This document shows positions 1 to 64,000 of a stretch of 64,000 nt of DNA, in pieces. Source of the DNA: a virus (taxonomy: Duplodnaviria; Caudoviricetes); the IMG/VR virus record IMGVR_UViG_3300031669_005479, positions 64,001 through 128,000 of that record. One strand, given 5' to 3'. Positions within the stretch are counted from its first letter, which is position 1; the number at the start of each line of letters is the position of its first letter. The notes below the pieces were generated by a model. The model saw nothing but the letters and a program-made list of their open reading frames with translations. It made no database searches and was not told the origin of the DNA. Both the position numbers and the translations under genes were made by a program.

Positions 1-3000
1 ACAAGTACCAAATCGCCATCAGAATATTCATCATTTATGGATTTAATCATTGGTTTATTTGTAGCAATCATTTTATCATTTAAATATTTCAATGCATTCT
101 CATATATTTCATAATGAACCTTATAACCATCACGCATTTTAAAACCATTCCAAACTTTATTTGGGTTGTATCCAGTCTTATTCCAGAAGTCAACCTCTAG
201 TTCCTCCAAATACATTGATTCGTTTAAATCATCCGAATTAAAATTTTTCAAATTCAGTTCATCAAGTAATGGGTTAAATTCGCCCTTTATTAAACTGCCC
301 TCCTTATCAATTTTAACTAAAATTTTCTTCTGGACTTCAGGCTGAAATCCAACTAAAATTGTTTCAACTCTTTTATTAAATGCATCCAGATACTTCTCAT
401 AGTTATATACACCAGTAATACTAGGATTTTCTTGTAGGTCTTTAGCACTAATTAGTGTTGCACAAAATCTTTCAACACCTGTTTGCTTATCAACAATCTT
501 ACTTGAATCACCGTGAGATTTTTTATACCCGCTATTAACATAGTATACAACACCATCTAACTTAGGCTCCTGTGGCATATAGTTAGCAACCAATTTAATC
601 TTATCATCAATACTTAAATTCTTTTTAATTTTTTCAAGATTTAATTCGTGCTTATGTTCCTCGAAAAGTTTTTCACCAATTGCTTCTCGTTGCTCAATCA
701 GCAATTCCATGTGTGCTTGCATGCCCTTTTCCCTACCATTTTTATCTTTGCCTCTCTTTTTATATGCACTTAGGCTTGTTTTTATTTTACTCTTACTTGC
801 AATTTTTTTCAATGGAATTTGCATATAGCGTATATTTTCAGCATATGCGTAATAGTATTCAACAAATTCTTTGCCCTTACCGTGAAGGATTAAATCAAGT
901 CCCTTATCAATAAATTCCTCAATGTATTCGGGCATAACTTTAGATTTAATCGTATTACCTGTTAGCTTAACCTTTTCCTTCATCTTACCCGTTTTCTTAT
1001 CCTTAGCTAAAGCAAGTGTTGCATAGTTAATACGTGAAAGATTTAAGCAAGAAAGACTTTCACCATCATTATCAACAGCCATATAGGGTGGCAGCATTTC
1101 CTCATCATTAAATTTTTCAATAAGTGCTGCAACACCAATCTTATCACCATATTTCCACATGTCCTCAATTAAACCCTCCTCTTCATATTCAACTACCTGT
1201 TTATCAATAACCCTAATTTTTGTTTTGTCGGGCACATGGAAGTTAATACCATCAGTAACGGCAAGTAATGCAATGCAACCAAATTTACTAAACCATGTTG
1301 TTGCATGTCGAAGTTCAAGACGACCACTACATGTAATACGAGCAGCGCATACATTATCTGACCAGTTAAATGAAATATTTGAACCCAATGCACCAAATAA
1401 CGAGTTATTTAAAATTTTAATAGGTAACTGCTTAATTTTTGACATAAGAATGTCTGCATTAGTAAGATTACCATTAACATATTTAATATGAATTTCTGGG
1501 TCAATTTGTTTCAATAGTTGAACTTCTTCATCATCTAACTTAGTTTCATTTGCAAGTTTTTTATAGATATTACGTGTCGTTGTAAGATATAATAATATCT
1601 TTTTCATAACACCAGTAATATCAAACATTGGAAATATACCCCATGTCAACTGAAGCATAGGATAAAGACTGGCGTAGTCGATTTTTACAATTCGCTCAGT
1701 ATATCCAGTTTTAAAACATCTTGCCAATCCACCACTAAACTTTTCATATTTATCTGATTCTGGAATTGCCAAATCATTCTCATAACTCCATGCAGTTAAC
1801 AGTAAATTCCAAATTGCTGCAGTACCCATCGTACAAATACGTTGATAGGTAGTTGGAACAATTTTTGCTAACATAAATGATGATTGATTATATAATTCAT
1901 CTACTTGTTCAGTTTCCCACAAGTCATCAAGCAGATATTGTTTTACTAATTTCTTCCCGCTAATAAATATTGTAAGATTTTTTGGTAATGCATTTACCCT
2001 AAACCAATCAACAAATTCTTTACTTTCACTAAGGAATTTAACTTTAATTACTTTATATTGCTCTTCAGTAATATTGTCCTTATTTGCCTGAAGTTTATAC
2101 AACTTTTTTGCAGCATCTTGATACGCATTTGGTATTTGAATATAATTATTCTTTTCATCAATTAAGAACATTTTATTTTCATGATAATATCTACCAATCG
2201 TATTGTCTTCGCCATCAATATATGTTCGATTTGGTTTTGCGAACTTTTCAAACTTTGCTACATATTTTAAACCAGTTTCTTTTAAATCACTATTTACCGC
2301 TGCAGTACGTTTTGTTGCATGAAGTATATCAATTACTGAATAACCCCACATTTCAGTTGCAGTATACTTATCAGCAGTATTACCATACTTAACACTTACA
2401 TTACCCCTTCTTTTTAGGTGATAATTTTTTTTAAGGCTAGTTGGCAGGGTTTGCAAATCCATTTTAAGTATTTTTGCTCTACCTAAAATAAAATCAAAGT
2501 CAAACGTCTCAGAGAAATATCCAGAAATGACTGCTGGCCGTATTTCACTAATTAAATTAAAAAAATCTTGAATTAAATGTGCTTCAGATTCATCGTCATC
2601 TGTTTTATCAACTTCCAATATTGTTTCAAACCCCTTATTATTTCTAACACCAATTGCAAATACTCTGGACGATTGATATCGTAAACCAGTGGTTTCAATG
2701 TCAAACGTAAGTTTATGAACATTTTTATATTCTTCAAACCCTTTATATAGTCTACTTTGTGTTGAAATTAAAAATTGCTCAGTTGTTCTTGGCGAATAAA
2801 AATAATCCCGATACAAATAAATTGCTTCACCCTTCTTATCCTTAACTGGTTGCTCATTTTCGTCGAGAAGTTTTGCGTATGGATCAATGCCGCCATCCTT
2901 AAGATAACTTAAAATATCGTTATATGACCGACTACTTGTTAGCTTAAAACAATATCCATCAACAAGTCTTTTTTGATTACCAGTTTTTAACTTAGTGATT

Positions 3001-3266
3001 TTAATCCCATATTTAATTCTCTTACTTTCAATATATTGTTCACTACTACCACCATATAATTTAATATTTTTCTTAGATAAATCTTTCATATACATGAAAG
3101 GTTCATATCTAATATTATCTATTCTTGGTTTTTGATTTGGCTCATGTATAATACATTCAGCAATATTTGTCCTTGGGTCGGTTTCAACATTCACCAAATA
3201 TTTTATATCATTATTGTAGCCTTCAAGAAATCCTTTAATTTCTGTTAATACTGCATGTTTATCCAT
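1..3266 (-). CDS. polB: Family B DNA polymerase (3' end runs off the left edge; absent from the ORF track)
   Basis: Manual translation from ATG at 3266 (MDKHAVLTEIKGFLEG...) is open to position 1; ExoI FDIET, ExoIII YLLDD, motif A KIDYASLYP, motif B KILNNSLFG, motif C variant LAVTDG. Confidence 0.95.
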   Translation of the reverse strand, partial: MDKHAVLTEIKGFLEGYNNDIKYLVNVETDPRTNIAECIIHEPNQKPRIDNIRYEPFMYMKDLSKKNIKLYGGSSEQYIESKRIKYGIKITKLKTGNQKRLVDGYCFKLTSSRSYNDILSYLKDGGIDPYAKLLDENEQPVKDKKGEAIYLYRDYFYSPRTTEQFLISTQSRLYKGFEEYKNVHKLTFDIETTGLRYQSSRVFAIGVRNNKGFETILEVDKTDDDESEAHLIQDFFNLISEIRPAVISGYFSETFDFDFILGRAKILKMDLQTLPTSLKKNYHLKRRGNVSVKYGNTADKYTATEMWGYSVIDILHATKRTAAVNSDLKETGLKYVAKFEKFAKPNRTYIDGEDNTIGRYYHENKMFLIDEKNNYIQIPNAYQDAAKKLYKLQANKDNITEEQYKVIKVKFLSESKEFVDWFRVNALPKNLTIFISGKKLVKQYLLDDLWETEQVDELYNQSSFMLAKIVPTTYQRICTMGTAAIWNLLLTAWSYENDLAIPESDKYEKFSGGLARCFKTGYTERIVKIDYASLYPMLQLTWGIFPMFDITGVMKKILLYLTTTRNIYKKLANETKLDDEEVQLLKQIDPEIHIKYVNGNLTNADILMSKIKQLPIKILNNSLFGALGSNISFNWSDNVCAARITCSGRLELRHATTWFSKFGCIALLAVTDGINFHVPDKTKIRVIDKQVVEYEEEGLIEDMWKYGDKIGVAALIEKFNDEEMLPPYMAVDNDGESLSCLNLSRINYATLALAKDKKTGKMKEKVKLTGNTIKSKVMPEYIEEFIDKGLDLILHGKGKEFVEYYYAYAENIRYMQIPLKKIASKSKIKTSLSAYKKRGKDKNGREKGMQAHMELLIEQREAIGEKLFEEHKHELNLEKIKKNLSIDDKIKLVANYMPQEPKLDGVVYYVNSGYKKSHGDSSKIVDKQTGVERFCATLISAKDLQENPSITGVYNYEKYLDAFNKRVETILVGFQPEVQKKILVKIDKEGSLIKGEFNPLLDELNLKNFNSDDLNESMYLEELEVDFWNKTGYNPNKVWNGFKMRDGYKVHYEIYENALKYLNDKMIATNKPMIKSINDEYSDGDLVL

Positions 3267-3321
3267 TATTATTATATTAAATTTATTGGTTTATATATTA
3301 TTACAATCAATTTTTTTCATA

Positions 3322-3684
3322 CTATTTTTTTACAAATTTATGTGTTAACCTTTTTGATTTTTTATTATACGTATATTGTATATCACCAATTAAAAACGAA
3401 TCCTTTGTTAATGCATCTTCAATATTTATTGGAAATATACCAGATAACCATAATGCAGTAATTGCATTATTTCCAACCAATTTAACATGATCCTTATCGC
3501 CATTAATATCAAAATCCAAATGTATTACATCATTTTCATTATTCAAAACGTTTTGTAAAATAAAAATGAATGCAGCGTAGATATCACCCCTCATTCGTTT
3601 ATTTGTAACATCAGAATCAGTAATAATTAATTGCAATAAATAATCTTTAAGGGGATTATACCCAAACACATATTTACTTCCCAT
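3322..3684 (-). CDS. Hypothetical protein
   Basis: 120 aa ORF co-oriented with and overlapping the SNF2 gene end. Confidence 0.7.
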   Translation of the reverse strand: MGSKYVFGYNPLKDYLLQLIITDSDVTNKRMRGDIYAAFIFILQNVLNNENDVIHLDFDINGDKDHVKLVGNNAITALWLSGIFPINIEDALTKDSFLIGDIQYTYNKKSKRLTHKFVKK

Positions 3685-5467
3685 GTTTACTTTTTATTTT
3701 TTTAATAACATCACTTAACACTGATTCACTAACATTTGATTCATAGTTTTCATTATCCATAACCTTTACTATTTCTTTCCGCTTACTTTCGATTGCAGAA
3801 AATACGTAATCATCTATTGTATCAGGAAAAATCAAGACATAAATATTAACAGCAGATTTTTGCCCAATCCTATGCAGTCTATCGCTAACTTGATCGTATT
3901 CTCCAACGCTATATGGCAATGTCATTATGAATAATTTACTTGCAGCAGTTAATGTTAGTCCATAGTTACAAGTTTGAATTGAACCTAAAAAATCTTTTAG
4001 GTCACTATTAGGGTCTTGAAATTTATTTACAATATCTGAACGTTCCTCAACTGTTTGGTCACCAGTATGTAATGCTGCACTGTCACCAATTAGTTTTTTT
4101 AAATCATATAAACTGTTTTTATAGTAATCAACGACAACCACCTTCTCACCTGTTTCGTGAATATTCTCAATCAACTCAATGACATGCCTTATTTTAATTT
4201 GTGATAGGTATTGTCGCAAACGAATCATAATCGTTAATGCATTATGTGTTGGGTGTTCTACAAATTCATTTGCAACACTATTTTCAATTTCATTATAGAT
4301 TCTTTGCTCATCATCAGTCATTTCCAGTATGATGCGTTGATATGTTTTATCTGGAAGGTCTTTTAAAACATCGATTTTTCGTTTTCTGTGTGTATATGGC
4401 GCAATCTTATAAAACAATTCTTCTAAACGTTGTTCAGCACTATCAATAACATAACCCCAACCATTTTCAATGTCATATGTCATGCCGCAATAATATTCCT
4501 GAAAATGACCTTTTGTTGCAAAATCAACTGGAGATATTTCATGCAATACCGTGTATAATTCATGTGCTCGATTCGGTGCGGGTGTTCCACTTAAAAATAT
4601 TTTACTTATATTACCATTTCTAAAAATCTTATTATCGAACGTTTTCTTAAAATTTTTGTAAGTATTTGATTTTGTGGACTTTAGTTTTTGACACTCGTCT
4701 GAAATAACTGCATCAATTTTATCAATATCTAATTTTTTCCACTTTGAAAAAAATCTTTCGCTACTTGATGGATTAAAGTAGTCATAATTTACAATAATAT
4801 ACTTAGCATCCTCCACACTACAATCATTTTTTTTCCAATTTACTATATGGGCATTACTATTTGTAAATTTCTTAACTTCGTTATAGTAATTAAATTTTAA
4901 TGAATTGGGTGTAATGACAATGACTTTATCAAAATGGTTCATCTCAACATATAATATGCTAGATAAACTCTTACCAGTTCCCATTTCATGTGAAATTAGT
5001 GTGCTACGAGTAGCATTCATGAATAGTGCTGCAACAATTTGGTGCGGAAATAGTTTAATATCTTCTTTTAAAAGTGCATGGCACTTATCGGAATATTTTA
5101 TATATGTTTGTTCTAACTCTTCCTTATACTTAACCCAATTTTCTTTTTTAATGTTAAGATCGGCAATAAACTTACGTTTTTCTGCTTCACTTACCTCAAT
5201 TTTATTTATTTGTTGAATGAATACATTCTTACTATCATCATTTCCAAAATCAAAATGTATTTTATTTGAACCCTTATATTTTTTAATTAAAAGATATAGA
5301 GAATATGTGTTAACTTCCCATACCATCATACCTGCATTCCACTTACGGGTTTCAACTGGAAGTTCTTTTATTCTAGTTGTAAGTTGATCGTTAGGTAAAA
5401 ATCTTAGATAATATGCCTGTCTTCTTGAGATTCTTTCACAAAATACAAGAAATACTGGTGTTTGCAT
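3674..5467 (-). CDS. SNF2/SWI2-family helicase-like ATPase
   Basis: LFPHQ, Walker A HEMGTGKS, DECQKLK, LSGTPAPN, motif VI QVSDRLHRIGQ. Confidence 0.93.
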   Translation of the reverse strand: MQTPVFLVFCERISRRQAYYLRFLPNDQLTTRIKELPVETRKWNAGMMVWEVNTYSLYLLIKKYKGSNKIHFDFGNDDSKNVFIQQINKIEVSEAEKRKFIADLNIKKENWVKYKEELEQTYIKYSDKCHALLKEDIKLFPHQIVAALFMNATRSTLISHEMGTGKSLSSILYVEMNHFDKVIVITPNSLKFNYYNEVKKFTNSNAHIVNWKKNDCSVEDAKYIIVNYDYFNPSSSERFFSKWKKLDIDKIDAVISDECQKLKSTKSNTYKNFKKTFDNKIFRNGNISKIFLSGTPAPNRAHELYTVLHEISPVDFATKGHFQEYYCGMTYDIENGWGYVIDSAEQRLEELFYKIAPYTHRKRKIDVLKDLPDKTYQRIILEMTDDEQRIYNEIENSVANEFVEHPTHNALTIMIRLRQYLSQIKIRHVIELIENIHETGEKVVVVDYYKNSLYDLKKLIGDSAALHTGDQTVEERSDIVNKFQDPNSDLKDFLGSIQTCNYGLTLTAASKLFIMTLPYSVGEYDQVSDRLHRIGQKSAVNIYVLIFPDTIDDYVFSAIESKRKEIVKVMDNENYESNVSESVLSDVIKKIKSKHGK

Positions 5468-5488
5468 TGTAAAATACTGTTAATCTCG

Positions 5489-5518
5489 CAAATATATAAA
5501 AAATTTTCGAGATTACAA
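5489..5518 (-). promoter_or_regulatory. Bacteroidota-type housekeeping promoter of the SNF2 gene
   Basis: TTG-N19-TATATTTG on the minus strand, 22 nt upstream of the start; flanked by 8-bp inverted repeat TAATCTCG/CGAGATTA. Confidence 0.7.
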
Positions 5519-5519
5519 G

Positions 5520-5939
5520 TTAAATTACTGTCGTTTTCGTAATACTATCGGAGATAATTATATCTATTTGTCCATCAACAGGTAATTTAATTTTACCACA
5601 TCCATATTCCGAATTTAAGAAGTCTACGACAAATTCACCTAAATATCTGCCCGCTTTTGATGTTTGTGATTGCTTAAATCTGTATTTAAGCGTATATTTT
5701 TCTTCAGCGGGATAGTTTACTCTGTCATTATTAATTACGAGATCAGCACCAACATTTGCAACACGATATATACCAGTATCTGCATTAGTCATTGAAAACG
5801 TTACTGCAACATTTTCTAACATATCTTCAGTAATACCATACTGTTCCATTAAACGTTGAGTTAATGGATATTTTAGTTCAGGAAGTGTGCTGTCTTTCTT
5901 AATAAAAAAATTATTAATATTAAATGTAGAATAGTTCAT
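5520..5939 (-). CDS. BppU-like baseplate/structural Ig-fold protein
   Basis: FFIKKDSTLP...VTFSM...YRF...AGRYLGEFVV...KLP pattern typical of BppU N-terminal-like domains. Confidence 0.55.
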   Translation of the reverse strand: MNYSTFNINNFFIKKDSTLPELKYPLTQRLMEQYGITEDMLENVAVTFSMTNADTGIYRVANVGADLVINNDRVNYPAEEKYTLKYRFKQSQTSKAGRYLGEFVVDFLNSEYGCGKIKLPVDGQIDIIISDSITKTTVI

Positions 5940-5944
5940 TATTT

Positions 5945-6319
5945 TTAATTGCTAATGTTTGTCATAATTTTTTCCCTATCTGCGCCAACCATTTTTACTC
6001 TTTTTTTCACTGTTGCTGCAATACCATCACCAATTAATCCTAATGACACTGCATCAAAATTTCCAAATGGATGTCCACTAATTTCAGTATAAAATTTAAA
6101 TAAAACATATGAGCATAGTATTGTGGTTAAATATCTTCTCCAGTTGTCTTTAACCCAAAACATCCAATTCCATTTAGTTGGAGTATTTGGACTATTTTTA
6201 TCCCTACCACTAGTTTCAGTTAAACCGTAAATTAAATATCCAATAGCAAAAAACCATAAATATCCAAATAGTTCAATACTTGTATAGTCTCCAAAAATCA
6301 CCTTTAATAACTCACCCAT
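5945..6319 (-). CDS. Small membrane protein, possibly holin-like
   Basis: 124 aa with 2-3 hydrophobic segments and a basic C-terminus. Confidence 0.45.
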   Translation of the reverse strand: MGELLKVIFGDYTSIELFGYLWFFAIGYLIYGLTETSGRDKNSPNTPTKWNWMFWVKDNWRRYLTTILCSYVLFKFYTEISGHPFGNFDAVSLGLIGDGIAATVKKRVKMVGADREKIMTNISN

Positions 6320-6340
6320 GACTAATATTTATTTTATATA

Positions 6341-7603
6341 CTATAATTCTCTCCAATCAATTGATGCATGAAATGTATCGTTAGCACCATAGTTTATAAT
6401 TTCTAACACTAATACATCGCACACACCGTTAATTTTACTACCAAGTAACAACGAATTTTTAATATCAACAATAATTGAAGACCCACCTTGTGCAGCAGAA
6501 ATACCATTACTTATTTCAATTCCTTGGCCAACAATCGTAGTGTCTGTCGCTAAAAAATTATTTTTGTATTCAATGGCACTATACGTTAATCCAGTGAATG
6601 GAATGTTTGTCCATTGTGTTGGAGTACCATTACGGTTAACTGTTTCATTACCATTATAGTACACCAATGACCAATAAAAATCACCATTAGTTTCATTACT
6701 TGCCGAAACTGTTAATGGTATAACCTCTATCATTCTATCTGTTGCTTTTAATCTGATTGCCAATATTGGTTTACTCAATCCATTATTAATCTGTAATCCA
6801 TCTAATGTAGTTTGAACACTTCGCATAATACCATTAGGATTCACACCACCCTCAGATGATACTGATGAACAAATTTGTGTTAATGTTCCTGCACCGCCAT
6901 TACTTCTAATTTCATAGCGTATTGGTAGATTAGGGTATGCAATATAAACACCAATGGTATTGTTTGCATTTAACACTTGGTGACAATAGTATGTCACACC
7001 ATCAATATTAAAGCCATATCGAATTCTTCCCACACCCAACCATTCAAAATCAATAACAAAAATTTGTGATTTAGTCCAATCAATTTTAATACCAGATGGG
7101 TTTTGTGTTCCACCACTACCATTAAATTTATCTAAATTCCAATTAGATTGAATTATTCTCGTAATACCAGTAATATTTTTCACGACATTAATACTTACAT
7201 CATTGCCATCATTTTCAAAATATAACCCATTTTTAGTCGTGTATGGTGTCGTTGTGATACTATCAAACAATCCAATTCTTTTGGTAACATTTGTTTGTTT
7301 ACTGAATATACCAGTAAAAAAAACTAGCTGACTTTTACCAGATTGATAGTTAAAATATCTTTTTGTTTGTGTGATAACAAAATTATTAGTACCTGCATTT
7401 ACAGTTAAATTATTGGCAGATTCACCAGATATTCTAGCAAATGTTCCACCACTAACGATAGTATCAAAAAATATTGCTGGAGAACTGTTAATAAATTTAA
7501 CGTCAAATATTGTATACAAATCTGATATTCTCAGTCTTCCAAATGCATCTAAATTTGCACTGTCTTTATAGGTAAACTCACTATTTGGTAAATATGACAT
7601 CAC
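6341..7603 (-). CDS. Putative virion structural beta-sandwich protein
   Basis: N-terminal DAFGRLRIS motif and YQSGKSQ segment typical of large-phage structural proteins; lies in the fibre cluster. Confidence 0.55.
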   Translation of the reverse strand: MMSYLPNSEFTYKDSANLDAFGRLRISDLYTIFDVKFINSSPAIFFDTIVSGGTFARISGESANNLTVNAGTNNFVITQTKRYFNYQSGKSQLVFFTGIFSKQTNVTKRIGLFDSITTTPYTTKNGLYFENDGNDVSINVVKNITGITRIIQSNWNLDKFNGSGGTQNPSGIKIDWTKSQIFVIDFEWLGVGRIRYGFNIDGVTYYCHQVLNANNTIGVYIAYPNLPIRYEIRSNGGAGTLTQICSSVSSEGGVNPNGIMRSVQTTLDGLQINNGLSKPILAIRLKATDRMIEVIPLTVSASNETNGDFYWSLVYYNGNETVNRNGTPTQWTNIPFTGLTYSAIEYKNNFLATDTTIVGQGIEISNGISAAQGGSSIIVDIKNSLLLGSKINGVCDVLVLEIINYGANDTFHASIDWREL

Positions 7604-7627
7604 TTTTCAGTATAAATAAAATTATTT

Positions 7628-8488
7628 TTAAATAACATACCAATTCAAACCGCCATCATTATATAATGTAATTGACCCACCATTGACGTTAAGTGATATA
7701 TTTGAAGACTTTTCAATATAATTTCCAGTCGATGCACTAAAGATAATATTATTATTTTTAGCATTAAATCCCTCATCCTTAAATATCCAATGTATATTAT
7801 TTCCAACAATTGATATGTTAGGTAAATTAATATATACTGTGCCACCACTAGTGCTTAAGATTCCAATTATTTTATCTGTAGCTAATGGTGTATAACTTAG
7901 TGCATTTACTGCAGTTCTCTTATATGTAGAACCTGAATATACGTTAAATTCGGATTTACTTAAAAATGTTGCAGGTACTGTTGTGCCTGAATATGCATTA
8001 AATTCTGATTTACTTAAAAATGTTGCAGGTGCAGTAGTGCCAGTATAATTTGCAAATACGGTTTTATCTACTTTTGCATTTAAATCTACCAGATATGCAA
8101 TCGTACCATCGGCGTTTTGAATAGTTAAATTTCTAAACGTATTTGTTGTAATGCCCGAAATTACAAACATTATGCCTTTACTGGTGTCACTACTATCAAT
8201 TATCTGAAAATTATTTGACTTAAATCCATCTGGAACATCACCCAAATATTTCCAAATACTACCATTGCTAAAGTAAAGTCCAGCTGGCTTTCTATCCAAT
8301 ACCGTTGTACCACTTCCACTTCTTACAACATATATCTGGTTGCTTGCTGAAGATGCTAACGGCAAACTCGAATAAATATTAACTTCAGAATATGTTGATC
8401 CAGTTATTGACGTGCCACCACTACTAGTGAAATCGCCACTAAATAAAAATACCTTACCTGTTAATAAATCAATTGTAAATGTTGCCAT
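7628..8488 (-). CDS. Fibre/decoration protein
   Basis: Ser/Thr/Gly-rich; 17-aa tandem duplication (GTT[AV]PATFLSKSEFN); C-terminal domain shared with 15366..17864 and 18996..21305. Confidence 0.6.
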   Translation of the reverse strand: MATFTIDLLTGKVFLFSGDFTSSGGTSITGSTYSEVNIYSSLPLASSASNQIYVVRSGSGTTVLDRKPAGLYFSNGSIWKYLGDVPDGFKSNNFQIIDSSDTSKGIMFVISGITTNTFRNLTIQNADGTIAYLVDLNAKVDKTVFANYTGTTAPATFLSKSEFNAYSGTTVPATFLSKSEFNVYSGSTYKRTAVNALSYTPLATDKIIGILSTSGGTVYINLPNISIVGNNIHWIFKDEGFNAKNNNIIFSASTGNYIEKSSNISLNVNGGSITLYNDGGLNWYVI

Positions 8489-8503
8489 TAACTATTCTTT
8501 TTA

Positions 8504-8511
8504 ATAAATAC
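8504..8511 (-). promoter_or_regulatory. GTATTTAT putative late promoter
   Basis: 15 nt upstream of ATG 8488. Confidence 0.7.
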
Positions 8512-8548
8512 TTATTGGATTTGAATTTACTTCCAACTTAGTAAAAAT

Positions 8549-8574
8549 AAAAAAAGGAACTGCAGTAGTTCCTT
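8549..8574 (-). terminator. Intrinsic terminator
   Basis: 8-bp stem AAGGAACT/AGTTCCTT followed by a U-run on the minus strand. Confidence 0.7.
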
Positions 8575-8600
8575 GGTGTATTGCTTTTACATATTTTCAA

Positions 8601-8846
8601 TTAAATCGAATAGTCATAAGTATCCCTTAAGTCCCAAACATATTTAAAATCTTGATCACCATTTGGAAATCCAAAATGCCAAACACTTCCAACCATCCAA
8701 ATCCGTCTAATTCTCCAATTTGGTTTGCCCAAATCTTTACTATTTATTGATTGTCCAACATAAAATTCTGTTGATGATATTTCGTCAATTATTAATGGTG
8801 TTGTGACATCGAAAGACTGTATATTAAAATCACTACTATCAAACAT
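8601..8846 (-). CDS. Small conserved phage protein (start revised to ATG 8846)
   Basis: YVGQS...WRIRRI...G...YVWDLR pattern; the track start at 8870 overlaps the GTATTTAT motif. Confidence 0.6.
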   Translation of the reverse strand: MFDSSDFNIQSFDVTTPLIIDEISSTEFYVGQSINSKDLGKPNWRIRRIWMVGSVWHFGFPNGDQDFKYVWDLRDTYDYSI

Positions 8847-8860
8847 ATTATTATTTTTAT

Positions 8861-8868
8861 ATAAATAC
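8861..8868 (-). promoter_or_regulatory. GTATTTAT putative late promoter
   Basis: 14 nt upstream of ATG 8846. Confidence 0.7.
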
Positions 8869-8908
8869 AAATAATATTGATAAAATGACTATGATTTATC
8901 AAATACTA

Positions 8909-9241
8909 TCACAACAAATATTTTAAAAATCCAAATTTTTTTCTTGTTTTCAAATAATTTGGATTATTTTGATTTGCATACGCCTCCCTTTCAAAACTAA
9001 TATTCATATATGCATTTCCAAATGGTAATCTTAATAACCATTCAACAAAATACCACATATAAAAAAATATACACAGTAGTTCTTTTTGTTGCATCCAATG
9101 AATTTCTTCATGATTAATTGTAGATGGGTTTATTGGATATGGTTGTTCTTTTACATAAATTCCGAATGGATATAATGTTATTGCAATTACATCTTCAGAG
9201 ACAAAGAATTTTAGTAATCCACTTATTTTTTTTATTTTCAT
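8909..9241 (-). CDS. Small HExxH membrane-associated metallopeptidase-like protein
   Basis: ITLYPFGIY, NHEEIH, ISFEREAY motifs. Confidence 0.65.
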   Translation of the reverse strand: MKIKKISGLLKFFVSEDVIAITLYPFGIYVKEQPYPINPSTINHEEIHWMQQKELLCIFFYMWYFVEWLLRLPFGNAYMNISFEREAYANQNNPNYLKTRKKFGFLKYLL

Positions 9242-9262
9242 AACATTTTATTATTTTTTACA

Positions 9263-9643
9263 TTAGCCTTGTGTAATACTAATATACGCATTGGGATATA
9301 TAGAAGCAACAGTAATTGTTGCTGTTCTTGGACCGAGAGATGATGTAACTGTTACCGTAAATCCTCCAGTTCCAGTGCCGCTAGAAGAACTAAGTGTACA
9401 CCATGTTTGATTAGATGTCGCAGCCCAACTAATAGTTGGGTCTGTTGTTACCAACACATCGTTTAAACTAGTTGGAAGTCCATTTAATGCAAAAGTAATG
9501 CTTGTGGGTGAAACAGTCAAAGTATTTAATAATACCGTAAATGTCACGCCATCAATTGTATTGATATTGGCGGCTAACACCCCATTTATTGATGCTACGT
9601 TAGAATCTGTTACTCCTGCTATACTCGATACTGTATTACTCAT
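9263..9643 (-). CDS. BACON-domain virion protein
   Basis: LTVSPTSITF...W.ATSNQTWCTLSSSSGTG...TVTV....PRTATITV matches the BACON pattern; N-terminal I.GV repeats. Confidence 0.8.
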   Translation of the reverse strand: MSNTVSSIAGVTDSNVASINGVLAANINTIDGVTFTVLLNTLTVSPTSITFALNGLPTSLNDVLVTTDPTISWAATSNQTWCTLSSSSGTGTGGFTVTVTSSLGPRTATITVASIYPNAYISITQG

Positions 9644-9655
9644 TGTTTCAAATAT

Positions 9656-11164
9656 TTATTTTAGTAGTATTACATCAGGTGATGGGTTAAATATGAAATT
9701 GTGTGAACTTACTGCAGTTCCTATTGATTGGACATACTGTCCTGCTGTGGTTGGTCTAGTAGTAGTGGGTAACCCAGTTGTTCCTAAGTACACTGGCGCG
9801 CCCACTGTAAGGGTAACTGAGTTATAGCTATTACCTCCAAAAAGTAGAAATGAACCAGATGCGCCACTTCCAACACTACTTGTAGAATTATTAACTCCAA
9901 CTACTCTTGCTTTTGCAGCAGTATCTGCTCTCGCAATACCAACAGTTCCAGATGTTGTAACATAAATTAATGAACCAGCAGTAATTGTTTCTGCTGCCGT
10001 AAAGGTAGCATAAATTCCTTTAGAAGAATTACTATAGGAGGAAATTGTCGTAAGATCAAATACTGAGGTAATATCTTGTGTTCCTTTATAATAATTATTA
10101 GCAGTTAAGTTATTAGCAGCCCAATCAACAGTTGATAAGTTGCTATTACCAGAATGCCATAATTTATAACCTGTTCCTGCTAAATACCGATAAGTTAATG
10201 TTCCTGCTATTCCAGCATCATAAATTCTATGACGTTCAGTTCCATCCCCATCTCTGAATACTATATCACCACTATCTGTACTACCCGAAGCAGCCTGTAA
10301 ACTAAGATCACCACCATTTTGAACACTTATACTACTAGCAGCCCAAGGAACAGTTGGTAGGTTACTATTGGTTGGGTTGTAGTAATAACTACCATCTTGA
10401 CCATCTAATTTATCAGCATCCAAACCCGATCCTGCACCATCGTTACCTGCACTCCATAATAATCCACCATTGGCATATATACTACCAGAAGATGAATACA
10501 TTCTGCTGTCATAATCAGTTGTTGCTGCGTTTGTTTCGTGAAAATCTAGGTATTTACCGACCTCCATAACACCGTCAGGCCCAATATAAGTTATACCATC
10601 CCAATTTGAACCAGTTGAAACAGTTCCGTGTCCTCTTAACGTATCAGCATCCAAACCACTGCCTACACCATCATTATTCTCATTCCATATTTTATATCCA
10701 TTATACTTGGGAGTAGTTCCATCATCTGAGAATAAGCTATTCCCTATTGCAGAAGTTCCAGTAAATTTTGGGAGATTATTGGCAGTTCCAGTACCAGAAA
10801 TTCCACCAGATACACTTGCATTAATTGCAATATAACTACCATTGCATGTTAGCGTAATATTTGTCCCACCACTTAAAGTCTTAAGCTGTATACTATTGTT
10901 ATTTAAACCAGTATATATTGTTCCATTTCCAGTTCCTAAATTCGTTGCACCACTAACGCTAATAATAGGTGTTTGCCAACTACCAACACCGTTGGCATCT
11001 GAAGTAAAAACCTTACCCAATCCTTTATTATCAACTATTGATATTGTACCACCATTTTCAATGATATATTTGCCATATACTTCAGTACAGCCAGATAGTT
11101 TTAAAACATCAGCAATGCTTTGCTCAAATTTGTCGCTATTTAAATTAGGTTTAGTATCAATCAC
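9656..11164 (-). CDS. Tail fibre-like protein with a C-terminal capsid-cement (DUF2190-like) domain
   Basis: Two SGLDAD.L.G repeats, DGVMEVGKYLDFH fibre module, C-terminal AAETITAGSLIY...VVGV; GTG start. Confidence 0.7.
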   Translation of the reverse strand: MIDTKPNLNSDKFEQSIADVLKLSGCTEVYGKYIIENGGTISIVDNKGLGKVFTSDANGVGSWQTPIISVSGATNLGTGNGTIYTGLNNNSIQLKTLSGGTNITLTCNGSYIAINASVSGGISGTGTANNLPKFTGTSAIGNSLFSDDGTTPKYNGYKIWNENNDGVGSGLDADTLRGHGTVSTGSNWDGITYIGPDGVMEVGKYLDFHETNAATTDYDSRMYSSSGSIYANGGLLWSAGNDGAGSGLDADKLDGQDGSYYYNPTNSNLPTVPWAASSISVQNGGDLSLQAASGSTDSGDIVFRDGDGTERHRIYDAGIAGTLTYRYLAGTGYKLWHSGNSNLSTVDWAANNLTANNYYKGTQDITSVFDLTTISSYSNSSKGIYATFTAAETITAGSLIYVTTSGTVGIARADTAAKARVVGVNNSTSSVGSGASGSFLLFGGNSYNSVTLTVGAPVYLGTTGLPTTTRPTTAGQYVQSIGTAVSSHNFIFNPSPDVILLK

Positions 11165-11213
11165 AACATGAATATTTTCATAATATATTATTTAGGTGTA
11201 TTATTATTACTAC

Positions 11214-12107
11214 TTACTGTAATACATTCCAACTATATGTAAATATACCATAAGTATATTTCCAATCCATGCTCACAATCGAACCTGCTGCAATATCTGT
11301 GGCAGCAACATTAGTATAGTACTTATTTATTGTTTCATAATTTGATGGAAATGATATATTACTATCTGAAAATGTAATAATACTTGTACTAGCATTATTT
11401 AATATAACATTTCCATACATGCCATCGCCTAATTCAGAAATCAGTAAATTAAATGTATTACTAATTAAATCGCCATTATTGAAAACTTTCGTATAATTTT
11501 TACTAATTGGGCAATTAATAATCAAAACACTACCACCAAAATCAGTTAAATTTGCATCATAGTATCTATAATATTCCCTACTCATATTAGTTTTATATAT
11601 ACTACTCGTACCAGTAAGATAGTATGATGTTATTGTTAACTCACAAGTATCGTAAGTTCCAACAACAACAATACCTGGATACAATATCGTATTATAACTA
11701 GGCAATTCAACATTTGAAATAACAAAATCTTTACTTTGAGATATAAGATATATCTTATATCCAGAATCGCTATTTGACTGGCCAACAATTCTAATTCTAG
11801 TCATGGTAGATTCACTACTACCACTAGTGATTGGTGGTAATGCAATCGCATAATCATTACTTGCACTAATATTTATTGTATTTCCAATATCATTAGGTGA
11901 TAATACATATGTTGGTATAATAGCATAATTACCAACTCCAAGTGTAATTCCCATACCATTTGATAAAAATAGTTGATTACTGCTATTTCCAGTTATAAAT
12001 GATGCACGGTATTTATAGTATCCATCATACATTATAACAGTTCTATTTTTATGTTCATCTGTAGTCCAAGTCTGAGTTGTATCTGTATAATTAACAGGTA
12101 TTGCCAT
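11214..12107 (-). CDS. Putative fibre-associated structural protein
   Basis: TDTTQTWTTDEH..RTV N-terminus; Ser/Thr/Asn-rich; position in the fibre cluster. Confidence 0.5.
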   Translation of the reverse strand: MAIPVNYTDTTQTWTTDEHKNRTVIMYDGYYKYRASFITGNSSNQLFLSNGMGITLGVGNYAIIPTYVLSPNDIGNTINISASNDYAIALPPITSGSSESTMTRIRIVGQSNSDSGYKIYLISQSKDFVISNVELPSYNTILYPGIVVVGTYDTCELTITSYYLTGTSSIYKTNMSREYYRYYDANLTDFGGSVLIINCPISKNYTKVFNNGDLISNTFNLLISELGDGMYGNVILNNASTSIITFSDSNISFPSNYETINKYYTNVAATDIAAGSIVSMDWKYTYGIFTYSWNVLQ

Positions 12108-12134
12108 TTTTTTATATTTTATTGTTTAATATTA

Positions 12135-14219
12135 TTATGATGTAAATGTTGATTTAACGTAATACGATGCGCTGCTAGCTAAATTTATTGGCATACTAGA
12201 TACACTAGCATTAATTGTAATGTAACTACCATTGCATGTTAGTGTAACATTTGTTCCACCACTTAATGTTTTAAATTGTATACTATTGTTACTTATACCA
12301 GTATATATCGTTCCATTTCCAGTCCCTAAATTTGTTGCACCAGTAATTCCACCACCAGATGCTGTAGCATATGTTAATTCGTGTGTAGCATTATCATAAA
12401 ACACCGCATTTGATTTGCTTGCATTGGTTAATCCAGAAATATATGTTTTCCCCCTTATGCAAAGTTTTTCATTATCAAACTCACCGTAAATCAACGATTT
12501 GTTTGGGTAATTTGCAACATATAGTTTATTTGAACCCATTTCATTATATCCAGAACCATTACCAATTGCAACATTATTTGTACCACCAGTATTACTGAAT
12601 AATGCAGTAAAACCAATAGCAATATTATTATTTCCAGTTGTATTATAGTATAGTGCTTGATATCCATTAGCAATATTAAAACATCCAGAAGTATTGTTAT
12701 ATAGTACGCTCGTCCCATTAGCAATATTATTATTTCCAGTTGTATTATAGTATAGTGCTTGATACCCATTAACAATATTATAACTTCCAGAAGTATTGTT
12801 ATATAGTACGCTCGTCCCATTAGCAATATTATAACTTCCAGTTGTATTGCAGTTTAGTGCACTAAACCCATTAGCAATATTATTATTTCCAGTTGTATTA
12901 TAGTATAGTGCTTGATATCCATTAGCAATATTAAAACATCCAGAAGTATTGTTATATAGTACGCTCGTCCCATTAGCAATATTATAATATCCAGTTGTAT
13001 TACTGAATAATGCCCTAGTCCCATTAGCAATATTATTATTTCCAGTTGTATTATAGTATAGTGCTTGACATCCATTAGCAATATTATAACATCCAGAAGT
13101 ATTGTTATATAGTACGCTCGTCCCATTAGCAATATTATTATTTCCAGTTGTATTATAGTATAGTGCTTGATATCCATTAGCAATATTATAACATCCAGAA
13201 GTATTACTGTTTAGTGCTAGATATCCCAAACCAATGTTATTGTAACCACAAGTTGTTTTAGCGAGTGCTTGGTATCCCAAACCAATGTTATAGTAACCAC
13301 TTATCAGACCACATCCAATTGCACATTGACCAATAGCAATATTATGCCCATCACTACTATTACTAAAATATAGTGCTCGATATCCCAATGCAATATTATT
13401 ACTACTTGTTGTAATCGATTTACCTGCATCGCATCCAAACAAAATATTATCAGTTGCAGTTGTTAATCCAGTTGGAATATTTTTACAGGTATATACAACA
13501 TCATTCGGCGTAACCACAACCGAACCGCTAGTATCCGCATTAATTGTAATATAGTTACCATTACATGTTAGATTAATATTAGTTCCACCACTCAATGTTT
13601 TTAGTTGAATATTGCAATTACTCAAACCAGTATATATTGCCCCACTTCCCGTTCCTAAGTTTGTTACACCAGTAACTGTGATAGTTGGTGTTGGCGTTAA
13701 TTCAATTGCACCATTAATCGAATTTCTACAAAGCAATTTGCCACTACCCGTTGGTGTATTTAGTATTGCCAAACTAGGAACTATGACCGAATTACAATAC
13801 GTATTTGCACCAATTTCAACACCATTTAGACCAACAATTGTTGCATTTGTGTTTCCACTAAAAATTATATTATTATATCCACCAATAATATTAGCACCGC
13901 ATGAACAACTAGTATTACCACAACCAATTGTAACGCTATTGGTACATAGTGCGACTGCACCATTACCAATACTTATTGATGAATTACCACAACTAAATGA
14001 ATTTGAACCAATTTGTAGTGTTTTTTCTGTGTGACCTGCATTAAAAATTGTTTCACCACAAATTCGATATCCACTATTTGAATCAATTTCACCGTGAATT
14101 CCACAAATAACTGTACAACCACCTAAATGCAACACATCTGTACATCCCGTTTGATTGTATGTTTGTATAAATTGTTCATCCCTTAAATGTGGTCTATTAC
14201 TATATTTCCAATTTTCCAT
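12135..14219 (-). CDS. Fibre/adhesin protein with a 17-aa beta-roll repeat tract
   Basis: About 17 NIANG..AL..NT[TS]G repeats; two GATNLGTG modules. Confidence 0.8.
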   Translation of the reverse strand: MENWKYSNRPHLRDEQFIQTYNQTGCTDVLHLGGCTVICGIHGEIDSNSGYRICGETIFNAGHTEKTLQIGSNSFSCGNSSISIGNGAVALCTNSVTIGCGNTSCSCGANIIGGYNNIIFSGNTNATIVGLNGVEIGANTYCNSVIVPSLAILNTPTGSGKLLCRNSINGAIELTPTPTITVTGVTNLGTGSGAIYTGLSNCNIQLKTLSGGTNINLTCNGNYITINADTSGSVVVTPNDVVYTCKNIPTGLTTATDNILFGCDAGKSITTSSNNIALGYRALYFSNSSDGHNIAIGQCAIGCGLISGYYNIGLGYQALAKTTCGYNNIGLGYLALNSNTSGCYNIANGYQALYYNTTGNNNIANGTSVLYNNTSGCYNIANGCQALYYNTTGNNNIANGTRALFSNTTGYYNIANGTSVLYNNTSGCFNIANGYQALYYNTTGNNNIANGFSALNCNTTGSYNIANGTSVLYNNTSGSYNIVNGYQALYYNTTGNNNIANGTSVLYNNTSGCFNIANGYQALYYNTTGNNNIAIGFTALFSNTGGTNNVAIGNGSGYNEMGSNKLYVANYPNKSLIYGEFDNEKLCIRGKTYISGLTNASKSNAVFYDNATHELTYATASGGGITGATNLGTGNGTIYTGISNNSIQFKTLSGGTNVTLTCNGSYITINASVSSMPINLASSASYYVKSTFTS
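12550..13397. repeat. 51-bp coding tandem repeat (17 aa), partly alternating A/B units
   Basis: Near-identical CCATTAGCAATATTAT... units; A = NIANGYQALYYNTTGNN, B = NIANGTSVLYNNTSGC[YF]. Confidence 0.9.
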
Positions 14220-14240
14220 TACTAATGTTTTTTCATAATA

Positions 14241-14248
14241 ATAAATAC
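14241..14248 (-). promoter_or_regulatory. GTATTTAT putative late promoter
   Basis: 21 nt upstream of ATG 14219. Confidence 0.7.
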
Positions 14249-14269
14249 TATAAAATTTAAGTTAAAATA

Positions 14270-14299
14270 AAAAACCTTGTCATATTCGACAAGGTTTTT
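14270..14299. terminator. Intrinsic terminator (bidirectional form)
   Basis: AAAAACCTTGTC-atattc-GACAAGGTTTTT. Confidence 0.8.
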
Positions 14300-14320
14300 A
14301 ACTAACAATTAAATAATGGC

Positions 14321-15232
14321 CTATTTTTGTTTATTTACTGCTTCAATTATCTTATTTATATCAAAAACATTCACAGTATCATAAGGAAAGGCTTGTATTT
14401 GCCCATCAATTGTAAATTTATCTAAATATGAAAATTTATTTAACTCTCTCACATACTCTGCATTTGGTGTAATATTTATGTGTTCTGGATAACCAAAAAC
14501 TTCTGGTTTATTACCTATCCAAACAACGGTGCTCTGCAAATTCAATGCTGCTGCAACATGCTGTGCAAACGAATCTATAAATAATCTTTTACTACTTAAA
14601 GGAAAAACTGCATACAGTTCTCTAAATGGAAGTGTCAACGCCTCAACGCCTTGCAATACAGGTTGTTCTGGTGATTTTATATGCAATATTCTATAGGACT
14701 TGCTGTAGTAATTTACGAGTTCTTGTGCTATTTCAATTGGCATATCTCTAAACCAAGATTTCTTGCTATATTGTGTATTTGGACTTCCACCATGTGTTTG
14801 CAATAACATTATTGGCTTACCATCTGGTTTAATTTTATCTCTTGCTATTTCTAATTCACGTGGATTTATATATATTTTTGGTTTATACCCATCGTATGGA
14901 ATGTTATACATATCGCACCAAGACTGCGTAAGATGTTTTCTTTGTAAAATATGATCTTCTGTATGATATACTTCCTGACGAAAAATTTTAGTGTTTTCAT
15001 TAATATAGTCATCATAAAAGTATTGCATCTGCCCAAAAGTATAAAAACGCCAAACATCTGGGTTATAAAAAAATGGCCCATCCCATGCAGTCACAACAAT
15101 TAATTTATATTCTGGATATGCTTTTTTTATTGCACGACATACTGCTGTCGCTGAAACTTGCTTACCATGTCCTCCTTCTGAATGAAAAATTACAAATTTA
15201 TCATTAGGATTTATTGATTTATCGTTTTCCAT
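14321..15232 (-). CDS. GT-B fold glycosyltransferase (GT9/heptosyltransferase-like)
   Basis: EGGHGKQV start, WDGPFFYNPDV, LFIDSFAQHVAAAL...STVVW...P.VFGY pattern. Confidence 0.75.
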   Translation of the reverse strand: MENDKSINPNDKFVIFHSEGGHGKQVSATAVCRAIKKAYPEYKLIVVTAWDGPFFYNPDVWRFYTFGQMQYFYDDYINENTKIFRQEVYHTEDHILQRKHLTQSWCDMYNIPYDGYKPKIYINPRELEIARDKIKPDGKPIMLLQTHGGSPNTQYSKKSWFRDMPIEIAQELVNYYSKSYRILHIKSPEQPVLQGVEALTLPFRELYAVFPLSSKRLFIDSFAQHVAAALNLQSTVVWIGNKPEVFGYPEHINITPNAEYVRELNKFSYLDKFTIDGQIQAFPYDTVNVFDINKIIEAVNKQK

Positions 15233-15275
15233 ATGTTTGTTAACTAAAAATAATTATAATTTTTTATATTTTTTT

Positions 15276-15283
15276 ATAAATAC
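15276..15283 (-). promoter_or_regulatory. GTATTTAT putative late promoter
   Basis: 43 nt upstream of ATG 15232. Confidence 0.65.
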
Positions 15284-15365
15284 GAAGATAATCATGAAAA
15301 TTCAAATAAATTGAAAAAAAATGAAAAATTTTTAGATTACATTTTTTATTAATGTTTACTTACTA

Positions 15366-17864
15366 TTAGTTAACAAATGCTAAAGTAAACCATTTATCTA
15401 ATTGTGAATTATATACAAATTCTAATGCACCATAATCGGTATTAATTGTTGCACTACTACCACTATCAATTTGTTTACCATTACCACTAATTGTAATATT
15501 ATTGGTTAGTGCATCACCACCAGCATCTTTTATTTTATATGCTTGACCATCAACTGGATTACTTGGTAATGTAATTGTGAATGTTCCACCACTACTATTT
15601 GCAAGAATAACATAGTGGGTGTTATCTAATGTAATATTACTAGTAACTAATGTAGTTATATATTTGTTTGTCTTAATGTTACTCGTAACGCCTGTTACAT
15701 AATTAACATCAACCAATGAATGAAGTGCAAATGTCGTGCTATAATTGGTGGCATATTCAATTCCTTTACCAGAATTACCATCACTAAATATTGCACCCGA
15801 ACTACCTAATGCAAGTGAATATGACTCGCTTCTAACAGTAGTCGATGAAGCAGTAAGGTTGGTTCCAAATATTGACGTATTGGTAGCACCTGTAATTTTG
15901 ATAAATCCATCTGTTGAAAAATTATGTCCACATAAGTTAATGGCCGTATCGCCAGTAAAATTACCACCAAGCACAATTGTTCCACTACAATTAGTTAAGC
16001 CATTTCCAGCAGAAATGGTAGATAATGCACCAATAACGTATTCTTTATCAACCAATGATCTATTTGTATAATTTGCACAATAATTACACTGATAGGTTAT
16101 ACCAGCAAAAGTATTTACTGAATTGCATTGAGCACCAATTAGCATCGAATCTTTTGTCATTGCAACATCGAATACATATGAATTACAATTGTCCAGAATA
16201 GAAAAATTAATACACGTTGGTGATATCACAACTGTACTATTTTCACACGTTGATGAATTGCATGTGTTTGAAATAATACTTGAACCATTTATTACTGAAT
16301 AGCAATTTCCAGAAGCATTAATGACTGTATTACCAGTTAAATTGCCACCAAGACTAATCATGCATCCAGATTTGGTTAATCCATTATTTGCAAGTGAGCA
16401 CGAAAAATCACTACTATCAACATATAGTATATTTGTACCACCACTATCAATTCTAACGGGAATTTCTAAACCAACTGAAGAGCCAACCGTTGCTCTAACA
16501 TCAACCTTACCAGTAGTAACGCTACACGTTAAACCTATACGAAATATGTTATAATCAATTTCAAGTGAAGATGAATCAAAACATAGACCAGGATTACTAT
16601 TTGATAATTTAACCGCAACATTTCTATTTGTACCAATTGATGTTACACAAATACCATTGCCTTGCGTAATACCAAATTGCTGGGCAAATATTGAATATGT
16701 TAGTGTATCGCCACTAGTTATCGGATTTGGTGTAACTAAAATCCATTGACTATTAGCGTTTGTATTACCACTACTTACTGGAATAATATCACCATTCGAA
16801 ATTTCACCTAATGGTGAATAGTTATAGTCTTCAGTTCGAACCCAATTGCCAGTGCTTGCAGAATAAATTCCATTTAATGCACCATTAGTTTGTGATTTAA
16901 CTAAGATTCTATTATTTGTTGAAATAATATCAACAACATTAATACCATCAATTGTTCCACTATTGCCACTTAATGTAACATTTGTAGTTGTTGCTGCAGC
17001 AACTGCTGCATGAACATTTAGTCCAGATGCAACGCTGTCAACGTAGTATTTATCAACAAGTGAATGTTCACAATAGGTATTACTATAATCTGTAGCATAT
17101 ACTAAGCCATGTGGACAGGCAGTATTATCGGTAACCAGCATTGCTGGTATACCATTATAGTCAATTGCTATAATAGCAGCATTTGTTGTATCATTACTTG
17201 AGGCAACACTACCACTCTGTGATTTTAAATAAATCGCACCATTAGATTTAGCATTTAATGCAATATCTGTATTATTTGCACTACTTAGACAAATGCCATT
17301 TAAATCACCCAAAGTTAATAATTGTGTGCCTGAAATAGTTGTTGGCGTAATTAATGTTCCACCTAAACATATTTTTTGACTAGTATTGCCCAATCCATTT
17401 GTTGCACCTGTGATTATAATGCTTAATATTTGACCAGTTTTTCCCGTCACGTATGCTGCATCAACAAGACTACGTAAATTATAACCACCACTGTAATCGC
17501 CACCATACTGTAAACCAAGCGTATTTCCAGCACCACGACCATCAATAAAAACCGTAGAACCAGTTATGGTTCCACCTAGTTTTACTGCTGTGCCTACTTT
17601 AGTCAAGCCATTATACGCTGAAGTAATGCCAGTATTTGCCAAACCACTATCTTTAATGACCAAGCCACTATCAGTAACGTTTAAATGCCACCAATAATCA
17701 ATATTGGCAATATTAATTGTTAAACCAATATATCTTAACGCTTGTGGTATTGCAGCAATTGCCTCTGCAATATCAGTATATGGTTGATTACTAGAATTCA
17801 AATATTTAATATCAACTGGTTTACCAGCATTGATTTTTAAACCATCGTTTAGTATAATTGCCAT
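15366..17864 (-). CDS. Modular fibre/decoration protein
   Basis: Four G..Y..[DN]Y.....SLVD..YV neck motifs, GATNG repeats, N-domain shared with 21338..23614. Confidence 0.75.
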   Translation of the reverse strand: MAIILNDGLKINAGKPVDIKYLNSSNQPYTDIAEAIAAIPQALRYIGLTINIANIDYWWHLNVTDSGLVIKDSGLANTGITSAYNGLTKVGTAVKLGGTITGSTVFIDGRGAGNTLGLQYGGDYSGGYNLRSLVDAAYVTGKTGQILSIIITGATNGLGNTSQKICLGGTLITPTTISGTQLLTLGDLNGICLSSANNTDIALNAKSNGAIYLKSQSGSVASSNDTTNAAIIAIDYNGIPAMLVTDNTACPHGLVYATDYSNTYCEHSLVDKYYVDSVASGLNVHAAVAAATTTNVTLSGNSGTIDGINVVDIISTNNRILVKSQTNGALNGIYSASTGNWVRTEDYNYSPLGEISNGDIIPVSSGNTNANSQWILVTPNPITSGDTLTYSIFAQQFGITQGNGICVTSIGTNRNVAVKLSNSNPGLCFDSSSLEIDYNIFRIGLTCSVTTGKVDVRATVGSSVGLEIPVRIDSGGTNILYVDSSDFSCSLANNGLTKSGCMISLGGNLTGNTVINASGNCYSVINGSSIISNTCNSSTCENSTVVISPTCINFSILDNCNSYVFDVAMTKDSMLIGAQCNSVNTFAGITYQCNYCANYTNRSLVDKEYVIGALSTISAGNGLTNCSGTIVLGGNFTGDTAINLCGHNFSTDGFIKITGATNTSIFGTNLTASSTTVRSESYSLALGSSGAIFSDGNSGKGIEYATNYSTTFALHSLVDVNYVTGVTSNIKTNKYITTLVTSNITLDNTHYVILANSSGGTFTITLPSNPVDGQAYKIKDAGGDALTNNITISGNGKQIDSGSSATINTDYGALEFVYNSQLDKWFTLAFVN

Positions 17865-17902
17865 TATTCGTTGTTTATATAATTAAACTTTCATGTATAA
17901 CA

Positions 17903-18967
17903 CTAACTTATTGACATTGTTGATGTTACACTTGATTGATAATTACTAATATATAATTTATAACTTTGTCCTGACCACAATCCATTGGCAACGCCATTTA
18001 CAGTATCGGGTGCTGGAAATAGATTACCCGCAGCAGATACTACACCACCGATTATACCATTATTAAGTGCACTCACATACCATGTAGTTTTTGTCGCATA
18101 TGCAATAGGAACTGCAAACCAAATATAATCACTATCACCGCTATTAAAATTAATATTTAATATACCATTGCCACTAGCAACAACTTTAGTACCACCTGTT
18201 ATTAGTGCAGCAGTACTAGCTGGACGACCCGTACCAGATGCACCAGTAACTGTTAAATTTCCCCAATAATATGGATAAATACCAGTTATTGAGGCATTAG
18301 CAAAACCAGTATTTCCAGAAGTCAATGGATTTGGAGATACTGTACTATTACCACCAGCACTATCCTTGACAACTGGACCAGCACTATAGTATACACACGA
18401 ACTCCACGCATTTGAACCTTCAATAACAATATAGTTTGATGCAATTTCAATATCAACAAGTGCACCACAAATATGATTTCCTGCAACACCTGTACCAACA
18501 AAACAATGACTTACAGCACAACCACTTCTATATGGAGTTGCACTACTATATTGTGGAGTAATTGAGCCCATATTAAATGATGAGCATACCTGAAATGTAT
18601 TACTACTGCCAACTTCCTTATTTCCAGAAATAGATAATGATAAGCTATTTGATGGCTCAACAACAACTGGCTGCAATGTTGGAACTAAAATATCTCTCAA
18701 TATTTCATTTGAAGTCTTACCAGTTAACTGTGTTCCAGCACAAATTCCACCAACTGTTACTGACGCAGGTGTTGCTAGATTATAAACAATGCCATCAGTA
18801 ATACCACTCACAACCAACACATCCACATACTTTTTATCAACAAGCTGTGTATCTCCAGTAAAATTTGGATGTATTGCATATTTAGTATTACCACTTAATG
18901 TCAAAGTAGTTCCAGCACGTTGCTCAACGTGCTGGTCATCAATTTTAATTTTAGTATTAAATGCCAT
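17903..18967 (-). CDS. Modular structural protein, paralog of 23627..24733
   Basis: Shared GIYPY.[WY]G...LLTGGTK...Y[IV]W[FL]A[VI]P...Y..YISNYQ C-domain. Confidence 0.7.
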   Translation of the reverse strand: MAFNTKIKIDDQHVEQRAGTTLTLSGNTKYAIHPNFTGDTQLVDKKYVDVLVVSGITDGIVYNLATPASVTVGGICAGTQLTGKTSNEILRDILVPTLQPVVVEPSNSLSLSISGNKEVGSSNTFQVCSSFNMGSITPQYSSATPYRSGCAVSHCFVGTGVAGNHICGALVDIEIASNYIVIEGSNAWSSCVYYSAGPVVKDSAGGNSTVSPNPLTSGNTGFANASITGIYPYYWGNLTVTGASGTGRPASTAALITGGTKVVASGNGILNINFNSGDSDYIWFAVPIAYATKTTWYVSALNNGIIGGVVSAAGNLFPAPDTVNGVANGLWSGQSYKLYISNYQSSVTSTMSIS

Positions 18968-18995
18968 TATTTTTTAATTAAAATTCATATGCTCA

Positions 18996-21305
18996 TTAGT
19001 TAACAAAAGCAATTGCACTCCAAAACATACCATTATATACAAATGTTACTGAACCATAATCGGTGTTAACTACGGATGTGCCAAAACTATTAATACATAC
19101 ACCATTACCATTGATTGTTATTGGGTCATTTAAGGCATTTCCACAAACATCAACAATTGATATTCTCTGACTTCTACCATCACAAACAACTGGTGATGCA
19201 GGTAAAAATATTTGAGATGTTGAAACACCCGAAACTAAAATTATTTCATCACAACTAAACGCATAATAACTTCCACCACTATAAAGACCATTAAGTTTTA
19301 TTTTACTGGTAATTATGCAGGTATTTACCTCATTATCAACATATTGTTTATCTGGAATCCAACGTGGATTATTATTACAATAATTATCACCGTATGTTAA
19401 ACCACTCGTTGTAAGATAAACAGTTGTAGGTGCACTAGATACCTTATTCGACAATACCAAGCACGTATCGCAAATATCTAAACTACTTCCATTTGATGGG
19501 TTTGAACAATGATACGAACTAATGGTATTACTACCACCAGATAATCCCCATTGTGCTGCAGCAGCCGAATATGAGCAAATATTAAACTTTGAATTCGAAT
19601 ATACTGTATTTAATTCAAAACTTGCAAGTCCATAAATATTTGTATTATCCGATTGTAGACGTAATGTATTTCCAGATAAATTAATTACAGTATTGCCAGT
19701 TAAATTTCCACCTAATTTAACAATTTGACCACTTTTTGTTAGACCATTCGTTGCACCAGTAATTGCTGAATTAAGAACAGCACCACCGCTAATCGTTTTT
19801 ACTATTTTATCTGATGAATTCCAAACAAGTATTGAATCACTGTTTAATCCACTAGCGGGTGCTGTGTTAACTTTTATAATACCAACAGTATCAATACAAT
19901 GACCCGAATTATTTAAAGATACACTTGATGTTCCACCACTGGTAAACAGTCCAATATTATTTGCATTAACACAGTAATTATTCAATGATATGTTTTCACC
20001 ATACAATAAATTATATGCGCCATCAATGCAAGTATTGTTTGTTAGATTACCACCCAATGCAATATTTCTACCAACACTTGTTAATCCATTTGTAGCACCT
20101 GTTATTGCGCTATTTATAACTGCTTGCGATGTGTTATCAAGACAAACATTATGACTATCATATTTACAAATTCCATTTGTTGAACCAGTTACTGCAGAGT
20201 TAATGGTTGCTATTGTAGCAGTAGTAAGACAAACATTTCTAGCACTACTACTGATTCCAGTTCCAGTTGCACCTGTAAGCGAACTACTAAGTATTGATTG
20301 AACGGAATTTGTTAAGCAAACATTATGACTATCATATTTACAAATTCCATTTGTTGAACCAGTTGTTGAACTATTAACGATATCCTGTGTTGGAACATCA
20401 AGATTAATTACACGAACACCACCTAGAGTATTTATTGTAATACCCGTACCAGCGATTATATCAGATATGTGTGAGAATAATATAAATTCCAGTGGTGTAG
20501 TATCAACATATATTGGGTCTGGAGTTACTAATACCCATGCAGTATTACCATTTGTAGCACCAGAAAGCACCCACATATATGTGCCACTTACTACCTCACC
20601 AGTAGGAACCCCATCAAAATCAGGACTACGACCCCAAGTTCCAGTACTTGCACTATATACGCCATTTGTTACGCCACTAATTTGGTCTTTAACCAATACT
20701 CTATCACCACTTATAATAGAAATTCCATCAATGGCAGTTAAACCACTTAACGGTATTGAACCAGTTGTTGCAACTTTTACCGCTGCTTTTGGTCTTAATC
20801 CAGTTGCAATAGTATCGGCATATTTTTTTGTAATCAGTGAATTGCTGCTAAAATTTCCACTATAATCACTAGCGTATTGAATACCAATAGGTATTATGCG
20901 ATTATCTGCTATCGTTAGCGAAGTGCCACTACTAATTGTAATGGTTGTTCCAGTAGTTAGTGCACCACCCAATATAACGGTACTACCACTTAATGTAGTG
21001 TGCAACCCATTAGTTGCAAATTCTAGCGTCCCACTTCCACTATTAAATACTTGCCAACCATTGATATTGCCAACATTCGCAACATCTTTAAGTATATAAT
21101 ATTTACTATCACCACTAACATATACAATTGTTGAGTATGCTTTTAACTGACCAGATGCTGCAGGTAAATCAGTCTTACCTGAAAGTGAATATAAATCACT
21201 TAATGTTGCAACTGCAGTTCTGAAGCCACCTTTAATAAAATCACTATCAACAACTGCCAAATCTGGGTTGTTATGTATTAATATGTCTGATTGTCTTAAT
21301 GCCAT
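18996..21305 (-). CDS. Modular fibre/decoration protein
   Basis: KAAVKVATT...LSGL.AIDG...GDRVLVK.Q module shared with 15366..17864; duplicated TGSTNGICKYDSHNVCL. Confidence 0.75.
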   Translation of the reverse strand: MALRQSDILIHNNPDLAVVDSDFIKGGFRTAVATLSDLYSLSGKTDLPAASGQLKAYSTIVYVSGDSKYYILKDVANVGNINGWQVFNSGSGTLEFATNGLHTTLSGSTVILGGALTTGTTITISSGTSLTIADNRIIPIGIQYASDYSGNFSSNSLITKKYADTIATGLRPKAAVKVATTGSIPLSGLTAIDGISIISGDRVLVKDQISGVTNGVYSASTGTWGRSPDFDGVPTGEVVSGTYMWVLSGATNGNTAWVLVTPDPIYVDTTPLEFILFSHISDIIAGTGITINTLGGVRVINLDVPTQDIVNSSTTGSTNGICKYDSHNVCLTNSVQSILSSSLTGATGTGISSSARNVCLTTATIATINSAVTGSTNGICKYDSHNVCLDNTSQAVINSAITGATNGLTSVGRNIALGGNLTNNTCIDGAYNLLYGENISLNNYCVNANNIGLFTSGGTSSVSLNNSGHCIDTVGIIKVNTAPASGLNSDSILVWNSSDKIVKTISGGAVLNSAITGATNGLTKSGQIVKLGGNLTGNTVINLSGNTLRLQSDNTNIYGLASFELNTVYSNSKFNICSYSAAAAQWGLSGGSNTISSYHCSNPSNGSSLDICDTCLVLSNKVSSAPTTVYLTTSGLTYGDNYCNNNPRWIPDKQYVDNEVNTCIITSKIKLNGLYSGGSYYAFSCDEIILVSGVSTSQIFLPASPVVCDGRSQRISIVDVCGNALNDPITINGNGVCINSFGTSVVNTDYGSVTFVYNGMFWSAIAFVN

Positions 21306-21337
21306 TTTTTTTTAAATTTTATTTATTTTCAATAATT

Positions 21338-23614
21338 TTATGAAAATACTAGATTATCTCCCGTATATGCATTAGTAGCATTGGTTTTCCATACTTTATA
21401 GTTTAATGATTCACCATATGAATTGATAACGCTTACTTGAGCGAGTTGCGACCATGCCCCAAAATCTTGTGCAATACCATTCTTCAAAATACTCGTTATG
21501 TCACCATATGTTGAAGGATATGCGTAATAGGTATAGTTACTACCAGCAGTAATCGCATTCCAAGTTAATGATTGTGATGATAGAAAATTTTTATTAGCCA
21601 GTGCTTTTATTTGTGTCGATGTTAGTGTCGTATTAATATTAAATCCATAATATGAAAAATATTTAAACGATATGGATAGTGAGCCACCATTTCCTGTAGT
21701 ATATTGATCAGTATATGTGATTCTATAATCAATCGATGTGGCACTTGTTGGAATTCCATTATCAAGAGTAGGAGAAATTGTTGCTGTTAGCGTATTTAAA
21801 CTACTTCCAGAGGCCAATACAACATATGAACCACCATTATATCTTCTTTCTAGCGTCCATGCTGTAATCTTAACCAATATACGATTTGAAGTAATTGAGC
21901 CACTCGGACTACTAATTACATTCCCCTTTTCCCTAACTGTTTGTGTTTCTGGCGATGTAATGGTTCCATTAAGTAGAGATGATATTGTAGGTGCAACATA
22001 TGCTTGTGGCGTAACTGTAATTATTGTACTTCCACTACCACCTGCACTATCAATCACACTATATTTGTATTGAATTGCAGTAGCATTAAATCTATTTGCG
22101 CTATCGTCAATATTATGTGTATACGTTGTTGCACCAGTACTAGTTGTTAATACATTCCAACCAGAACCTCTATTATATTGAAGACTTGTACTTGCAACGT
22201 GTGCACCGACCGTATTTATTGTATACGAAAAACTTAAATTAACTGTTTTACCTGATTGACCAAAACTAACATCACCAGTACCTAAATCACTTAAATTTAT
22301 CGTAGGAACTAGTGCTTCGGCTAACGCTAACTTTATCACATCATTTGCAGTTTTTCCACTAGCAGGAATAATATCACCATTAAGATATTTGCCAAATGTT
22401 TTACCACTTGCAATACTTACCGTAATATTAGAAGTAAATTTTTCACTAGCACTACAACTTGAATTGATTATTATATTGTTTCCAACCTGTGATATTGAAG
22501 TATTTCCACTACCAACAAGAGAATTAAAGCACATATTTCTATTCAAAACACTGCTATAAACGCCAATTCCTGTTCCTAGATTTGTTCCACCTGTTACTGC
22601 AACACGACTATCATTTGAACTTGAATATATTATTAAACAGTTACCTCTTTGAGAAATTGTTGTATCTCCACTAGAAATAAGTGTCCTAAATTGTAAAGTG
22701 CTACCAGTTTTTTGAGAAAAAATTCCATAACCGCTTCCAACATTTTGTGCAGTAATTACAGCACTTGTACCCGATAAATAAACAAACGCATCATCATATG
22801 TAATATTAATATATGAAGGTGTCTTCGATTTTATTGTTCTTAATTGCATTATATTGCTTTCAGTATCCGAATAAATTGGACCACCTATCGTAATTGTATT
22901 TCCAGTTAATAAACTGCCAGTAACTATCGAAACAATTGCCGAACCATTGTTATATGGTGACCCAGATATCCAAGTAGTTGCGGTATATGGAAATGTAGTA
23001 ATACCATTATAATATAATGCATTTCCATATACAGGTGCTGCATTTCCTAAAATTGTTTCTAAATTACCATCAACAAAATTCCAACCATTCTTAGCGTCAA
23101 TTGTTGTTTCTGACCAAACCCAAGATTTAACAGGTAGGGTAGTTTTTACGTATCCTCTTTTAGGTATGCCATCTGTAGGAGTGCCAATACGTATAATACC
23201 ATTACTATCTCTATAATAGTTATTATACAATGAGTTATAATTACCACTATAATTGGTTGCATCCAATAAGTTTGTTATAGGTAGTGTTTGAATACCAGTA
23301 TAACCACTAAAAAATCCAATATTTGTGCCACCTGTAACAAAATTACTTGTTGGTATTGTGGTATCATATATTTTTTCAATCAGTGTATTAATGTCATTTT
23401 TAAACCAATATTCTTTATTAACACCAGTGGTTCCACTATCATTAATAACAACTGTTAGTCCGACATATCTCTCACTTGAAGGAATTATATTGAACACTTC
23501 GGTATGTGAAGAATAGGGTAATGGAGTACCATTCAACGTTCTTTCACTTAGATATCGTTTATCGGCAGGTGCAGGTGCTGCTATTTTTAAATTTGAATTT
23601 AATTGTATTGACAT
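21338..23614 (-). CDS. Modular structural protein
   Basis: N-domain D.RYL...PY...ERYVGLTV..EYWF; Ser/Thr/Gly-rich Ig-like body. Confidence 0.7.
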   Translation of the reverse strand: MSIQLNSNLKIAAPAPADKRYLSERTLNGTPLPYSSHTEVFNIIPSSERYVGLTVVINDSGTTGVNKEYWFKNDINTLIEKIYDTTIPTSNFVTGGTNIGFFSGYTGIQTLPITNLLDATNYSGNYNSLYNNYYRDSNGIIRIGTPTDGIPKRGYVKTTLPVKSWVWSETTIDAKNGWNFVDGNLETILGNAAPVYGNALYYNGITTFPYTATTWISGSPYNNGSAIVSIVTGSLLTGNTITIGGPIYSDTESNIMQLRTIKSKTPSYINITYDDAFVYLSGTSAVITAQNVGSGYGIFSQKTGSTLQFRTLISSGDTTISQRGNCLIIYSSSNDSRVAVTGGTNLGTGIGVYSSVLNRNMCFNSLVGSGNTSISQVGNNIIINSSCSASEKFTSNITVSIASGKTFGKYLNGDIIPASGKTANDVIKLALAEALVPTINLSDLGTGDVSFGQSGKTVNLSFSYTINTVGAHVASTSLQYNRGSGWNVLTTSTGATTYTHNIDDSANRFNATAIQYKYSVIDSAGGSGSTIITVTPQAYVAPTISSLLNGTITSPETQTVREKGNVISSPSGSITSNRILVKITAWTLERRYNGGSYVVLASGSSLNTLTATISPTLDNGIPTSATSIDYRITYTDQYTTGNGGSLSISFKYFSYYGFNINTTLTSTQIKALANKNFLSSQSLTWNAITAGSNYTYYAYPSTYGDITSILKNGIAQDFGAWSQLAQVSVINSYGESLNYKVWKTNATNAYTGDNLVFS

Positions 23615-23626
23615 ATTCTAAATATT

Positions 23627-24733
23627 TTAATTTGTAAATGTTAATGAATAACCAACAGTACTTGTTTGATAATTACTAATATAAAACTCATAAGAAATTG
23701 CAGACCAACAAGAATTTGGAGAATTTACTAATATTGCCGTAGGAGAATTAAATAATCCACCAGGTATTGATTCAGTATTGGTTGTCGGAGCATTTGAACC
23801 ATACCATTTAGTCTTAGTATTACCAGCAGGGATAGCAAGCCAAACATATTTTGTTGCCACATTATAGTTAACTGTAACATTTCCGCTACTAATACATACA
23901 CATTTAGTACCACCTGTCAACAATGTTGAACTTGCAATTGGTTGTGTATTGCTACTACCATAGAAATATGGGTAAATACCACATACTGGAATGTTCACTG
24001 TGGGTGAAATTCCTGCAGAACAACAGGTCATTCCACCAATACTTCCATCACTTTTTAATGGATATTGACCTGCGGAATAACTAACATTAAGCGAAATATT
24101 ATGACATCCAAATTGAATTTGATGTGGCTGCAATGCAATTGAATTGCACAGTGATGATGATACTGCACAACACGTAGAACCATTATCGGCAGTATAATTA
24201 TATGCCGTTGGTAATCCAGTTCTAACTGAGGTTCCACCACAATACACAGGATTTACGCTGCCTTGATTATATATTGCGCATGTTGTAAATACACAACCAG
24301 TTCCAACTTCCAATGGATTTGTCGCAGATGTTATTGATAATGTTACATAGTTTGGAGTACAAATTGGACTTAATGTAGGTGAAACAATCTGTTCAATAAT
24401 ACATGACAAGGATTCACCAACAATTGGAGTACCTGCAGGTAATCCACCAACACTACATGTTGTTGGAGAAGAACCATTATAAATTGTTGAACCGCCAGAT
24501 ACTGACGATAACGCTAAACGAATTTTATTTGATGCATTATCATAGGTTAACACATACCCATCCGTTGCAGGATTTGCACCATCAGCAGTAATTATAACAT
24601 TACTACCATTTCCATCACTTAACGTTAATCCGCTGGTAGATAAAATTTGAGTTTGACCCGATAATGCCAATTCACTCCCGTCAAGTTGTTTAAATTGTAT
24701 ATTATCAAGATTTGGACGACTAAAGAATGCCAT
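23627..24733 (-). CDS. Cys-rich modular structural protein, first gene of the fibre array
   Basis: RPNL...QFKQ...L.LSG.T N-motif; 16 Cys in 368 aa by my count. Confidence 0.7.
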   Translation of the reverse strand: MAFFSRPNLDNIQFKQLDGSELALSGQTQILSTSGLTLSDGNGSNVIITADGANPATDGYVLTYDNASNKIRLALSSVSGGSTIYNGSSPTTCSVGGLPAGTPIVGESLSCIIEQIVSPTLSPICTPNYVTLSITSATNPLEVGTGCVFTTCAIYNQGSVNPVYCGGTSVRTGLPTAYNYTADNGSTCCAVSSSLCNSIALQPHQIQFGCHNISLNVSYSAGQYPLKSDGSIGGMTCCSAGISPTVNIPVCGIYPYFYGSSNTQPIASSTLLTGGTKCVCISSGNVTVNYNVATKYVWLAIPAGNTKTKWYGSNAPTTNTESIPGGLFNSPTAILVNSPNSCWSAISYEFYISNYQTSTVGYSLTFTN

Positions 24734-24825
24734 ATTAGTTTATATTTATTATCAATAATTTTTGTAACATCACGACCGTATGGTTAGTTACGAAATTCGA
24801 GCATTTATGCTCGATTATATTTATA

Positions 24826-24833
24826 ATAAATAC
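24826..24833 (-). promoter_or_regulatory. GTATTTAT putative late promoter
   Basis: 92 nt upstream of ATG 24733, just downstream of a terminator. Confidence 0.65.
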
Positions 24834-24864
24834 AAAAGACTTCAATTAAAAACAAAATAAAACA

Positions 24865-24899
24865 AAAAACCCCACAAGAAATTTTCTTGTGGGGTTTTT
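24865..24899. terminator. Intrinsic terminator downstream of the tRNA
   Basis: 16-bp stem AAAAACCCCACAAGAA/TTCTTGTGGGGTTTTT. Confidence 0.85.
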
Positions 24900-25036
24900 A
24901 TATTAATTTAAATCTTATAAACTAAATCTATCTTGTTTACGTGCTTTTCTTCGAAGTTCATTTACTTCACGAAGTGCATTAGGATTAAATCTTTCACGCC
25001 TAACCACACTAACAAGATGATTAAATTCATTTTCAG

Positions 25037-25122
25037 TAGCGGGAGAGAAAGTCGAATTCTCACTTGCATTAGATGTCTCAAGGTTATGAGCCTTGCGTGT
25101 TAGCCATTTACACCATCCCGCA
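25037..25122 (-). tRNA. tRNA with CAU anticodon (Met/fMet-like), atypical, no encoded CCA
   Basis: TGCGGGA TG GTGT AAATGGCTA ACAC G CAAGG CTCATAA CCTTG AGACATCTAATGCAAGT GAGAA TTCGACT TTCTC TCCCGCT A: acceptor, D, anticodon and T stems all pair. Confidence 0.88.
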
Positions 25123-25175
25123 ATATATTTTTTAAACCATTTTCTTCTTTTAATGAACGTTGTCCTAGGACGATA

Positions 25176-25206
25176 CAAACATACAATACATTTTTTAAAT
25201 ATGCAA
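25176..25206 (-). promoter_or_regulatory. Bacteroidota-type promoter of the tRNA
   Basis: TTG-N20-TATGTTTG about 55 nt upstream of the tRNA. Confidence 0.7.
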
Positions 25207-25253
25207 GCATTTTTTTAAAAAAAATGAAAAATTTTATATTCGGTCTTGGAATA

Positions 25254-25261
25254 ATAAATAC
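25254..25261 (-). promoter_or_regulatory. GTATTTAT putative late promoter (tRNA unit)
   Basis: Intergenic; context TCTTCGTATTTAT identical to that at 15276. Confidence 0.6.
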
Positions 25262-25301
25262 GAAGAAATTCTAAAAAAGTTACAATTTTTTATAAAAAAT
25301 A

Positions 25302-28300
25302 TTATTTATCTTTCATAACGTTCTGATGCATACGCAGTTTCTCAAGATTATCCTTTATGATTTTATTCTCACCATGCTCTTCATCGGGGTCAACCAATAA
25401 TAAATTTTCAATGTCTTCAGATGTAATTTTTTTATTAATCATCTCATGTAATGGTATCTTATGTGTTGGTTTTATGACATTTTGTGTTATATTATCATCC
25501 AAGTCTAATAATGACACATTCGCATCTACAGCAATTTCACCAATAGTATCATTCGCCACTACAATATCTTCAGACTCATCAATTTCAAGAATATTTTGAT
25601 TATTTTCATCAATGTTTTTAAAATTAGAATCATTCGCTTCTCGAATTTCAGTGTCGAAATTTTTATTCATTTCAATATTATTTACTGCACCAAACATTTC
25701 AGGTTCATTATTTCTTCGTATCAGTTCATTTAACGCTTGTGGATTTCTCATTATATCATTCTCGTGCATACTAATTGCTTCATGTATCTTAATATCAGAA
25801 GATTTTTCTTTCACATTGTTAGCATGCTCTTCGAATTTATTAATGTCATCATCCCCATAATGTTTTAACCCTTTATATGTTTTTGTATACCTATACCTTG
25901 GGTCATCAATAATTATCTGCATTTTATCATTATCAAATATACAATCTTCGAAAGACTGTCCATCTTTTGCAAATCTAGCCTTTATAATTCTAATATTTGC
26001 TAAACTTGCTTCCTGTTGTGCGGGTGTCTTAGCGACAGACATAAAGAAATGTGCTTTTTGAATTCTTTTAATGTTTCCACCAATCTGATGCGCTTCAACA
26101 AATTCTGCACCAAAACCCGAACGATTAGATTGTATTGCAGTCCAAGCAGGAATATCTAAGTCAGATGATAATGCTTCAAATGCTTTTATAATTGCAAGTT
26201 CTGCTTCATTTCTATCAGGAGATTTCTTATGGGATTCTAAACAATCGAGATAGTCAAGCACCAATATATCAAAATTAAATCCAAACTTTTTTTGATATCC
26301 AAGCATCCAGTTTTTTACATCCATCATGGTTGTATTTTCCTGACTGAACCTTTTTATGATTAACCTACCATTACCTTCTAAAGATTTTGCCTTTTCATGA
26401 ACAATTTTTGTAACCCTAGCATTTTCATCTTCATCGTCCAATTTACTTAGTGATGATTTTGACCAAATAGTATAGTGTTTACGTTTAATTTGATCTTTCG
26501 TATCCTCAAAAATAATTTGAGCAACATTTTTTTCGTCTTCATATGCAGTATTGGCAATTATAGTAAGTGCGGTAGTATTGTGCGTTAAAATATAATCATT
26601 AGTAACATATAAATGATCGTCATTTTCGACATAAATGCACTGTGCATCTTCATTATGAGAATAGGTTATCGATTGAATATATTTATTATACTTATATTTA
26701 TTTCTGTATATGACACGATTTTGCTTTCTAATTAGTTGAAATGGTTTAATACTTTCGTCCGAAAACGATAATGTTAATATATACGATAACTTACCAATAT
26801 TTATTTCATCATTATACTTATATTTGGGATATTTTTCTTTCATACTACAAAAGCCACCCAACGATAACACCAATTCTCTAACATCAAATGCCAACTGTTT
26901 TGATGTTGTAGTATATTGAACCCTACCAGTCTTAGAGGCAAATCCATCACTATCCATTAATCCCTGTAATAGCAATATTCTATTATCAATTGTATTATAT
27001 TTATAGTCACGAGGGATGAATTTGGTGTTAGATAATTTATCAAATAATTCATAATTAGTTAGATTTTTTCTACTTCCACACAATCTAACTCTATATACAT
27101 TATTTAATTTACGCTTATCCCTATTTATCGTTATATTGTCACTAAAATATTTTTTTACGTTATTAATGACATCAATGTCACACGTAGTAAATTCACAACT
27201 TTTCATATAGCCATCACCAAGCATAATACCCATAATATATGGATGGATTTCCACGTCCTTTAATAAAAATTGTACTGGAGAAATGATAGGTATTCTATAA
27301 TTTAATTTTTTTGATTTTTTACCATATATGATGTAATCTTTCATGATCTCATCAAGAGTCATTGTTTTATATGTATTATCTGGAACTTTTATGTGTTTTA
27401 TTTTGCCATTAATATTATGTGTAGTATTTGCAGTTCGCTGATTTAAAGAATTTACTGCCCATAAATGTTCTCTATCACACATCGCTGACGTACCATCATT
27501 AAATTTTACGTTATATATCTCCCTGATACCTTGTGGATATACACCTAAAACTCGTTGTGATTTTCCATCGCTTCCTATAACACTATCATTAATTTTTATT
27601 TCCCCATTTTTAATCCACCCATTTGGAGTTAATACTGGTGCAGACATTGGTAATGATTTACCAACACCTGAAGGGGTTAGTATCACACCTATTTCACCTT
27701 TACCAAGACCACCACCAGTTAATGAGTCAATTACACCAATACCTGTTGCTATTGGTTGTCTAAACTCTTTACGGAGTGCCTTGTCTATTCCATCAGTAAC
27801 TTCTTCGCAATCATCCTCAATTTCACCAATACGTGCAATTTTTTGAAATCTATCGTCTATTGCCGTAATAACATACTTACTTCTAATATCACCATTCTTA
27901 ACACTATCAATAATAGATTCTGCCAACTTGCGATACTCTTGCTGCTTAATGAAATTATTTGTCGATTTTTGAACAACATCTCCATCGTAAAGCATTTGCT
28001 TATTAATAACCCTTTCGTTCCAAAGTTCAATTCGTTTTACAACTGCAAATAATGACTCTTCCTCAATAACATTATTTGGGGATTTGTATCTATTAATTGC
28101 TTGATGAATACTTTGATTTTGAAGATTGGGAACCTTTTGAAATTCTTTATAATATTCTAAAATAATTATAAATAGTCTTCTAAGATTCGGGTCATCGAAA
28201 TACTCTATTGCTAAATCAAGAATAATTTTTTCCGAAAATTCTGGTTCAACCAACAACTGCCACATAAGACGTTGCTGAAATTCTGGACCTAGATATGCTG

Positions 28301-28328
28301 ATAATGTATGCTCTGTAGTTTCTGCCAT
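25302..28328 (-). CDS. dnaB: DnaB-like replicative helicase with intein and an acidic C-terminal extension
   Basis: TGIGVIDSLTGGGLGKGE, split Walker A PSGVGK|TT, LVLDYLDCL, WTAIQSNR, IIKARF. Confidence 0.92.
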   Translation of the reverse strand: MAETTEHTLSAYLGPEFQQRLMWQLLVEPEFSEKIILDLAIEYFDDPNLRRLFIIILEYYKEFQKVPNLQNQSIHQAINRYKSPNNVIEEESLFAVVKRIELWNERVINKQMLYDGDVVQKSTNNFIKQQEYRKLAESIIDSVKNGDIRSKYVITAIDDRFQKIARIGEIEDDCEEVTDGIDKALRKEFRQPIATGIGVIDSLTGGGLGKGEIGVILTPSGVGKSLPMSAPVLTPNGWIKNGEIKINDSVIGSDGKSQRVLGVYPQGIREIYNVKFNDGTSAMCDREHLWAVNSLNQRTANTTHNINGKIKHIKVPDNTYKTMTLDEIMKDYIIYGKKSKKLNYRIPIISPVQFLLKDVEIHPYIMGIMLGDGYMKSCEFTTCDIDVINNVKKYFSDNITINRDKRKLNNVYRVRLCGSRKNLTNYELFDKLSNTKFIPRDYKYNTIDNRILLLQGLMDSDGFASKTGRVQYTTTSKQLAFDVRELVLSLGGFCSMKEKYPKYKYNDEINIGKLSYILTLSFSDESIKPFQLIRKQNRVIYRNKYKYNKYIQSITYSHNEDAQCIYVENDDHLYVTNDYILTHNTTALTIIANTAYEDEKNVAQIIFEDTKDQIKRKHYTIWSKSSLSKLDDEDENARVTKIVHEKAKSLEGNGRLIIKRFSQENTTMMDVKNWMLGYQKKFGFNFDILVLDYLDCLESHKKSPDRNEAELAIIKAFEALSSDLDIPAWTAIQSNRSGFGAEFVEAHQIGGNIKRIQKAHFFMSVAKTPAQQEASLANIRIIKARFAKDGQSFEDCIFDNDKMQIIIDDPRYRYTKTYKGLKHYGDDDINKFEEHANNVKEKSSDIKIHEAISMHENDIMRNPQALNELIRRNNEPEMFGAVNNIEMNKNFDTEIREANDSNFKNIDENNQNILEIDESEDIVVANDTIGEIAVDANVSLLDLDDNITQNVIKPTHKIPLHEMINKKITSEDIENLLLVDPDEEHGENKIIKDNLEKLRMHQNVMKDK
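26577..27656 (-). mobile_element. Intein (360 aa) with LAGLIDADG homing endonuclease in the helicase P-loop
   Basis: Starts SLPMSAPVLTPNGW, ends YVTNDYILTHN|T; MGIMLGDG and LLQGLMDSDG; class 3 W/C/T residues. Confidence 0.93.
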
Positions 28329-28349
28329 TTAGATGTATGTATGTGAAAA

Positions 28350-28379
28350 GTTATTGTAGGTTACATAACCTACAATAAC
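28350..28379. other. 13-bp inverted repeat between the upstream gene and the helicase start
   Basis: GTTATTGTAGGTT-acat-AACCTACAATAAC, no U-run. Confidence 0.6.
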
Positions 28380-28400
28380 GATAATTATATTCGATAATAC

Positions 28401-29015
28401 TTAGTATTTCTTAAGTTTCCTCAACATCTCATCTCTTTTTGCAGGAGAAAGTTCTCTGATTTGACTTATAGACAATCCTCTATAGTTTATTAAATCATAA
28501 TCATCCCACATATTCTTTACATCACTATTTTTAATTTTTTCAAAAATAGTATCTGCAACTTCAACAACAAGATTAGTTAAATCTAATGACCATCTTGCCA
28601 TAGGATTGTAGCCATCTACATAAAATAGTCTCTCTACAATTGGATTATCGTTTATATAAAGTCCAATTTTGCATTCTACACCACGAATAGTTTTATCGTC
28701 AATTTGCTGAACAATTGGCTGTGGATTGTAACGTAGGTCAGCTCTATGAATCTGAGGATACGATGTAATAACCTCTTGGTTATATTCGTATAAATCATAT
28801 TCCACACCATTTCCCACTCCTACAACAACATCATAATTTCGTTTTGAAAGAATTTTCTGGAATTTGGTAATTGCACGTGGAAGAATGTCCCTAATATCAA
28901 TTGAATACCTAGTAAATGGATTAAACTGATCCGCATCAAAAACTTTTTCACATAGCAATACATTCTCCTGTTGTAAAGAAAATTTAAATACATTGTTGTA
29001 TCCTTTTTCGCTCAT
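28401..29015 (-). CDS. Hypothetical protein in the replication module
   Basis: 204 aa ORF between exonuclease and helicase; TATATTTG element upstream at 29049-29056. Confidence 0.7.
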   Translation of the reverse strand: MSEKGYNNVFKFSLQQENVLLCEKVFDADQFNPFTRYSIDIRDILPRAITKFQKILSKRNYDVVVGVGNGVEYDLYEYNQEVITSYPQIHRADLRYNPQPIVQQIDDKTIRGVECKIGLYINDNPIVERLFYVDGYNPMARWSLDLTNLVVEVADTIFEKIKNSDVKNMWDDYDLINYRGLSISQIRELSPAKRDEMLRKLKKY

Positions 29016-29085
29016 TTTTTTAAAATTTAAAATTATTAATAACTATGACAAATATAGTGTGAATTCGCTAAAATTAAAAGACTTT

Positions 29086-30144
29086 TTATAAATTACTTTG
29101 ATTATTTTTTAGATACTCAGTAAGTAATTGTTTTTCATTCATTATAATTGTATAAAACGGTTCTACATACTGAACAAACGTGCTACCATAAACAGAGAGA
29201 AAATCGTCTTCAATCATCATTCTATATAAATTTTTACTTCCTCTATCTTCAGGCGATAATGGAATTTCCAATTGTAGTAGGTCATCTTCTGCTTGTTCGT
29301 TAAGCATTGGTTGTCTTAAATTAACTAATTTATAATTAGTTTTAAGCCTTTCAACACCTTCAGGACTAATTAAATTTTTTAATGCAATAAGTGGCTTTTT
29401 TTTATTTAAAATTCTTTCTCGATTAATTTCATCTGCCTTTATACAAATTTCTCTAACACTTACATGTTTATATTTTAGTTCTGGAAAATGTTCCAATAAT
29501 GTTTTTTCACCAATTCCTTCAATGCCACTAATATTATCTGATGTATCACCAGTTATAATTTTAAGTATTAATGCATTCGAATAGTGATGATTAAAATGCA
29601 TTATATAGTTAGAACGAGTTACTGGTTGTTCAATATTTGGAAATATTATTGTTATGTTTAAATCAAGTAATTGCGCAAAATCTCTATCGTTTGAATATAG
29701 AAAAATTTCTTCTTTGTTGTTGTATTTAAGACAATATGCTGCAATTAAATCGTCCGCTTCAACATCATCCACTTCAATTTGACGTAAAAACAATTCTTCG
29801 GCATATGCTTGAATTCTTTTTCTTTGTTTTAAAATTGATTCCTCTTTCTCTTTTTCTCTGCGTATTTCGGCAGCACTCATTTCGATTCTTTTATGCCATT
29901 CTTTAGTTTTACGATTAGCCTTATATTCCCTATCAATTCTATGACGCATAATACCACCACCTTCACCATCCCAAACCAATACGACCTTATTAATCTTATG
30001 TTCCTTAATTTGCTTACGAACTGTGGTAATAAAAGAATATAGACCGCCAATATGTCCATACTTGGCGGTCTCTACATTCTTTGCACCATGAAACGAACGC
30101 TTCAAAAGATAAGATGAATCGATTAATAGTGTTCTAATTTTCAT
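29086..30144 (-). CDS. 5'-3' exonuclease / flap endonuclease (T4 RNase H / PolI N-domain-like)
   Basis: LLIDSSYL, VWDG, YKANR, EADDLIA, SNDRDFAQL, GDTSDNISGIEGIGEKT. Confidence 0.93.
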   Translation of the reverse strand: MKIRTLLIDSSYLLKRSFHGAKNVETAKYGHIGGLYSFITTVRKQIKEHKINKVVLVWDGEGGGIMRHRIDREYKANRKTKEWHKRIEMSAAEIRREKEKEESILKQRKRIQAYAEELFLRQIEVDDVEADDLIAAYCLKYNNKEEIFLYSNDRDFAQLLDLNITIIFPNIEQPVTRSNYIMHFNHHYSNALILKIITGDTSDNISGIEGIGEKTLLEHFPELKYKHVSVREICIKADEINRERILNKKKPLIALKNLISPEGVERLKTNYKLVNLRQPMLNEQAEDDLLQLEIPLSPEDRGSKNLYRMMIEDDFLSVYGSTFVQYVEPFYTIIMNEKQLLTEYLKNNQSNL

Positions 30145-31289
30145 TATTCAATATCTTCAATATTCTGGGTTCTTTCAATCAATTCTTCTGAGCCAATAAC
30201 ATTTCCATCAGCATCCATAGGTTTAGACTGAATTATAATGTCATCTGCAGTTAGACTATCATCTTCAAAAATATTTCGGAAATGAAGAATATGTCGCTTT
30301 TTATATTCATCAATACTTGCCTTATCGCCATATACAAATCCATGTGGTGTTGAGGCAATTTTTCCCTCTAATGAAATGCCACCCTTTTCACCGTCAACGT
30401 GGTTTTTAGCGATATTAACCTTGTTACTAAAACCAAAGTTAACGTCACGACCCTTACTTGTTGCAGTTTCTCTTGCAGTTCCATGTGTAATAATACCACC
30501 AAAATGATAAATAAGTCTTGAACCAAAAAACCAAGTTTCACCACCCTTATGCTTAACAACCTTATTCATTGAATCATACCAAATTTTCTGGACAGCACCA
30601 ACTGTATTGGTATATGGACTATCAATTCTTCTACTGTTTGGAATAGTATTATTTAACATTGACATGAATGATTTCTCATATGCACCAGCATTCCACATAT
30701 TATTATCACTATCATTCTTTTCGAGAGCATTTATTGTTTTAATACAATTTAATGTTCCAATAGAATCTATAGCAAAATACAAATCATATGGTAATTCACC
30801 TGCAGCCTGTTGGTCTAGGAAATAATACATTGCTTTTGCCAAATCTTCAATGCTTGCCTCTTTCCTATCCTTATCTTGCTGTTTTCCGAAATTATCTAAA
30901 AGAAATTTATTTTTAACCAGAATGTAATCACCATTCCAGTCAAAACCCATTAACGTTAACCTCTCATTACCCTCATCAATATTATTTTCAGTATCAATAA
31001 TAATTGGTAATATACCCATTTTTTGTGCATTCACAATTGAACGCATTAAAGCCGTTGATTTACCAGTATTCGAATATCCACGGAAAAGTGTGACATATCC
31101 TTTAGGCATTCCAGGCATTCCAGTTGCTTCTTTCAACGCATCATCAATGGGTATCCATATCAATGGTTTTGATGGGACATCTGAAGCACCAACCTTTTTT
31201 TTAAAATTATCGAGACTAAAATTCTTTTTTGGCGTGGGTTTTCTTACCTCGTTTACTGGCACATCAACTTGTGCTATTTTTTTTGCCAT
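30144..31289 (-). CDS. recA: RecA/UvsX-like recombinase
   Basis: GYSNTGKST Walker A, IIDTEN, FAIDSIG, KGGETWFF, KNHV. Confidence 0.9.
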   Translation of the reverse strand: MAKKIAQVDVPVNEVRKPTPKKNFSLDNFKKKVGASDVPSKPLIWIPIDDALKEATGMPGMPKGYVTLFRGYSNTGKSTALMRSIVNAQKMGILPIIIDTENNIDEGNERLTLMGFDWNGDYILVKNKFLLDNFGKQQDKDRKEASIEDLAKAMYYFLDQQAAGELPYDLYFAIDSIGTLNCIKTINALEKNDSDNNMWNAGAYEKSFMSMLNNTIPNSRRIDSPYTNTVGAVQKIWYDSMNKVVKHKGGETWFFGSRLIYHFGGIITHGTARETATSKGRDVNFGFSNKVNIAKNHVDGEKGGISLEGKIASTPHGFVYGDKASIDEYKKRHILHFRNIFEDDSLTADDIIIQSKPMDADGNVIGSEELIERTQNIEDIE

Positions 31290-31315
31290 AAAATTAAATG
31301 TTTTTATTGTAGATT

Positions 31316-31340
31316 AAAAAGGGGGAAGCGTTCCCCCTTT
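31316..31340 (-). terminator. Intrinsic terminator after SSB
   Basis: GGGGGAA-cgc-TTCCCCC plus U-run. Confidence 0.85.
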
Positions 31341-31357
31341 CATTAAATAATGTTTAA

Positions 31358-32596
31358 CTAAAATGGTAAATCATCAAATTCATCGCCACCTACGACATCA
31401 TTATCATTGTCATTTACATCGTTTTCATTATCATCATCTTGAATACTTCCAAGTGTTTCTTTTCCCAAATCAGATGCATCATCTTTATATGTACCAACTT
31501 TTGATTCTGTGATATTACTAACGGTAACACGTGGATATTCTTCATCGTTAAGGTCAGATGCCTGTTCGAAATTTTCGTCATCATCTGCATCAAGGTTTGC
31601 TGTTCGAGTATTGGCGGCCTCTTCTAAATCAGGACGACCTGGAAATACCCAATGCTTGTTATTTGCGTCAGTATCATCCCAATACGGACTAGTACCGTTC
31701 GCCACCATTTCAAGAAACTCATGTGGTGTTGTATTGGGTGCTTTCTTAGGCATGAACACGTCTCTCCAAGTAGTGTCATCGGCAAGCCAATTCTCCATAA
31801 CAAGTCTATCATTACTCAACGGTGATGTAGGACGTGCACTGATCGCCGAAATTGCTTTGTAAGAATGACCATTAAAATCGCTATCAGTCATAACAATACT
31901 TAGGTCAGTACCCTTTATTGGGTCAGAAAAATCTGCTTGCTGATTAGACATATAGTCTTCCAAAATTGGGAGCAACTTATCAAGAGTTCCTTGATTTTTA
32001 TAGTTGTGCTTAAATCTCCAAAATTTAACACCATCCTTTTCAGCACCCTTATCAATTCCACGAACAATATAGAATTTCTTAGCTTCCCACTTAACTGCTT
32101 CCTTATAAATTAAGTCATTTTTTTCCTTAACTTTAAGTTGCATGTCATTCATTGCTTCTTTCTTAATACCCTTAATTGATGGGTCTTGCTTTGCAAGTTC
32201 TTTCTTGTGCTTTGCACATAAAGGACATGGAGCGGGAATTAGAATTGGAGCACCATTACTGTCAAGAACTGGCTTGCCATCACTACCCAATTTTGGAACT
32301 TTAGGGTCGTTATGTGCAGGACAATAAATTACACTTCCATGCTTTTTTGTGCCACCTTTAGCGTTGGTTGTAACCACATGAAAAAACGCTTCTTCAATGT
32401 GCTTTTTACCTGCTTTAGGTGGGAGAATTCTGAAGAGTTCTTTAGTTTTTCTTGGAACGAAATACTTTGCAAGAAGGTCTTCACGTGATTTGCGATTTTT
32501 GCTTTGACTTTGTTTTTTCTGGTAATCAGAAAACATTTTTTTTAAGTCAGACAAGTTGCCACCTTGGGCATTTGTCATAGAATTTTCATTACTCAT
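31358..32596 (-). CDS. ssb: gp32-like single-stranded DNA-binding protein
   Basis: FRILPP, YCPAHN...CPLC Zn site, KFWRF, GTDL, acidic tail ending DDLPF. Confidence 0.85.
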   Translation of the reverse strand: MSNENSMTNAQGGNLSDLKKMFSDYQKKQSQSKNRKSREDLLAKYFVPRKTKELFRILPPKAGKKHIEEAFFHVVTTNAKGGTKKHGSVIYCPAHNDPKVPKLGSDGKPVLDSNGAPILIPAPCPLCAKHKKELAKQDPSIKGIKKEAMNDMQLKVKEKNDLIYKEAVKWEAKKFYIVRGIDKGAEKDGVKFWRFKHNYKNQGTLDKLLPILEDYMSNQQADFSDPIKGTDLSIVMTDSDFNGHSYKAISAISARPTSPLSNDRLVMENWLADDTTWRDVFMPKKAPNTTPHEFLEMVANGTSPYWDDTDANNKHWVFPGRPDLEEAANTRTANLDADDDENFEQASDLNDEEYPRVTVSNITESKVGTYKDDASDLGKETLGSIQDDDNENDVNDNDNDVVGGDEFDDLPF

Positions 32597-32649
32597 TTTT
32601 CAATTTTAATTTACAGTTATTTTCGTTTTCAATTATAAAAATTGCAGTA

Positions 32650-32680
32650 CAAATGTATTATACATTTCATATAAATACAA
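32650..32680 (-). promoter_or_regulatory. Composite SSB promoter: TTG-N20-TACATTTG overlapping GTATTTAT (32671-32678)
   Basis: Both motifs read directly; palindrome AAATGTA-tta-TACATTT overlaps the -7 element. Confidence 0.7.
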
Positions 32681-32711
32681 GGATTTTTAAAAATAAATCC
32701 GATATTTATAA

Positions 32712-34115
32712 TTAAGCAGTTAAAATATTATCCGACACAATTGTAAATGAAACAGTTTGTTTATTTTCATAATAATTGCCATTTTTCATTCTAATTTGTA
32801 AATGATAATCTTGCGGAATTAGCCATGATGTATCAAGATTAAATTCATAACCAGTATTTGTTCGATTAACAGAAGTAAATGGAATCACATCAATTTCATA
32901 TTTTTTACCAACAGTAGTGAATAATCTATATTCAATATCCAAAGGTAAGAAATTATTTTGATTTGGGTATAGTTCCTTAATTGTTAATTTAATTTTTTTG
33001 ACAACACCTGCACTAATATTTTCCTTTTCGCCAATACCCCAAAAATAAAAAAAATAATTATTGAAATCAATTATATTTGAATTATCGTAGGTATTATATT
33101 TTTCTGGTGATATTAAATAAAATTCATCAGAATGTTCACTAGACCTACCATTAATCGTTAATTTCCATACATCTTTAAATAATACTGCATCGGGATATAA
33201 TTCCGAATCAATATTTAAGGTTATTTTGTATATTCCTTTACCTACATTAACAATTGAACTACCAGTTAGTGTATCAATAAGATTATCTTCATGATCGTAA
33301 ATATCAACACCATTTACAGTAATATTCTGTGGAAACCCACCAACATTTACGTATAGATATAAATTATTATCCTTATCTTGATAAAAATAATTACGATCAT
33401 CGATGATAATATCATCAACAGTTGTTTCAATATATGGCTCATACCAAGTGTTGGTATTTTTTGCATGAAATGCAACTGCTTGCGTTAAACTAGTTATTAA
33501 TTCCTCATATACATCTGGAAATTTAATGCCCAACCCATAGGAATTTCCAGTATATGTTGAACCACTACCAGTTAATCTTTGATTTATATAATCAGTAACA
33601 TCAATATTAATATTTTCATTCCCCTTTTCAAATCTTTGTGAACCAATTATTTGTGTAATTCCAGAACTATATGCGCCAGCATTATTCCAAGCAGTCGTAG
33701 TTTTTGCAGAATACCAATTAGATGCTTGATTAATTGGATTAAATGTCGTTGTCGTATCATATATGAAATCATAACCACTACCCTCATCCCAATCTTGATT
33801 TATATTGAACACGTCCAAATCGAAACTTGATGCCCTATTAATTGCATCAGAATATGATCTTTTGCCTAAATATTGTTGTGCATAACTAATAGTATTGGTC
33901 ATGTGTAATGTATGTGTAACTACACTAGCGGGATTAATAAATCCATCCGAAATTTTATTACTCAAATTAGTTAAATCAACATCAAATATCAATCGACTAA
34001 CTCGTTTATTGACTGTACCATATGATATTTCAGTAACAGGATTTTGAGAATTATTTGTTTCGTTAAGACTAATTAATGTATTTGACTTGCTAAAATAACT
34101 TCTATATGTTGACAT
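32712..34115 (-). CDS. Putative virion structural protein
   Basis: 467 aa; W.EG.GYD and QRFEKGNENI.ID.T motifs, Ig-like C-terminus; late motif upstream. Confidence 0.55.
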   Translation of the reverse strand: MSTYRSYFSKSNTLISLNETNNSQNPVTEISYGTVNKRVSRLIFDVDLTNLSNKISDGFINPASVVTHTLHMTNTISYAQQYLGKRSYSDAINRASSFDLDVFNINQDWDEGSGYDFIYDTTTTFNPINQASNWYSAKTTTAWNNAGAYSSGITQIIGSQRFEKGNENINIDVTDYINQRLTGSGSTYTGNSYGLGIKFPDVYEELITSLTQAVAFHAKNTNTWYEPYIETTVDDIIIDDRNYFYQDKDNNLYLYVNVGGFPQNITVNGVDIYDHEDNLIDTLTGSSIVNVGKGIYKITLNIDSELYPDAVLFKDVWKLTINGRSSEHSDEFYLISPEKYNTYDNSNIIDFNNYFFYFWGIGEKENISAGVVKKIKLTIKELYPNQNNFLPLDIEYRLFTTVGKKYEIDVIPFTSVNRTNTGYEFNLDTSWLIPQDYHLQIRMKNGNYYENKQTVSFTIVSDNILTA

Positions 34116-34132
34116 TATTTTGTTTTTTTATT

Positions 34133-34149
34133 GTATTTATCATAAATAC
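34133..34149. promoter_or_regulatory. Palindromic back-to-back late promoter GTATTTAT-C-ATAAATAC
   Basis: Perfect inverted pair between divergent genes 34115(-) and 34158(+). Confidence 0.75.
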
Positions 34150-34157
34150 TAAAAAAG

Positions 34158-35282
34158 ATGAAATATACCACAGAAACATTCATAAAAAAAGCAAATGAAA
34201 TTCATAATAATAAATATGATTATTCATTAATTGAATATATCAATACTCAAACATTAATTAATATTGTTTGTCCTCAACATGGCATTTTTAAACAAATTCC
34301 AGCCAATCATATTAGAAATAATAAACCACGTGGATGTCCAAATTGTGCAAAAAATAAAAAATTAACAACAGAAACATTTATAAAAAAAGCAAAAGAAGTT
34401 CATAGTGATAAATATGATTACTCGTTGGTTAAATATGTTAATGCCAATACAAAAATTAAAATTATTTGTCCCAAACATGGTGTTTTTGAACAAAAACCAT
34501 TTCTACATTTACAAAATTATGGTTGTCAAATTTGTGGAAACAACATAAAATTAACAACAGAAACATTTATAAAAAAAGCAAAAGAAGTTCATGGTGATAA
34601 ATATAATTATTCCTTAGCTAAATATGTTGGTTCTCACTTAAAAATTAAAATCATTTGTCCCAAACATGGTGTTTTTGAACAAAAACCAAATAATCATTTA
34701 TGTGGACAAGGATGTTATAGGTGTGGAGAAACTATTAGAAGTAACATAAAATTTATAAACGCAAATAATTCTTTTCTAATTAAGGCAAATAAAATTCATT
34801 CCAATTTATACGATTATTCATTAGTTCAATACAAAAACAATAGAAGTAAAATTAAAATTATTTGTTCAAAACATGGTGTTTTTGAACAAAAAGTTAATTC
34901 ACATCTAAGTGGTCATGGATGTCCTGAATGTAATATTTCAAAAGGTGAACTAAAAATAAAAAATATTTTAGATGAAAAAAATATTGAATATGCCTTTCAA
35001 AAAACATTTGATGATTGTATCACCCCAAATAATAGAAAACTAAAATTCGACTTTTATTTACCAAATCAAAACATATTAATTGAATATGATGGAAAACAAC
35101 ATTACGTGCCATTAAATTATTTTGGCGGTATTAAATCATTTAATGTTAGAAAAGAATATGATGAAATTAAAAATAAATTTGCAAAAGATAATAACATTAC
35201 ATTGTTAAGAATCCCATATTTTAAATATAAAATAATTGATAAATTAATTCAAAAAATTATAGAAAACAAAAAAGACTACTAA
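34158..35282 (+). mobile_element. Free-standing putative homing endonuclease (DUF723-like Cys/His repeats plus a PD-(D/E)XK/Vsr-like domain)
   Basis: Four FI.KA..[IV]H..KY.YS...Y....K.KI.C.KHG.F.Q...H....GC..C repeats; KFDFYLP...IEYDGKQH; opposite strand to its neighbours. Confidence 0.82.
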
Positions 35283-35293
35283 ATGTAGTCTTT
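35271..35293. terminator. Terminator between convergent genes
   Basis: AAAGACTAC-taaat-GTAGTCTTT. Confidence 0.7.
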
Positions 35294-35315
35294 AATTATT
35301 AATTTAACTTTACCA

Positions 35316-37466
35316 TTATTTCTTTGGTCTATATTTTGTCCATAAATCAAAATATTCTTTTTTTTGACTATCACTTAATGTATTAACATCTTTTTTTTCA
35401 TAGTCTTCAAGTTTAACGTAATCATTATTATCGCTATCTGTTTCTTGTGGTGCAGCCACTGCAGGTACTGCACCAGCAGCACCAACAATTTCATTCATGT
35501 TGTCGCCAACATTTATTGGTTTATACCCAAGTAGTTCATCGGTTTTTTCTTCATCGTCCCCATCTTCACTAGCATCACTTGCTGCGCCAAACTGTGCACT
35601 TGCTTCTGGAGTATCTTTTTCTGTATAGTATTCACTATCTTCGCTAAGATGATCCATTACAATTTCAATTGCAACTAATGGGTCGTCGGTATGCTCCTTT
35701 TCGACTTCAAGTCCCATTAATATTTGTTTTGGATCAAAATCTAATGGCGATTTACCGTCACCCTTACCACCAATGAGCACCTCACCCTCCTCTTCTTTAT
35801 CTTGCGCCAACTTACTAATTTCATCTGCAGTTTCTTGTGATGCACCTGTATTTTCTTCTTCATTCATTTGAGACATATCGTATTGTAGTCCAATATATCC
35901 GATCTTTGGATTCCACGACATTATATATCCATCTTTCTCATAGATATGGTCACTGCTACCATGTCCCAATTCATTGGTGGTTGCATGTTCACCGCTATAA
36001 TGCCATTGTTTTAAATATTCCAGTGCAGCATCCTCACCCTTTGTTTCAAGAATTTCTAATGGTTGAAACGCAGCATCTCCCTGTAGAAAAACAATATCTT
36101 CATATCTATCCCCACCAACACTTTCACTAACACCTGTTTTAACACTAAGTTTTTTCGTTTTATGTTTTTTCTTTGGTTTTGGATATTTTGTGCTTGTTTT
36201 TATGTCACTAGCAATTCCCAATTCTTGAGGATAGTCGGTTTCATTTAATTGTTCCATATATCCATGAAATAATTTCATTGCTGTTTGTCTTACCAATTCA
36301 TAATATTCCTCTTTAGACATTTGATACACCTTAACACCTAAACGCTTCTTAAGCATTTCATCTGCCATGTTTATCAATTTTTGTCTTCTTTCTGGTGTTA
36401 ATTTATTATAATATGCAGGAGTTATCTTATCCACATCAATAGATGTATCGGATTCAGGTAAAAACTTATCTGCCCAAGCAGGATAAACCCTTTTTTTTCC
36501 TTTTGCCATCATATTACCAAGACCAGTAGATTTTTCCGCACTTTGAGATTCTGGCTGTTCAAGATTTTTTAATTTCTCAAATTCCTTATCGATTTCATAT
36601 CGTGTTGGATAGTAGTATGAATTTCTATTTCTTCTATTGTTGTCATTAATTAAATTTTCAACTGCTTGATTATATAGTTCAACATCCTTTGGATCATCTT
36701 CAGTCTCTTCTTCAGGTTCTATTTTAGTATTATATTTATTTTTTTTCATTTCGAGATAATCGGGTGGCATTGCAAGTGGGTCATCTTCAATAGTATCATT
36801 TGTATAATCATCATCAACAACATCGTCATTATCATCGTTTTCGCTAACAAATTTCTGTAATTCAGGTGAATTTACCCTAAGTTTAGGATTAACGGGCTTT
36901 TCATCAAAATATGCCTTTTGTGTTTGAATTTCTTCACTACCTTTTCTATATGGAATTTTATCGATGAATTTAACTGCTTCTTCATACATCTCATCCATTT
37001 CAACGGCAGATTCACCAGCATCCGCATATTTACCAACAACATCAATCATATCTTGACCATATTCTTGGTTCATCTTTGTCAATATGCTTGCACCTTCAGG
37101 TATTTCAATATTATAGCCAGATGAATTATATTCAAATCCAATTAATTCTGCATTTCCAACAGTAAAAACACCTTCTTGTTCGCCCTCATTTGAGGTTATT
37201 TTAAATCTAAATGTAACCTTTTCATTATCATTACCTGATGCAACAATCGTAATATGACTTTCATTATCAACTGTTTGACTATTGGTCTCATCAATATTCA
37301 GATTTCCATCAATTAATTTTGTTAATTCATTTTTGACAACCTCTTCTTGATAATTACCTTGGGTCATATCCTCATTTAGAATTATTTTATTGACTCTTTG
37401 AAACATCTCAAGGAATCTTTCTTTACTACCAATTGAACTATATATTTTCATGTTTTCACTATTCAA
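35316..37466 (-). CDS. Large acidic putative head-internal protein with a DUF5661-like segment
   Basis: MGLEVEKEHTDD...EIVMDHLSED.EYYT; many (L/M/S)xE sites; leader shared with the next gene. Confidence 0.6.
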   Translation of the reverse strand: MNSENMKIYSSIGSKERFLEMFQRVNKIILNEDMTQGNYQEEVVKNELTKLIDGNLNIDETNSQTVDNESHITIVASGNDNEKVTFRFKITSNEGEQEGVFTVGNAELIGFEYNSSGYNIEIPEGASILTKMNQEYGQDMIDVVGKYADAGESAVEMDEMYEEAVKFIDKIPYRKGSEEIQTQKAYFDEKPVNPKLRVNSPELQKFVSENDDNDDVVDDDYTNDTIEDDPLAMPPDYLEMKKNKYNTKIEPEEETEDDPKDVELYNQAVENLINDNNRRNRNSYYYPTRYEIDKEFEKLKNLEQPESQSAEKSTGLGNMMAKGKKRVYPAWADKFLPESDTSIDVDKITPAYYNKLTPERRQKLINMADEMLKKRLGVKVYQMSKEEYYELVRQTAMKLFHGYMEQLNETDYPQELGIASDIKTSTKYPKPKKKHKTKKLSVKTGVSESVGGDRYEDIVFLQGDAAFQPLEILETKGEDAALEYLKQWHYSGEHATTNELGHGSSDHIYEKDGYIMSWNPKIGYIGLQYDMSQMNEEENTGASQETADEISKLAQDKEEEGEVLIGGKGDGKSPLDFDPKQILMGLEVEKEHTDDPLVAIEIVMDHLSEDSEYYTEKDTPEASAQFGAASDASEDGDDEEKTDELLGYKPINVGDNMNEIVGAAGAVPAVAAPQETDSDNNDYVKLEDYEKKDVNTLSDSQKKEYFDLWTKYRPKK

Positions 37467-37911
37467 ATATTATTGAATTATTTTTTCCAAAATCTCTTAA
37501 TAATACACCTGCTAATGAATTTGCCTCATTTTCGTCTGGACTACCAGTTTTATTAGAATCGGATGTTAATTTTCCATCTAAATTTTGCTTATGGTGTATC
37601 ATTTCGTGTGCTAAAGTTCTTAAAACATCTGCTAAATTTCTATTTGCGATAACAACTCTAATTTCTTTTGATATTGGAGTATATTTTCCAAAAGAATGCA
37701 TAGTTTCAGCCTCTTTTTCATCATTAGATAAAACAATCTTCGGTAAGTTATCTGTATAACCTAACCTTTTACCAGCATACTTAACAAAATCGTTAATTAT
37801 CTCAATTTTTTTTTCTTTAGGTAATAATGCCTCATTTAATGGAGCATTACTTACCCTATTAAGCATTTCAAATAATCTTTCTTTCGAACCATATTGATGA
37901 AATATTTTCAT
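37459..37911 (-). CDS. HExxH zinc metallopeptidase with N-terminal leader
   Basis: LRTLAHEMIHHKQ...ENEANSLAG. Confidence 0.8.
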   Translation of the reverse strand: MKIFHQYGSKERLFEMLNRVSNAPLNEALLPKEKKIEIINDFVKYAGKRLGYTDNLPKIVLSNDEKEAETMHSFGKYTPISKEIRVVIANRNLADVLRTLAHEMIHHKQNLDGKLTSDSNKTGSPDENEANSLAGVLLRDFGKNNSIIFE

Positions 37912-37913
37912 TA

Positions 37914-38651
37914 CTAATTCATTTCATTAAAACTGTTCTGAACATCTATTTTTGACCTTTGGGGTAATTCATCAAAATCTGCAACAAACGTACCATCAGG
38001 TAGTTCGCTAATACCCCTTTCTTTTTCCTTCTCACGATTTGCATTAAACCAATTACCTTGCCAAAAATCATTTAAATTAAAATAATATGGATAACTTACG
38101 TTTGTTTTATTCATTAGTTTTTCTGAATTAGTTGGTTCTCTAACTTCTTCCACATCAGCATTAAGTATTTCCAATTTTCCATTTAATCCTTGAACAACGT
38201 TATTCAAATTTTCCAATTGGTCATGAATATCTTTCATGGCTTCAAGGTTATGTTTAATAATATCATTTTGAATATCGTTTACTTGATTTTCTGGTTCAGG
38301 ACTATTACCTATAGGATTGGTGGAAACATTATCAATACCATCAGACATATCATCACCATCATCCACATTGTCACCATTATTATCATCAGATTGGTCAAAT
38401 GCTGGAACTGGTGATGGTGTTGGATTACCATCAACTGGTTGATCGTTTGATGGTGCTGGCAATTGATTTCCCACTGGTTTTGGTGCATCTTCTTGATCTC
38501 CAGCCTCATTAGTTAATTTAGGCATTTCATCAAATTCTTCATTTGCACCAACTAATGGACTATATCTCGCAGTTTCGTTAATCTTATAATTAACACGATA
38601 TTTAATCTTTCGGATTTCTTCTGAAAGATTAGTTAGGTTTTCATTTTTCAT
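37914..38651 (-). CDS. Acidic, Pro/Asp-rich protein with coiled coil (putative head/scaffold-related)
   Basis: Low-complexity middle, heptad segment, PY...L.DFW C-terminus. Confidence 0.5.
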   Translation of the reverse strand: MKNENLTNLSEEIRKIKYRVNYKINETARYSPLVGANEEFDEMPKLTNEAGDQEDAPKPVGNQLPAPSNDQPVDGNPTPSPVPAFDQSDDNNGDNVDDGDDMSDGIDNVSTNPIGNSPEPENQVNDIQNDIIKHNLEAMKDIHDQLENLNNVVQGLNGKLEILNADVEEVREPTNSEKLMNKTNVSYPYYFNLNDFWQGNWFNANREKEKERGISELPDGTFVADFDELPQRSKIDVQNSFNEMN

Positions 38652-38663
38652 TAAATGAATGTA

Positions 38664-38879
38664 TTAGTATTGTTCTCTCAATAACATGCGTCCAGATTTA
38701 TCAACAAAAATTTTATCAACTCTTTCGATAAGTCCTTCACGTTCATCAAGAACGGCTTTCTTTGCATCATTAATTTTTGCATCAACTTGAGGTTCATCAA
38801 CGAAATTATCAAGTGCCTTTTCTACATTTTTTTCCATAGTATCCATAATCATTTCATATAAATACTGTGTTACATTCAT
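38664..38879 (-). CDS. Hypothetical protein
   Basis: 71 aa ORF in the operon. Confidence 0.6.
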   Translation of the reverse strand: MNVTQYLYEMIMDTMEKNVEKALDNFVDEPQVDAKINDAKKAVLDEREGLIERVDKIFVDKSGRMLLREQY

Positions 38880-39535
38880 TTTGACAAAATGGAAACAAGA
38901 TATCTTTTAAGTAGAATGAAATTAGGAAATATTTTATAATATTTTAGATATTCATCGCCTTCATTATCAAAATATGAATATTCTGTCCTTTGCTTCAAAT
39001 ATTCAACCATTTTTTCAACATTAAATTGAAAAAATTCATACATTTTTAGATTGATACTTACAATAGTTTCCTTATTCTCGCCAAAATTTTTATTTTCAAA
39101 TAGTAAATACACCATTTCATTTTTGTAGTGGTATGTCGCTTTAATATTCTTAGGAATAATATCTAAAAAATCTTCCAAATCTTTTATTTGAAAAAAAACT
39201 GGGTCTAAGTTTGTAAACATATACTTTGGAATATAGTATAGTGATGGTGCATCATTTACAAAGGAATTTATTCCTTTAACATGTGATGCCTTACCTTCTT
39301 CAAAACTACATTCCCAATACAATTCATTTGTAATTATTTTTCTTTTGAGAATATCAGCATTTTGAATTATCTGATTATCTGGGTTACAATTTTTCATGAA
39401 TGACCATCCAACATATAGTGTTGGGAGTGACATATCCAACTTTTCATACTCAATTGGTTCATTATAATAGTTAACATAATCGACCTTAGTGTGATTAACC
39501 AATTCTTTTTCGTAAACAATATTTGCGATTTTCAT
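38876..39535 (-). CDS. Hypothetical protein
   Basis: 219 aa ORF, LPTLYVGW motif. Confidence 0.65.
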   Translation of the reverse strand: MKIANIVYEKELVNHTKVDYVNYYNEPIEYEKLDMSLPTLYVGWSFMKNCNPDNQIIQNADILKRKIITNELYWECSFEEGKASHVKGINSFVNDAPSLYYIPKYMFTNLDPVFFQIKDLEDFLDIIPKNIKATYHYKNEMVYLLFENKNFGENKETIVSINLKMYEFFQFNVEKMVEYLKQRTEYSYFDNEGDEYLKYYKIFPNFILLKRYLVSILSK

Positions 39536-39546
39536 ATACCATTTAT

Positions 39547-40293
39547 TTAAATTATTGTTTGATAATTAGATATTTCTGTTACATGCCAAAGTTTTTCTCT
39601 ATCAAGACTTCTCTTCCATGTCATGTATGCATCACCATTATGTTCATCATAGCACAAATCATCCGTTAGATGATACGCCAAATTCTTAACCGTAATATAC
39701 CACGATTTATTTATTTCATGCAATTTATTGCGAATATTACCATCATAATAATATATTGTTTCGAGAATAAATAGGTCTTTCTTTTTCAATGTCATTAGTG
39801 CTGGAACTCCAATCCCAACAACACTAATTGGAGACATATTTGCTCTATTGTTCATATAGTCAACATAGTAATTAGTTCCAATACGTCTATTTGGATTTCT
39901 CCAGTTACTTAGTGGATATAAATCAACTGACGATATTGCGCAATCGCCATTATTAAATGCCCCAAATATTTCTTGCATTGTTGATTTCATATCATATATG
40001 TAATAATCTCCATCAGTAATGGTAATATAATCATACTTTCGCAAAAAATCTCCATATTCTTTTAAAAATATATTAATTGCATTAGCAACAATATTTTTTT
40101 CAAACTGAATGTATCCTACTAGATTATTTTTTATTTTTTTTTGTTCAAGAAAATATTTTACAATCTCTTCCGAATAATTTGATTTATTTTCAACAATAAA
40201 ATAATCTATATTGTCTTGATACATTGAATCAAAAGACATTTTAATGTGTTCTACATTATTAAAACAAAAAAAAACTAATATGTGTGTGTTCAT
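39547..40293 (-). CDS. GT-A fold glycosyltransferase-like protein
   Basis: DYFIVENKS, YDYITITDGD (DxD). Confidence 0.6.
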   Translation of the reverse strand: MNTHILVFFCFNNVEHIKMSFDSMYQDNIDYFIVENKSNYSEEIVKYFLEQKKIKNNLVGYIQFEKNIVANAINIFLKEYGDFLRKYDYITITDGDYYIYDMKSTMQEIFGAFNNGDCAISSVDLYPLSNWRNPNRRIGTNYYVDYMNNRANMSPISVVGIGVPALMTLKKKDLFILETIYYYDGNIRNKLHEINKSWYITVKNLAYHLTDDLCYDEHNGDAYMTWKRSLDREKLWHVTEISNYQTII

Positions 40294-40892
40294 ACATCTT
40301 TAATTTTAATTGCTGGTGTGCCAACATATACACCAGATTCATTAATATTTTTTATTACTCCAGAATTTAGACCAATAATTATGTCATCACCAATACTAGT
40401 TTTTTCTCTCACACATGAATTACACCCCAAGTATACTCGATTACCAATATTACAGTTACCTAAAACATGAACATTAGGTGCGGTAGTAAAAAAATCCCCA
40501 ATTATTGCATCGTGACTTATATTTGTTGCACGATTTAGTTGAGCATGCTTACCAATTTTAATATTTGTTGTCAATATTGAACCAGCACATATAATCGAAC
40601 CCTCACCAATTTCAATATTATCAAAAATTTGTACTGATTTATGTATAAATGTAAAAAATTTAGTATTGATTGGCAATGCATTCACTAATTTTTGTCTACC
40701 ATACATATCACCAATAGCAACTACTACCTCGTAAATATTTGGGTTAAATTTACTAATTGGAAATATTTTAATATTATCATAAGAATATTCATCGCCAACA
40801 AAAAACACGATTTCCTCATTAGGATTATTATCTAACATCTGAACATATAGTTCTCTGCCCATACCACCAGCACCAATAATTGCTTTTTTCAT
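40290..40892 (-). CDS. Sugar O-acyltransferase (NeuD/PglD family, hexapeptide repeats)
   Basis: IIGAGGMGRE, VVAIGD...R.K, IGEGSII, NISHDAIIGDF, YVGTPA. Confidence 0.9.
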   Translation of the reverse strand: MKKAIIGAGGMGRELYVQMLDNNPNEEIVFFVGDEYSYDNIKIFPISKFNPNIYEVVVAIGDMYGRQKLVNALPINTKFFTFIHKSVQIFDNIEIGEGSIICAGSILTTNIKIGKHAQLNRATNISHDAIIGDFFTTAPNVHVLGNCNIGNRVYLGCNSCVREKTSIGDDIIIGLNSGVIKNINESGVYVGTPAIKIKDV

Positions 40893-40916
40893 GATTTATT
40901 ATTATGTATTAAATTT

Positions 40917-41483
40917 CTAATCATTTTGTATACGCTCAAAAATAAAAAAATCTGCTTGAGTATCATCACCTTTATATGGATTATCCAAAAATTTAATTAA
41001 TTTAAATTCTTGTGGTACGTCAGGCATAAATTTCCTAAATAAATTATGTATGCCACCAAGAACCTCATCTTTATTGGTACTATAAATAATAACATACTTA
41101 TTACTTAGTCTGAAAAGGTCTTTCATATATTGCAGATACACATCTTGTTCAATCAAATGCAATATAACATCCATTGAAATTGTTAAATCATATGTTGTAA
41201 GGTCTGCCATTGACGTAGTAAACTTATGGTTATAATTCATTTTATTTCTATCTATAACAAATTGACTCACATCAAATCCCGTATAGTCAGGAATAGTAAA
41301 TAATGAAAACAACCAATCACCACAACCAAGTTCACACGCAGTTTGAATATTATTATCTATTACAAAATCATTGATTATTTTTGCTTTATATTCTGCAATA
41401 ATACCTTGTGAGCCAATTCCAGAATTTCCACCTGATTTGTATCTATTTTCCCAATATTCCTTGCTATTAAAACTATTGCTCAT
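40917..41483 (-). CDS. Class I SAM-dependent methyltransferase
   Basis: YWENRY..GGNSG.GS, ELGCGD, GFDVS, DL.ISMDVILHL. Confidence 0.88.
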   Translation of the reverse strand: MSNSFNSKEYWENRYKSGGNSGIGSQGIIAEYKAKIINDFVIDNNIQTACELGCGDWLFSLFTIPDYTGFDVSQFVIDRNKMNYNHKFTTSMADLTTYDLTISMDVILHLIEQDVYLQYMKDLFRLSNKYVIIYSTNKDEVLGGIHNLFRKFMPDVPQEFKLIKFLDNPYKGDDTQADFFIFERIQND

Positions 41484-42217
41484 ATTTTATTAAAAATGTT
41501 ATTTATGAATTCCGTTTGAACTTTATCGTCGTATCTATGCTTATCAAAAACATAATTATCTTCTAAAAATTGTTCTTTATGTTTTAAATATCCTTCCCGA
41601 TGTTCGAGTACAATTCTACGTATGCCCCTTTTCTTCGCAAAATAATTCACATATATATCATCCATTGATGTAGTTCCACAGAAATCATACCATTTATCAA
41701 GGTCATCATAAAATTCTCGTTTAAATAATGACCCGCAATTGCTTGCAATATCTACTTCAACATCTTGTTCAACATTTCCTAACGAACGAAAAACGGCTAA
41801 TGGCTGTCCATAATAACTAATAATATTACCTTTAGGTAGTATTCTGCCATGCAAGGAAACCATAGCATTATACTTTTCACAACCATTTACTAATTTATGG
41901 AGATAATTTGATGGATATATTAAATCATCATCGGCCAAGCAAATATAATAATTATGACCAATACCAACAAATCTAAGTTTTTCATTACTTCCCTTTTCAT
42001 TATTAGTTCTATGAAGACTTATCTTTTCATCATTTAACATTTCATTTACGAACTTCCATTGCTCATCAGTGTAATTGTTACATGAAATTGTAATTGTACC
42101 AACTTCTGGATTTAACAACAAAGATTTAACCGTTTTAACAACATGTCCCTGTCGCCATAAGGATGCCATATAAATATCAACAAATTTATCCATACTAATT
42201 AATAGGTTTTTGTCCAT
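41480..42217 (-). CDS. GT2-like glycosyltransferase
   Basis: YICLADDDLIYP, SMDDIY. Confidence 0.8.
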   Translation of the reverse strand: MDKNLLISMDKFVDIYMASLWRQGHVVKTVKSLLLNPEVGTITISCNNYTDEQWKFVNEMLNDEKISLHRTNNEKGSNEKLRFVGIGHNYYICLADDDLIYPSNYLHKLVNGCEKYNAMVSLHGRILPKGNIISYYGQPLAVFRSLGNVEQDVEVDIASNCGSLFKREFYDDLDKWYDFCGTTSMDDIYVNYFAKKRGIRRIVLEHREGYLKHKEQFLEDNYVFDKHRYDDKVQTEFINNIFNKI

Positions 42218-44309
42218 AATTTGGGCTACCTTGTGTTTGTGTCAACACCAAGTCAATCCATTTTTGCTGTAATCTTTTCGTAAGACTAGATATTACTCTA
42301 TAGTCTCCAAAATTCCATGAACCCCAATCAACAGGTAAGTGCTTACTATGAAACATAAATCCAATACCTGAAATATTACCAGCAATTATCCTACCAAATC
42401 CATCATTGCTTGGAACAATTTGACCATTAATATCCACTCGCCATAATAATATTTGATTTTCATTTTCAATATTATCTACAATAATTTTTAATGAATCTGG
42501 ATTAATAAATTTATCATCATCGTCTAAATACATTATCCAGCCACCTTTTACATATTTTTGTAATTCATTTAAATGCAAATTCCAAGGTGCTGGATAACTT
42601 GCTGGACCATCTGGAATTGTTGTTGAATATTCCTGCAAATCTAATTTAATGTAATCAGAAAAATAGTCACATTTTATATCACTTCCCACAATATGATTAA
42701 CATTTTTATATGTTTGGGTTAAAATAGAATCCTGACATACTTTAAAATGCTTCGGCCTGTCATGTGTTCGTGTTAATATATTTACCAGTGGATTGTTATT
42801 GCTTTCATGATTGTTGTCATTATTTTTTATAAATGATAGCAATCTTTCATAGTCAACCATAAATCGTTGTTCACCACCACTTAATTTATTTCTTGAGATT
42901 GATTCATAGTGATATGCGACGGCATCGCTAATTGTAATGTTTTTAAGTCCAGAATATTTACATTTGAGATTCAATTCGACATCCTCTAAACATTCAATAT
43001 ATTCTTCATTAAAACCGCCAAACATTAAAAACAATTCTTTTTTTATTAACAAAAAACCGCCAGTATTTCCTTGTGAATTATAATTAATCTCTGTTTGAAA
43101 GCCATCAGTCTTCCTAATATCTTTATGTGATAGTCTTATTTGATTATTATTATCCTTAACTATGGTAATCCCGTTGTGTTGAATACTGCCATCACCATAA
43201 TGTAAACGAATTCCAATTGTTCCAACATTATTTTTATTTTGATTGTAAACTTCAACACATCTACTTAACGCATCGTTTAGTAACTTTATATCGTCATTAC
43301 AAAATAAAATTAACTCAGTATCTGCAGATAGATGATTTTTAACAACATCATTATTTATTTTCGCAAAATTATACCAATTGTATTTAATCAATTTAATTCT
43401 ATCATCAAGAAATTCATCATATTTTTTTATAACGTCTTCATCACTACCAGTATCGGCAATAATTATTTCATAGTTATTATATCTAACAAATTCTTTCCAA
43501 GAATTAATATTATTATTAAGATAACTATAATTGTTTTTTGTTGGAATTATAACAGAAACTTTTGGAAATTCCTTTAACTTTACGTTGAGTTCGCTATGTT
43601 GTGGAGATACTGACAATGGAAGTTCGTCTGCATATCTCCGAGCAAATTGTAATCTATTGTTTTCCCATTGCTGGTTTGTCATACCTATTGACTTATGTAA
43701 TATACGGATTACAGTTGTTACCCCAATATTGCAGCCATCTAAATAATTTGGAATACAAAATCCCAAATCATAAAAATGAAAACCAGCAAACGTTTCGTCA
43801 AATTTATGAATAATTGTATCTGGATTAAAAGTAATAAATAAACCATCAATTAATACCACTTCTTTGACACCAAGAATCTCTGGTGAATACTGACTTACCC
43901 ATGTATTATAACCATCTGTATGCTCAACAATACCACACATTTTTGTTCTATCTTCCCACCATTGAGCAGAAGCAGGTAAAAATGTACTACCAGCAACACC
44001 AATTATATCATAATCAGAACTATTATATTTAGTTAATAAAAGTCTACCCCAATTTTTTGTCTTAATAATAATATCGTTATGACACATAACAAAAATGCAA
44101 TCTTTTTCATAATGATGAGTAATTGCATCGTTATATATTTTAGATAGACCATATTGATTAAAATTGGGATAACAAACTACCTTATGCTTAACACCAATGC
44201 TACTACTAATGTGTTTAATAAACTCATTATTTTCAAGTTCAGTTAAATGAGAAGAAAATATTACAACAATATTATTTTTCATGTATACAGCTTTTGCAAC
44301 TGCAAACAT
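42195..44309 (-). CDS. Three-domain glycosyltransferase (three GT-A domains)
   Basis: Domain 1 FVMCHNDI...FHFYD; domain 2 VSVIIPTK...ADTGS...LFCNDDI...EDVEL; domain 3 VNILTRT...MYLDDDD...GDY. Confidence 0.88.
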   Translation of the reverse strand: MFAVAKAVYMKNNIVVIFSSHLTELENNEFIKHISSSIGVKHKVVCYPNFNQYGLSKIYNDAITHHYEKDCIFVMCHNDIIIKTKNWGRLLLTKYNSSDYDIIGVAGSTFLPASAQWWEDRTKMCGIVEHTDGYNTWVSQYSPEILGVKEVVLIDGLFITFNPDTIIHKFDETFAGFHFYDLGFCIPNYLDGCNIGVTTVIRILHKSIGMTNQQWENNRLQFARRYADELPLSVSPQHSELNVKLKEFPKVSVIIPTKNNYSYLNNNINSWKEFVRYNNYEIIIADTGSDEDVIKKYDEFLDDRIKLIKYNWYNFAKINNDVVKNHLSADTELILFCNDDIKLLNDALSRCVEVYNQNKNNVGTIGIRLHYGDGSIQHNGITIVKDNNNQIRLSHKDIRKTDGFQTEINYNSQGNTGGFLLIKKELFLMFGGFNEEYIECLEDVELNLKCKYSGLKNITISDAVAYHYESISRNKLSGGEQRFMVDYERLLSFIKNNDNNHESNNNPLVNILTRTHDRPKHFKVCQDSILTQTYKNVNHIVGSDIKCDYFSDYIKLDLQEYSTTIPDGPASYPAPWNLHLNELQKYVKGGWIMYLDDDDKFINPDSLKIIVDNIENENQILLWRVDINGQIVPSNDGFGRIIAGNISGIGFMFHSKHLPVDWGSWNFGDYRVISSLTKRLQQKWIDLVLTQTQGSPNYGQKPIN

Positions 44310-44336
44310 AAGTAATTTAATTTAAAATTACAAGTA

Positions 44337-44651
44337 TTATTCGTTTATATAGGTAGTTAATATCGACTCATAATCAGATTTTGCCTTACTTAATGGAAAT
44401 GCTATTCGAATAAGTGCACCTTCTGGTATGTCAAATTCACTAACATATATATTATTGGCATATAATATTAGAAAATCATAAAAAGGATTACCATAATATT
44501 TTTGTGACAATTTATCGAGTCTACTGTTTTCAGGATTCCAAGTTTCATACTTATCACTAGAATTTATTGGTAAATCAACAAATGGCATTGGGTTAATTGT
44601 ACCGTCCGAATTTCTCAATATTGAATATCTATCGTAGTCTTTATATGGCAT
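44337..44651 (-). CDS. Baseplate wedge protein, LysM/gp53-like
   Basis: RLDKLSQKYYGNP...LILYAN...IPEGALIRI. Confidence 0.75.
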   Translation of the reverse strand: MPYKDYDRYSILRNSDGTINPMPFVDLPINSSDKYETWNPENSRLDKLSQKYYGNPFYDFLILYANNIYVSEFDIPEGALIRIAFPLSKAKSDYESILTTYINE

Positions 44652-44659
44652 ATATTCTA

Positions 44660-47600
44660 TTATTTAGTTCCATTATTTTGATTATTCTGCGAATCTCTTA
44701 TTGCATTAAATGCAGATAATAATGCAGAATTTTTTCCATTTAAAATTCCCTGTGTATAGCTCGACTGATTTTCGGCAACACTTGTTGGAAGTTTATACAT
44801 ACCATCACTAGTATATGTAGAATTTGCATAATAATTGAATGATACAGCATTTTGAAGTGCATCAATTGGTCCCTTAAGCGATTGCCCACCAATTATTTTC
44901 ATTTGCATTGTGATTTTAGCCATCATTGGCTGCATACCAAAACCTTCTGGGTTCATATCCCATGCACTATCATTATAGTCAATTGTTATGTTATCAATTA
45001 CAATTTTAGTATAAAAAAAATCACCTATTCTTAATATACATATTGGTTGTTTACCAAATACAGAATTTTTACCCTGTATTTCTCCATTATCATCTATAAT
45101 ATCATATCTTTTTGCAGCACCCTGCCTAACACATTGCTGCAAAAAAGTAAGACGTTTATGAAAATCTTCGGGTGTCTGACTATGATTAGCAGGTGAGTAA
45201 TAGTTTTCCTTAATATTTTCAAATTGATTTAACACACCCTTTGAATCAAATTTTCTTTGACTATAAATATTATCGGAAATATCACCACTACCATTATTTG
45301 AATTTAATCTATCAATTTTTGATTGAAGTGAATCAATTTCTTTTTGTTTTTCAGATATATCGGTAATATCACTACTTGATTGCAAATTACCATTTATTGG
45401 AATACTCTTTATTTGTGGTGGAGTTGGAATTCTTGAATTTCTAGCAATAAGTATTGTGGCAGTTCTATCACGTTTAACAATGTCAAGATTAATATTATTT
45501 TTATCTGCACCTTCTGAACTACCAACACTACTACCCTGACTTATTGGGTCTTTTAAATCAAAATCATCAAGATTTGATATATTAAGAACCGCTTTTAATC
45601 TTGCCTCAAAAAATTTTCTTGCTGCCAATCCTCTTCTAAATCCAAGTTGATAATTATAATCAGCTTCTTCTGATTTATTTTCATACAATTTTGATGCGTT
45701 TCCAACAAAATTAACCGAATAATATTGTCTAAATTCCTCATTACCAAAAATATCTTTTAATCTCTGATTAAAATAATTCTGAGAATTACCATCACCAATA
45801 TCTTGTTGATTAATTTGTCCAATATTATATTGATCAACATTACTATTATCTTTAACATATTTACCACCAGTAGATTCGGTGAGACCAGTGAAATAATATA
45901 TTTGACTGTTTAATCCTAATGCCCTTCCTTCCTGAGCACTATCAACTTTTGTTGAAATTTCATAATGAAGCGGATTATTATACATGTAGTTCATTGTAGT
46001 GTTTACTTGACTATCAGTTGGAACATCATTTTGAAAATATATAATAAAACTTTCACTAACTGTTGGTGGTTCAGAATATGTATTATTAGTACCATTAATG
46101 GTATTAATTTCATTTTTTAAAACATTTATTCTTAATTGCAAATCATTAATTGCTGCACTAGGATTTAATGGGTCACCACCGAATGCAAAAAAATCTGCGA
46201 CCTTCTTCTTATAATCAGGATTTCCTATATAGTTTTTTAGTTGTTCGGGATAATCCATTAACATAACAAAACTAAGCGTTGCACTTCTTTCAGAATTCAT
46301 GTAATTATACATTGGTTCGTTTCTACCAAGCATAACAGTTGGTTCAAATTTCGCACTAGCTGTTTCGTTTAACTGCATATCATAAGGTGGAAACCACATA
46401 ATTCTTCCAGAAAATGGTCCAACCTCACTTGATGGAATTGGTGATCCAAATTCGTCATCAATTATGCCATTACCACTTTTTGGGTCTTTAATTACACCAA
46501 TTGCAAGATTTTCAATACTAAACATTAGATTTTTCGAATCAATGTTGCCCTTATCATCTCGTGTTGGATGAATTCTTGGCATTACTGATTGATGTATAAC
46601 AGAATTTTCATTTCCACCATAAGCAATATTACCAACGTATCTTAATGTCTTTGCATATCTATCATATTGATCAATTACAGAATGTTGACGAATACCAGTA
46701 TAGTTTAGATTACCACTAACATTTGCATATTGAGAATTATTTGACTGCCATAAAGGATTACCATTAAACCCAATTACATCGTTACCATTCACAAATGCTT
46801 TTTTTGTAATATCTATATAGTGACCAGAAGTAGCATTTAATAAATTCTTTGTATATTCCAATATACCACGCTTTACATTAAAATCGGTATTAAGAACAGA
46901 ACTCTGAAGTTGTAAATTATCCTGCTCGTATGTGGTATTGCCATGCAAATATGATGACACACTTTTTGCATTATCTGAAACACCATCTCTACCCCAAACA
47001 AGTTTATTATTAATACTTTCACTATCAACACTATTAACTACATTGTATAAATCAATACTACCCTTTTGTGGTGTTTTATTTGTTATTCCAAAATCAGAAT
47101 CAATAATGTCTTGACTTGGCGCATATTCATCTGTGGTTGTATCAGTAGTAAACGAATCAAACATATCGATATTGCTACGATAAACAACATATGATGGAGA
47201 ATAAATATGATTATAATTATATGGATGAAATTCTTTACTGTCGAAATTAAAATAAATTTTATCCAGCACAACATCAGATTGTCTAGTTAATTTTACTCCT
47301 TGATATGCACTATCAGAATTAATCGTACTAATCGTATTACTACTATCAGTACCATCTTGATTTATTGATTTATATACATTTAAATTAATGTTTCTAAAAA
47401 ATTGAATTAATTGACCCTTACCAGTATTTTTAAGATAGTCATCATTCGTAGGATTTGCACTAAGTGGATTGGCATTAGTAATATAATTAGTGCTATAAAA
47501 AGCAGTGCTAATTATTTTTTCAAATAGATTTGCATTAATATCCTTTGTAATACCATAATCGGTTGGAAATGACAACGGATTTTGCCATTTTAATATTTTA

Positions 47601-47950
47601 CTTAAATCAACAGATGGTAAATATTGCTGTGCCAAATGCGCTGCAGAATCATAAGATAACTGCTTAATAAGCATTTGTGATCCAATTTGTTCTAAATTAG
47701 TTAAATTTCCACCTCCAGCACTAACAATACCTCTTGAAATTAATGAATTACTAATATTTCCAATGCCGTTAAGTTGTGGAATAACATTAACATAATTACC
47801 AACTTGTTTTAATGAAGTTGGCGTATTATCTTGATATGGAACAGATGAATCATAAGGATTTTCTGCAATAATTGCATTTCTAAAATCATTATAATTAGTA
47901 TAAAATTTACCCTTCCAGCTAATATTTAAATTGCTATCTAATGTTGACAT
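44660..47950 (-). CDS. Large baseplate/hub protein with an OmpA-like domain
   Basis: RIMWFPPYD, F...MLGRNEP.Y.Y..SERS, YFQND...GNASK...YN.QLG.RR, PICILRIGDFF.TKIVI, QP. Confidence 0.7.
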   Translation of the reverse strand: MSTLDSNLNISWKGKFYTNYNDFRNAIIAENPYDSSVPYQDNTPTSLKQVGNYVNVIPQLNGIGNISNSLISRGIVSAGGGNLTNLEQIGSQMLIKQLSYDSAAHLAQQYLPSVDLSKILKWQNPLSFPTDYGITKDINANLFEKIISTAFYSTNYITNANPLSANPTNDDYLKNTGKGQLIQFFRNINLNVYKSINQDGTDSSNTISTINSDSAYQGVKLTRQSDVVLDKIYFNFDSKEFHPYNYNHIYSPSYVVYRSNIDMFDSFTTDTTTDEYAPSQDIIDSDFGITNKTPQKGSIDLYNVVNSVDSESINNKLVWGRDGVSDNAKSVSSYLHGNTTYEQDNLQLQSSVLNTDFNVKRGILEYTKNLLNATSGHYIDITKKAFVNGNDVIGFNGNPLWQSNNSQYANVSGNLNYTGIRQHSVIDQYDRYAKTLRYVGNIAYGGNENSVIHQSVMPRIHPTRDDKGNIDSKNLMFSIENLAIGVIKDPKSGNGIIDDEFGSPIPSSEVGPFSGRIMWFPPYDMQLNETASAKFEPTVMLGRNEPMYNYMNSERSATLSFVMLMDYPEQLKNYIGNPDYKKKVADFFAFGGDPLNPSAAINDLQLRINVLKNEINTINGTNNTYSEPPTVSESFIIYFQNDVPTDSQVNTTMNYMYNNPLHYEISTKVDSAQEGRALGLNSQIYYFTGLTESTGGKYVKDNSNVDQYNIGQINQQDIGDGNSQNYFNQRLKDIFGNEEFRQYYSVNFVGNASKLYENKSEEADYNYQLGFRRGLAARKFFEARLKAVLNISNLDDFDLKDPISQGSSVGSSEGADKNNINLDIVKRDRTATILIARNSRIPTPPQIKSIPINGNLQSSSDITDISEKQKEIDSLQSKIDRLNSNNGSGDISDNIYSQRKFDSKGVLNQFENIKENYYSPANHSQTPEDFHKRLTFLQQCVRQGAAKRYDIIDDNGEIQGKNSVFGKQPICILRIGDFFYTKIVIDNITIDYNDSAWDMNPEGFGMQPMMAKITMQMKIIGGQSLKGPIDALQNAVSFNYYANSTYTSDGMYKLPTSVAENQSSYTQGILNGKNSALLSAFNAIRDSQNNQNNGTK

Positions 47951-47964
47951 CCACGTATTTTTAA

Positions 47965-47972
47965 ATAAATAC
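47965..47972 (-). promoter_or_regulatory. GTATTTAT putative late promoter
   Basis: 14 nt upstream of ATG 47950. Confidence 0.7.
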
Positions 47973-48179
47973 TTGCAGAATAAGTTTTTTATATATACTT
48001 TTACCTTGCCAAAAACTATGCAATCGACATATTCTTATAACAATATTTTTTCCTAAAAAAAGTTGAGTATGTAATGAAATTAACTATGATTAATTGAAAT
48101 TATAATATTACTTTTGATTTTTTAATTGATTTCAATTGAAATGAACATAACTATCCCATATTGTCAAATTATTATTAAA

Positions 48180-48212
48180 TTTGTAAAAGTTAATAACAAT
48201 CTTGTAAATTTG
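48180..48212 (+). promoter_or_regulatory. Bacteroidota-type promoter with no downstream CDS on its strand
   Basis: TTTG-N21-TAAATTTG. Confidence 0.5.
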
Positions 48213-48304
48213 TTCATCAATTCGGAGAAGCGATGAAAGAAGTTTGAATGAGTTAAATAACTGTTTGTCTGAAAGACTCCCAAAAGTTTAATGAAAAACT
48301 TCGT

Positions 48305-48335
48305 CAAAGTTACAATATTTTTTTGACAATATCAA
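48305..48335 (-). promoter_or_regulatory. Bacteroidota-type promoter, convergent with 48180..48212
   Basis: TTG-N20-TAACTTTG. Confidence 0.55.
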
Positions 48336-48360
48336 GACATTTTATGTTTTATGGCAAAAT

Positions 48361-50916
48361 TTATTTTTTTCCTGATTTTCCTTGATATGCAGATTGTTGT
48401 TTTTCAATAGCAACTACAGTGTCATATACTTTATGCATGAAAACTTCTCCATTCATATTTAATGTAATGTCATTGCTTAATTGAACTTTTCCACCATTTT
48501 CAAATTCAACTTTTAGTGGAGATTTTAATAGATTTGCAAGTTCTGCAAACATTCCACCACCTTTAATATTTGCTTTTGAAATTGATTCAACAGCATTTTG
48601 AACAGCAATAAAATCATCTTTACTTCCTGACATTACTGATTTTATATTTGCAAATCCATCTCCAACATTTTTTATTGCGTCAGCATGTTTTGCAATGCGA
48701 CCAATTGCAAATGATAGTCCAATTGCAGCAGGTAATGACATTGTTGAAACTCCAAATGCTGCCGACATCATACCAATCCCCGATGCTACTTTAATAAAAT
48801 CATCACCAGCACCTTTAATGTTTTTAAACATATCGCCTAATCCAGTGCCCATATATCCAATACCTGCTGCTGCAATACCAACAGCACCACCTATCATCAA
48901 TAGTGCAGCACCCAATGCTAATAATACTGGTGCTGCAGGAGCAGCAACTGCTGCAACAATACCAATACCCACCGCTGCAGCTGGAAATGTAATTGCAAGT
49001 GTCATTGCAATACTTTTTAGATTTTCTGCCTGATCTTTTGTTAACTTACTCATGGAATCTGCAAGTTTTGATATTCCTTCCGCTGCAAGTCCAACTCCAG
49101 CACCAAGTCCAATTGCGGCTGCACCAATACCAGCACCAGTTCCTAATGATTTTAAACCCTGTCCTGCTGCAAGTCCACCTGCACCTTTTTTTATATTACC
49201 TGCCTTAGTAAACCATTTACTTGCACTCTTACCCATTCCACCACCTTCTTTTGCTATAGAAGATGATTTACCAAACCCAATTGACTTGAATGCACCACCT
49301 AGTTTTCCGCTTTCTAAAAATTTATCTGCAACCCTACCCAATCCAAACGTAACTGTTTTCCAAGCAACCGCTGCTCCTGCTAATATTGCAGCAGTTGCTG
49401 CCAATCCCCCCCATCCTTTTGTTGCAAGGTCTGCAAGCCATTTAACGGCAGGTAATAAATATTTATTAATTCCATTTAATACAGGTAGTAAGGATGCCTT
49501 TAATTCTTGAATAGTTGCCTTAAATGTTTCATCAAATGTTTGTGCGTTTTTTGCACGTTCCTCCAAACTCACCTGTTCTTTAGCAAAAGCTTTTGCTTGA
49601 TCTTTTGTTAGATTACTAATATCTTCCATTCTACCAGCAAGTTCAACTTGAAATCTACCCGATTTTGCATTAAACACTGCAGCACCTTGAACTAATTCTT
49701 TTTCTCTATCAGTTAAACCCAATCCCTGTAATTGCTGTGCCATTTTACTAATATCAAATGCACGTTCTGCCATTTCAGTCATTTTTTCGGTGGTAATGCC
49801 CAACGCTTTACCAGCAAATGCTAATCTATCACGGTCTGCAGGACTAATAAATTTTTCAAACGTTCCATCACTAGTTTTTCTTAATGTAACTAAATTTTTA
49901 GTTAATCCAGCAATTTTTTCTTGTAATTTTTTGGGGTCATTACGTGCAAAATATAGTGTTTGAAACATATCAAGTTTTGCAAATTCACCTCCCATTACTT
50001 GTAGTTTAGCAACCATATTAATTGCGCCATCCAAGGTTCTTGCAGTATCTGCTGCATTTAATGCATCGCTAATATCAATTTTAAATTTTTCGGCATATTG
50101 TGCCATTTCAGCAAAACCCTTAACTCCTTGCTGAAAATTATATGTATTTAATTTTTTAAAATTATCATTTATGTTTTTTAATACTTTGGTTGTATTAACG
50201 CCCATTCTTTCCGATGAATCTACAACCCCCTGTACGTAATTCATTGTACTTTTTGCATCAAATCCCATTAATTCAAATTGCGCACCTAGTTTTGTTGCTT
50301 GCTCAATACCTAATCCAGTACCCTTTCCAATCATAGTAATGTCACTAAGCATTTCAGATGTCATTGCACGTGCCCTACCAGTTTCATCCGCATATCCTTC
50401 TTGAATCTTTTGTAAATCTTCAAGGTTTGCACCAAGTCTTGCAGCAAAAATCGCACTATTTTCAAATGAACTTCGCATCATTTCTGCCTTAGTACCTGAC
50501 ATGCCAAGGTTAAGAACTGTTGATCTAATTATTTTATCTTGTGATTGTAAATATGTCCAAAGTCCTTTTACTGCACCACCTAGTTGTCTGGTTAAGTCAA
50601 CTGCTGTTTGTCTAGCTTTATTTCCTTCCCTAATTGTCTTATTAAATTCCTTTTCTTTATCAATAAGACTTTTTTGTTCATTTCTTAGTTGTTCTACTAA
50701 TTTAAGTGCATCCTTTTCACCAGCAAGATACGATTTAGTTGCTTCAGCAAGTAATTTTTGATTATTTGCAATTTGTTCAGAAAGAAGTCTGCTTTGTTCT
50801 TGCTGACTAACAACACCCTTTTTACCATTAATTTCGTCTTGAATTAATTTATTTAGTGCTGATTGTTGCTCACGCATTTTTTCTAACTCACTTAAACTTT
50901 TATGTGTATCTGCCAT
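48361..50916 (-). CDS. Tail tape measure protein
   Basis: 851 aa, helical and Ala/Gly-rich with hydrophobic repeats; directly downstream of the chaperone pair, upstream of baseplate genes. Confidence 0.88.
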   Translation of the reverse strand: MADTHKSLSELEKMREQQSALNKLIQDEINGKKGVVSQQEQSRLLSEQIANNQKLLAEATKSYLAGEKDALKLVEQLRNEQKSLIDKEKEFNKTIREGNKARQTAVDLTRQLGGAVKGLWTYLQSQDKIIRSTVLNLGMSGTKAEMMRSSFENSAIFAARLGANLEDLQKIQEGYADETGRARAMTSEMLSDITMIGKGTGLGIEQATKLGAQFELMGFDAKSTMNYVQGVVDSSERMGVNTTKVLKNINDNFKKLNTYNFQQGVKGFAEMAQYAEKFKIDISDALNAADTARTLDGAINMVAKLQVMGGEFAKLDMFQTLYFARNDPKKLQEKIAGLTKNLVTLRKTSDGTFEKFISPADRDRLAFAGKALGITTEKMTEMAERAFDISKMAQQLQGLGLTDREKELVQGAAVFNAKSGRFQVELAGRMEDISNLTKDQAKAFAKEQVSLEERAKNAQTFDETFKATIQELKASLLPVLNGINKYLLPAVKWLADLATKGWGGLAATAAILAGAAVAWKTVTFGLGRVADKFLESGKLGGAFKSIGFGKSSSIAKEGGGMGKSASKWFTKAGNIKKGAGGLAAGQGLKSLGTGAGIGAAAIGLGAGVGLAAEGISKLADSMSKLTKDQAENLKSIAMTLAITFPAAAVGIGIVAAVAAPAAPVLLALGAALLMIGGAVGIAAAGIGYMGTGLGDMFKNIKGAGDDFIKVASGIGMMSAAFGVSTMSLPAAIGLSFAIGRIAKHADAIKNVGDGFANIKSVMSGSKDDFIAVQNAVESISKANIKGGGMFAELANLLKSPLKVEFENGGKVQLSNDITLNMNGEVFMHKVYDTVVAIEKQQSAYQGKSGKK

Positions 50917-50935
50917 AATATTTTGGTGTTTGTAT

Positions 50936-50943
50936 ATAAATAC
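50936..50943 (-). promoter_or_regulatory. GTATTTAT putative late promoter
   Basis: 19 nt upstream of ATG 50916. Confidence 0.7.
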
Positions 50944-50977
50944 AATAGACCAAGAATTTTACCTTCTTGGTCTATTG
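50943..50977. terminator. 14-bp hairpin over the stop codon of the frameshift ORF
   Basis: CAATAGACCAAGAA-ttttacc-TTCTTGGTCTATTG. Confidence 0.6.
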
Positions 50978-51138
50978 CTACTTTTATTTCTTTCGTTATC
51001 GGCAATTCTTTCTATTTCATCTCTTTCCTTTTTGAGTAAGTGTAGAAAGTGTCGTCTACGATAAATCGGAATATTTTCAATATAATTCGCCTGAAATCTA
51101 CCATGCTTTGTTAAAATGTAAATTTCTTCATTAACCAT
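50959..51138 (-). CDS. Tail assembly chaperone, -1 frame extension (GT/T-like ORF; not in the track)
   Basis: MVNEEIYILTKHGRFQANYIENIPIYRRRHFLHLLKKERDEIERIADNERNKSSNRPRR; frame open back to the U9 run. Confidence 0.8.
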   Translation of the reverse strand: MVNEEIYILTKHGRFQANYIENIPIYRRRHFLHLLKKERDEIERIADNERNKSSNRPRR

Positions 51139-51155
51139 TTTCTTATACTCACCTG

Positions 51156-52061
51156 CTAGGTGCTTGGGAAAAAAAAATCCAGACCAATTGTTAAATTAGC
51201 TTCAAATGTATACCCATCCTTTGTTTTAAATTCATATGCCATATCAACATCAGGTGCAACATCAATGATTTTTCTACGAATTGCGTATGCATCTAGTGCT
51301 GGCATTGCATCTACAAATTTATCAACATATGTTCTGTCCATATTTCCACCAATTGAAATAATATGTGACTTTAATTTCATTGTATTATATTCACTAAATT
51401 CTTGGTTATATACATCTTTTAATGCTTCGGCTTTTTTAAATATGATATCTTCTTCACCTGAAGTGAGCAATCTAATTATAGCAGTTTTTTTACGCATGGG
51501 TAATTCAACACTAAAATATCCCCTTTCATCTGGAAGTTCCTTAATTTCCCTATACTTTAATTTTAATAGGTTAACTGATGCCTTAAATGGTGTATTTGTT
51601 CTAGGGTCATTAACTTGAACAGTGTATTCTGAACCATAACTTGAGCTGCGTAAAAACAAAATTATTGCATTACGGTCACCTGCCAACAGATTTTCAGGAT
51701 TAACACCTGCGGTTTTTATTTTTCTTTTTAATAGTAAATTTAATACAGTACCAGAATCAATTAGTGATGGAGTTGTAAGTAAGTCCTCATCTTTTGATGT
51801 CATATACTCAACATTTACTTCAGAAATTCCATTAGAATAAAATAAACCCTTTGATGGTAATTTAATTATTTCATATGCAATCATCAAATCAGGGTCAGTT
51901 TCAGTTGACATCGTTCTTTCAAAATTACTTTGATTAAATTCTGGGGTCTTTGGTGCTAAATTTATTGGACTACCAATTTGTTGGTTATTTGAGTCTTCTT
52001 TGTATTTTTTTAATACATCTCCAATTTGTTCCTTTTGTGGTAATTGTGCTCCGTCTTCCAT
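51156..52061 (-). CDS. Tail/baseplate-hub assembly chaperone (T4 gp26-like)
   Basis: IKLPSKGLFY, YMTSKDEDLLT, LLAGDRNAII.FLR..SYG, LTIGLDFFFP. Confidence 0.8.
   Translation of the reverse strand: MEDGAQLPQKEQIGDVLKKYKEDSNNQQIGSPINLAPKTPEFNQSNFERTMSTETDPDLMIAYEIIKLPSKGLFYSNGISEVNVEYMTSKDEDLLTTPSLIDSGTVLNLLLKRKIKTAGVNPENLLAGDRNAIILFLRSSSYGSEYTVQVNDPRTNTPFKASVNLLKLKYREIKELPDERGYFSVELPMRKKTAIIRLLTSGEEDIIFKKAEALKDVYNQEFSEYNTMKLKSHIISIGGNMDRTYVDKFVDAMPALDAYAIRRKIIDVAPDVDMAYEFKTKDGYTFEANLTIGLDFFFPST
51169..51177 (-). other. Putative -1 ribosomal slippery site (U9 in GAU UUU UUU UUC)
   Basis: Four codons before the UAG of 51156..52061; -1 frame reads FPKHLAGEYKKMVNEE... Confidence 0.75.
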
Positions 52062-52084
52062 TTTATATTTTTTTATTGTTTTTG

Positions 52085-52092
52085 ATAAATAC
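52085..52092 (-). promoter_or_regulatory. GTATTTAT putative late promoter
   Basis: 23 nt upstream of ATG 52061. Confidence 0.7.
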
Positions 52093-52207
52093 TGTGATTT
52101 AAAAAAATAATAAAAAAATTCAAGATTTTTATTTTATACTCGTATTACTACATGTATGTCAGATTATAAAATGATAATAATTAAAGTAAATTTTTAACTC
52201 AAATTAT

Positions 52208-54097
52208 ATGGGTAGGGATAGAATAAAGGAAAATGAAGATTACAATTCAATGCTTTTTACTAATAATAGTAATCAAATTTCAAAATTTAAGGAAGAAATT
52301 GGTAAACTTTTACCTAATGACATAAAAATTAAAGCAAAAAATGAAAGTCAGGTTAAGTTAATCAATTCAATAAAAAATAATGAAATTACTATTTGTGCTG
52401 GTCCTGCAGGAACTGGAAAAGCACAACCATTAGATTCATTAATTTTATCTGAAAATGGTTTTATTAGAATGGGTGATATTACATTAAAAGATAAAATTTT
52501 TTCAAAATCTGGAAATTTAACAAATGTTATTGGTATTTTTCCACAAGGAGAAAAAGATATATATAAAATAACTTTTAGTGATAATAGTGTAGTTGAATGT
52601 TGTGATGAGCATTTATGGTTGGTTAAATCAGCAAAAGACAGAGAAAATAAAAAAAACTTTAATGTTAAAGAATTGGTCGATATTAAAAAGGATTTCATTC
52701 TAAAAGGAAATGGTCGTAAAAATTATTCAATACCAATAACAAAACCAATTAATTTTTCTAGTAAAGAAGTTACCATTAATCCCTATTTAATGGGAATTTT
52801 AATTGGTGATGGTTGTTTTGTATCACCCAATGTTAGATTAACAACAGTTGATAATGAAATTTTAAATAAATTTAATGATTTATTAGATGATAATTATATT
52901 CTAAGTCAACAAAATTCTGATTTAATTAGTTATAATATAATATTTAAAAATTCTAAAGATTCTAAAAATAGATTTAATGATAATTTAATTCCATTTACCA
53001 CATTAATAGCGAATTATGATTTATTGGGATTAAAATCTAATGAAAAATTTATTCCTAATGATTATAAATTTAATTCGGTTGAAAATAGAATTGAATTATT
53101 GCAAGGATTAATGGATAGTGATGGTACGATTGAAAATAAAAGTAGGAGTTTATCGTTTTCAACATCATCAAAAAAATTAATTGATGATTTTAAATTTATT
53201 GTTGAATCTTTAGGTGGTGTTGTTAACAAGCTACGTATAAAAAAGGGTGGGTATAAAAAAAATAGCATTTACATCGCATGTAAGGAAAGTTATACTTATT
53301 CATTTAGATTACCCAATAATATTATACCATTTAAATTATCAAGGAAATTAATTCTCTTTAAAGAAAAAACCAAATATCTTCCAATAAGATATATTAAAAA
53401 TATTGAATATGTTGGAAAAAAGGAGGCACAATGTATAATGGTCGATGATGAGTCACATACTTATTTAACAAATGATTTAATTGTGACACATAATACTTTC
53501 GTGGCAATTGCATATGCATTAAGTTTATTAAGAAAGCCAAGTAATCACTATAAGAAAATATATTTGGTTAAGTCGGTTACGACACTAAAAGGTGAAGAAA
53601 TTGGTTTTCTAAAGGGTGATTTGAAAGAAAAAATCGAACCATTTATGTGGAGTTTTACAATAAATATGGAAAAAATTTTAAATGATACAATAATTAAGGA
53701 ATTGGTTAATCGAGATGTTATCAGATATTTTCCACTAGCATATATGCGTGGTGCGAGTCTTGATGATTGCATCATTATTGCAGATGAAATGCAAAACGTT
53801 ACGCTTGATAATTCACGAACACTTCTTACTCGTATTGGAAGTAACAGTAAATTAATTTTACTTGGAGATATTAATCAGATTGATATGAAAAATAAGCGTG
53901 AAAGTTCTTTAGAAATCATACTAAATATATTTGATAATACAGATAGTATTGGTGTAATTAAAATGTCTGAAGATGATACTAATGTTAGAAATCCACTTAT
54001 AACAATAGTTGAAGATAAATATAAAGAATATTTTACTTTAAATAAAATTAGTGGTCACAAAAAAATGTTATTGATTGAAGATAATGGAAGAGAATAA
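52208..54097 (+). CDS. phoH: PhoH-family ATPase with intein
   Basis: GPAGTGK|TF, GFLKGDLKEK, PLAYMRG, IIADEMQN, LTRIG..SK..LLGD..Q.D. Confidence 0.93.
   Translation: MGRDRIKENEDYNSMLFTNNSNQISKFKEEIGKLLPNDIKIKAKNESQVKLINSIKNNEITICAGPAGTGKAQPLDSLILSENGFIRMGDITLKDKIFSKSGNLTNVIGIFPQGEKDIYKITFSDNSVVECCDEHLWLVKSAKDRENKKNFNVKELVDIKKDFILKGNGRKNYSIPITKPINFSSKEVTINPYLMGILIGDGCFVSPNVRLTTVDNEILNKFNDLLDDNYILSQQNSDLISYNIIFKNSKDSKNRFNDNLIPFTTLIANYDLLGLKSNEKFIPNDYKFNSVENRIELLQGLMDSDGTIENKSRSLSFSTSSKKLIDDFKFIVESLGGVVNKLRIKKGGYKKNSIYIACKESYTYSFRLPNNIIPFKLSRKLILFKEKTKYLPIRYIKNIEYVGKKEAQCIMVDDESHTYLTNDLIVTHNTFVAIAYALSLLRKPSNHYKKIYLVKSVTTLKGEEIGFLKGDLKEKIEPFMWSFTINMEKILNDTIIKELVNRDVIRYFPLAYMRGASLDDCIIIADEMQNVTLDNSRTLLTRIGSNSKLILLGDINQIDMKNKRESSLEIILNIFDNTDSIGVIKMSEDDTNVRNPLITIVEDKYKEYFTLNKISGHKKMLLIEDNGRE
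52421..53494 (+). mobile_element. Class 3 intein (358 aa) with LAGLIDADG endonuclease in the PhoH P-loop
   Basis: Starts AQPLDS (Ala1), CCDEHLW, MGILIGDG, LLQGLMDSDG, AQCIMV, ends IVTHN|T. Confidence 0.93.
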
Positions 54098-54368
54098 AAT
54101 AATTGTAATATATGTTGGTATTGCAGGTCTTCGCAGTGAAGATATTGAACAATATGTAATGAAATTAAAAAATAAAATTTCTCCAACATCGGTAAATGGT
54201 GAGGTCATATTCATACCAACACAATCGTATGATACTAGGATTGATTGTATTAATCCAAAATATATAACTGATAGAGAATTGATTCAAGAACATACAAATA
54301 TGATGCATAAATTAGAAAATGAGTTGAAAATTCAGCTCGATATATTAAAAACAAAAAATCATGAGTAA
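54075..54368 (+). CDS. Hypothetical protein (likely ATG at 54084)
   Basis: Operonic ORF. Confidence 0.65.
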   Translation: MKIMEENKIIVIYVGIAGLRSEDIEQYVMKLKNKISPTSVNGEVIFIPTQSYDTRIDCINPKYITDRELIQEHTNMMHKLENELKIQLDILKTKNHE

Positions 54369-55095
54369 ATTAAAAATAGGTATTGTTATTGACGAAATAC
54401 TTAGAGCCAAATGGCTTCAATTTGATAGATTTTATGCACAAGAATTTGGTGAAGAACAGCACGAACCAAATTATGTATATGATTTATTTAATGGGTATAA
54501 ATGGGATGATACTTTGGAAGAAGTTAAAGAAATGCGAGAACCAGAAGAAATTCCAGAAAATATTAACCCACTCGACTATCAACCAAATGAAAATGGAGAA
54601 GTACCAGCAGATTTTTTATTGTTTAGAAAATCTGAAAAGGTAAATGTTACTGCAAAAGAAATGTATAATCGTTTTATGTATGAAGACTATTTGTTTGAAA
54701 TACATGGTGCTGCAACTGTAATGTATAAGGGAATGGATTTGCATGTAAATAATTTTTTGCAAAAATATGAAGGTAATGTAGACTTTACTGTAATGAATGT
54801 TGAAAATCGTTTTAGCATTCCACCAACACTTTTCTTTCTTAGTAAAATGTCGTGCAGATTTAAGAATTATAAATTTGTTAATAATTCTGTGGATATGTGG
54901 AACGATGTTGATATTTTAATCACAACCGACCCATATATACTAAAATTGGGAGCACCTTGGGGTAAGAAAATTATAAAATTAAAACGACCATATAATGAAG
55001 AAATTTCTACAGGTTCTATGGAAGTATTACAAATTGCAGACTTAATCGATAATTCTGATTTTGAAAAAATAATTAAATATAAAAAAAGTAAATAA
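54361..55095 (+). CDS. HAD-like 5'(3')-deoxyribonucleotidase homolog with a degenerate motif I
   Basis: IGIVIDEILR (first Asp replaced), DILITTDP, KIIKLKRPYN. Confidence 0.6.
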   Translation: MSKLKIGIVIDEILRAKWLQFDRFYAQEFGEEQHEPNYVYDLFNGYKWDDTLEEVKEMREPEEIPENINPLDYQPNENGEVPADFLLFRKSEKVNVTAKEMYNRFMYEDYLFEIHGAATVMYKGMDLHVNNFLQKYEGNVDFTVMNVENRFSIPPTLFFLSKMSCRFKNYKFVNNSVDMWNDVDILITTDPYILKLGAPWGKKIIKLKRPYNEEISTGSMEVLQIADLIDNSDFEKIIKYKKSK

Positions 55096-55096
55096 A

Positions 55097-56296
55097 ATGA
55101 GTGAAGAATTACGTAGTGCAGCACAACAAGCTGAATTAGAAAAAACTGAAAAAATTAGGGTGTCTTTAGATAAACTTGTTAATAAAACATCAAAATTTTT
55201 ATTCATTATACCAGAATCACCAAGTCCTGCTGCAAGTGTGTATGAAATATACTTTCATGCAAGTGTTGTTAAAAATATGGGATATGAGGTTATTATTATG
55301 GTTGAAAAGGGTGATTATGTAATACCTGCATGGATTGAAAAGGAACTTACTGATCATAAGCATATGTCAATGTCAGACCCAAAACTTTCTGTTGGTCCTG
55401 AAGATATTATGATTATCCCAGAAGTGTATACAAACGTTATGGAACAAACTAAGAATTTACCTTGTGTTAGAATTGGATTACTACAATCTGTCGATTATAT
55501 GGTTAATTCGTTAATTCCTGGCACTGATTGGGAATCATTTGGAATTCACGATATTATTACAACATCGCAGTCACTCAAGGAATGGGTTGATGTATACTAT
55601 GGTAATAAATTTAATATTAAGGTATATGATATTGGAATTCCAGAATATTTTGAGAAATCAAATACACCACAAAAACCAATTATATCTATTATGGGTAGAA
55701 ATGCAAATGAAATTAGCAAGTTTGTTAAATTGTTTTATGCTAAAAATCCACAATATAATTGGGTAACATTTGACCCTATGCTTACAAAGTCAAAGCCACC
55801 ACAACCAATGCGCAGGGTTGATTTTGCAAAGAGATTGCGTGAAAATTTTGCAGCAGTATGGATTGATAGAATTTCATCGTTTGGAACGTTCCCGCTTGAG
55901 TGCATGAAATCTGGCGTAATTCCAATTGCATTAAAGCCAGATATTATGCCAGAATATATGATCGAAAGAGATGAAAATGGTGTTGGTGTTAGGGCGGTTG
56001 ATGGTGCAGGGGTTTGGACAAATAATTATTACGATCTTCCAGTTATGACTGGTGAGGTATTAATTAAATTTCTGGATGATAGTATTACTTCAGAACTATA
56101 TGAATCAATGGATAAGGTTGTGAGTAAATATACACAGAAAGCAAGTGAAAATATGCTAATCGAAATTTATTCTGAATATGTTAATGACAGAATTAATTTA
56201 TTGCGTTCTGCAATAGAACCAGTTGCTGAATCAGAATCAAAACAATCTACAATAGAATCAGTTGTTGAATCAGAATTAAAACAATCTATTGAATAA
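55097..56296 (+). CDS. GT-B (GT4-like) glycosyltransferase-like protein
   Basis: D.MIIPE, WIDRISSFGTFPLECMKSG. Confidence 0.7.
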   Translation: MSEELRSAAQQAELEKTEKIRVSLDKLVNKTSKFLFIIPESPSPAASVYEIYFHASVVKNMGYEVIIMVEKGDYVIPAWIEKELTDHKHMSMSDPKLSVGPEDIMIIPEVYTNVMEQTKNLPCVRIGLLQSVDYMVNSLIPGTDWESFGIHDIITTSQSLKEWVDVYYGNKFNIKVYDIGIPEYFEKSNTPQKPIISIMGRNANEISKFVKLFYAKNPQYNWVTFDPMLTKSKPPQPMRRVDFAKRLRENFAAVWIDRISSFGTFPLECMKSGVIPIALKPDIMPEYMIERDENGVGVRAVDGAGVWTNNYYDLPVMTGEVLIKFLDDSITSELYESMDKVVSKYTQKASENMLIEIYSEYVNDRINLLRSAIEPVAESESKQSTIESVVESELKQSIE

Positions 56297-56325
56297 AAAT
56301 AATTATAACATTATAATATAAAAAT

Positions 56326-57150
56326 ATGAATATTACTGCAATAATTCCAGTCCATGAATACAATGACAAAATTTCAAGTTATTTAGATAAGGCTGTTGAA
56401 TCTATAATGAAACAAGAGGGTGTTGAGTTACCAGAAATTATCTTGGTATATGCTGCATCAATTGAACCCGAAATCAATGATTTTAATAATCAAATGATTA
56501 GTAAATATCAGGATACGATTAAATTAGTTTTACTAAAAAATAGTGATAATACTGAATATCAGTCACAAGTTAATCTTGCTGTCGATATGGTCAAAACAGA
56601 CTATTTTACAGTAATTGAACTTGATGATGAATACAGTGTGTCTTATTTTAAGAATTCAAGTAAGTATATCGAAAGTTATCCAGAAATTGACATATTTCTT
56701 ACGATGATGGTTGAGGTTAATGATAATAATCAAGGAATTAAATTGACAAATGAAACTGTTTGGGCACAACAATTTGTTGGTGAAAACGGTGAAATGGGTT
56801 ATTTAAACATTAATTCATTAAAGCAATATTCTGATTTTAAACTCAGTGGTGCAATCATTAAAAAATCAGAATTTATTAATTTAGGTAGATATAAAGTAAA
56901 TATTAAATTGGCATTTATGTATGAGTTCTTACTCAGAGCATTAAATAATGCAAGTAAAGTATTTTCAATGCCTAAAATTGGATATAAACATCTTGCAACT
57001 AGAGAGGGTAGTTTATTTGATGGTTATTTGAAAAATATGCCTGTCGAGGAAAGAAAGTTTTGGTTTGAAACTGCAACAAAAGAATCTAATTTTATTGGTG
57101 ATAGAGTTATAGATACATCAAAACTTAATAAAACTGTTGCTCAAAAATAA
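56326..57150 (+). CDS. GT2-like glycosyltransferase
   Basis: ITAIIPVH, SQVNLAVDMVKTDYF..IELDDEY. Confidence 0.75.
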   Translation: MNITAIIPVHEYNDKISSYLDKAVESIMKQEGVELPEIILVYAASIEPEINDFNNQMISKYQDTIKLVLLKNSDNTEYQSQVNLAVDMVKTDYFTVIELDDEYSVSYFKNSSKYIESYPEIDIFLTMMVEVNDNNQGIKLTNETVWAQQFVGENGEMGYLNINSLKQYSDFKLSGAIIKKSEFINLGRYKVNIKLAFMYEFLLRALNNASKVFSMPKIGYKHLATREGSLFDGYLKNMPVEERKFWFETATKESNFIGDRVIDTSKLNKTVAQK

Positions 57151-57174
57151 TCAATATTCTTGAATTTGTTGTAA

Positions 57175-57927
57175 ATGAAAGAAGTTGAAAATGGTGCACA
57201 ATATTTTGCTGAAAGGGAAGAACAAGCAGTTATTGATTATATAAATTCAAATTCTCTGGAAGAGAAAAATAAAATTTATAATGAAATACTGATTGAGCCA
57301 TTCAGAAAAATGATACAATCTATTTTAAGAAGATACCCCATCCATATCGGTAATTACGATATGGTTGAGGTTGAATCTAATGCTCTGACACATCTTATTG
57401 AGCATATGGTCAAATTTAATCCAGATAAAATAACTAAATCTGGAAATAGAACAAAAGCATTTAGTTATTGTCAAACAATTATTAGAAATTATTATAAAGA
57501 CCATAGCAAGAAAAGTTATACTGAAAAAAAAATTAATTTATCATATGATGATTATGCCGATGAAATTAATGAAAATAGCGATTATTCATATGAAATTGAA
57601 ATTGAAACACAACATCAACTTGAAAAATTAATCGATTCAGTAATCATGAAAATCGAAAACATGATTACTGAAGAATCGACATTAAAAAGAAATGAAATTA
57701 TTGTTGGTGATGCAATTATTAATGTATTGAAAAATTGGCATATTTTATTTATGGAGGAAACACCAGAAGGAAAATATTCAAAAAGGGTTACCAATAAATT
57801 TGCTAAAAATAAAATATTGCTATTTTTAAAGGAACAAACAGGACTAACAACAAAAGAAATTAGAATTGGCATTAAACCATTTAAGGAAATATATTTTGTT
57901 GAAAAGATGGACTATTTGGATGACTAA
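57175..57927 (+). CDS. Phage sigma factor (gp55-like, probable late sigma)
   Basis: Region 2-like KFNPDK...KAFSYCQTIIRNYY. Confidence 0.75.
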   Translation: MKEVENGAQYFAEREEQAVIDYINSNSLEEKNKIYNEILIEPFRKMIQSILRRYPIHIGNYDMVEVESNALTHLIEHMVKFNPDKITKSGNRTKAFSYCQTIIRNYYKDHSKKSYTEKKINLSYDDYADEINENSDYSYEIEIETQHQLEKLIDSVIMKIENMITEESTLKRNEIIVGDAIINVLKNWHILFMEETPEGKYSKRVTNKFAKNKILLFLKEQTGLTTKEIRIGIKPFKEIYFVEKMDYLDD

Positions 57928-58018
57928 TAAATGTTGAATTTATGGTATTGGTTGAACAAAAATGTCTATTTTAATTAAAAAAATGAAATATCATTAAATA
58001 GAATAAATTAAATAACTA

Positions 58019-58026
58019 GTATTTAT
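58019..58026 (+). promoter_or_regulatory. GTATTTAT putative late promoter
   Basis: 21 nt upstream of ATG 58048; plus-strand copy ahead of a plus-strand gene. Confidence 0.7.
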
Positions 58027-58047
58027 ATGTACTAAAACCTACATGTC

Positions 58048-58440
58048 ATGCCAAGACCACAGAGACGAAAATTAGAATTTAATGAAGATAGTGTTAATAA
58101 ACTGCTTCAAGAAATTTATGATGATACCCATAACATAAGAGCAAAAATTACTAGGCTATTTACTAAGTGGGAAACTAAAGTAAAAGAAAATGGTGAAGTT
58201 GCTGCAATTGGTGACCAAATTGTTAAACTTATTGCTGCGGAAGCAAAAAATCAAGATCAAAAAATCATGTTGCTCCGTTATTTAAAAGAAGTTGTGTTTG
58301 ATAATAAAATTGGTATTACCAGCAGTGCAAATGATAAAAAAACTGATGAGAAAAGTAATGTAACCACTGATAGAAGAAATGAGTTACTCAATTTTGTTGC
58401 AGATGAAATTGAGAAAAAGGAAAGAGAAAAGGGTAGATAA
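58048..58440 (+). CDS. Hypothetical helical protein
   Basis: 130 aa ORF. Confidence 0.7.
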   Translation: MPRPQRRKLEFNEDSVNKLLQEIYDDTHNIRAKITRLFTKWETKVKENGEVAAIGDQIVKLIAAEAKNQDQKIMLLRYLKEVVFDNKIGITSSANDKKTDEKSNVTTDRRNELLNFVADEIEKKEREKGR

Positions 58441-59819
58441 TGAGTAGAGCAAGCGATAAATCTGCAACATTCAGTAAAATTCGTGCAATGAATTCTGCTA
58501 ACATGCAAGGTAAAATGCCTAAGCAGTTAAATTCATTGCCATCAATCAATAATAAAACCGAGCCAATACCATATTTGCTCGATATGTTAAAGGTTGTTGC
58601 AGGTTCAGAAGCATTGAAAATGTTGGTTGGTGGCCTTCTAACTAAAGTTGTTGGAAGTGCAGAGCCAAAAGTAAAGTCTGTAATTAAAAAACAATTTACT
58701 CAATCAAATTCAAGCAATTCATTACCAGCATCATTTAAAACAAACGGTGTTAACATACCCATGAAAACACTTGATCCACAAAAAAAATTGCAAGTTAGTC
58801 CCACATCAACAAATACTGGTGGTAAAATATTGTATGGTTCGCCAAGCAATAATAACTTTGATTATCGGGTTCGTGATTCGTTGAGACTTTCTGGACAACC
58901 AGTTCAAACAAATAATATGCAAATTATGCATAATGCAGGAATTGATAGTCTTAATATAAAACCTGCTATAAGTAGTTCAAGTTTAAATGTTGGTACATAT
59001 TTTAGTCAATTTGTTGATAATAGCCAACTTATAAATACAAATGAAATTGTTGGTAGTACAATGGATAGAATTTTTGGCACAATGTCCAAAAGTCAAAATA
59101 AATCTGCCGAACAAATATTGGATGAGTTACAAACAGAAAAGATGTTAGAACAGGTAATTAATGGTGATGATTCATTTGTAATTTCACCTGAAGATAATGC
59201 TGCATTACAGAAGCAAGCGTTAGAAACTGCACAAGGTGTATTAAATTATGATATGGGTTGTGGAATAATGCCATCTTCACTATCAATGAATGCGCTCAAT
59301 ACAATGATAAATACCATATCTGGGTCAACTGATCCCAATGCTGTTTCAAATGCAATTGAGGATGCGCTAGATGCAAGTCTTTCAGGAAATACTGATGTTT
59401 CTGCAGAAAATAAACAAACAATAAAAGATGGTTTTTTCACTAAGTTGATTAATACCCTTACTGTTAAACTATTGGCAGCAGTAACGACAGCACCACAAAT
59501 ACGTGCATTGATGGGAATTATGAGTAGTATTCAAAATAATGGATTGATGCTTCTTACTAGCGTAAAGGATGATATTAAAAAATGGAAAATCTACATAAAA
59601 TGCCTAGCAAAAGAAATTTTAACAATGGTTGCTGAATTTATATTTGCATTGGTTGTTGCATATTTAATTAAGTTGATAAAACCAATTGTAGTAAAAATTG
59701 TAAAAGAAAAGGTTAATCAATTTGTTAGAATAATAAAAAGTTTAGTTTCAGCAAAAGCCGCAGCACTTTCTAGTGCTGTTGCAGGAAGTGCCGATACTTC
59801 AGCAGGACCACCAACATAA
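58440..59819 (+). CDS. Hypothetical late protein with a hydrophobic C-terminal helix
   Basis: 459 aa; AEFIFALVVAYLIKLIKP segment. Confidence 0.65.
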   Translation: MSRASDKSATFSKIRAMNSANMQGKMPKQLNSLPSINNKTEPIPYLLDMLKVVAGSEALKMLVGGLLTKVVGSAEPKVKSVIKKQFTQSNSSNSLPASFKTNGVNIPMKTLDPQKKLQVSPTSTNTGGKILYGSPSNNNFDYRVRDSLRLSGQPVQTNNMQIMHNAGIDSLNIKPAISSSSLNVGTYFSQFVDNSQLINTNEIVGSTMDRIFGTMSKSQNKSAEQILDELQTEKMLEQVINGDDSFVISPEDNAALQKQALETAQGVLNYDMGCGIMPSSLSMNALNTMINTISGSTDPNAVSNAIEDALDASLSGNTDVSAENKQTIKDGFFTKLINTLTVKLLAAVTTAPQIRALMGIMSSIQNNGLMLLTSVKDDIKKWKIYIKCLAKEILTMVAEFIFALVVAYLIKLIKPIVVKIVKEKVNQFVRIIKSLVSAKAAALSSAVAGSADTSAGPPT

Positions 59820-59843
59820 ACATAGAATTTAATACTTAATTAT

Positions 59844-60020
59844 ATGATAGTAGACCAAAAATTAAACAAACAATTTGTCGGAGTTTATCTTATCGATGGT
59901 GAGATAGATGGCACACAACTTGCAACGACAATAAAACCAAATTTGTTTAGAAGATTAATGACAAGTTGGTTTTTGGGTTGGAAATGGATTAGCATTAAAC
60001 AGTTAAAAACCAAGAAATAG
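59844..60020 (+). CDS. Small hypothetical protein (58 aa; not in the track)
   Basis: MIVDQKLNKQFVGVYLIDG...WFLGWKWISIKQLKTKK fills the gap between operon genes. Confidence 0.65.
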   Translation: MIVDQKLNKQFVGVYLIDGEIDGTQLATTIKPNLFRRLMTSWFLGWKWISIKQLKTKK

Positions 60021-60022
60021 AA

Positions 60023-60430
60023 ATGGCAATTGATTTTACTAGTATTGATTCAATTATTGGTGGGTTTGATAAAGTATTGAGTCTATCGACTGTTGGTGGT
60101 CCACCACCTGTGCCCACACCATTAATACTAATTGGTGTTCCACAACGTGCTGGATTATCACCAACAAAAATCGCAACCAACATTATCGCCAGAAAAAGCG
60201 AAGCTGGGTTGCCAGTAGGTGTTTTACCTAATGGTAATACAAATCCTGATGAAATTATGGAACGAATTAGAATTGAAGAAATTGTTAAAGCACTTCAGGA
60301 AGATGCAATTATTAGCGTGGGCGTACCACCAGGTATAACACTTACGGCAGCAGGTATTTCACCATCTGGTCCAGTTTCAGTTTTTGGTTCAACGATAACA
60401 TTTATTAAGGGATATGGAGTAATACAATAA
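60023..60430 (+). CDS. Pro/Gly-rich putative baseplate/spike-associated protein
   Basis: 135 aa, near the gp5-like gene. Confidence 0.5.
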   Translation: MAIDFTSIDSIIGGFDKVLSLSTVGGPPPVPTPLILIGVPQRAGLSPTKIATNIIARKSEAGLPVGVLPNGNTNPDEIMERIRIEEIVKALQEDAIISVGVPPGITLTAAGISPSGPVSVFGSTITFIKGYGVIQ

Positions 60431-60636
60431 TGGAAAATTTGAGTGGATATACTTCAACGCAGTTACTTAAAATTGGAAATGATATTAAGAAACAATATGA
60501 TGAATTAAAAGTTGACATTGTTAACGAAACGTATTTGCTTCAGGAAGTTGAAAATAGATTAAATGAAAAACTTTCTAAGTTTGAACTGCTCGAAAAACAT
60601 TATACAACAGTTATTAATGAAATTAATAAAAGATAG
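60430..60636 (+). CDS. Small coiled-coil protein
   Basis: 68 aa heptad pattern. Confidence 0.6.
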   Translation: MENLSGYTSTQLLKIGNDIKKQYDELKVDIVNETYLLQEVENRLNEKLSKFELLEKHYTTVINEINKR

Positions 60637-60638
60637 TT

Positions 60639-61541
60639 ATGTATAATAAACCATATCTACAAAGAAGTAGGCCAAATGAACAGGTACAATCTACGATTAA
60701 TGTAAATAGAACAATATATTATGGCAGGGTTGTTAGTATTGATGACAATACTGATGGTGGTGCTATTAAGGTATTTATACCAGATTTGGATAATTTTACA
60801 TCCGATTCTGATTTGCCTTGGTGTTATCCATTACTGCCAAAATTTTTTCATATATATCCTCAAATTAATGAAGTTGTGCGTATTTTACTTGAAGACAATA
60901 AATTTCCACAAAGAAGTAGGTATTGGTTAGGTAGTGTTATATCACAACCGCATAAAATTGGTTTTGATTCATGTAAAACTGCGTTATCTACAACTAATTA
61001 TGGTGCTGTTCAGCCAGATAGAGCACCCAGCACATATCCAGATGCACAAGGTGTATATCCACTAAAAACAGATGTGGCACTTGTTGGTAAAGTTAATACT
61101 GACATTATTTTGAGAGATAGTGAGGTTCATATTCGAGCAGGTAAGCATGAAAATGGTAGTGTTTTAAAATTAAATACCACAAATCCTGCAGATATTAGCA
61201 TGACATACGAAATAAAACCAAGCATTTCTGACACTAAAACAGTAACATACTATAGTAATACCGTTATTATGAGTGATAAAATTGCCATAATTTCCCATAC
61301 TGGTGATCCCCAATATAGGGCAGCAAGAGTAACTGCTGCAGATAGAACCGATATGTTTAATACTGGACATCCTATGGTGCGTGGCGATGTGCTTATTGAA
61401 GCACTAAATGTAATTAAGGACGCACTAATAAATCATATTCACGGATATTCGGCAATATCTGCAGAAAAAACAGAAGTAATTACAAAATTAGAAAAACTTG
61501 AGTTGGAATTAATGTTACAACCAAATATTGTAATTAATTAA
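60639..61541 (+). CDS. Baseplate central spike/hub protein (gp5/gpV OB-fold)
   Basis: YYGRVVSIDD...IKVFIPDLD...LPWCYPL...P..NE.V.I...RYWLG. Confidence 0.8.
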   Translation: MYNKPYLQRSRPNEQVQSTINVNRTIYYGRVVSIDDNTDGGAIKVFIPDLDNFTSDSDLPWCYPLLPKFFHIYPQINEVVRILLEDNKFPQRSRYWLGSVISQPHKIGFDSCKTALSTTNYGAVQPDRAPSTYPDAQGVYPLKTDVALVGKVNTDIILRDSEVHIRAGKHENGSVLKLNTTNPADISMTYEIKPSISDTKTVTYYSNTVIMSDKIAIISHTGDPQYRAARVTAADRTDMFNTGHPMVRGDVLIEALNVIKDALINHIHGYSAISAEKTEVITKLEKLELELMLQPNIVIN

Positions 61542-61557
61542 TTTTTTTGTAGATTTG
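61528..61557 (+). promoter_or_regulatory. Bacteroidota-type promoter of the exonuclease
   Basis: TTG-N19-TAGATTTG, 3 nt before ATG 61561. Confidence 0.55.
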
Positions 61558-62355
61558 TCCATGATTGATCTTCAAATACCGAATGAACTATATACATCAT
61601 TTAATGATGTTACGTATTATGATGAACCGCATAAGTATTACCTTAATGGAAATGAATTAATTTCAGTAACAACTATTATTCATAGGTATCAAGAAGAATT
61701 TGATGTAGAATTTTGGTCTTATAGTAAGGGAATTGAGTTTAATCTAAGCCCAGAAATTATTAAGAGGGCATGGAATTTCATAAATAAAAAGGGAACAATT
61801 AAGGGTTCTGCAATACATAATTATAGTGAAAACTTATTTCAAAATAAAATATTCGAATATCCAAAACAATTGATATTAAATGAATTTGGTTTTGATCCAA
61901 TATTACCTGAATTTAATATTACAAAAAAACACGTAGATAAATTTTATTCTGATGTTCATGGTAAGTTAATACCAATTAGAACTGAAATGATTATATATGA
62001 CCGTGAGTCATTTATTGGAGGGATGGTCGATATGTTGTTTTATAATGTAAAATGGAAGTGTTTTCAGATTTTCGATTGGAAAACTAATAAAAAATTTACT
62101 ACTGAAAATAAGTCAAAATATTTATTAAATGATTTATTTGTGCTGGAAGATACCGATTTAACTATATACTCATTACAACTTAGTTTATATAAATATATTA
62201 TAGAAAAAAATACTGGAATTAAACTTGGAAAATCATATGTTGTTTGGTTTTCACACAATAATTCGTCATATAAAATTATTGAAACCATAGATATGACATA
62301 TTACATAAAAAAAATTATTGAGAATAGGATATCTGAATTATCTATACGTAGTTAA
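61555..62355 (+). CDS. PD-(D/E)XK exonuclease (RecB/Cas4-like phage family)
   Basis: ISVTTII, KGSAIH, GGMVDMLF...FDWKT, YSLQLSLY. Confidence 0.85.
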   Translation: MSMIDLQIPNELYTSFNDVTYYDEPHKYYLNGNELISVTTIIHRYQEEFDVEFWSYSKGIEFNLSPEIIKRAWNFINKKGTIKGSAIHNYSENLFQNKIFEYPKQLILNEFGFDPILPEFNITKKHVDKFYSDVHGKLIPIRTEMIIYDRESFIGGMVDMLFYNVKWKCFQIFDWKTNKKFTTENKSKYLLNDLFVLEDTDLTIYSLQLSLYKYIIEKNTGIKLGKSYVVWFSHNNSSYKIIETIDMTYYIKKIIENRISELSIRS

Positions 62356-62356
62356 T

Positions 62357-62387
62357 AAAAAAGCCACCTAAAATGAGTGGCTTTTTT
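62357..62387. terminator. Bidirectional intrinsic terminator
   Basis: AAAAAAGCCAC-N9-GTGGCTTTTTT between convergent genes. Confidence 0.85.
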
Positions 62388-62405
62388 AATAAAATCGTAT
62401 AACTT

Positions 62406-62897
62406 TTACAAGTTAAGTATACATTTGTAAGGTTGTAGTTCAAGTGTAATATTAGTTAATTCATCTGAGCCATAATCGTTTTCACCGAAATCAATGCTAA
62501 CAATTTGACATTTTTCTAGTGTCCATTTTTCGATTTCAACACCTGTTGGGTCTAATGAAGTCAAAATAATGTTTTTTTGATATCCTGCTGCATAACCCAT
62601 ACGACCAGTAAGCGATTCTGCACCCAAACGAACCCATTCCATTAAAATTTGTGATGTTGATGGACCTATTGGGTCAAGAAATGTAACTGACACGGTATCC
62701 CACGTATATCTACCCATAACGTATGTTTGTTCATTCATGTATGGAATAGCAACGCTATTTATTTTCATTGATGGTCTTTTAAATTTTTGAACTGCCCACA
62801 CTTCAACACCTATTGTACTATCAAATTTTGCGAAAAATCGATTTACACGTTTTGGTTCATATTCGAAGGGCATACCCCTCATCATTTCTCCTGCCAT
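62406..62897 (-). CDS. Tail tube protein (T4 gp19-like)
   Basis: EPKRVNRF, KRPS, GR.TW..V.VTF.DPI.PS..Q..MEW, DYGSDEL..I.L.L. Confidence 0.9.
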   Translation of the reverse strand: MAGEMMRGMPFEYEPKRVNRFFAKFDSTIGVEVWAVQKFKRPSMKINSVAIPYMNEQTYVMGRYTWDTVSVTFLDPIGPSTSQILMEWVRLGAESLTGRMGYAAGYQKNIILTSLDPTGVEIEKWTLEKCQIVSIDFGENDYGSDELTNITLELQPYKCILNL

Positions 62898-62944
62898 TTT
62901 ATTTTATTGTTTAATTTTGTTTAACTTATTTTTATGCGTTTTTT

Positions 62945-62952
62945 ATAAATAC
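62945..62952 (-). promoter_or_regulatory. GTATTTAT putative late promoter
   Basis: 47 nt upstream of the tail tube ATG. Confidence 0.65.
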
Positions 62953-62978
62953 TTGTGTATTTCAAAACAAATTATAAA

Positions 62979-63329
62979 TTATTCTGGTAATTTACCTGTT
63001 CTTTGATATGACCTAAATTCTTCGGTGGTTAAACTTTCAATGCTTCTTTTAGGCTTTAATTGTATCTGAGATTCGTTAATGATTTTATTATTGTCATCAA
63101 TATTGTTAACGAATTTCTGTTCATCAATGATTACTTCGCTATCGTTGATTTCATGATTATCTACAATTTTTTCTTCATCAATAGTTTTTTCTTCATTAAT
63201 AACTTCTTGTTCATCAAAAGAATTAACTTCAATTGGAATTTTAATGTGAACTGCTTCTGGTTGTGTTTCTATAATAACGTTATCTACTGATTCGTTAATA
63301 CCTTCTTCATTTTTTTTATCTTTTGCCAT
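62979..63329 (-). CDS. Acidic low-complexity hypothetical protein
   Basis: I[ND][ED] repeats; C-terminal FRSYQRTGKLP. Confidence 0.65.
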   Translation of the reverse strand: MAKDKKNEEGINESVDNVIIETQPEAVHIKIPIEVNSFDEQEVINEEKTIDEEKIVDNHEINDSEVIIDEQKFVNNIDDNNKIINESQIQLKPKRSIESLTTEEFRSYQRTGKLPE

Positions 63330-63360
63330 TTTATGATATTTTAATGTTTTATTATTTATG

Positions 63361-63368
63361 ATAAATAC
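63361..63368 (-). promoter_or_regulatory. GTATTTAT putative late promoter
   Basis: 31 nt upstream of ATG 63329. Confidence 0.65.
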
Positions 63369-63377
63369 TGTTAAATT

Positions 63378-63418
63378 AATAATGAAAATGAGAGGAATTT
63401 CCCCTCATTTTCATTATT
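63378..63418. terminator. 15-bp hairpin after the tail sheath gene
   Basis: AATAATGAAAATGAG/CTCATTTTCATTATT. Confidence 0.7.
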
Positions 63419-63423
63419 TGGAA

Positions 63424-64000
63424 TTATGCCCCAACATCAGCAAATGATGCTCCTGATGGTGTGATTGTAAATGTAATACCAATATACTCTAAAGAACGTG
63501 TTGGTTTTAAGAAAATTTCGCCATATAATTCATTTCTATCACGGCTTTCGGGTGTGTTATTAGTATCATCCATCGTGATCCTGAAATCAGTTAAACCTCT
63601 TTCTCTCTTAATTGCTTCAAGAATTGGATTTGCCTGTGCTAAGAACTGGTCAACTGTTGCTTGGTCATTTTGCTCAAACAACAATCTGACTGCGATGTTT
63701 GAAATAAGAACCTTGATTTGAAGCAATAGTCTTCGAACATTAATTCTGTCAAGTGCTGTTTCGGCAACCTGTAATGTTTTTTGACCAAAAATTGCAGTTC
63801 CTACATCAGTGAAGAATGCCATTGGGTTAATTTTTGCTTTATATAAAATATCTCTTGCATCAAGCGACATGTTATACTTAGGTTTAATTGCGTTTGTTAC
63901 ACCACGATTAAGACCTGCAGGTGCGAACCAAGGATATGCAATATTATCTGTAAATGCCATTGCCCTAACAACTTCAGATGTTGGTGAGATATATACATTA
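63424..64000 (-). CDS. Tail sheath protein C-terminus (T4 gp18-like; 5' part beyond the right edge)
   Basis: PWFAPAGLNRG, LY.AKINP, FGQKTLQ...ALDRINVRRLL, LLFEQND, KPTRSLEYI; frame open to 64000. Confidence 0.93.
   Translation of the reverse strand, partial: NVYISPTSEVVRAMAFTDNIAYPWFAPAGLNRGVTNAIKPKYNMSLDARDILYKAKINPMAFFTDVGTAIFGQKTLQVAETALDRINVRRLLLQIKVLISNIAVRLLFEQNDQATVDQFLAQANPILEAIKRERGLTDFRITMDDTNNTPESRDRNELYGEIFLKPTRSLEYIGITFTITPSGASFADVGA

Follow-up and report, generated by a model that had tools for sequence, protein, structure and literature searches.

A recurrent intergenic word as the probable late promoter of a giant phage with a Flavobacterium-type host, most likely read by a divergent sigma factor of its own

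The 64,000-nt window analysed here is part of a 202,814-bp contig (~203 kb, ~66% complete) from a giant uncultured phage with a Flavobacterium-type bacterial host. The word GTATTTAT, termed here the L box, recurs in its intergenic gaps, and the question is what this word does, in which direction it is read and by which protein. A first-pass annotation had listed 15 copies, taken them for a late promoter resembling the inverse of the T4 element and assigned them to a gp55-like sigma. All 15 copies are present on the strands listed, including the plus-strand copies at 34133 and 58019 (Table 1). The spacing of mostly 14–47 nt to the next start applies to 12 of the 15 sites, the others being 24826 (92 nt), 32671 (74 nt) and 25254, which lies before a tRNA. 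The window holds nine further copies. Eight are intragenic (12009, 17046, 18275, 20428, 22212, 59031, 59307 and 60771; six of the eight antisense) and look like background. The ninth, at 38858, is probably a 16th real site, because it lies just past the stop of 38876-39535, and two in-frame ATGs of the small ORF that follows come 5–11 nt after it.

Table 1 Promoter words and associated genes in the 64,000-nt window.
Feature	Position	Strand	Context
Host-type (A-class) promoter TTG-N19-TATATTTG	5489..5518	-	before SNF2 helicase gene 3674-5467; contrast
L box GTATTTAT	8504..8511	-	15 nt 5' of 7628-8488 ATG; hairpin and T-run terminator upstream
L box	8861..8868	-	before small ORF, ATG about 8839
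L box	14241..14248	-	21 nt before 12135-14219 (virion structural / tail-spike-like protein); terminator-like hairpin upstream
L box	15276..15283	-	43 nt before 14321-15232
L box	24826..24833	-	92 nt before 23627-24733; strong hairpin and T-run immediately upstream
tRNA-Met (CAU)	25036..25122	-	3' of stacked E, L and A promoters
Host-type (A-class) promoter TTG-N20-TATGTTTG	25176..25206	-	upstream of tRNA-Met
GTATTTAT word	25254..25261	-	overlaps -10 (CGTAT) of ECF-type promoter; precedes tRNA, no ORF
ECF-type (E-class) promoter TGTAAC-N16-CGTA	25259..25284	-	upstream of tRNA-Met
L box	32671..32678	-	74 nt before 31358-32596
L box	34133..34140	+	17 nt before HNH homing endonuclease gene 34158-35282; half of back-to-back pair
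L box	34142..34149	-	26 nt before 32712-34115; other half of the pair (GTATTTAT-C-ATAAATAC)
Probable L box, additional to the 15	38858..38865	-	directly after stop of 38876-39535
L box	47965..47972	-	14 nt before 44660-47950 (1096 aa; no family match for the product)
L box	50936..50943	-	19 nt before 48361-50916 (851 aa)
L box	52085..52092	-	23 nt before 51156-52061 (T4-type baseplate hub protein)
P0001, divergent sigma-70-family protein, 250 aa	57175..57927	+	candidate L-box reader
L box	58019..58026	+	21 nt before 58048-58440
130-aa helical protein	58048..58440	+	conserved; always adjoins sigma gene
Host-type (A-class) promoter	61528..61557	+	before exonuclease gene 61555-62355; contrast
L box	62945..62952	-	47 nt before 62406-62897 (tail tube)
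L box	63361..63368	-	31 nt before 62979-63329

The 24 copies of GTATTTAT in the window compare with 10.75 ± 3.3 in dinucleotide shuffles, none of 100 of which contained 24 or more. Across the whole contig, 62 of 82 copies fall in intergenic DNA or in the first 60 nt of ORFs, a fraction that amounts to ~8% of the sequence when ORFs are crudely called, and 61 of these 62 face a downstream gene on the same strand. The distance from box to ATG over the contig has a mode of 14–21 nt and a median of 19 nt. Sense-strand upstream segments contain 54 copies, whereas an order-3 Markov model fitted to the same AT-rich segments predicts 3.8 ± 2.0. Of all 8-mers in front of genes, the word shows the strongest enrichment (47 genes versus 3.2 expected). 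The intergenic to CDS ratio is 3.1 for the exact word and 0.1–0.5 for its one-mismatch variants, which as a class show no intergenic enrichment on the contig; all eight positions therefore matter. For the same reason the variant TTATTTAT at 7612-7619, which had been noted earlier and is indeed present on the minus strand, is doubtful as a site. A sequence logo around the box displays a T at -14, AAA at +3 to +5 after the box and no -35-like block, and the fuller form of the element is T(-14)...a-GTATTTAT-a-nn-AAA. Only 10 of the 82 copies have a terminator with a perfect stem within 70 nt upstream, and thus most L-box sites are not classic terminator-promoter junctions.

The box is conserved at orthologous positions among relatives of the phage. 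In 80 related contigs whose sigma is 66–87% identical, GTATTTAT occurs in 338 intergenic versus 63 coding copies, whereas the reversed control word occurs in 60 intergenic versus 188 coding copies. The box and leader at 58019 (GTATTTATATGTACTAAAAC) are invariant 3' of the sigma gene, even in a relative of 40% GC, while the flanks diverge. Clades with more distant sigma homologues have the same box core with a different 5' base, and in a clade with a 32%-identical sigma the box is CTATTTAT. The cultured Flavobacterium phage immuto encodes a 23%-identical homologue of the sigma, gp118, and there [C/A]TATTTATA ([CA]TATTTAT) stands upstream of 33 genes versus 3 for the reverse complement. The earlier proposal of a phage-specific late promoter element is thus upheld by strict orientation, by placement just 5' of starts, by the genes served (sheath, tube, hub, portal and terminase) and by conservation in relatives, and GTATTTAT is very probably a promoter. 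No published description of the box was found in the literature.

The proposed mechanism treats the L box as a single -10-like element unaccompanied by a -35 element, which would be read along the gene, on the coding (non-template) strand. The start site would lie slightly past the box, in or just after the AAA run and a few bases downstream, and the resulting leaders would be roughly 8–15 nt long. Such short leaders would suit the host, because Bacteroidota do not use Shine-Dalgarno sites. The absence of these sites from the host phylum also makes other leader signals conceivable, and GTATTTAT could instead act in RNA, either as a site of processing or by enhancing translation initiation, within late mRNA leaders. 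The tight spacing to the start codon, with its mode of 14–21 nt, is consistent with this, as is the conservation of the entire post-box leader before the 58048 gene. Nonetheless, an action in RNA is very unlikely. Distances from box to ATG range from 5 to 122 nt, close-packed genes inside operons lack the word, which is found only at intergenic gaps, and both the T at -14 and a T-rich tract upstream of the box lie beyond any plausible leader. Some boxes directly follow terminator hairpins, and in one related clade only 3–4 nt separate the box from the ATG, which is too little room for a ribosome-binding signal but fits a leaderless start.

The preferred reading of the box as a promoter assigns it to one of at least three promoter classes that the phage genome would use: host sigmaA-type, ECF-type and the L box. 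L boxes precede virion, packaging and homing-endonuclease genes, namely those for tail sheath, tail tube, baseplate hub, portal, large terminase, a virion structural protein and HNH endonucleases. Housekeeping promoters of Bacteroidota have the form -33 TTTG / -7 TAnnTTTG. The same grammar (TTG-N17-21-TAnnTTTG) fronts the genes for SNF2 helicase, an SbcCD-like protein, primase and an ATP-grasp protein, and its use in the phage genome places the host in Bacteroidota. This host-type class comprises replication and recombination genes together with the operon that contains a canonical ECF sigma, and it is probably transcribed early by the host polymerase. The L box has neither the TTTG of the -7 element nor a -33 partner and forms a class separate from it. 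ECF factors are the group 4 sigma factors, with AAC / CGT promoters, and the phage has both a canonical ECF sigma, at about 30.7–31.3 kb on the contig, and matching sites, about 15 intergenic TGTAACA-N15-CGTAT words with textbook spacing. These precede RNA-repair and metabolic genes (adenylosuccinate synthetase, HAD RNA-repair proteins, a T4-type RNA ligase) and tRNA regions, not virion genes, and the L box is a different class from them as well. The words of different classes meet at a few sites. At three of them the box and the -33 TTG share their G (window 32671, in the A-class promoter at 32650-32680, and genome 178563 and 194499), and at two the L and ECF words are fused (window 25254 and genome 192860); the 25254 word is probably not a plain L site. 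We infer that the classes act in a temporal order, as a cascade.

A phage sigma would redirect the host core RNA polymerase to the box, the most likely candidate being the 57175-57927 protein, P0001. P0001 is a real but divergent sigma. Its AlphaFold model (pLDDT 91) comprises a sigma region-2 domain at residues 7-138 and a helical C-terminal domain of ~110 residues at 139-250 (pLDDT about 90). The predicted fold of the first domain is that of sigma region 2, with T4 gp55 as the best structural match (7d7d_F, Z score of 9.7, rmsd of 4.5 over 118 of 137 residues). The remaining top matches are also sigma region-2 domains, with Z scores of 8–9.5 and ties within 1 Z unit of gp55, so that gp55 is not singled out structurally; the sigma-like subunit of the AR9 non-virion polymerase ranks third with a Z score of 8.8. 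A profile of the P0001 family compared with PDB sequences yielded SigA region 2 at E 0.009 and gp55 (7d7c_F) at a non-significant E 0.82. Alignment to T4 gp55 with hhalign resulted in a probability of 26% and E 7e-4 over 103 columns, with a common QA(V/I)ID(Y/W) stretch, and a translated search with T4 gp55 returned nothing in the contig or in five complete relatives. Pfam contains no match for P0001 itself, which scores 16.4 bits with the NCBIfam sigma70-ECF model, below the cut-off of 42.9. Among 69 relatives of P0001, 23 match PF04542 (Sigma70_r2) at E ≤ 0.01, the best at 2e-5.

P0001 exceeds gp55 in size: gp55 has about 185 aa and no region 3/4, whereas P0001 has 250 aa and the confidently folded extra domain, whose own fold matches are weak and mixed (best Z score of 6.3, to unrelated chains; sigma-H 5.2). 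The acidic/hydrophobic C-terminal tail of gp55, of the LDFL type, binds the sliding clamp. P0001 ends in MDYLDD and its close clade in (M/I/T)D(Y/F)(L/F)DD, which resembles SLDFLYEAND of gp55, and the tail motif is not conserved across the wider P0001 family. The gp55-like sigma of the first-pass annotation hence stands as a sigma-70-family protein with gp55 as its nominally closest structure. Its likeness to gp55 in particular is weakly established, in view of the profile and hhalign values, the nearly tied sigma folds and the additional domain. A promoter for P0001's own operon was looked for and none was identified.

Reading of the box by P0001 is favoured, though with reserve. The assignment is not a sole-sigma argument, because the contig encodes its canonical ECF sigma and complete relatives encode two to three such sigmas each besides the P0001 type. 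The contig being ~66% complete, another sigma or an activator could read the box: a phage ECF sigma, a host sigma (sigmaA or an alternative one) working with a phage activator, or a factor whose gene lies in the third of the genome that the contig lacks. The start of the box, GTAT, resembles the CGTAT of the ECF-type -10 element, and the two fused sites mentioned above point the same way. However, ECF sigmas normally require a -35 element, which the E class has in the form of a clear TGTAACA at canonical spacing but which is missing from the L-box logo. Against a host sigma, the L box departs from the -7 TAnnTTTG at the critical TTTG. Immuto, moreover, has the box core and a P0001 homologue, and its complete genome has no Sigma70_r2 (PF04542) match, hence no canonical ECF sigma in evidence. 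A reader other than P0001 is therefore considered unlikely. The full account, with GTATTTAT as the late-promoter core, P0001 as its sigma and at least three promoter classes, is favoured about as much as the P0001 assignment itself.

In T4 late transcription the box TATAAATA is read by gp55 with the co-activator gp33 and the sliding clamp gp45, and gp55 flips the -12 A and the -8 A of the box into pockets (PMC7892883). The phage system resembles it in having a single, strict, conserved 8-bp AT-rich -10-like box without a -35 element, located before genes for virion proteins and homing endonucleases, and a small, highly divergent sigma with a region-2 domain for which gp55 is the top structural match; the C-terminal end of P0001 is also reminiscent of the gp55 tail. 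The sense-strand word is (G)TATTTAT(a) and not the T4 consensus, which occurs upstream of only 5 genes in the sense direction versus 33 for TATTTATA and 49 for GTATTTAT. The central bases are TT where T4 has AA, and the 5' G is obligatory in the clade of this phage. P0001 further differs from gp55 in the extra 110-residue helical domain and in lacking significant sequence similarity, and the host belongs to Bacteroidota, with their own unusual sigmaA promoters. The gp45 clamp families PF02916 and PF09116 have no match in the contig, nor has PF02916 in five complete relatives, although divergent clamps could escape these models.

The inversion of the T4 element that had been proposed is unnecessary, because TATAAATA is nearly self-complementary and TATTTATA, read the same way round, already shares 6 of its 8 bases, among them the -12 A and the -8 A. 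It is true that GTATTTATA becomes TATAAATAC on the opposite strand, which is the very sequence of the T4 P23 box plus its flanking C (PMC7892883), and that the third-best structural match to P0001, the sigma-like subunit of the AR9 enzyme, is reported to read the template strand (PMC5449584). If the P0001 family read the template strand, it would see the true T4-type TATAAATAC, and the strand would have switched with base specificity unchanged; such a switch appears remote. That the sigma reads TATAAATAC on the template strand or that the box fires both ways, as the suggestion of additional antisense firing implied, is highly improbable. Orientation with the gene at 61 of 62 sites argues against both. 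Where two genes diverge, each has a separate box on its own strand (34133+/34142- and several pairs elsewhere), and one box therefore does not serve both directions. A T7-type RNA polymerase or a beta-subunit match was not found in the contig or in four complete relatives, and a phage polymerase of the AR9 kind was likewise not detected there. The GTATTTAT system is most likely a new variant of the T4 late switch and not an inverted T4 switch.

Other phage sigma cascades include SPO1, with gp28 followed by gp33/gp34, and phiEco32 / 7-11, with a phage sigma (PMC8948821, PMC12276001). In these, as proposed here, phage sigmas bring about temporal switching by taking the place of the host's own sigma on its core polymerase. 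Their promoters have two boxes, unlike the single late box of this phage, and their sigmas are not detectably closer to P0001 in sequence or fold.

To our knowledge, the transcription programmes of Bacteroidota phages are almost unstudied. The present analysis provides a precise late-promoter word, TATTTAT(A)nnAAA, preceded by a 5' base that depends on the clade, and, as the candidate reader of this word, a sigma family that numbers hundreds of members (at least 671 clusters at 50% identity). Whether these constitute a large unrecognised family of gp55-like late sigmas in Bacteroidota phages, with the fused C-terminal domain replacing activation by gp33/gp45, is a tentative proposal to which we would give slightly less than even chances. 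The three-class promoter map sorts unknown genes of giant Flavobacteriia phages into temporal classes from sequence only. The box also offers a natural experiment on gp55-like base specificity, with two central positions changed and the flipped adenines kept. The question can be tested at the bench, because the cultured immuto has the same box core and a sigma homologue. The host of immuto is Flavobacterium sp. LMO8.

The L box, the 8-base word GTATTTAT, is a real feature and, together with its candidate sigma factor, probably represents a novel form of T4-type late transcription. All 15 intergenic copies listed in the first-pass annotation are present. The window contains 24 copies compared with 10.75 ± 3.3 in shuffled sequences; of those outside the earlier list, eight are intragenic and mostly antisense, and the copy at 38858 is probably a sixteenth site. 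Over the whole source contig, 62 of the 82 copies are confined to the ~ 8% of the DNA that is non-coding or corresponds to the extreme 5' ends of ORFs, and 61 of these 62 face the downstream gene on the same strand, with a box-to-ATG distance of 14–21 nt (mode; median 19 nt). Upstream of genes, 54 sense copies were seen against 3.8 ± 2.0 predicted by an order-3 Markov model trained on these AT-rich upstream segments themselves, and GTATTTAT is the most enriched 8-mer (47 genes, 3.2 expected). None of its 24 one-base variants exhibits comparable enrichment; therefore all eight positions matter, including the 5' G, and the variant TTATTTAT at 7612–7619, noted earlier, is doubtful as a site. The shuffles, the variant test and the Markov model rule out chance or AT-rich background as the source of the box. 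The extended logo reads T(-14)...a-GTATTTAT-a-nn-AAA and lacks a -35-like block. A perfect hairpin with a T-run occurs within 70 nt of 10 of the 82 boxes compared with 3% of random positions, a modest coupling of terminators to L boxes. A literature search for GTATTTAT as a phage promoter turned up only primers and a T4 template-strand oligonucleotide, and no published description was found.

The box was proposed earlier to be the inverse of the T4 element, possibly firing antisense. The resemblance to the reverse complement of the T4 box is literally true, as the template strand of the T4 P23 promoter reads GTATTTATAC (oligonucleotides in PMC7892883). The inversion itself is unsupported. The T4 word TATAAATA is almost self-complementary, and its same-direction alignment with TATTTATA differs only at the two central bases. 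T4 gp55 flips three bases into pockets, among them the adenines at -12 and -8 (PMC7892883), and these two are retained in TATTTATA. The alignment is most simply read as a box in the same direction whose specificity has changed at -10 and -9, which would make inversion unnecessary. Recognition of the L box on the template strand, in the manner reported for phage AR9 (PMC5449584), found no positive support. Strand-aware counting of the sense orientation upstream of genes gave 49 genes for GTATTTAT, 33 for TATTTATA and only 5 for TATAAATA. Divergent gene pairs carry two boxes, one on each strand, as in the back-to-back arrangement listed in the table and in several pairs elsewhere in the contig; therefore one box does not serve both directions, and antisense firing is likewise unsupported.

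Coordinates of promoter elements and genes discussed in the text (G000:C1, whole source contig; L0xx, related contigs).
Feature	Location	Strand	Remarks
Host-type promoter	window 5489-5518		ahead of SNF2 helicase
tRNA-Met (CAU) region	window 25036-25284	minus	
Host-type promoter, TTG-N20-TATGTTTG	window 25176-25206	minus	ahead of tRNA-Met
GTATTTAT word	window 25254-25261	minus	fused to -10 of ECF-type promoter 25259-25284
ECF-type promoter, TGTAAC-N16-CGTA	window 25259-25284	minus	ahead of tRNA-Met
Shared-G site	window 32650-32680	minus	
Shared-G site	G000:C1:178563		
Shared-G site	G000:C1:194499		
Back-to-back L boxes	window 34133/34142	plus/minus	sequence GTATTTAT-C-ATAAATAC
Probable 16th L box	window 38858	minus	between stop codon and ATGs of next small ORF
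ECF-like candidate	window 52119-52145		TTCAAGA-N15-CGTAT
PhoH-like ATPase gene	window 52208-54097	plus	
Sigma gene (P0001)	window 57175-57927	plus	250 aa
Conserved helical protein	window 58048-58440	plus	130 aa; own L box, invariant leader; orthologues in L011-L088
Canonical ECF sigma	G000:C1:30685-31347	minus	outside window; PF04542, 48.6 bits
Portal protein gene	G000:C1:164201-167503	minus	1100 aa
GIY-YIG-like gene	L047:4086-4688		
GIY-YIG-like gene	L048:5849-6451		
GIY-YIG-like gene	L083:4311-4943		
GIY-YIG-like gene	L073:4832-5395		

Three promoter classes are associated with different genes. Genes for a T4-type baseplate, tail tube and tail sheath lie in the window, and L boxes are located ahead of the genes for the tail sheath, portal, large terminase, tail tube and baseplate hub, as well as those for a virion structural/tail-spike protein and for three homing endonucleases of the HNH type. 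Promoters that follow the housekeeping grammar of Bacteroidota, TTG-N17-21-TAnnTTTG, are found ahead of many non-structural genes; such host-type promoters precede the SNF2 helicase, an SbcCD-like nuclease, the primase, an ATP-grasp protein and an exonuclease (61555). In the third class, TGTAACA-N15-CGTAT, the two elements are spaced as is standard for ECF sigmas. It has ~ 15 intergenic occurrences, mostly close to the contig ends, ahead of the genes for adenylosuccinate synthetase, for RNA-repair proteins of the HAD type and for a T4-type RNA ligase, and ahead of small genes. A canonical ECF sigma is encoded outside the window in an operon with a host-type promoter in front. The gene for tRNA-Met has three promoter-like elements stacked before it, ECF-type, L box and host-type, so it might be expressed throughout infection. 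At three other sites the G of GTATTTAT doubles as the G of the host-type -33 TTG (cTTGTATTTAT-N13-TAnnTTTG), forming possible dual early/late promoters.

The source contig, an IMG/VR phage record of which the window covers bases 64001–128000, comprises 202,814 bp with 30% GC and an estimated completeness of 66%; complete relatives are 320–365 kb long and have terminal repeats. A nucleotide search of GenBank phages with the window gave no match. Among cultured phages, Flavobacterium phage vB_FspM_immuto (NC_055915), which infects Flavobacterium sp. LMO8, carries the closest relative of the sigma gene; given this relationship and the promoter grammar, the host almost certainly belongs to the Flavobacteriia or to another Bacteroidota group.

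In 80 related contigs with sigma proteins 66–87% identical to P0001, the counts of GTATTTAT are 338 in intergenic and 63 in coding DNA, compared with 60 and 188, respectively, for a reversed control word. The box and leader 3' of the sigma gene, GTATTTATATGTACTAAAAC, do not vary, not even in a relative whose GC content is 40%, whereas the stretch between the stop codon and the box is unalignable. Clades with more distant sigma homologues retain the core and change the 5' base. The contigs with a 32%-identical sigma use the word CTATTTAT, in many cases a mere 3–4 nt from the ATG; in L092 and L094, CTATTTATA has this spacing before several ATGs. Late mRNAs starting from boxes so close to the ATG would be leaderless. 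The complete immuto genome, which encodes a 23% identical P0001 homologue (gp118), has [C/A]TATTTAT ([C/A]TATTTATA) upstream of 33 genes, among them those for the tail spike and the baseplate block and the one directly after gp118; the reverse complement precedes 3. The immuto genome also bears on the alternative that an ECF sigma reads the L box: despite using the box core, it yields no match to PF04542 (Sigma70_r2), which weakens this alternative. A block of small early genes in immuto (60–78 kb) has another long upstream repeat, ATATTTAGGTATCAATAATTAAAAC, which bears no relation to the late box.

P0001, the divergent sigma-70-family protein of the window, has no match in Pfam or PHROGs, nor in a PDB sequence search with the single protein. 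Its family comprises at least 671 clusters, and 23 of 69 sampled members match Sigma70_r2. The family profile aligns with SigA region 2 at an E value of 0.009, with several other sigma factors at 0.14–0.42 and with gp55 at 0.82. The AlphaFold model is confident (pLDDT 91), and exhaustive structural comparison ranked the T4 gp55 chain of the late activation complex (7d7d_F) first, with a Z score of 9.7 and RMSD of 4.5 over 118 residues, followed at Z scores of 8–9.5 by the region-2 domains of sigB, the AR9 sigma-like subunit, sigK, SigI, RpoS, SigC and sigE. Together, the Sigma70_r2 matches, profile, model and structural comparison establish P0001 as certainly a sigma region-2 protein. The earlier label "gp55-like" thus holds for the fold; membership in the gp55 family is at most tentative, with the profile E value above and an hhalign probability of only 26% against gp55. 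Foldseek with the full model gave only weak sigma matches (E ≥ 0.05) because its two domains are placed differently relative to each other, whereas alignment of single domains proved informative. Residues 139–250 form a separate helical domain that, searched alone, has no sequence match and no fold match above background, and could not be called sigma region 4. The (M/I/T)D(Y/F)(L/F)DD C-terminus of the close P0001 clade recalls the clamp-binding tail of gp55; the Pfam families of the gp45 sliding clamp have no match in the source contig or the complete relatives. Neither a T7-type nor a multisubunit RNA polymerase was found in the contig or in four complete relatives, so the enzyme acting at L boxes is likely the host core polymerase. 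The distant homologue P0148, used as a query, retrieved no viral contig.

Long matches had raised the suspicion that an intron or intein interrupts the sigma gene in some relatives. Rfam identified no intron in this region, and the matches reflect either a second sigma paralogue in tandem directly 3' of the first (L021, 2500-2944 region, and L062) or, in the homologues P0002, P0003 and P0005, ~ 40 residues inserted in frame within the region-2 domain. A promoter search of the sigma operon gave one weak ECF-like candidate, and no consistent promoter class was found in 27 relatives. The gene next after the sigma gene always encodes the 130-aa helical protein (MPRPxRKKLxFDEESVNKLLQEIYDESHN...), with which immuto gp117, encoded at the same position, has the N-terminal motif F..(S/T)V..(L/V)L(Q/K)EIYD in common. 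An Atlas structure search with a low-confidence model gave a weak DksA-like coiled-coil lead (TM 0.50), and the protein might bind RNA polymerase. Some relatives have a gene for a GIY-YIG-like homing endonuclease in its place; this gene immediately follows the same L box with its leader, and its first codons (MARPS...) are identical to those of the displaced small protein, as if the endonuclease had captured the promoter and start of the small gene.

We infer the assignment of sigma factors to promoter classes and the order of events as follows. Host sigmaA would drive replication genes as well as the operon of the ECF sigma, which in turn would switch on the TGTAACA/CGTAT class. Late in infection P0001, expressed from the plus-strand operon, would bring core polymerase to the L boxes.

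Two further genes of the contig contain endonuclease-like segments. The PhoH-like ATPase gene is split by a LAGLIDADG/Hom_end domain (residues ~ 287–355) that looks like an intein, and the portal protein has an internal HNH endonuclease-like segment at residues ~ 450–535.

Follow-up and report, generated by a model that had tools for sequence, protein, structure and literature searches.

A phage tRNA(CAU) with a long variable arm and mainly initiator-type features belongs to a widespread family

Background

To our knowledge, every initiator tRNA that has been characterized belongs to class I. The DNA analyzed here, a window of 64,000 nucleotides (bases 64001-128000 of a 202,814-bp IMG/VR virus record that has 30% G+C and is approximately 66% complete), contains a tRNA gene in which a CAU anticodon is combined with a long variable region. 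In reviews, long variable arms are assigned only to tRNAs for Ser, Leu, and Tyr (and Sec) (PMC7609411). The locus raises the question of what this tRNA does, and of what its arm contributes. An earlier note, made from the sequence without database searches, had proposed a hybrid of initiator and elongator tRNAs, a variant that resists anticodon nucleases, or a decoy.

Results and discussion

An 86-nucleotide tRNA(CAU) gene

A single tRNA is found in the window by ARAGORN, namely a tRNA-Met(cat) at 25036-25122 on the minus strand, and the full Rfam model RF00005 (positions 1-71) matches 25037-25122 with 50.3 bits, compared with a gathering score of 29. Both programs call a tRNA(CAU), as the earlier note had expected, and direct reading of the sequence together with these two programs bears out every detail of the 86-nucleotide cloverleaf drawn there. 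Its parts are as follows.

25037-25122, minus strand: tRNA(CAU), 86 nt; found by ARAGORN, by Rfam, and by family covariance model R1 (91 bits), with covariation in 36-38 relatives
25122-25116 with 25044-25038, minus strand: acceptor stem UGCGGGA/UCCCGCU, with U1·U72
25113-25097, minus strand: D arm; D stem GUGU/ACAC, 4 pairs
25095-25079, minus strand: anticodon arm; stem CAAGG/CCUUG, loop CUCAUAA
25088-25086, minus strand: anticodon CAU
25062-25078, minus strand: variable region AGACAUCUAAUGCAAGU, 17 nt, made of a mini-hairpin and a 3' tail CAAGU
25075-25073 (CAU) with 25069-25067 (AUG), minus strand: mini-hairpin of the variable region, loop CUA
25061-25045, minus strand: T arm; T stem GAGAA/UUCUC, giving A53-U61
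25037, minus strand: discriminator A73; CCA is not encoded

The acceptor and T stems have the canonical 7/5 architecture, not the 8/4 or 9/3 of allo-tRNAs. The anticodon stem supplies A29-U41, G30-C40, and G31-C39, and the gene therefore has two G-C pairs in place of the three consecutive ones at 29-31:39-41 that are an initiator trait. With more than 10 nt and a stem-loop, the variable region is of the class II kind, but the anticodon is not one for Leu, Ser, or Tyr, and the discriminator is not the G73 of Ser. Ser and Tyr identities were rejected on the basis of A73 and CAU.

Identical copies of the tRNA occur in contigs of two further soil metagenomes and in one wastewater contig. A search of E. 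coli genomes with the window tRNA by using blastn gave no match, and minimum-free-energy folds of single sequences do not reliably recover the cloverleaf or the arm. The A53-U61 pair, which stands in place of G53-C61, is present in the window copy alone among 36 family members; the tRNA carrying it is identical in three metagenomes.

A family of long-arm CAU tRNAs in phages

Among 50,697 GenBank phages, the only DNA-level match was to the tRNA itself, in the Bacteroides phages PhiCrAssBcn22 and 23. The homologue in these phages is an 85-nt tRNA(CAU) at the end of a tRNA cluster; compared with the window tRNA, it has C1×A72 and three T-stem pairs that are changed on both sides, and its anticodon arm is the same. 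When three divergent family members were searched against the GenBank phages, each recovered the crAss001 group or nothing. Within that group, crAss001 t23 (MH675552 5721-5807) is a long-arm homologue annotated as tRNA-Met, and the homologue in Kehishuvirus 'tikkala' carries the public annotation tRNA-fMet.

Pattern searches of metagenome contigs were more productive. An exact 22-mer consisting of the anticodon arm plus AGACA (CAAGG-CUCAUAA-CCUUG-AGACA) matched 20 viral contigs, 15 of which have the long form, and 14 cellular contigs, 12 of which have short CPR-type initiator tRNAs. One cellular contig (L039) has a short, 75-nt G×A form that resembles one on a viral contig (L028). Another, of 410 kb (L043), carries the long form and is also listed as viral in IMG/VR; apart from this contig, the one exact 22-mer scan found no long form on cellular contigs. 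A degenerate pattern revealed 52 ARAGORN-validated loci on viral contigs, with approximately 38 distinct sequences of 85-89 nt. Finally, an arm-blind pattern, in which the D arm and the anticodon loop region are fixed and the variable region is free, is found in at least 117 contigs and reveals both 4-nt-loop and 17-20-nt-arm forms of one lineage.

Family members are found on gut, soil, wastewater, and aquatic phage contigs. Because the scans recover so many long-arm CAU relatives, the window gene is not an isolated curiosity but part of a family that is widespread in phages. The earlier note had called the gene atypical unless such tRNAs turned out to be common in its phage group, as they do. 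A search of the literature did not reveal any report of phage Met or initiator tRNAs with a long arm, and the public records that annotate the crAss001-group gene leave its arm without comment. In annotation pipelines, such genes are either labeled simply tRNA-Met or, as in the window, masked by an ORF call.

Covariation and conserved features of the cloverleaf

Covariation was assessed in an alignment of 36 distinct members, and a second alignment of 38 members gave a similar result. In the 36 members, 94.1% of pair cells hold standard pairs, compared with 75.7% for shuffled data; two-sided changes occur in 16 pairs, and covariation extends to every one of the five T-stem pairs. Covariation of this strength in the cloverleaf speaks against a decaying pseudogene, an outcome that the earlier note had left room for, and it also disfavors the decoy. 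The positions that discriminate between initiator and elongator tRNAs are distributed as follows among the 36 members.

1:72, initiator-type: unpaired in 31, U-A or A-U in the rest, never G-C
2:71, initiator-type: G-C in 35
3:70, initiator-type: C-G in 27, U-G in 9
30:40, initiator-type: G-C in 36
31:39, initiator-type: G-C in 35
29:41, variable: A-U in 25, G-C in 7, U-A in 4
11:24, elongator-type: U-A in 36

An unpaired 1:72 followed by pairs 2:71 and 3:70 is the mark for formylation, and G30-C40 is the essential one of the three anticodon-stem G-C pairs, of which au/GC/GC is a natural variant (PMC5389676). The window tRNA has U1·U72, G2-C71, and C3-G70, and thus the determinants for formyltransferase are present. 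All three anticodon-stem G-C pairs occur in only seven of the 36 relatives, and pairs 27-29 vary freely in the family, unlike the near-fixed G30-C40 and G31-C39. The anticodon loop CUCAUAA is invariant in all 36. The invariant U11-A24 counts against a plain initiator reading, as bacterial initiators typically have a purine at 11 and a pyrimidine at 24 (A11-U24). In the window copy, the loss of one of the three G-C pairs and the A53-U61 pair also count against it.

Three CAU tRNAs of E. coli MG1655 (metY, metT, and ileX) served as references. With its arm removed, the window tRNA is 59.7% identical to metY, 45.8% to metT, and 43.7% to ileX, and two other family members reach 70-71% identity to metY. 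The family model R1 scores metY, its best E. coli match, at 58.7 bits and ileX at 39.2 bits; neither metT nor metU is listed at E ≤ 1. In E. coli metY/metZWV, the CAU anticodon, the loop CUCAUAA, the unpaired 1:72, and acceptor positions 2-6 (GCGGG) are the same as in the window tRNA, and metY shares G30-C40, G31-C39, A73, and a variable region that starts with AGA. The window tRNA departs from metY in several respects: its variable region has 17 nt and a hairpin, compared with 5 nt in metY; its 11:24 pair is U-A where metY has A-U; and its 1:72 position is U·U where metY has C×A. It also has A29-U41 and A53-U61, and it lacks an encoded CCA.

The A-U/G-C/G-C anticodon stem is also present in the natural au/GC/GC initiators of some mycoplasmas and alpha-proteobacteria (PMC5389676), and short CPR initiators (L030-L042) have the exact 22-mer in common with the window tRNA. 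Unlike the window tRNA, the initiators of both these groups are cellular, 72-75 nt long, and equipped with a 4-nt variable loop and A11-U24.

The term hybrid, as used in the earlier note, is apt for the anatomy, in which an initiator acceptor stem and anticodon-stem bottom accompany an elongator U11-A24, but by R1 scores and identities the tRNA as a whole groups with initiators. Judged by its sequence, then, the window gene is an initiator-type tRNA with one elongator-like trait and a foreign arm. We consider it probable that it is a functional phage initiator-type tRNA-Met gene built on a class-II-like body.

A proposed route from transcript to initiation, and competing identities

If the gene functions as a source of initiator tRNA, it would be transcribed from its own candidate promoter into a precursor of approximately 300 nt that ends at an inherited terminator. 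RNase P and 3' nucleases would trim this precursor, and CCA would be added by an enzyme of the host or of the phage, which encodes one of the CCA-adding type (PF01743, 79.6 bits). Host MetRS would charge the tRNA with Met, reading the CAU anticodon and A73, and host formyltransferase would then formylate it, 1:72 being unpaired. IF2 would deliver the product to the 30S P site, where G30-C40 would allow it to pass the IF3 checkpoint. In the 203-kb record, which is approximately 66% complete, no Formyl_trans_N, Pep_deformylase, or MetRS core domain was found that might hint at a private pathway of the phage.

A mismatch at 1:72 weakens the use of a tRNA by EF-Tu. The mismatch is found throughout the family, and this is one of several reasons that an elongator or dual-use tRNA-Met that reads internal AUG codons appears unlikely. 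This possibility is raised by U11-A24, which is the elongator state, and by the window copy having only two of the G-C pairs. However, G30-C40 is invariant and G31-C39 nearly so, R1 favors metY and leaves metT unlisted, and the phage already has a second CAU tRNA (G000:186383-186454) that, with 69% identity to metT, can be classed as elongator-like.

Many phage tRNAs with a CAU anticodon are tRNA-Ile2, in which C34 would be converted to lysidine by host TilS so that AUA is read. AUA is expected to be common in an AT-rich genome such as this one, with its 30% G+C, and some of the family's loci also contain long-arm CAU tRNAs whose loop is CUCAUAU and whose 1:72 is paired. Yet neither an unpaired 1:72 nor a GG/CC stem is an Ile2 trait, and the window tRNA agrees with metY in having G-C at pairs 4:69 and 5:68, where positions 4 and 5 of ileX are C. 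With ileX also well behind metY both in identity and in R1 score, an Ile2 identity for the window gene is very unlikely.

The CAU anticodon is the dominant determinant for MetRS, and this argues against a switch of identity in which the long arm would lead LeuRS (through A73 and the arm) or SerRS to mischarge the tRNA and AUG would be recoded. The long arm, A73, and an A15/U48-type core would suit such a switch, and allo-tRNAs demonstrate that recoding of this kind exists (PMC5389517). Like the class II tRNAs for Leu, Ser, and Tyr and like allo-tRNAs, the window tRNA has a variable region of more than 10 nt with a hairpin, but it differs from them in its CAU anticodon, 4-pair D stem, much shorter arm stem (2-3 pairs), and 7/5 architecture. 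Because SerRS, moreover, requires G73 (PMC7609411), we regard mischarging as scarcely credible.

Alternately, the RNA might have no part in translation and might instead mimic initiator tRNA and so draw off, as a decoy or sponge, a host toxin or sensor directed at initiator tRNA. The window gene sits apart from the main tRNA cluster as a stand-alone unit, and family members co-occur with canonical phage initiators, both of which would be compatible with mimicry. All elements that charging, formylation, and use in the P site require are conserved, A73 and the anticodon loop among them, which speaks for translation, although a good mimic would also need much of that conservation. On balance, there is little probability that the tRNA is such a mimic.

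The variable arm

The variable region measures 17 nt in the window tRNA and 17-20 nt in its relatives, and its inner hairpin has three pairs in the window tRNA and up to five in crAss001. Among the 36 aligned members, the first pair of this hairpin is always C-G. The middle pair is A-U in 33, U-A in two, and C-G in one, and is G-C in a further relative (L134). The third pair is U-A in 16, G-U in five, and unpaired in 15. In the crAss001-type arm, CAGU-AAU-ACUG is replaced by CGGU-AAU-ACCG in one locus (L193), which is a compensatory change. A CWWGU tail is conserved 3' of the hairpin. The CAU/AUG mini-stem that the earlier note had considered possible is thus real, though short, and is accompanied by compensatory changes in relatives.

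The first alignment permitted two mutually exclusive arm stems, each with one covarying pair. The outer stem, ACAK/WWGU, was rejected once the arm-blind search had revealed C-G, G-C, and U-A swaps in the inner hairpin. The pattern of substitutions indicates that the small hairpin in the extra arm is under selection. Also, the arm sequence is more conserved than a mere hairpin requires, which suggests that the arm contacts a specific partner.

The crAss001 t23 and 'tikkala' homologues are of the same lineage as the window tRNA, and have the GUGU D stem, C×A at 1:72, the GG/CC stem bottom, and a long arm with a hairpin. They differ in having a different 20-nt arm sequence with a 4-5-pair stem, and a gene position at the end of a tRNA cluster, whereas the window gene stands alone.

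These comparisons bear on the possibility that the gene is an ordinary spare initiator whose arm is a functionless insertion, tolerated since its acquisition by descent or gene transfer. The same lineage of D arm and anticodon arm does occur with a 4-nt variable loop (AGUU or AAUU), and the arm hairpin is short and weak in minimum-free-energy folds, as an idle insertion might be. However, the length of the arm (17-18 nt) and much of its sequence have been kept despite complete turnover of the T stem, the hairpin has compensatory changes, and the crAss001 group has kept a different long arm. A tolerated insertion therefore seems rather unlikely.

Possible roles of a distinguishable initiator

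At least 10 loci contain a canonical short initiator-like tRNA in addition to the long-arm one, and the two are adjacent in several. The short companions have A11, a mismatched or weak 1:72, and the GG/CC stem bottom. Because so many phages have the short form beside the long one, the latter may do something other than plain initiation. In four further loci, a second, unrelated long-arm initiator-like tRNA(CAU) lies near the family member.

L064:187-277: second long-arm kind, adjacent to the family member
L082:1579-1669: second long-arm kind, adjacent to the family member
L087:2512-2597: second long-arm kind, adjacent to the family member
L010:5587-5674: second long-arm kind, near the family member

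Three of these four have an A11-type D stem, and their variable arms are different, with a firm 5-pair stem in L010. As this second kind is unrelated to the family, long arms on initiator-like tRNAs arose more than once.

Perhaps the 17-nt arm makes the phage initiator physically distinguishable from that of the host, so that it would continue to function if ordinary initiator tRNA were inactivated by a factor of the host or perhaps of the phage. That the arm serves to evade defense or to discriminate between phage and host initiators is a guess. Host toxins that cut initiator tRNA exist, and it has been proposed that phage tRNAs evade host tRNases through changes in the anticodon loop (van den Berg et al., PMC10264068). 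Those phage tRNAs and the window tRNA are alike in being phage copies of a tRNA known to be attacked by VapC and other host toxins. They differ in that the former have changes in the anticodon loop, whereas in the latter the loop is canonical and invariant and the body is altered. Because the loop is the unchanged CUCAUAA, any evasion of nucleases, as the earlier note had proposed, would have to act through the tRNA body.

A broader form of this idea is that many phages keep a private initiator, and that the arm is a handle for a factor that tells phage from host initiator, either shielding the tRNA from a defense or shut-off activity or recruiting a phage factor. We offer this only as a tentative possibility. 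If phages do keep a private initiator, their translation initiation would be uncoupled from the host's initiator pool, and the arm would be part of a wider swapping of arms that in this genome extends to the tRNAs for Gln, Glu, Lys, Trp, and Leu. Should the arm protect against tRNA-targeting defense, it would represent a new route of counter-defense that uses the tRNA body and not the anticodon loop, and also a naturally orthogonal initiator scaffold.

The conservation of an arm-bearing initiator-type tRNA implies that MetRS, formyltransferase, IF2, IF3, and the P site probably tolerate the arm, and the spread of such tRNAs suggests that phages benefit from it. Because both crAss001 and its host have been cultured, the question can be tested directly.

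Other tRNAs in this phage and its relatives

Of the 18 other tRNAs in the record, five are either class I tRNAs that carry an arm or Leu tRNAs that lack one. The main tRNA cluster lies outside the window, at G000:178821-193243, and has several isoacceptors in two body types, with lengths of 86 and 74 nt for Gln-UUG, 85 and 73 nt for Glu-UUC, 88 and 76 nt for Leu-UAG, and 88 and 74 nt for Lys (UUU and CUU). The same cluster has an 84-nt Trp tRNA and short Leu-UAA and Leu-CAA tRNAs.

Long (at least 82 nt) class I tRNAs are frequent in the related loci and comprise 11 distinct sequences for Asn-GUU, nine for Thr, four for Trp, three for His, and three for Cys; these counts come from 764 tRNAs in loci picked for their CAU tRNAs and are not prevalences. 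Long-arm CAU tRNAs in which the loop is CUCAUAU and 1:72 is paired as C-G or U·G are found at L069:3797-3879, L088:7706-7791, and L115:2855-2937, and probably form a separate, Ile2-like class. The only widely shared cluster of neighboring ORFs, present in 22 loci, is of the zinc-finger/Vsr-like homing-endonuclease type and offers no clue to the function of the tRNA.

Transcription unit and flanking sequences

The tRNA gene is located downstream of a gene for a DnaB-like helicase, and this synteny is common to three relatives (L083, L090, and L098), in which the 5' flank of the tRNA is also conserved. The flanking features in the window are as follows.

25236-25300, minus strand: AT-rich intergenic element of approximately 60 nt, directly after the helicase stop codon; conserved with L098
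25176-25206, minus strand: candidate promoter TTGCAT-N-TATGTTTG, of the form TTG ... TAnnTTTG, proposed from its position in the 179-nt gap downstream of the helicase gene, and from alignment with L090
25123-25175, minus strand: presumed 5' leader of the precursor, with a palindrome GTCCTAGGAC; the 9 nt immediately 5' of the tRNA, of the AAAUAUAU type, are conserved
24915-25178, minus strand: 87-codon ORF over the tRNA, a chimera of leader, tRNA, and gene relic; not a gene
24915-25036, minus strand: relic of an ARPP-1 gene, comprising its last 41 codons and stop; 85% amino acid identity to the end of an L098 ORF by tblastx
24865-24899, minus strand: intrinsic terminator, a 16-pair stem and a T run

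The candidate promoter aligns with TTG...TATATTTG in L090. The TANNTTTG motif is not enriched in the window (112 found versus 119 expected), and a sigma-70 scan of the window gave hits at chance level. The host-type promoter that the earlier note had assigned to the tRNA is therefore plausible by position and alignment, but its motif is no commoner than chance.

The late motif placed at 25254 in that note falls within the conserved element at 25236-25300. Many soil metagenome contigs pile up on this element, with a summed depth of 180-334 versus approximately 3.5 alongside, and a partial second copy lies at G000:35631-35658. The element may be a phage promoter or some other regulatory site.

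Downstream of the tRNA, the window and L098 diverge. In L098, where a tRNA-Lys(UUU) precedes the CAU tRNA, approximately 4.35 kb after the tRNA (L098:9763-14241) encode an AntA/KilAC protein, a 544-amino acid protein, and a 365-amino acid ARPP-1 protein (L098:13144-14241, matching PF20208). The window lacks this block between tRNA and terminator, but its relic corresponds to the end of the ARPP-1 ORF, from which it differs chiefly at third codon positions and by synonymous changes. The relic (40 amino acids) has no Pfam match. Comparison of the two loci indicates that the block was lost in the window lineage, leaving the last 41 ARPP-1 codons, which are now the 3' trailer of the presumed tRNA transcript. 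The join is at a TAC-type microhomology a few bases from the 3' end of the tRNA. It was considered whether the junction is an assembly artefact, and this was rejected because contigs from two other soil studies span tRNA and relic with zero differences. The wastewater contig has the identical tRNA between different flanks.

Terminator-type sites number three, versus 0.3 expected, and the one at 24865-24899 has a homologue in the hairpin that follows the ARPP-1 gene of L098, with which its stem covaries. Because relic, stop codon, and terminator all match the end of that gene, the 87-codon ORF is chimeric, and the terminator was inherited from the deleted gene. The strong terminator that had been attributed to the tRNA is thus real but not originally its own, and the ORF that had been dismissed as spurious is indeed not a gene, except that its 3' third derives from one.

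Two further observations concern the vicinity of the tRNA. A two-codon mini-ORF (AUG-GUU-UAA) at 25132-25140 in the leader, which L090 lacks, probably arose by chance in AT-rich sequence. The L098 orthologue of the helicase has 672 amino acids and is without an intein-type insert; the helicase gene in the window (25302-28328) has an insert of approximately 336 amino acids with Hint and LAGLIDADG domains in the P-loop region (approximately 26541-27641), which is an intein with a homing endonuclease.
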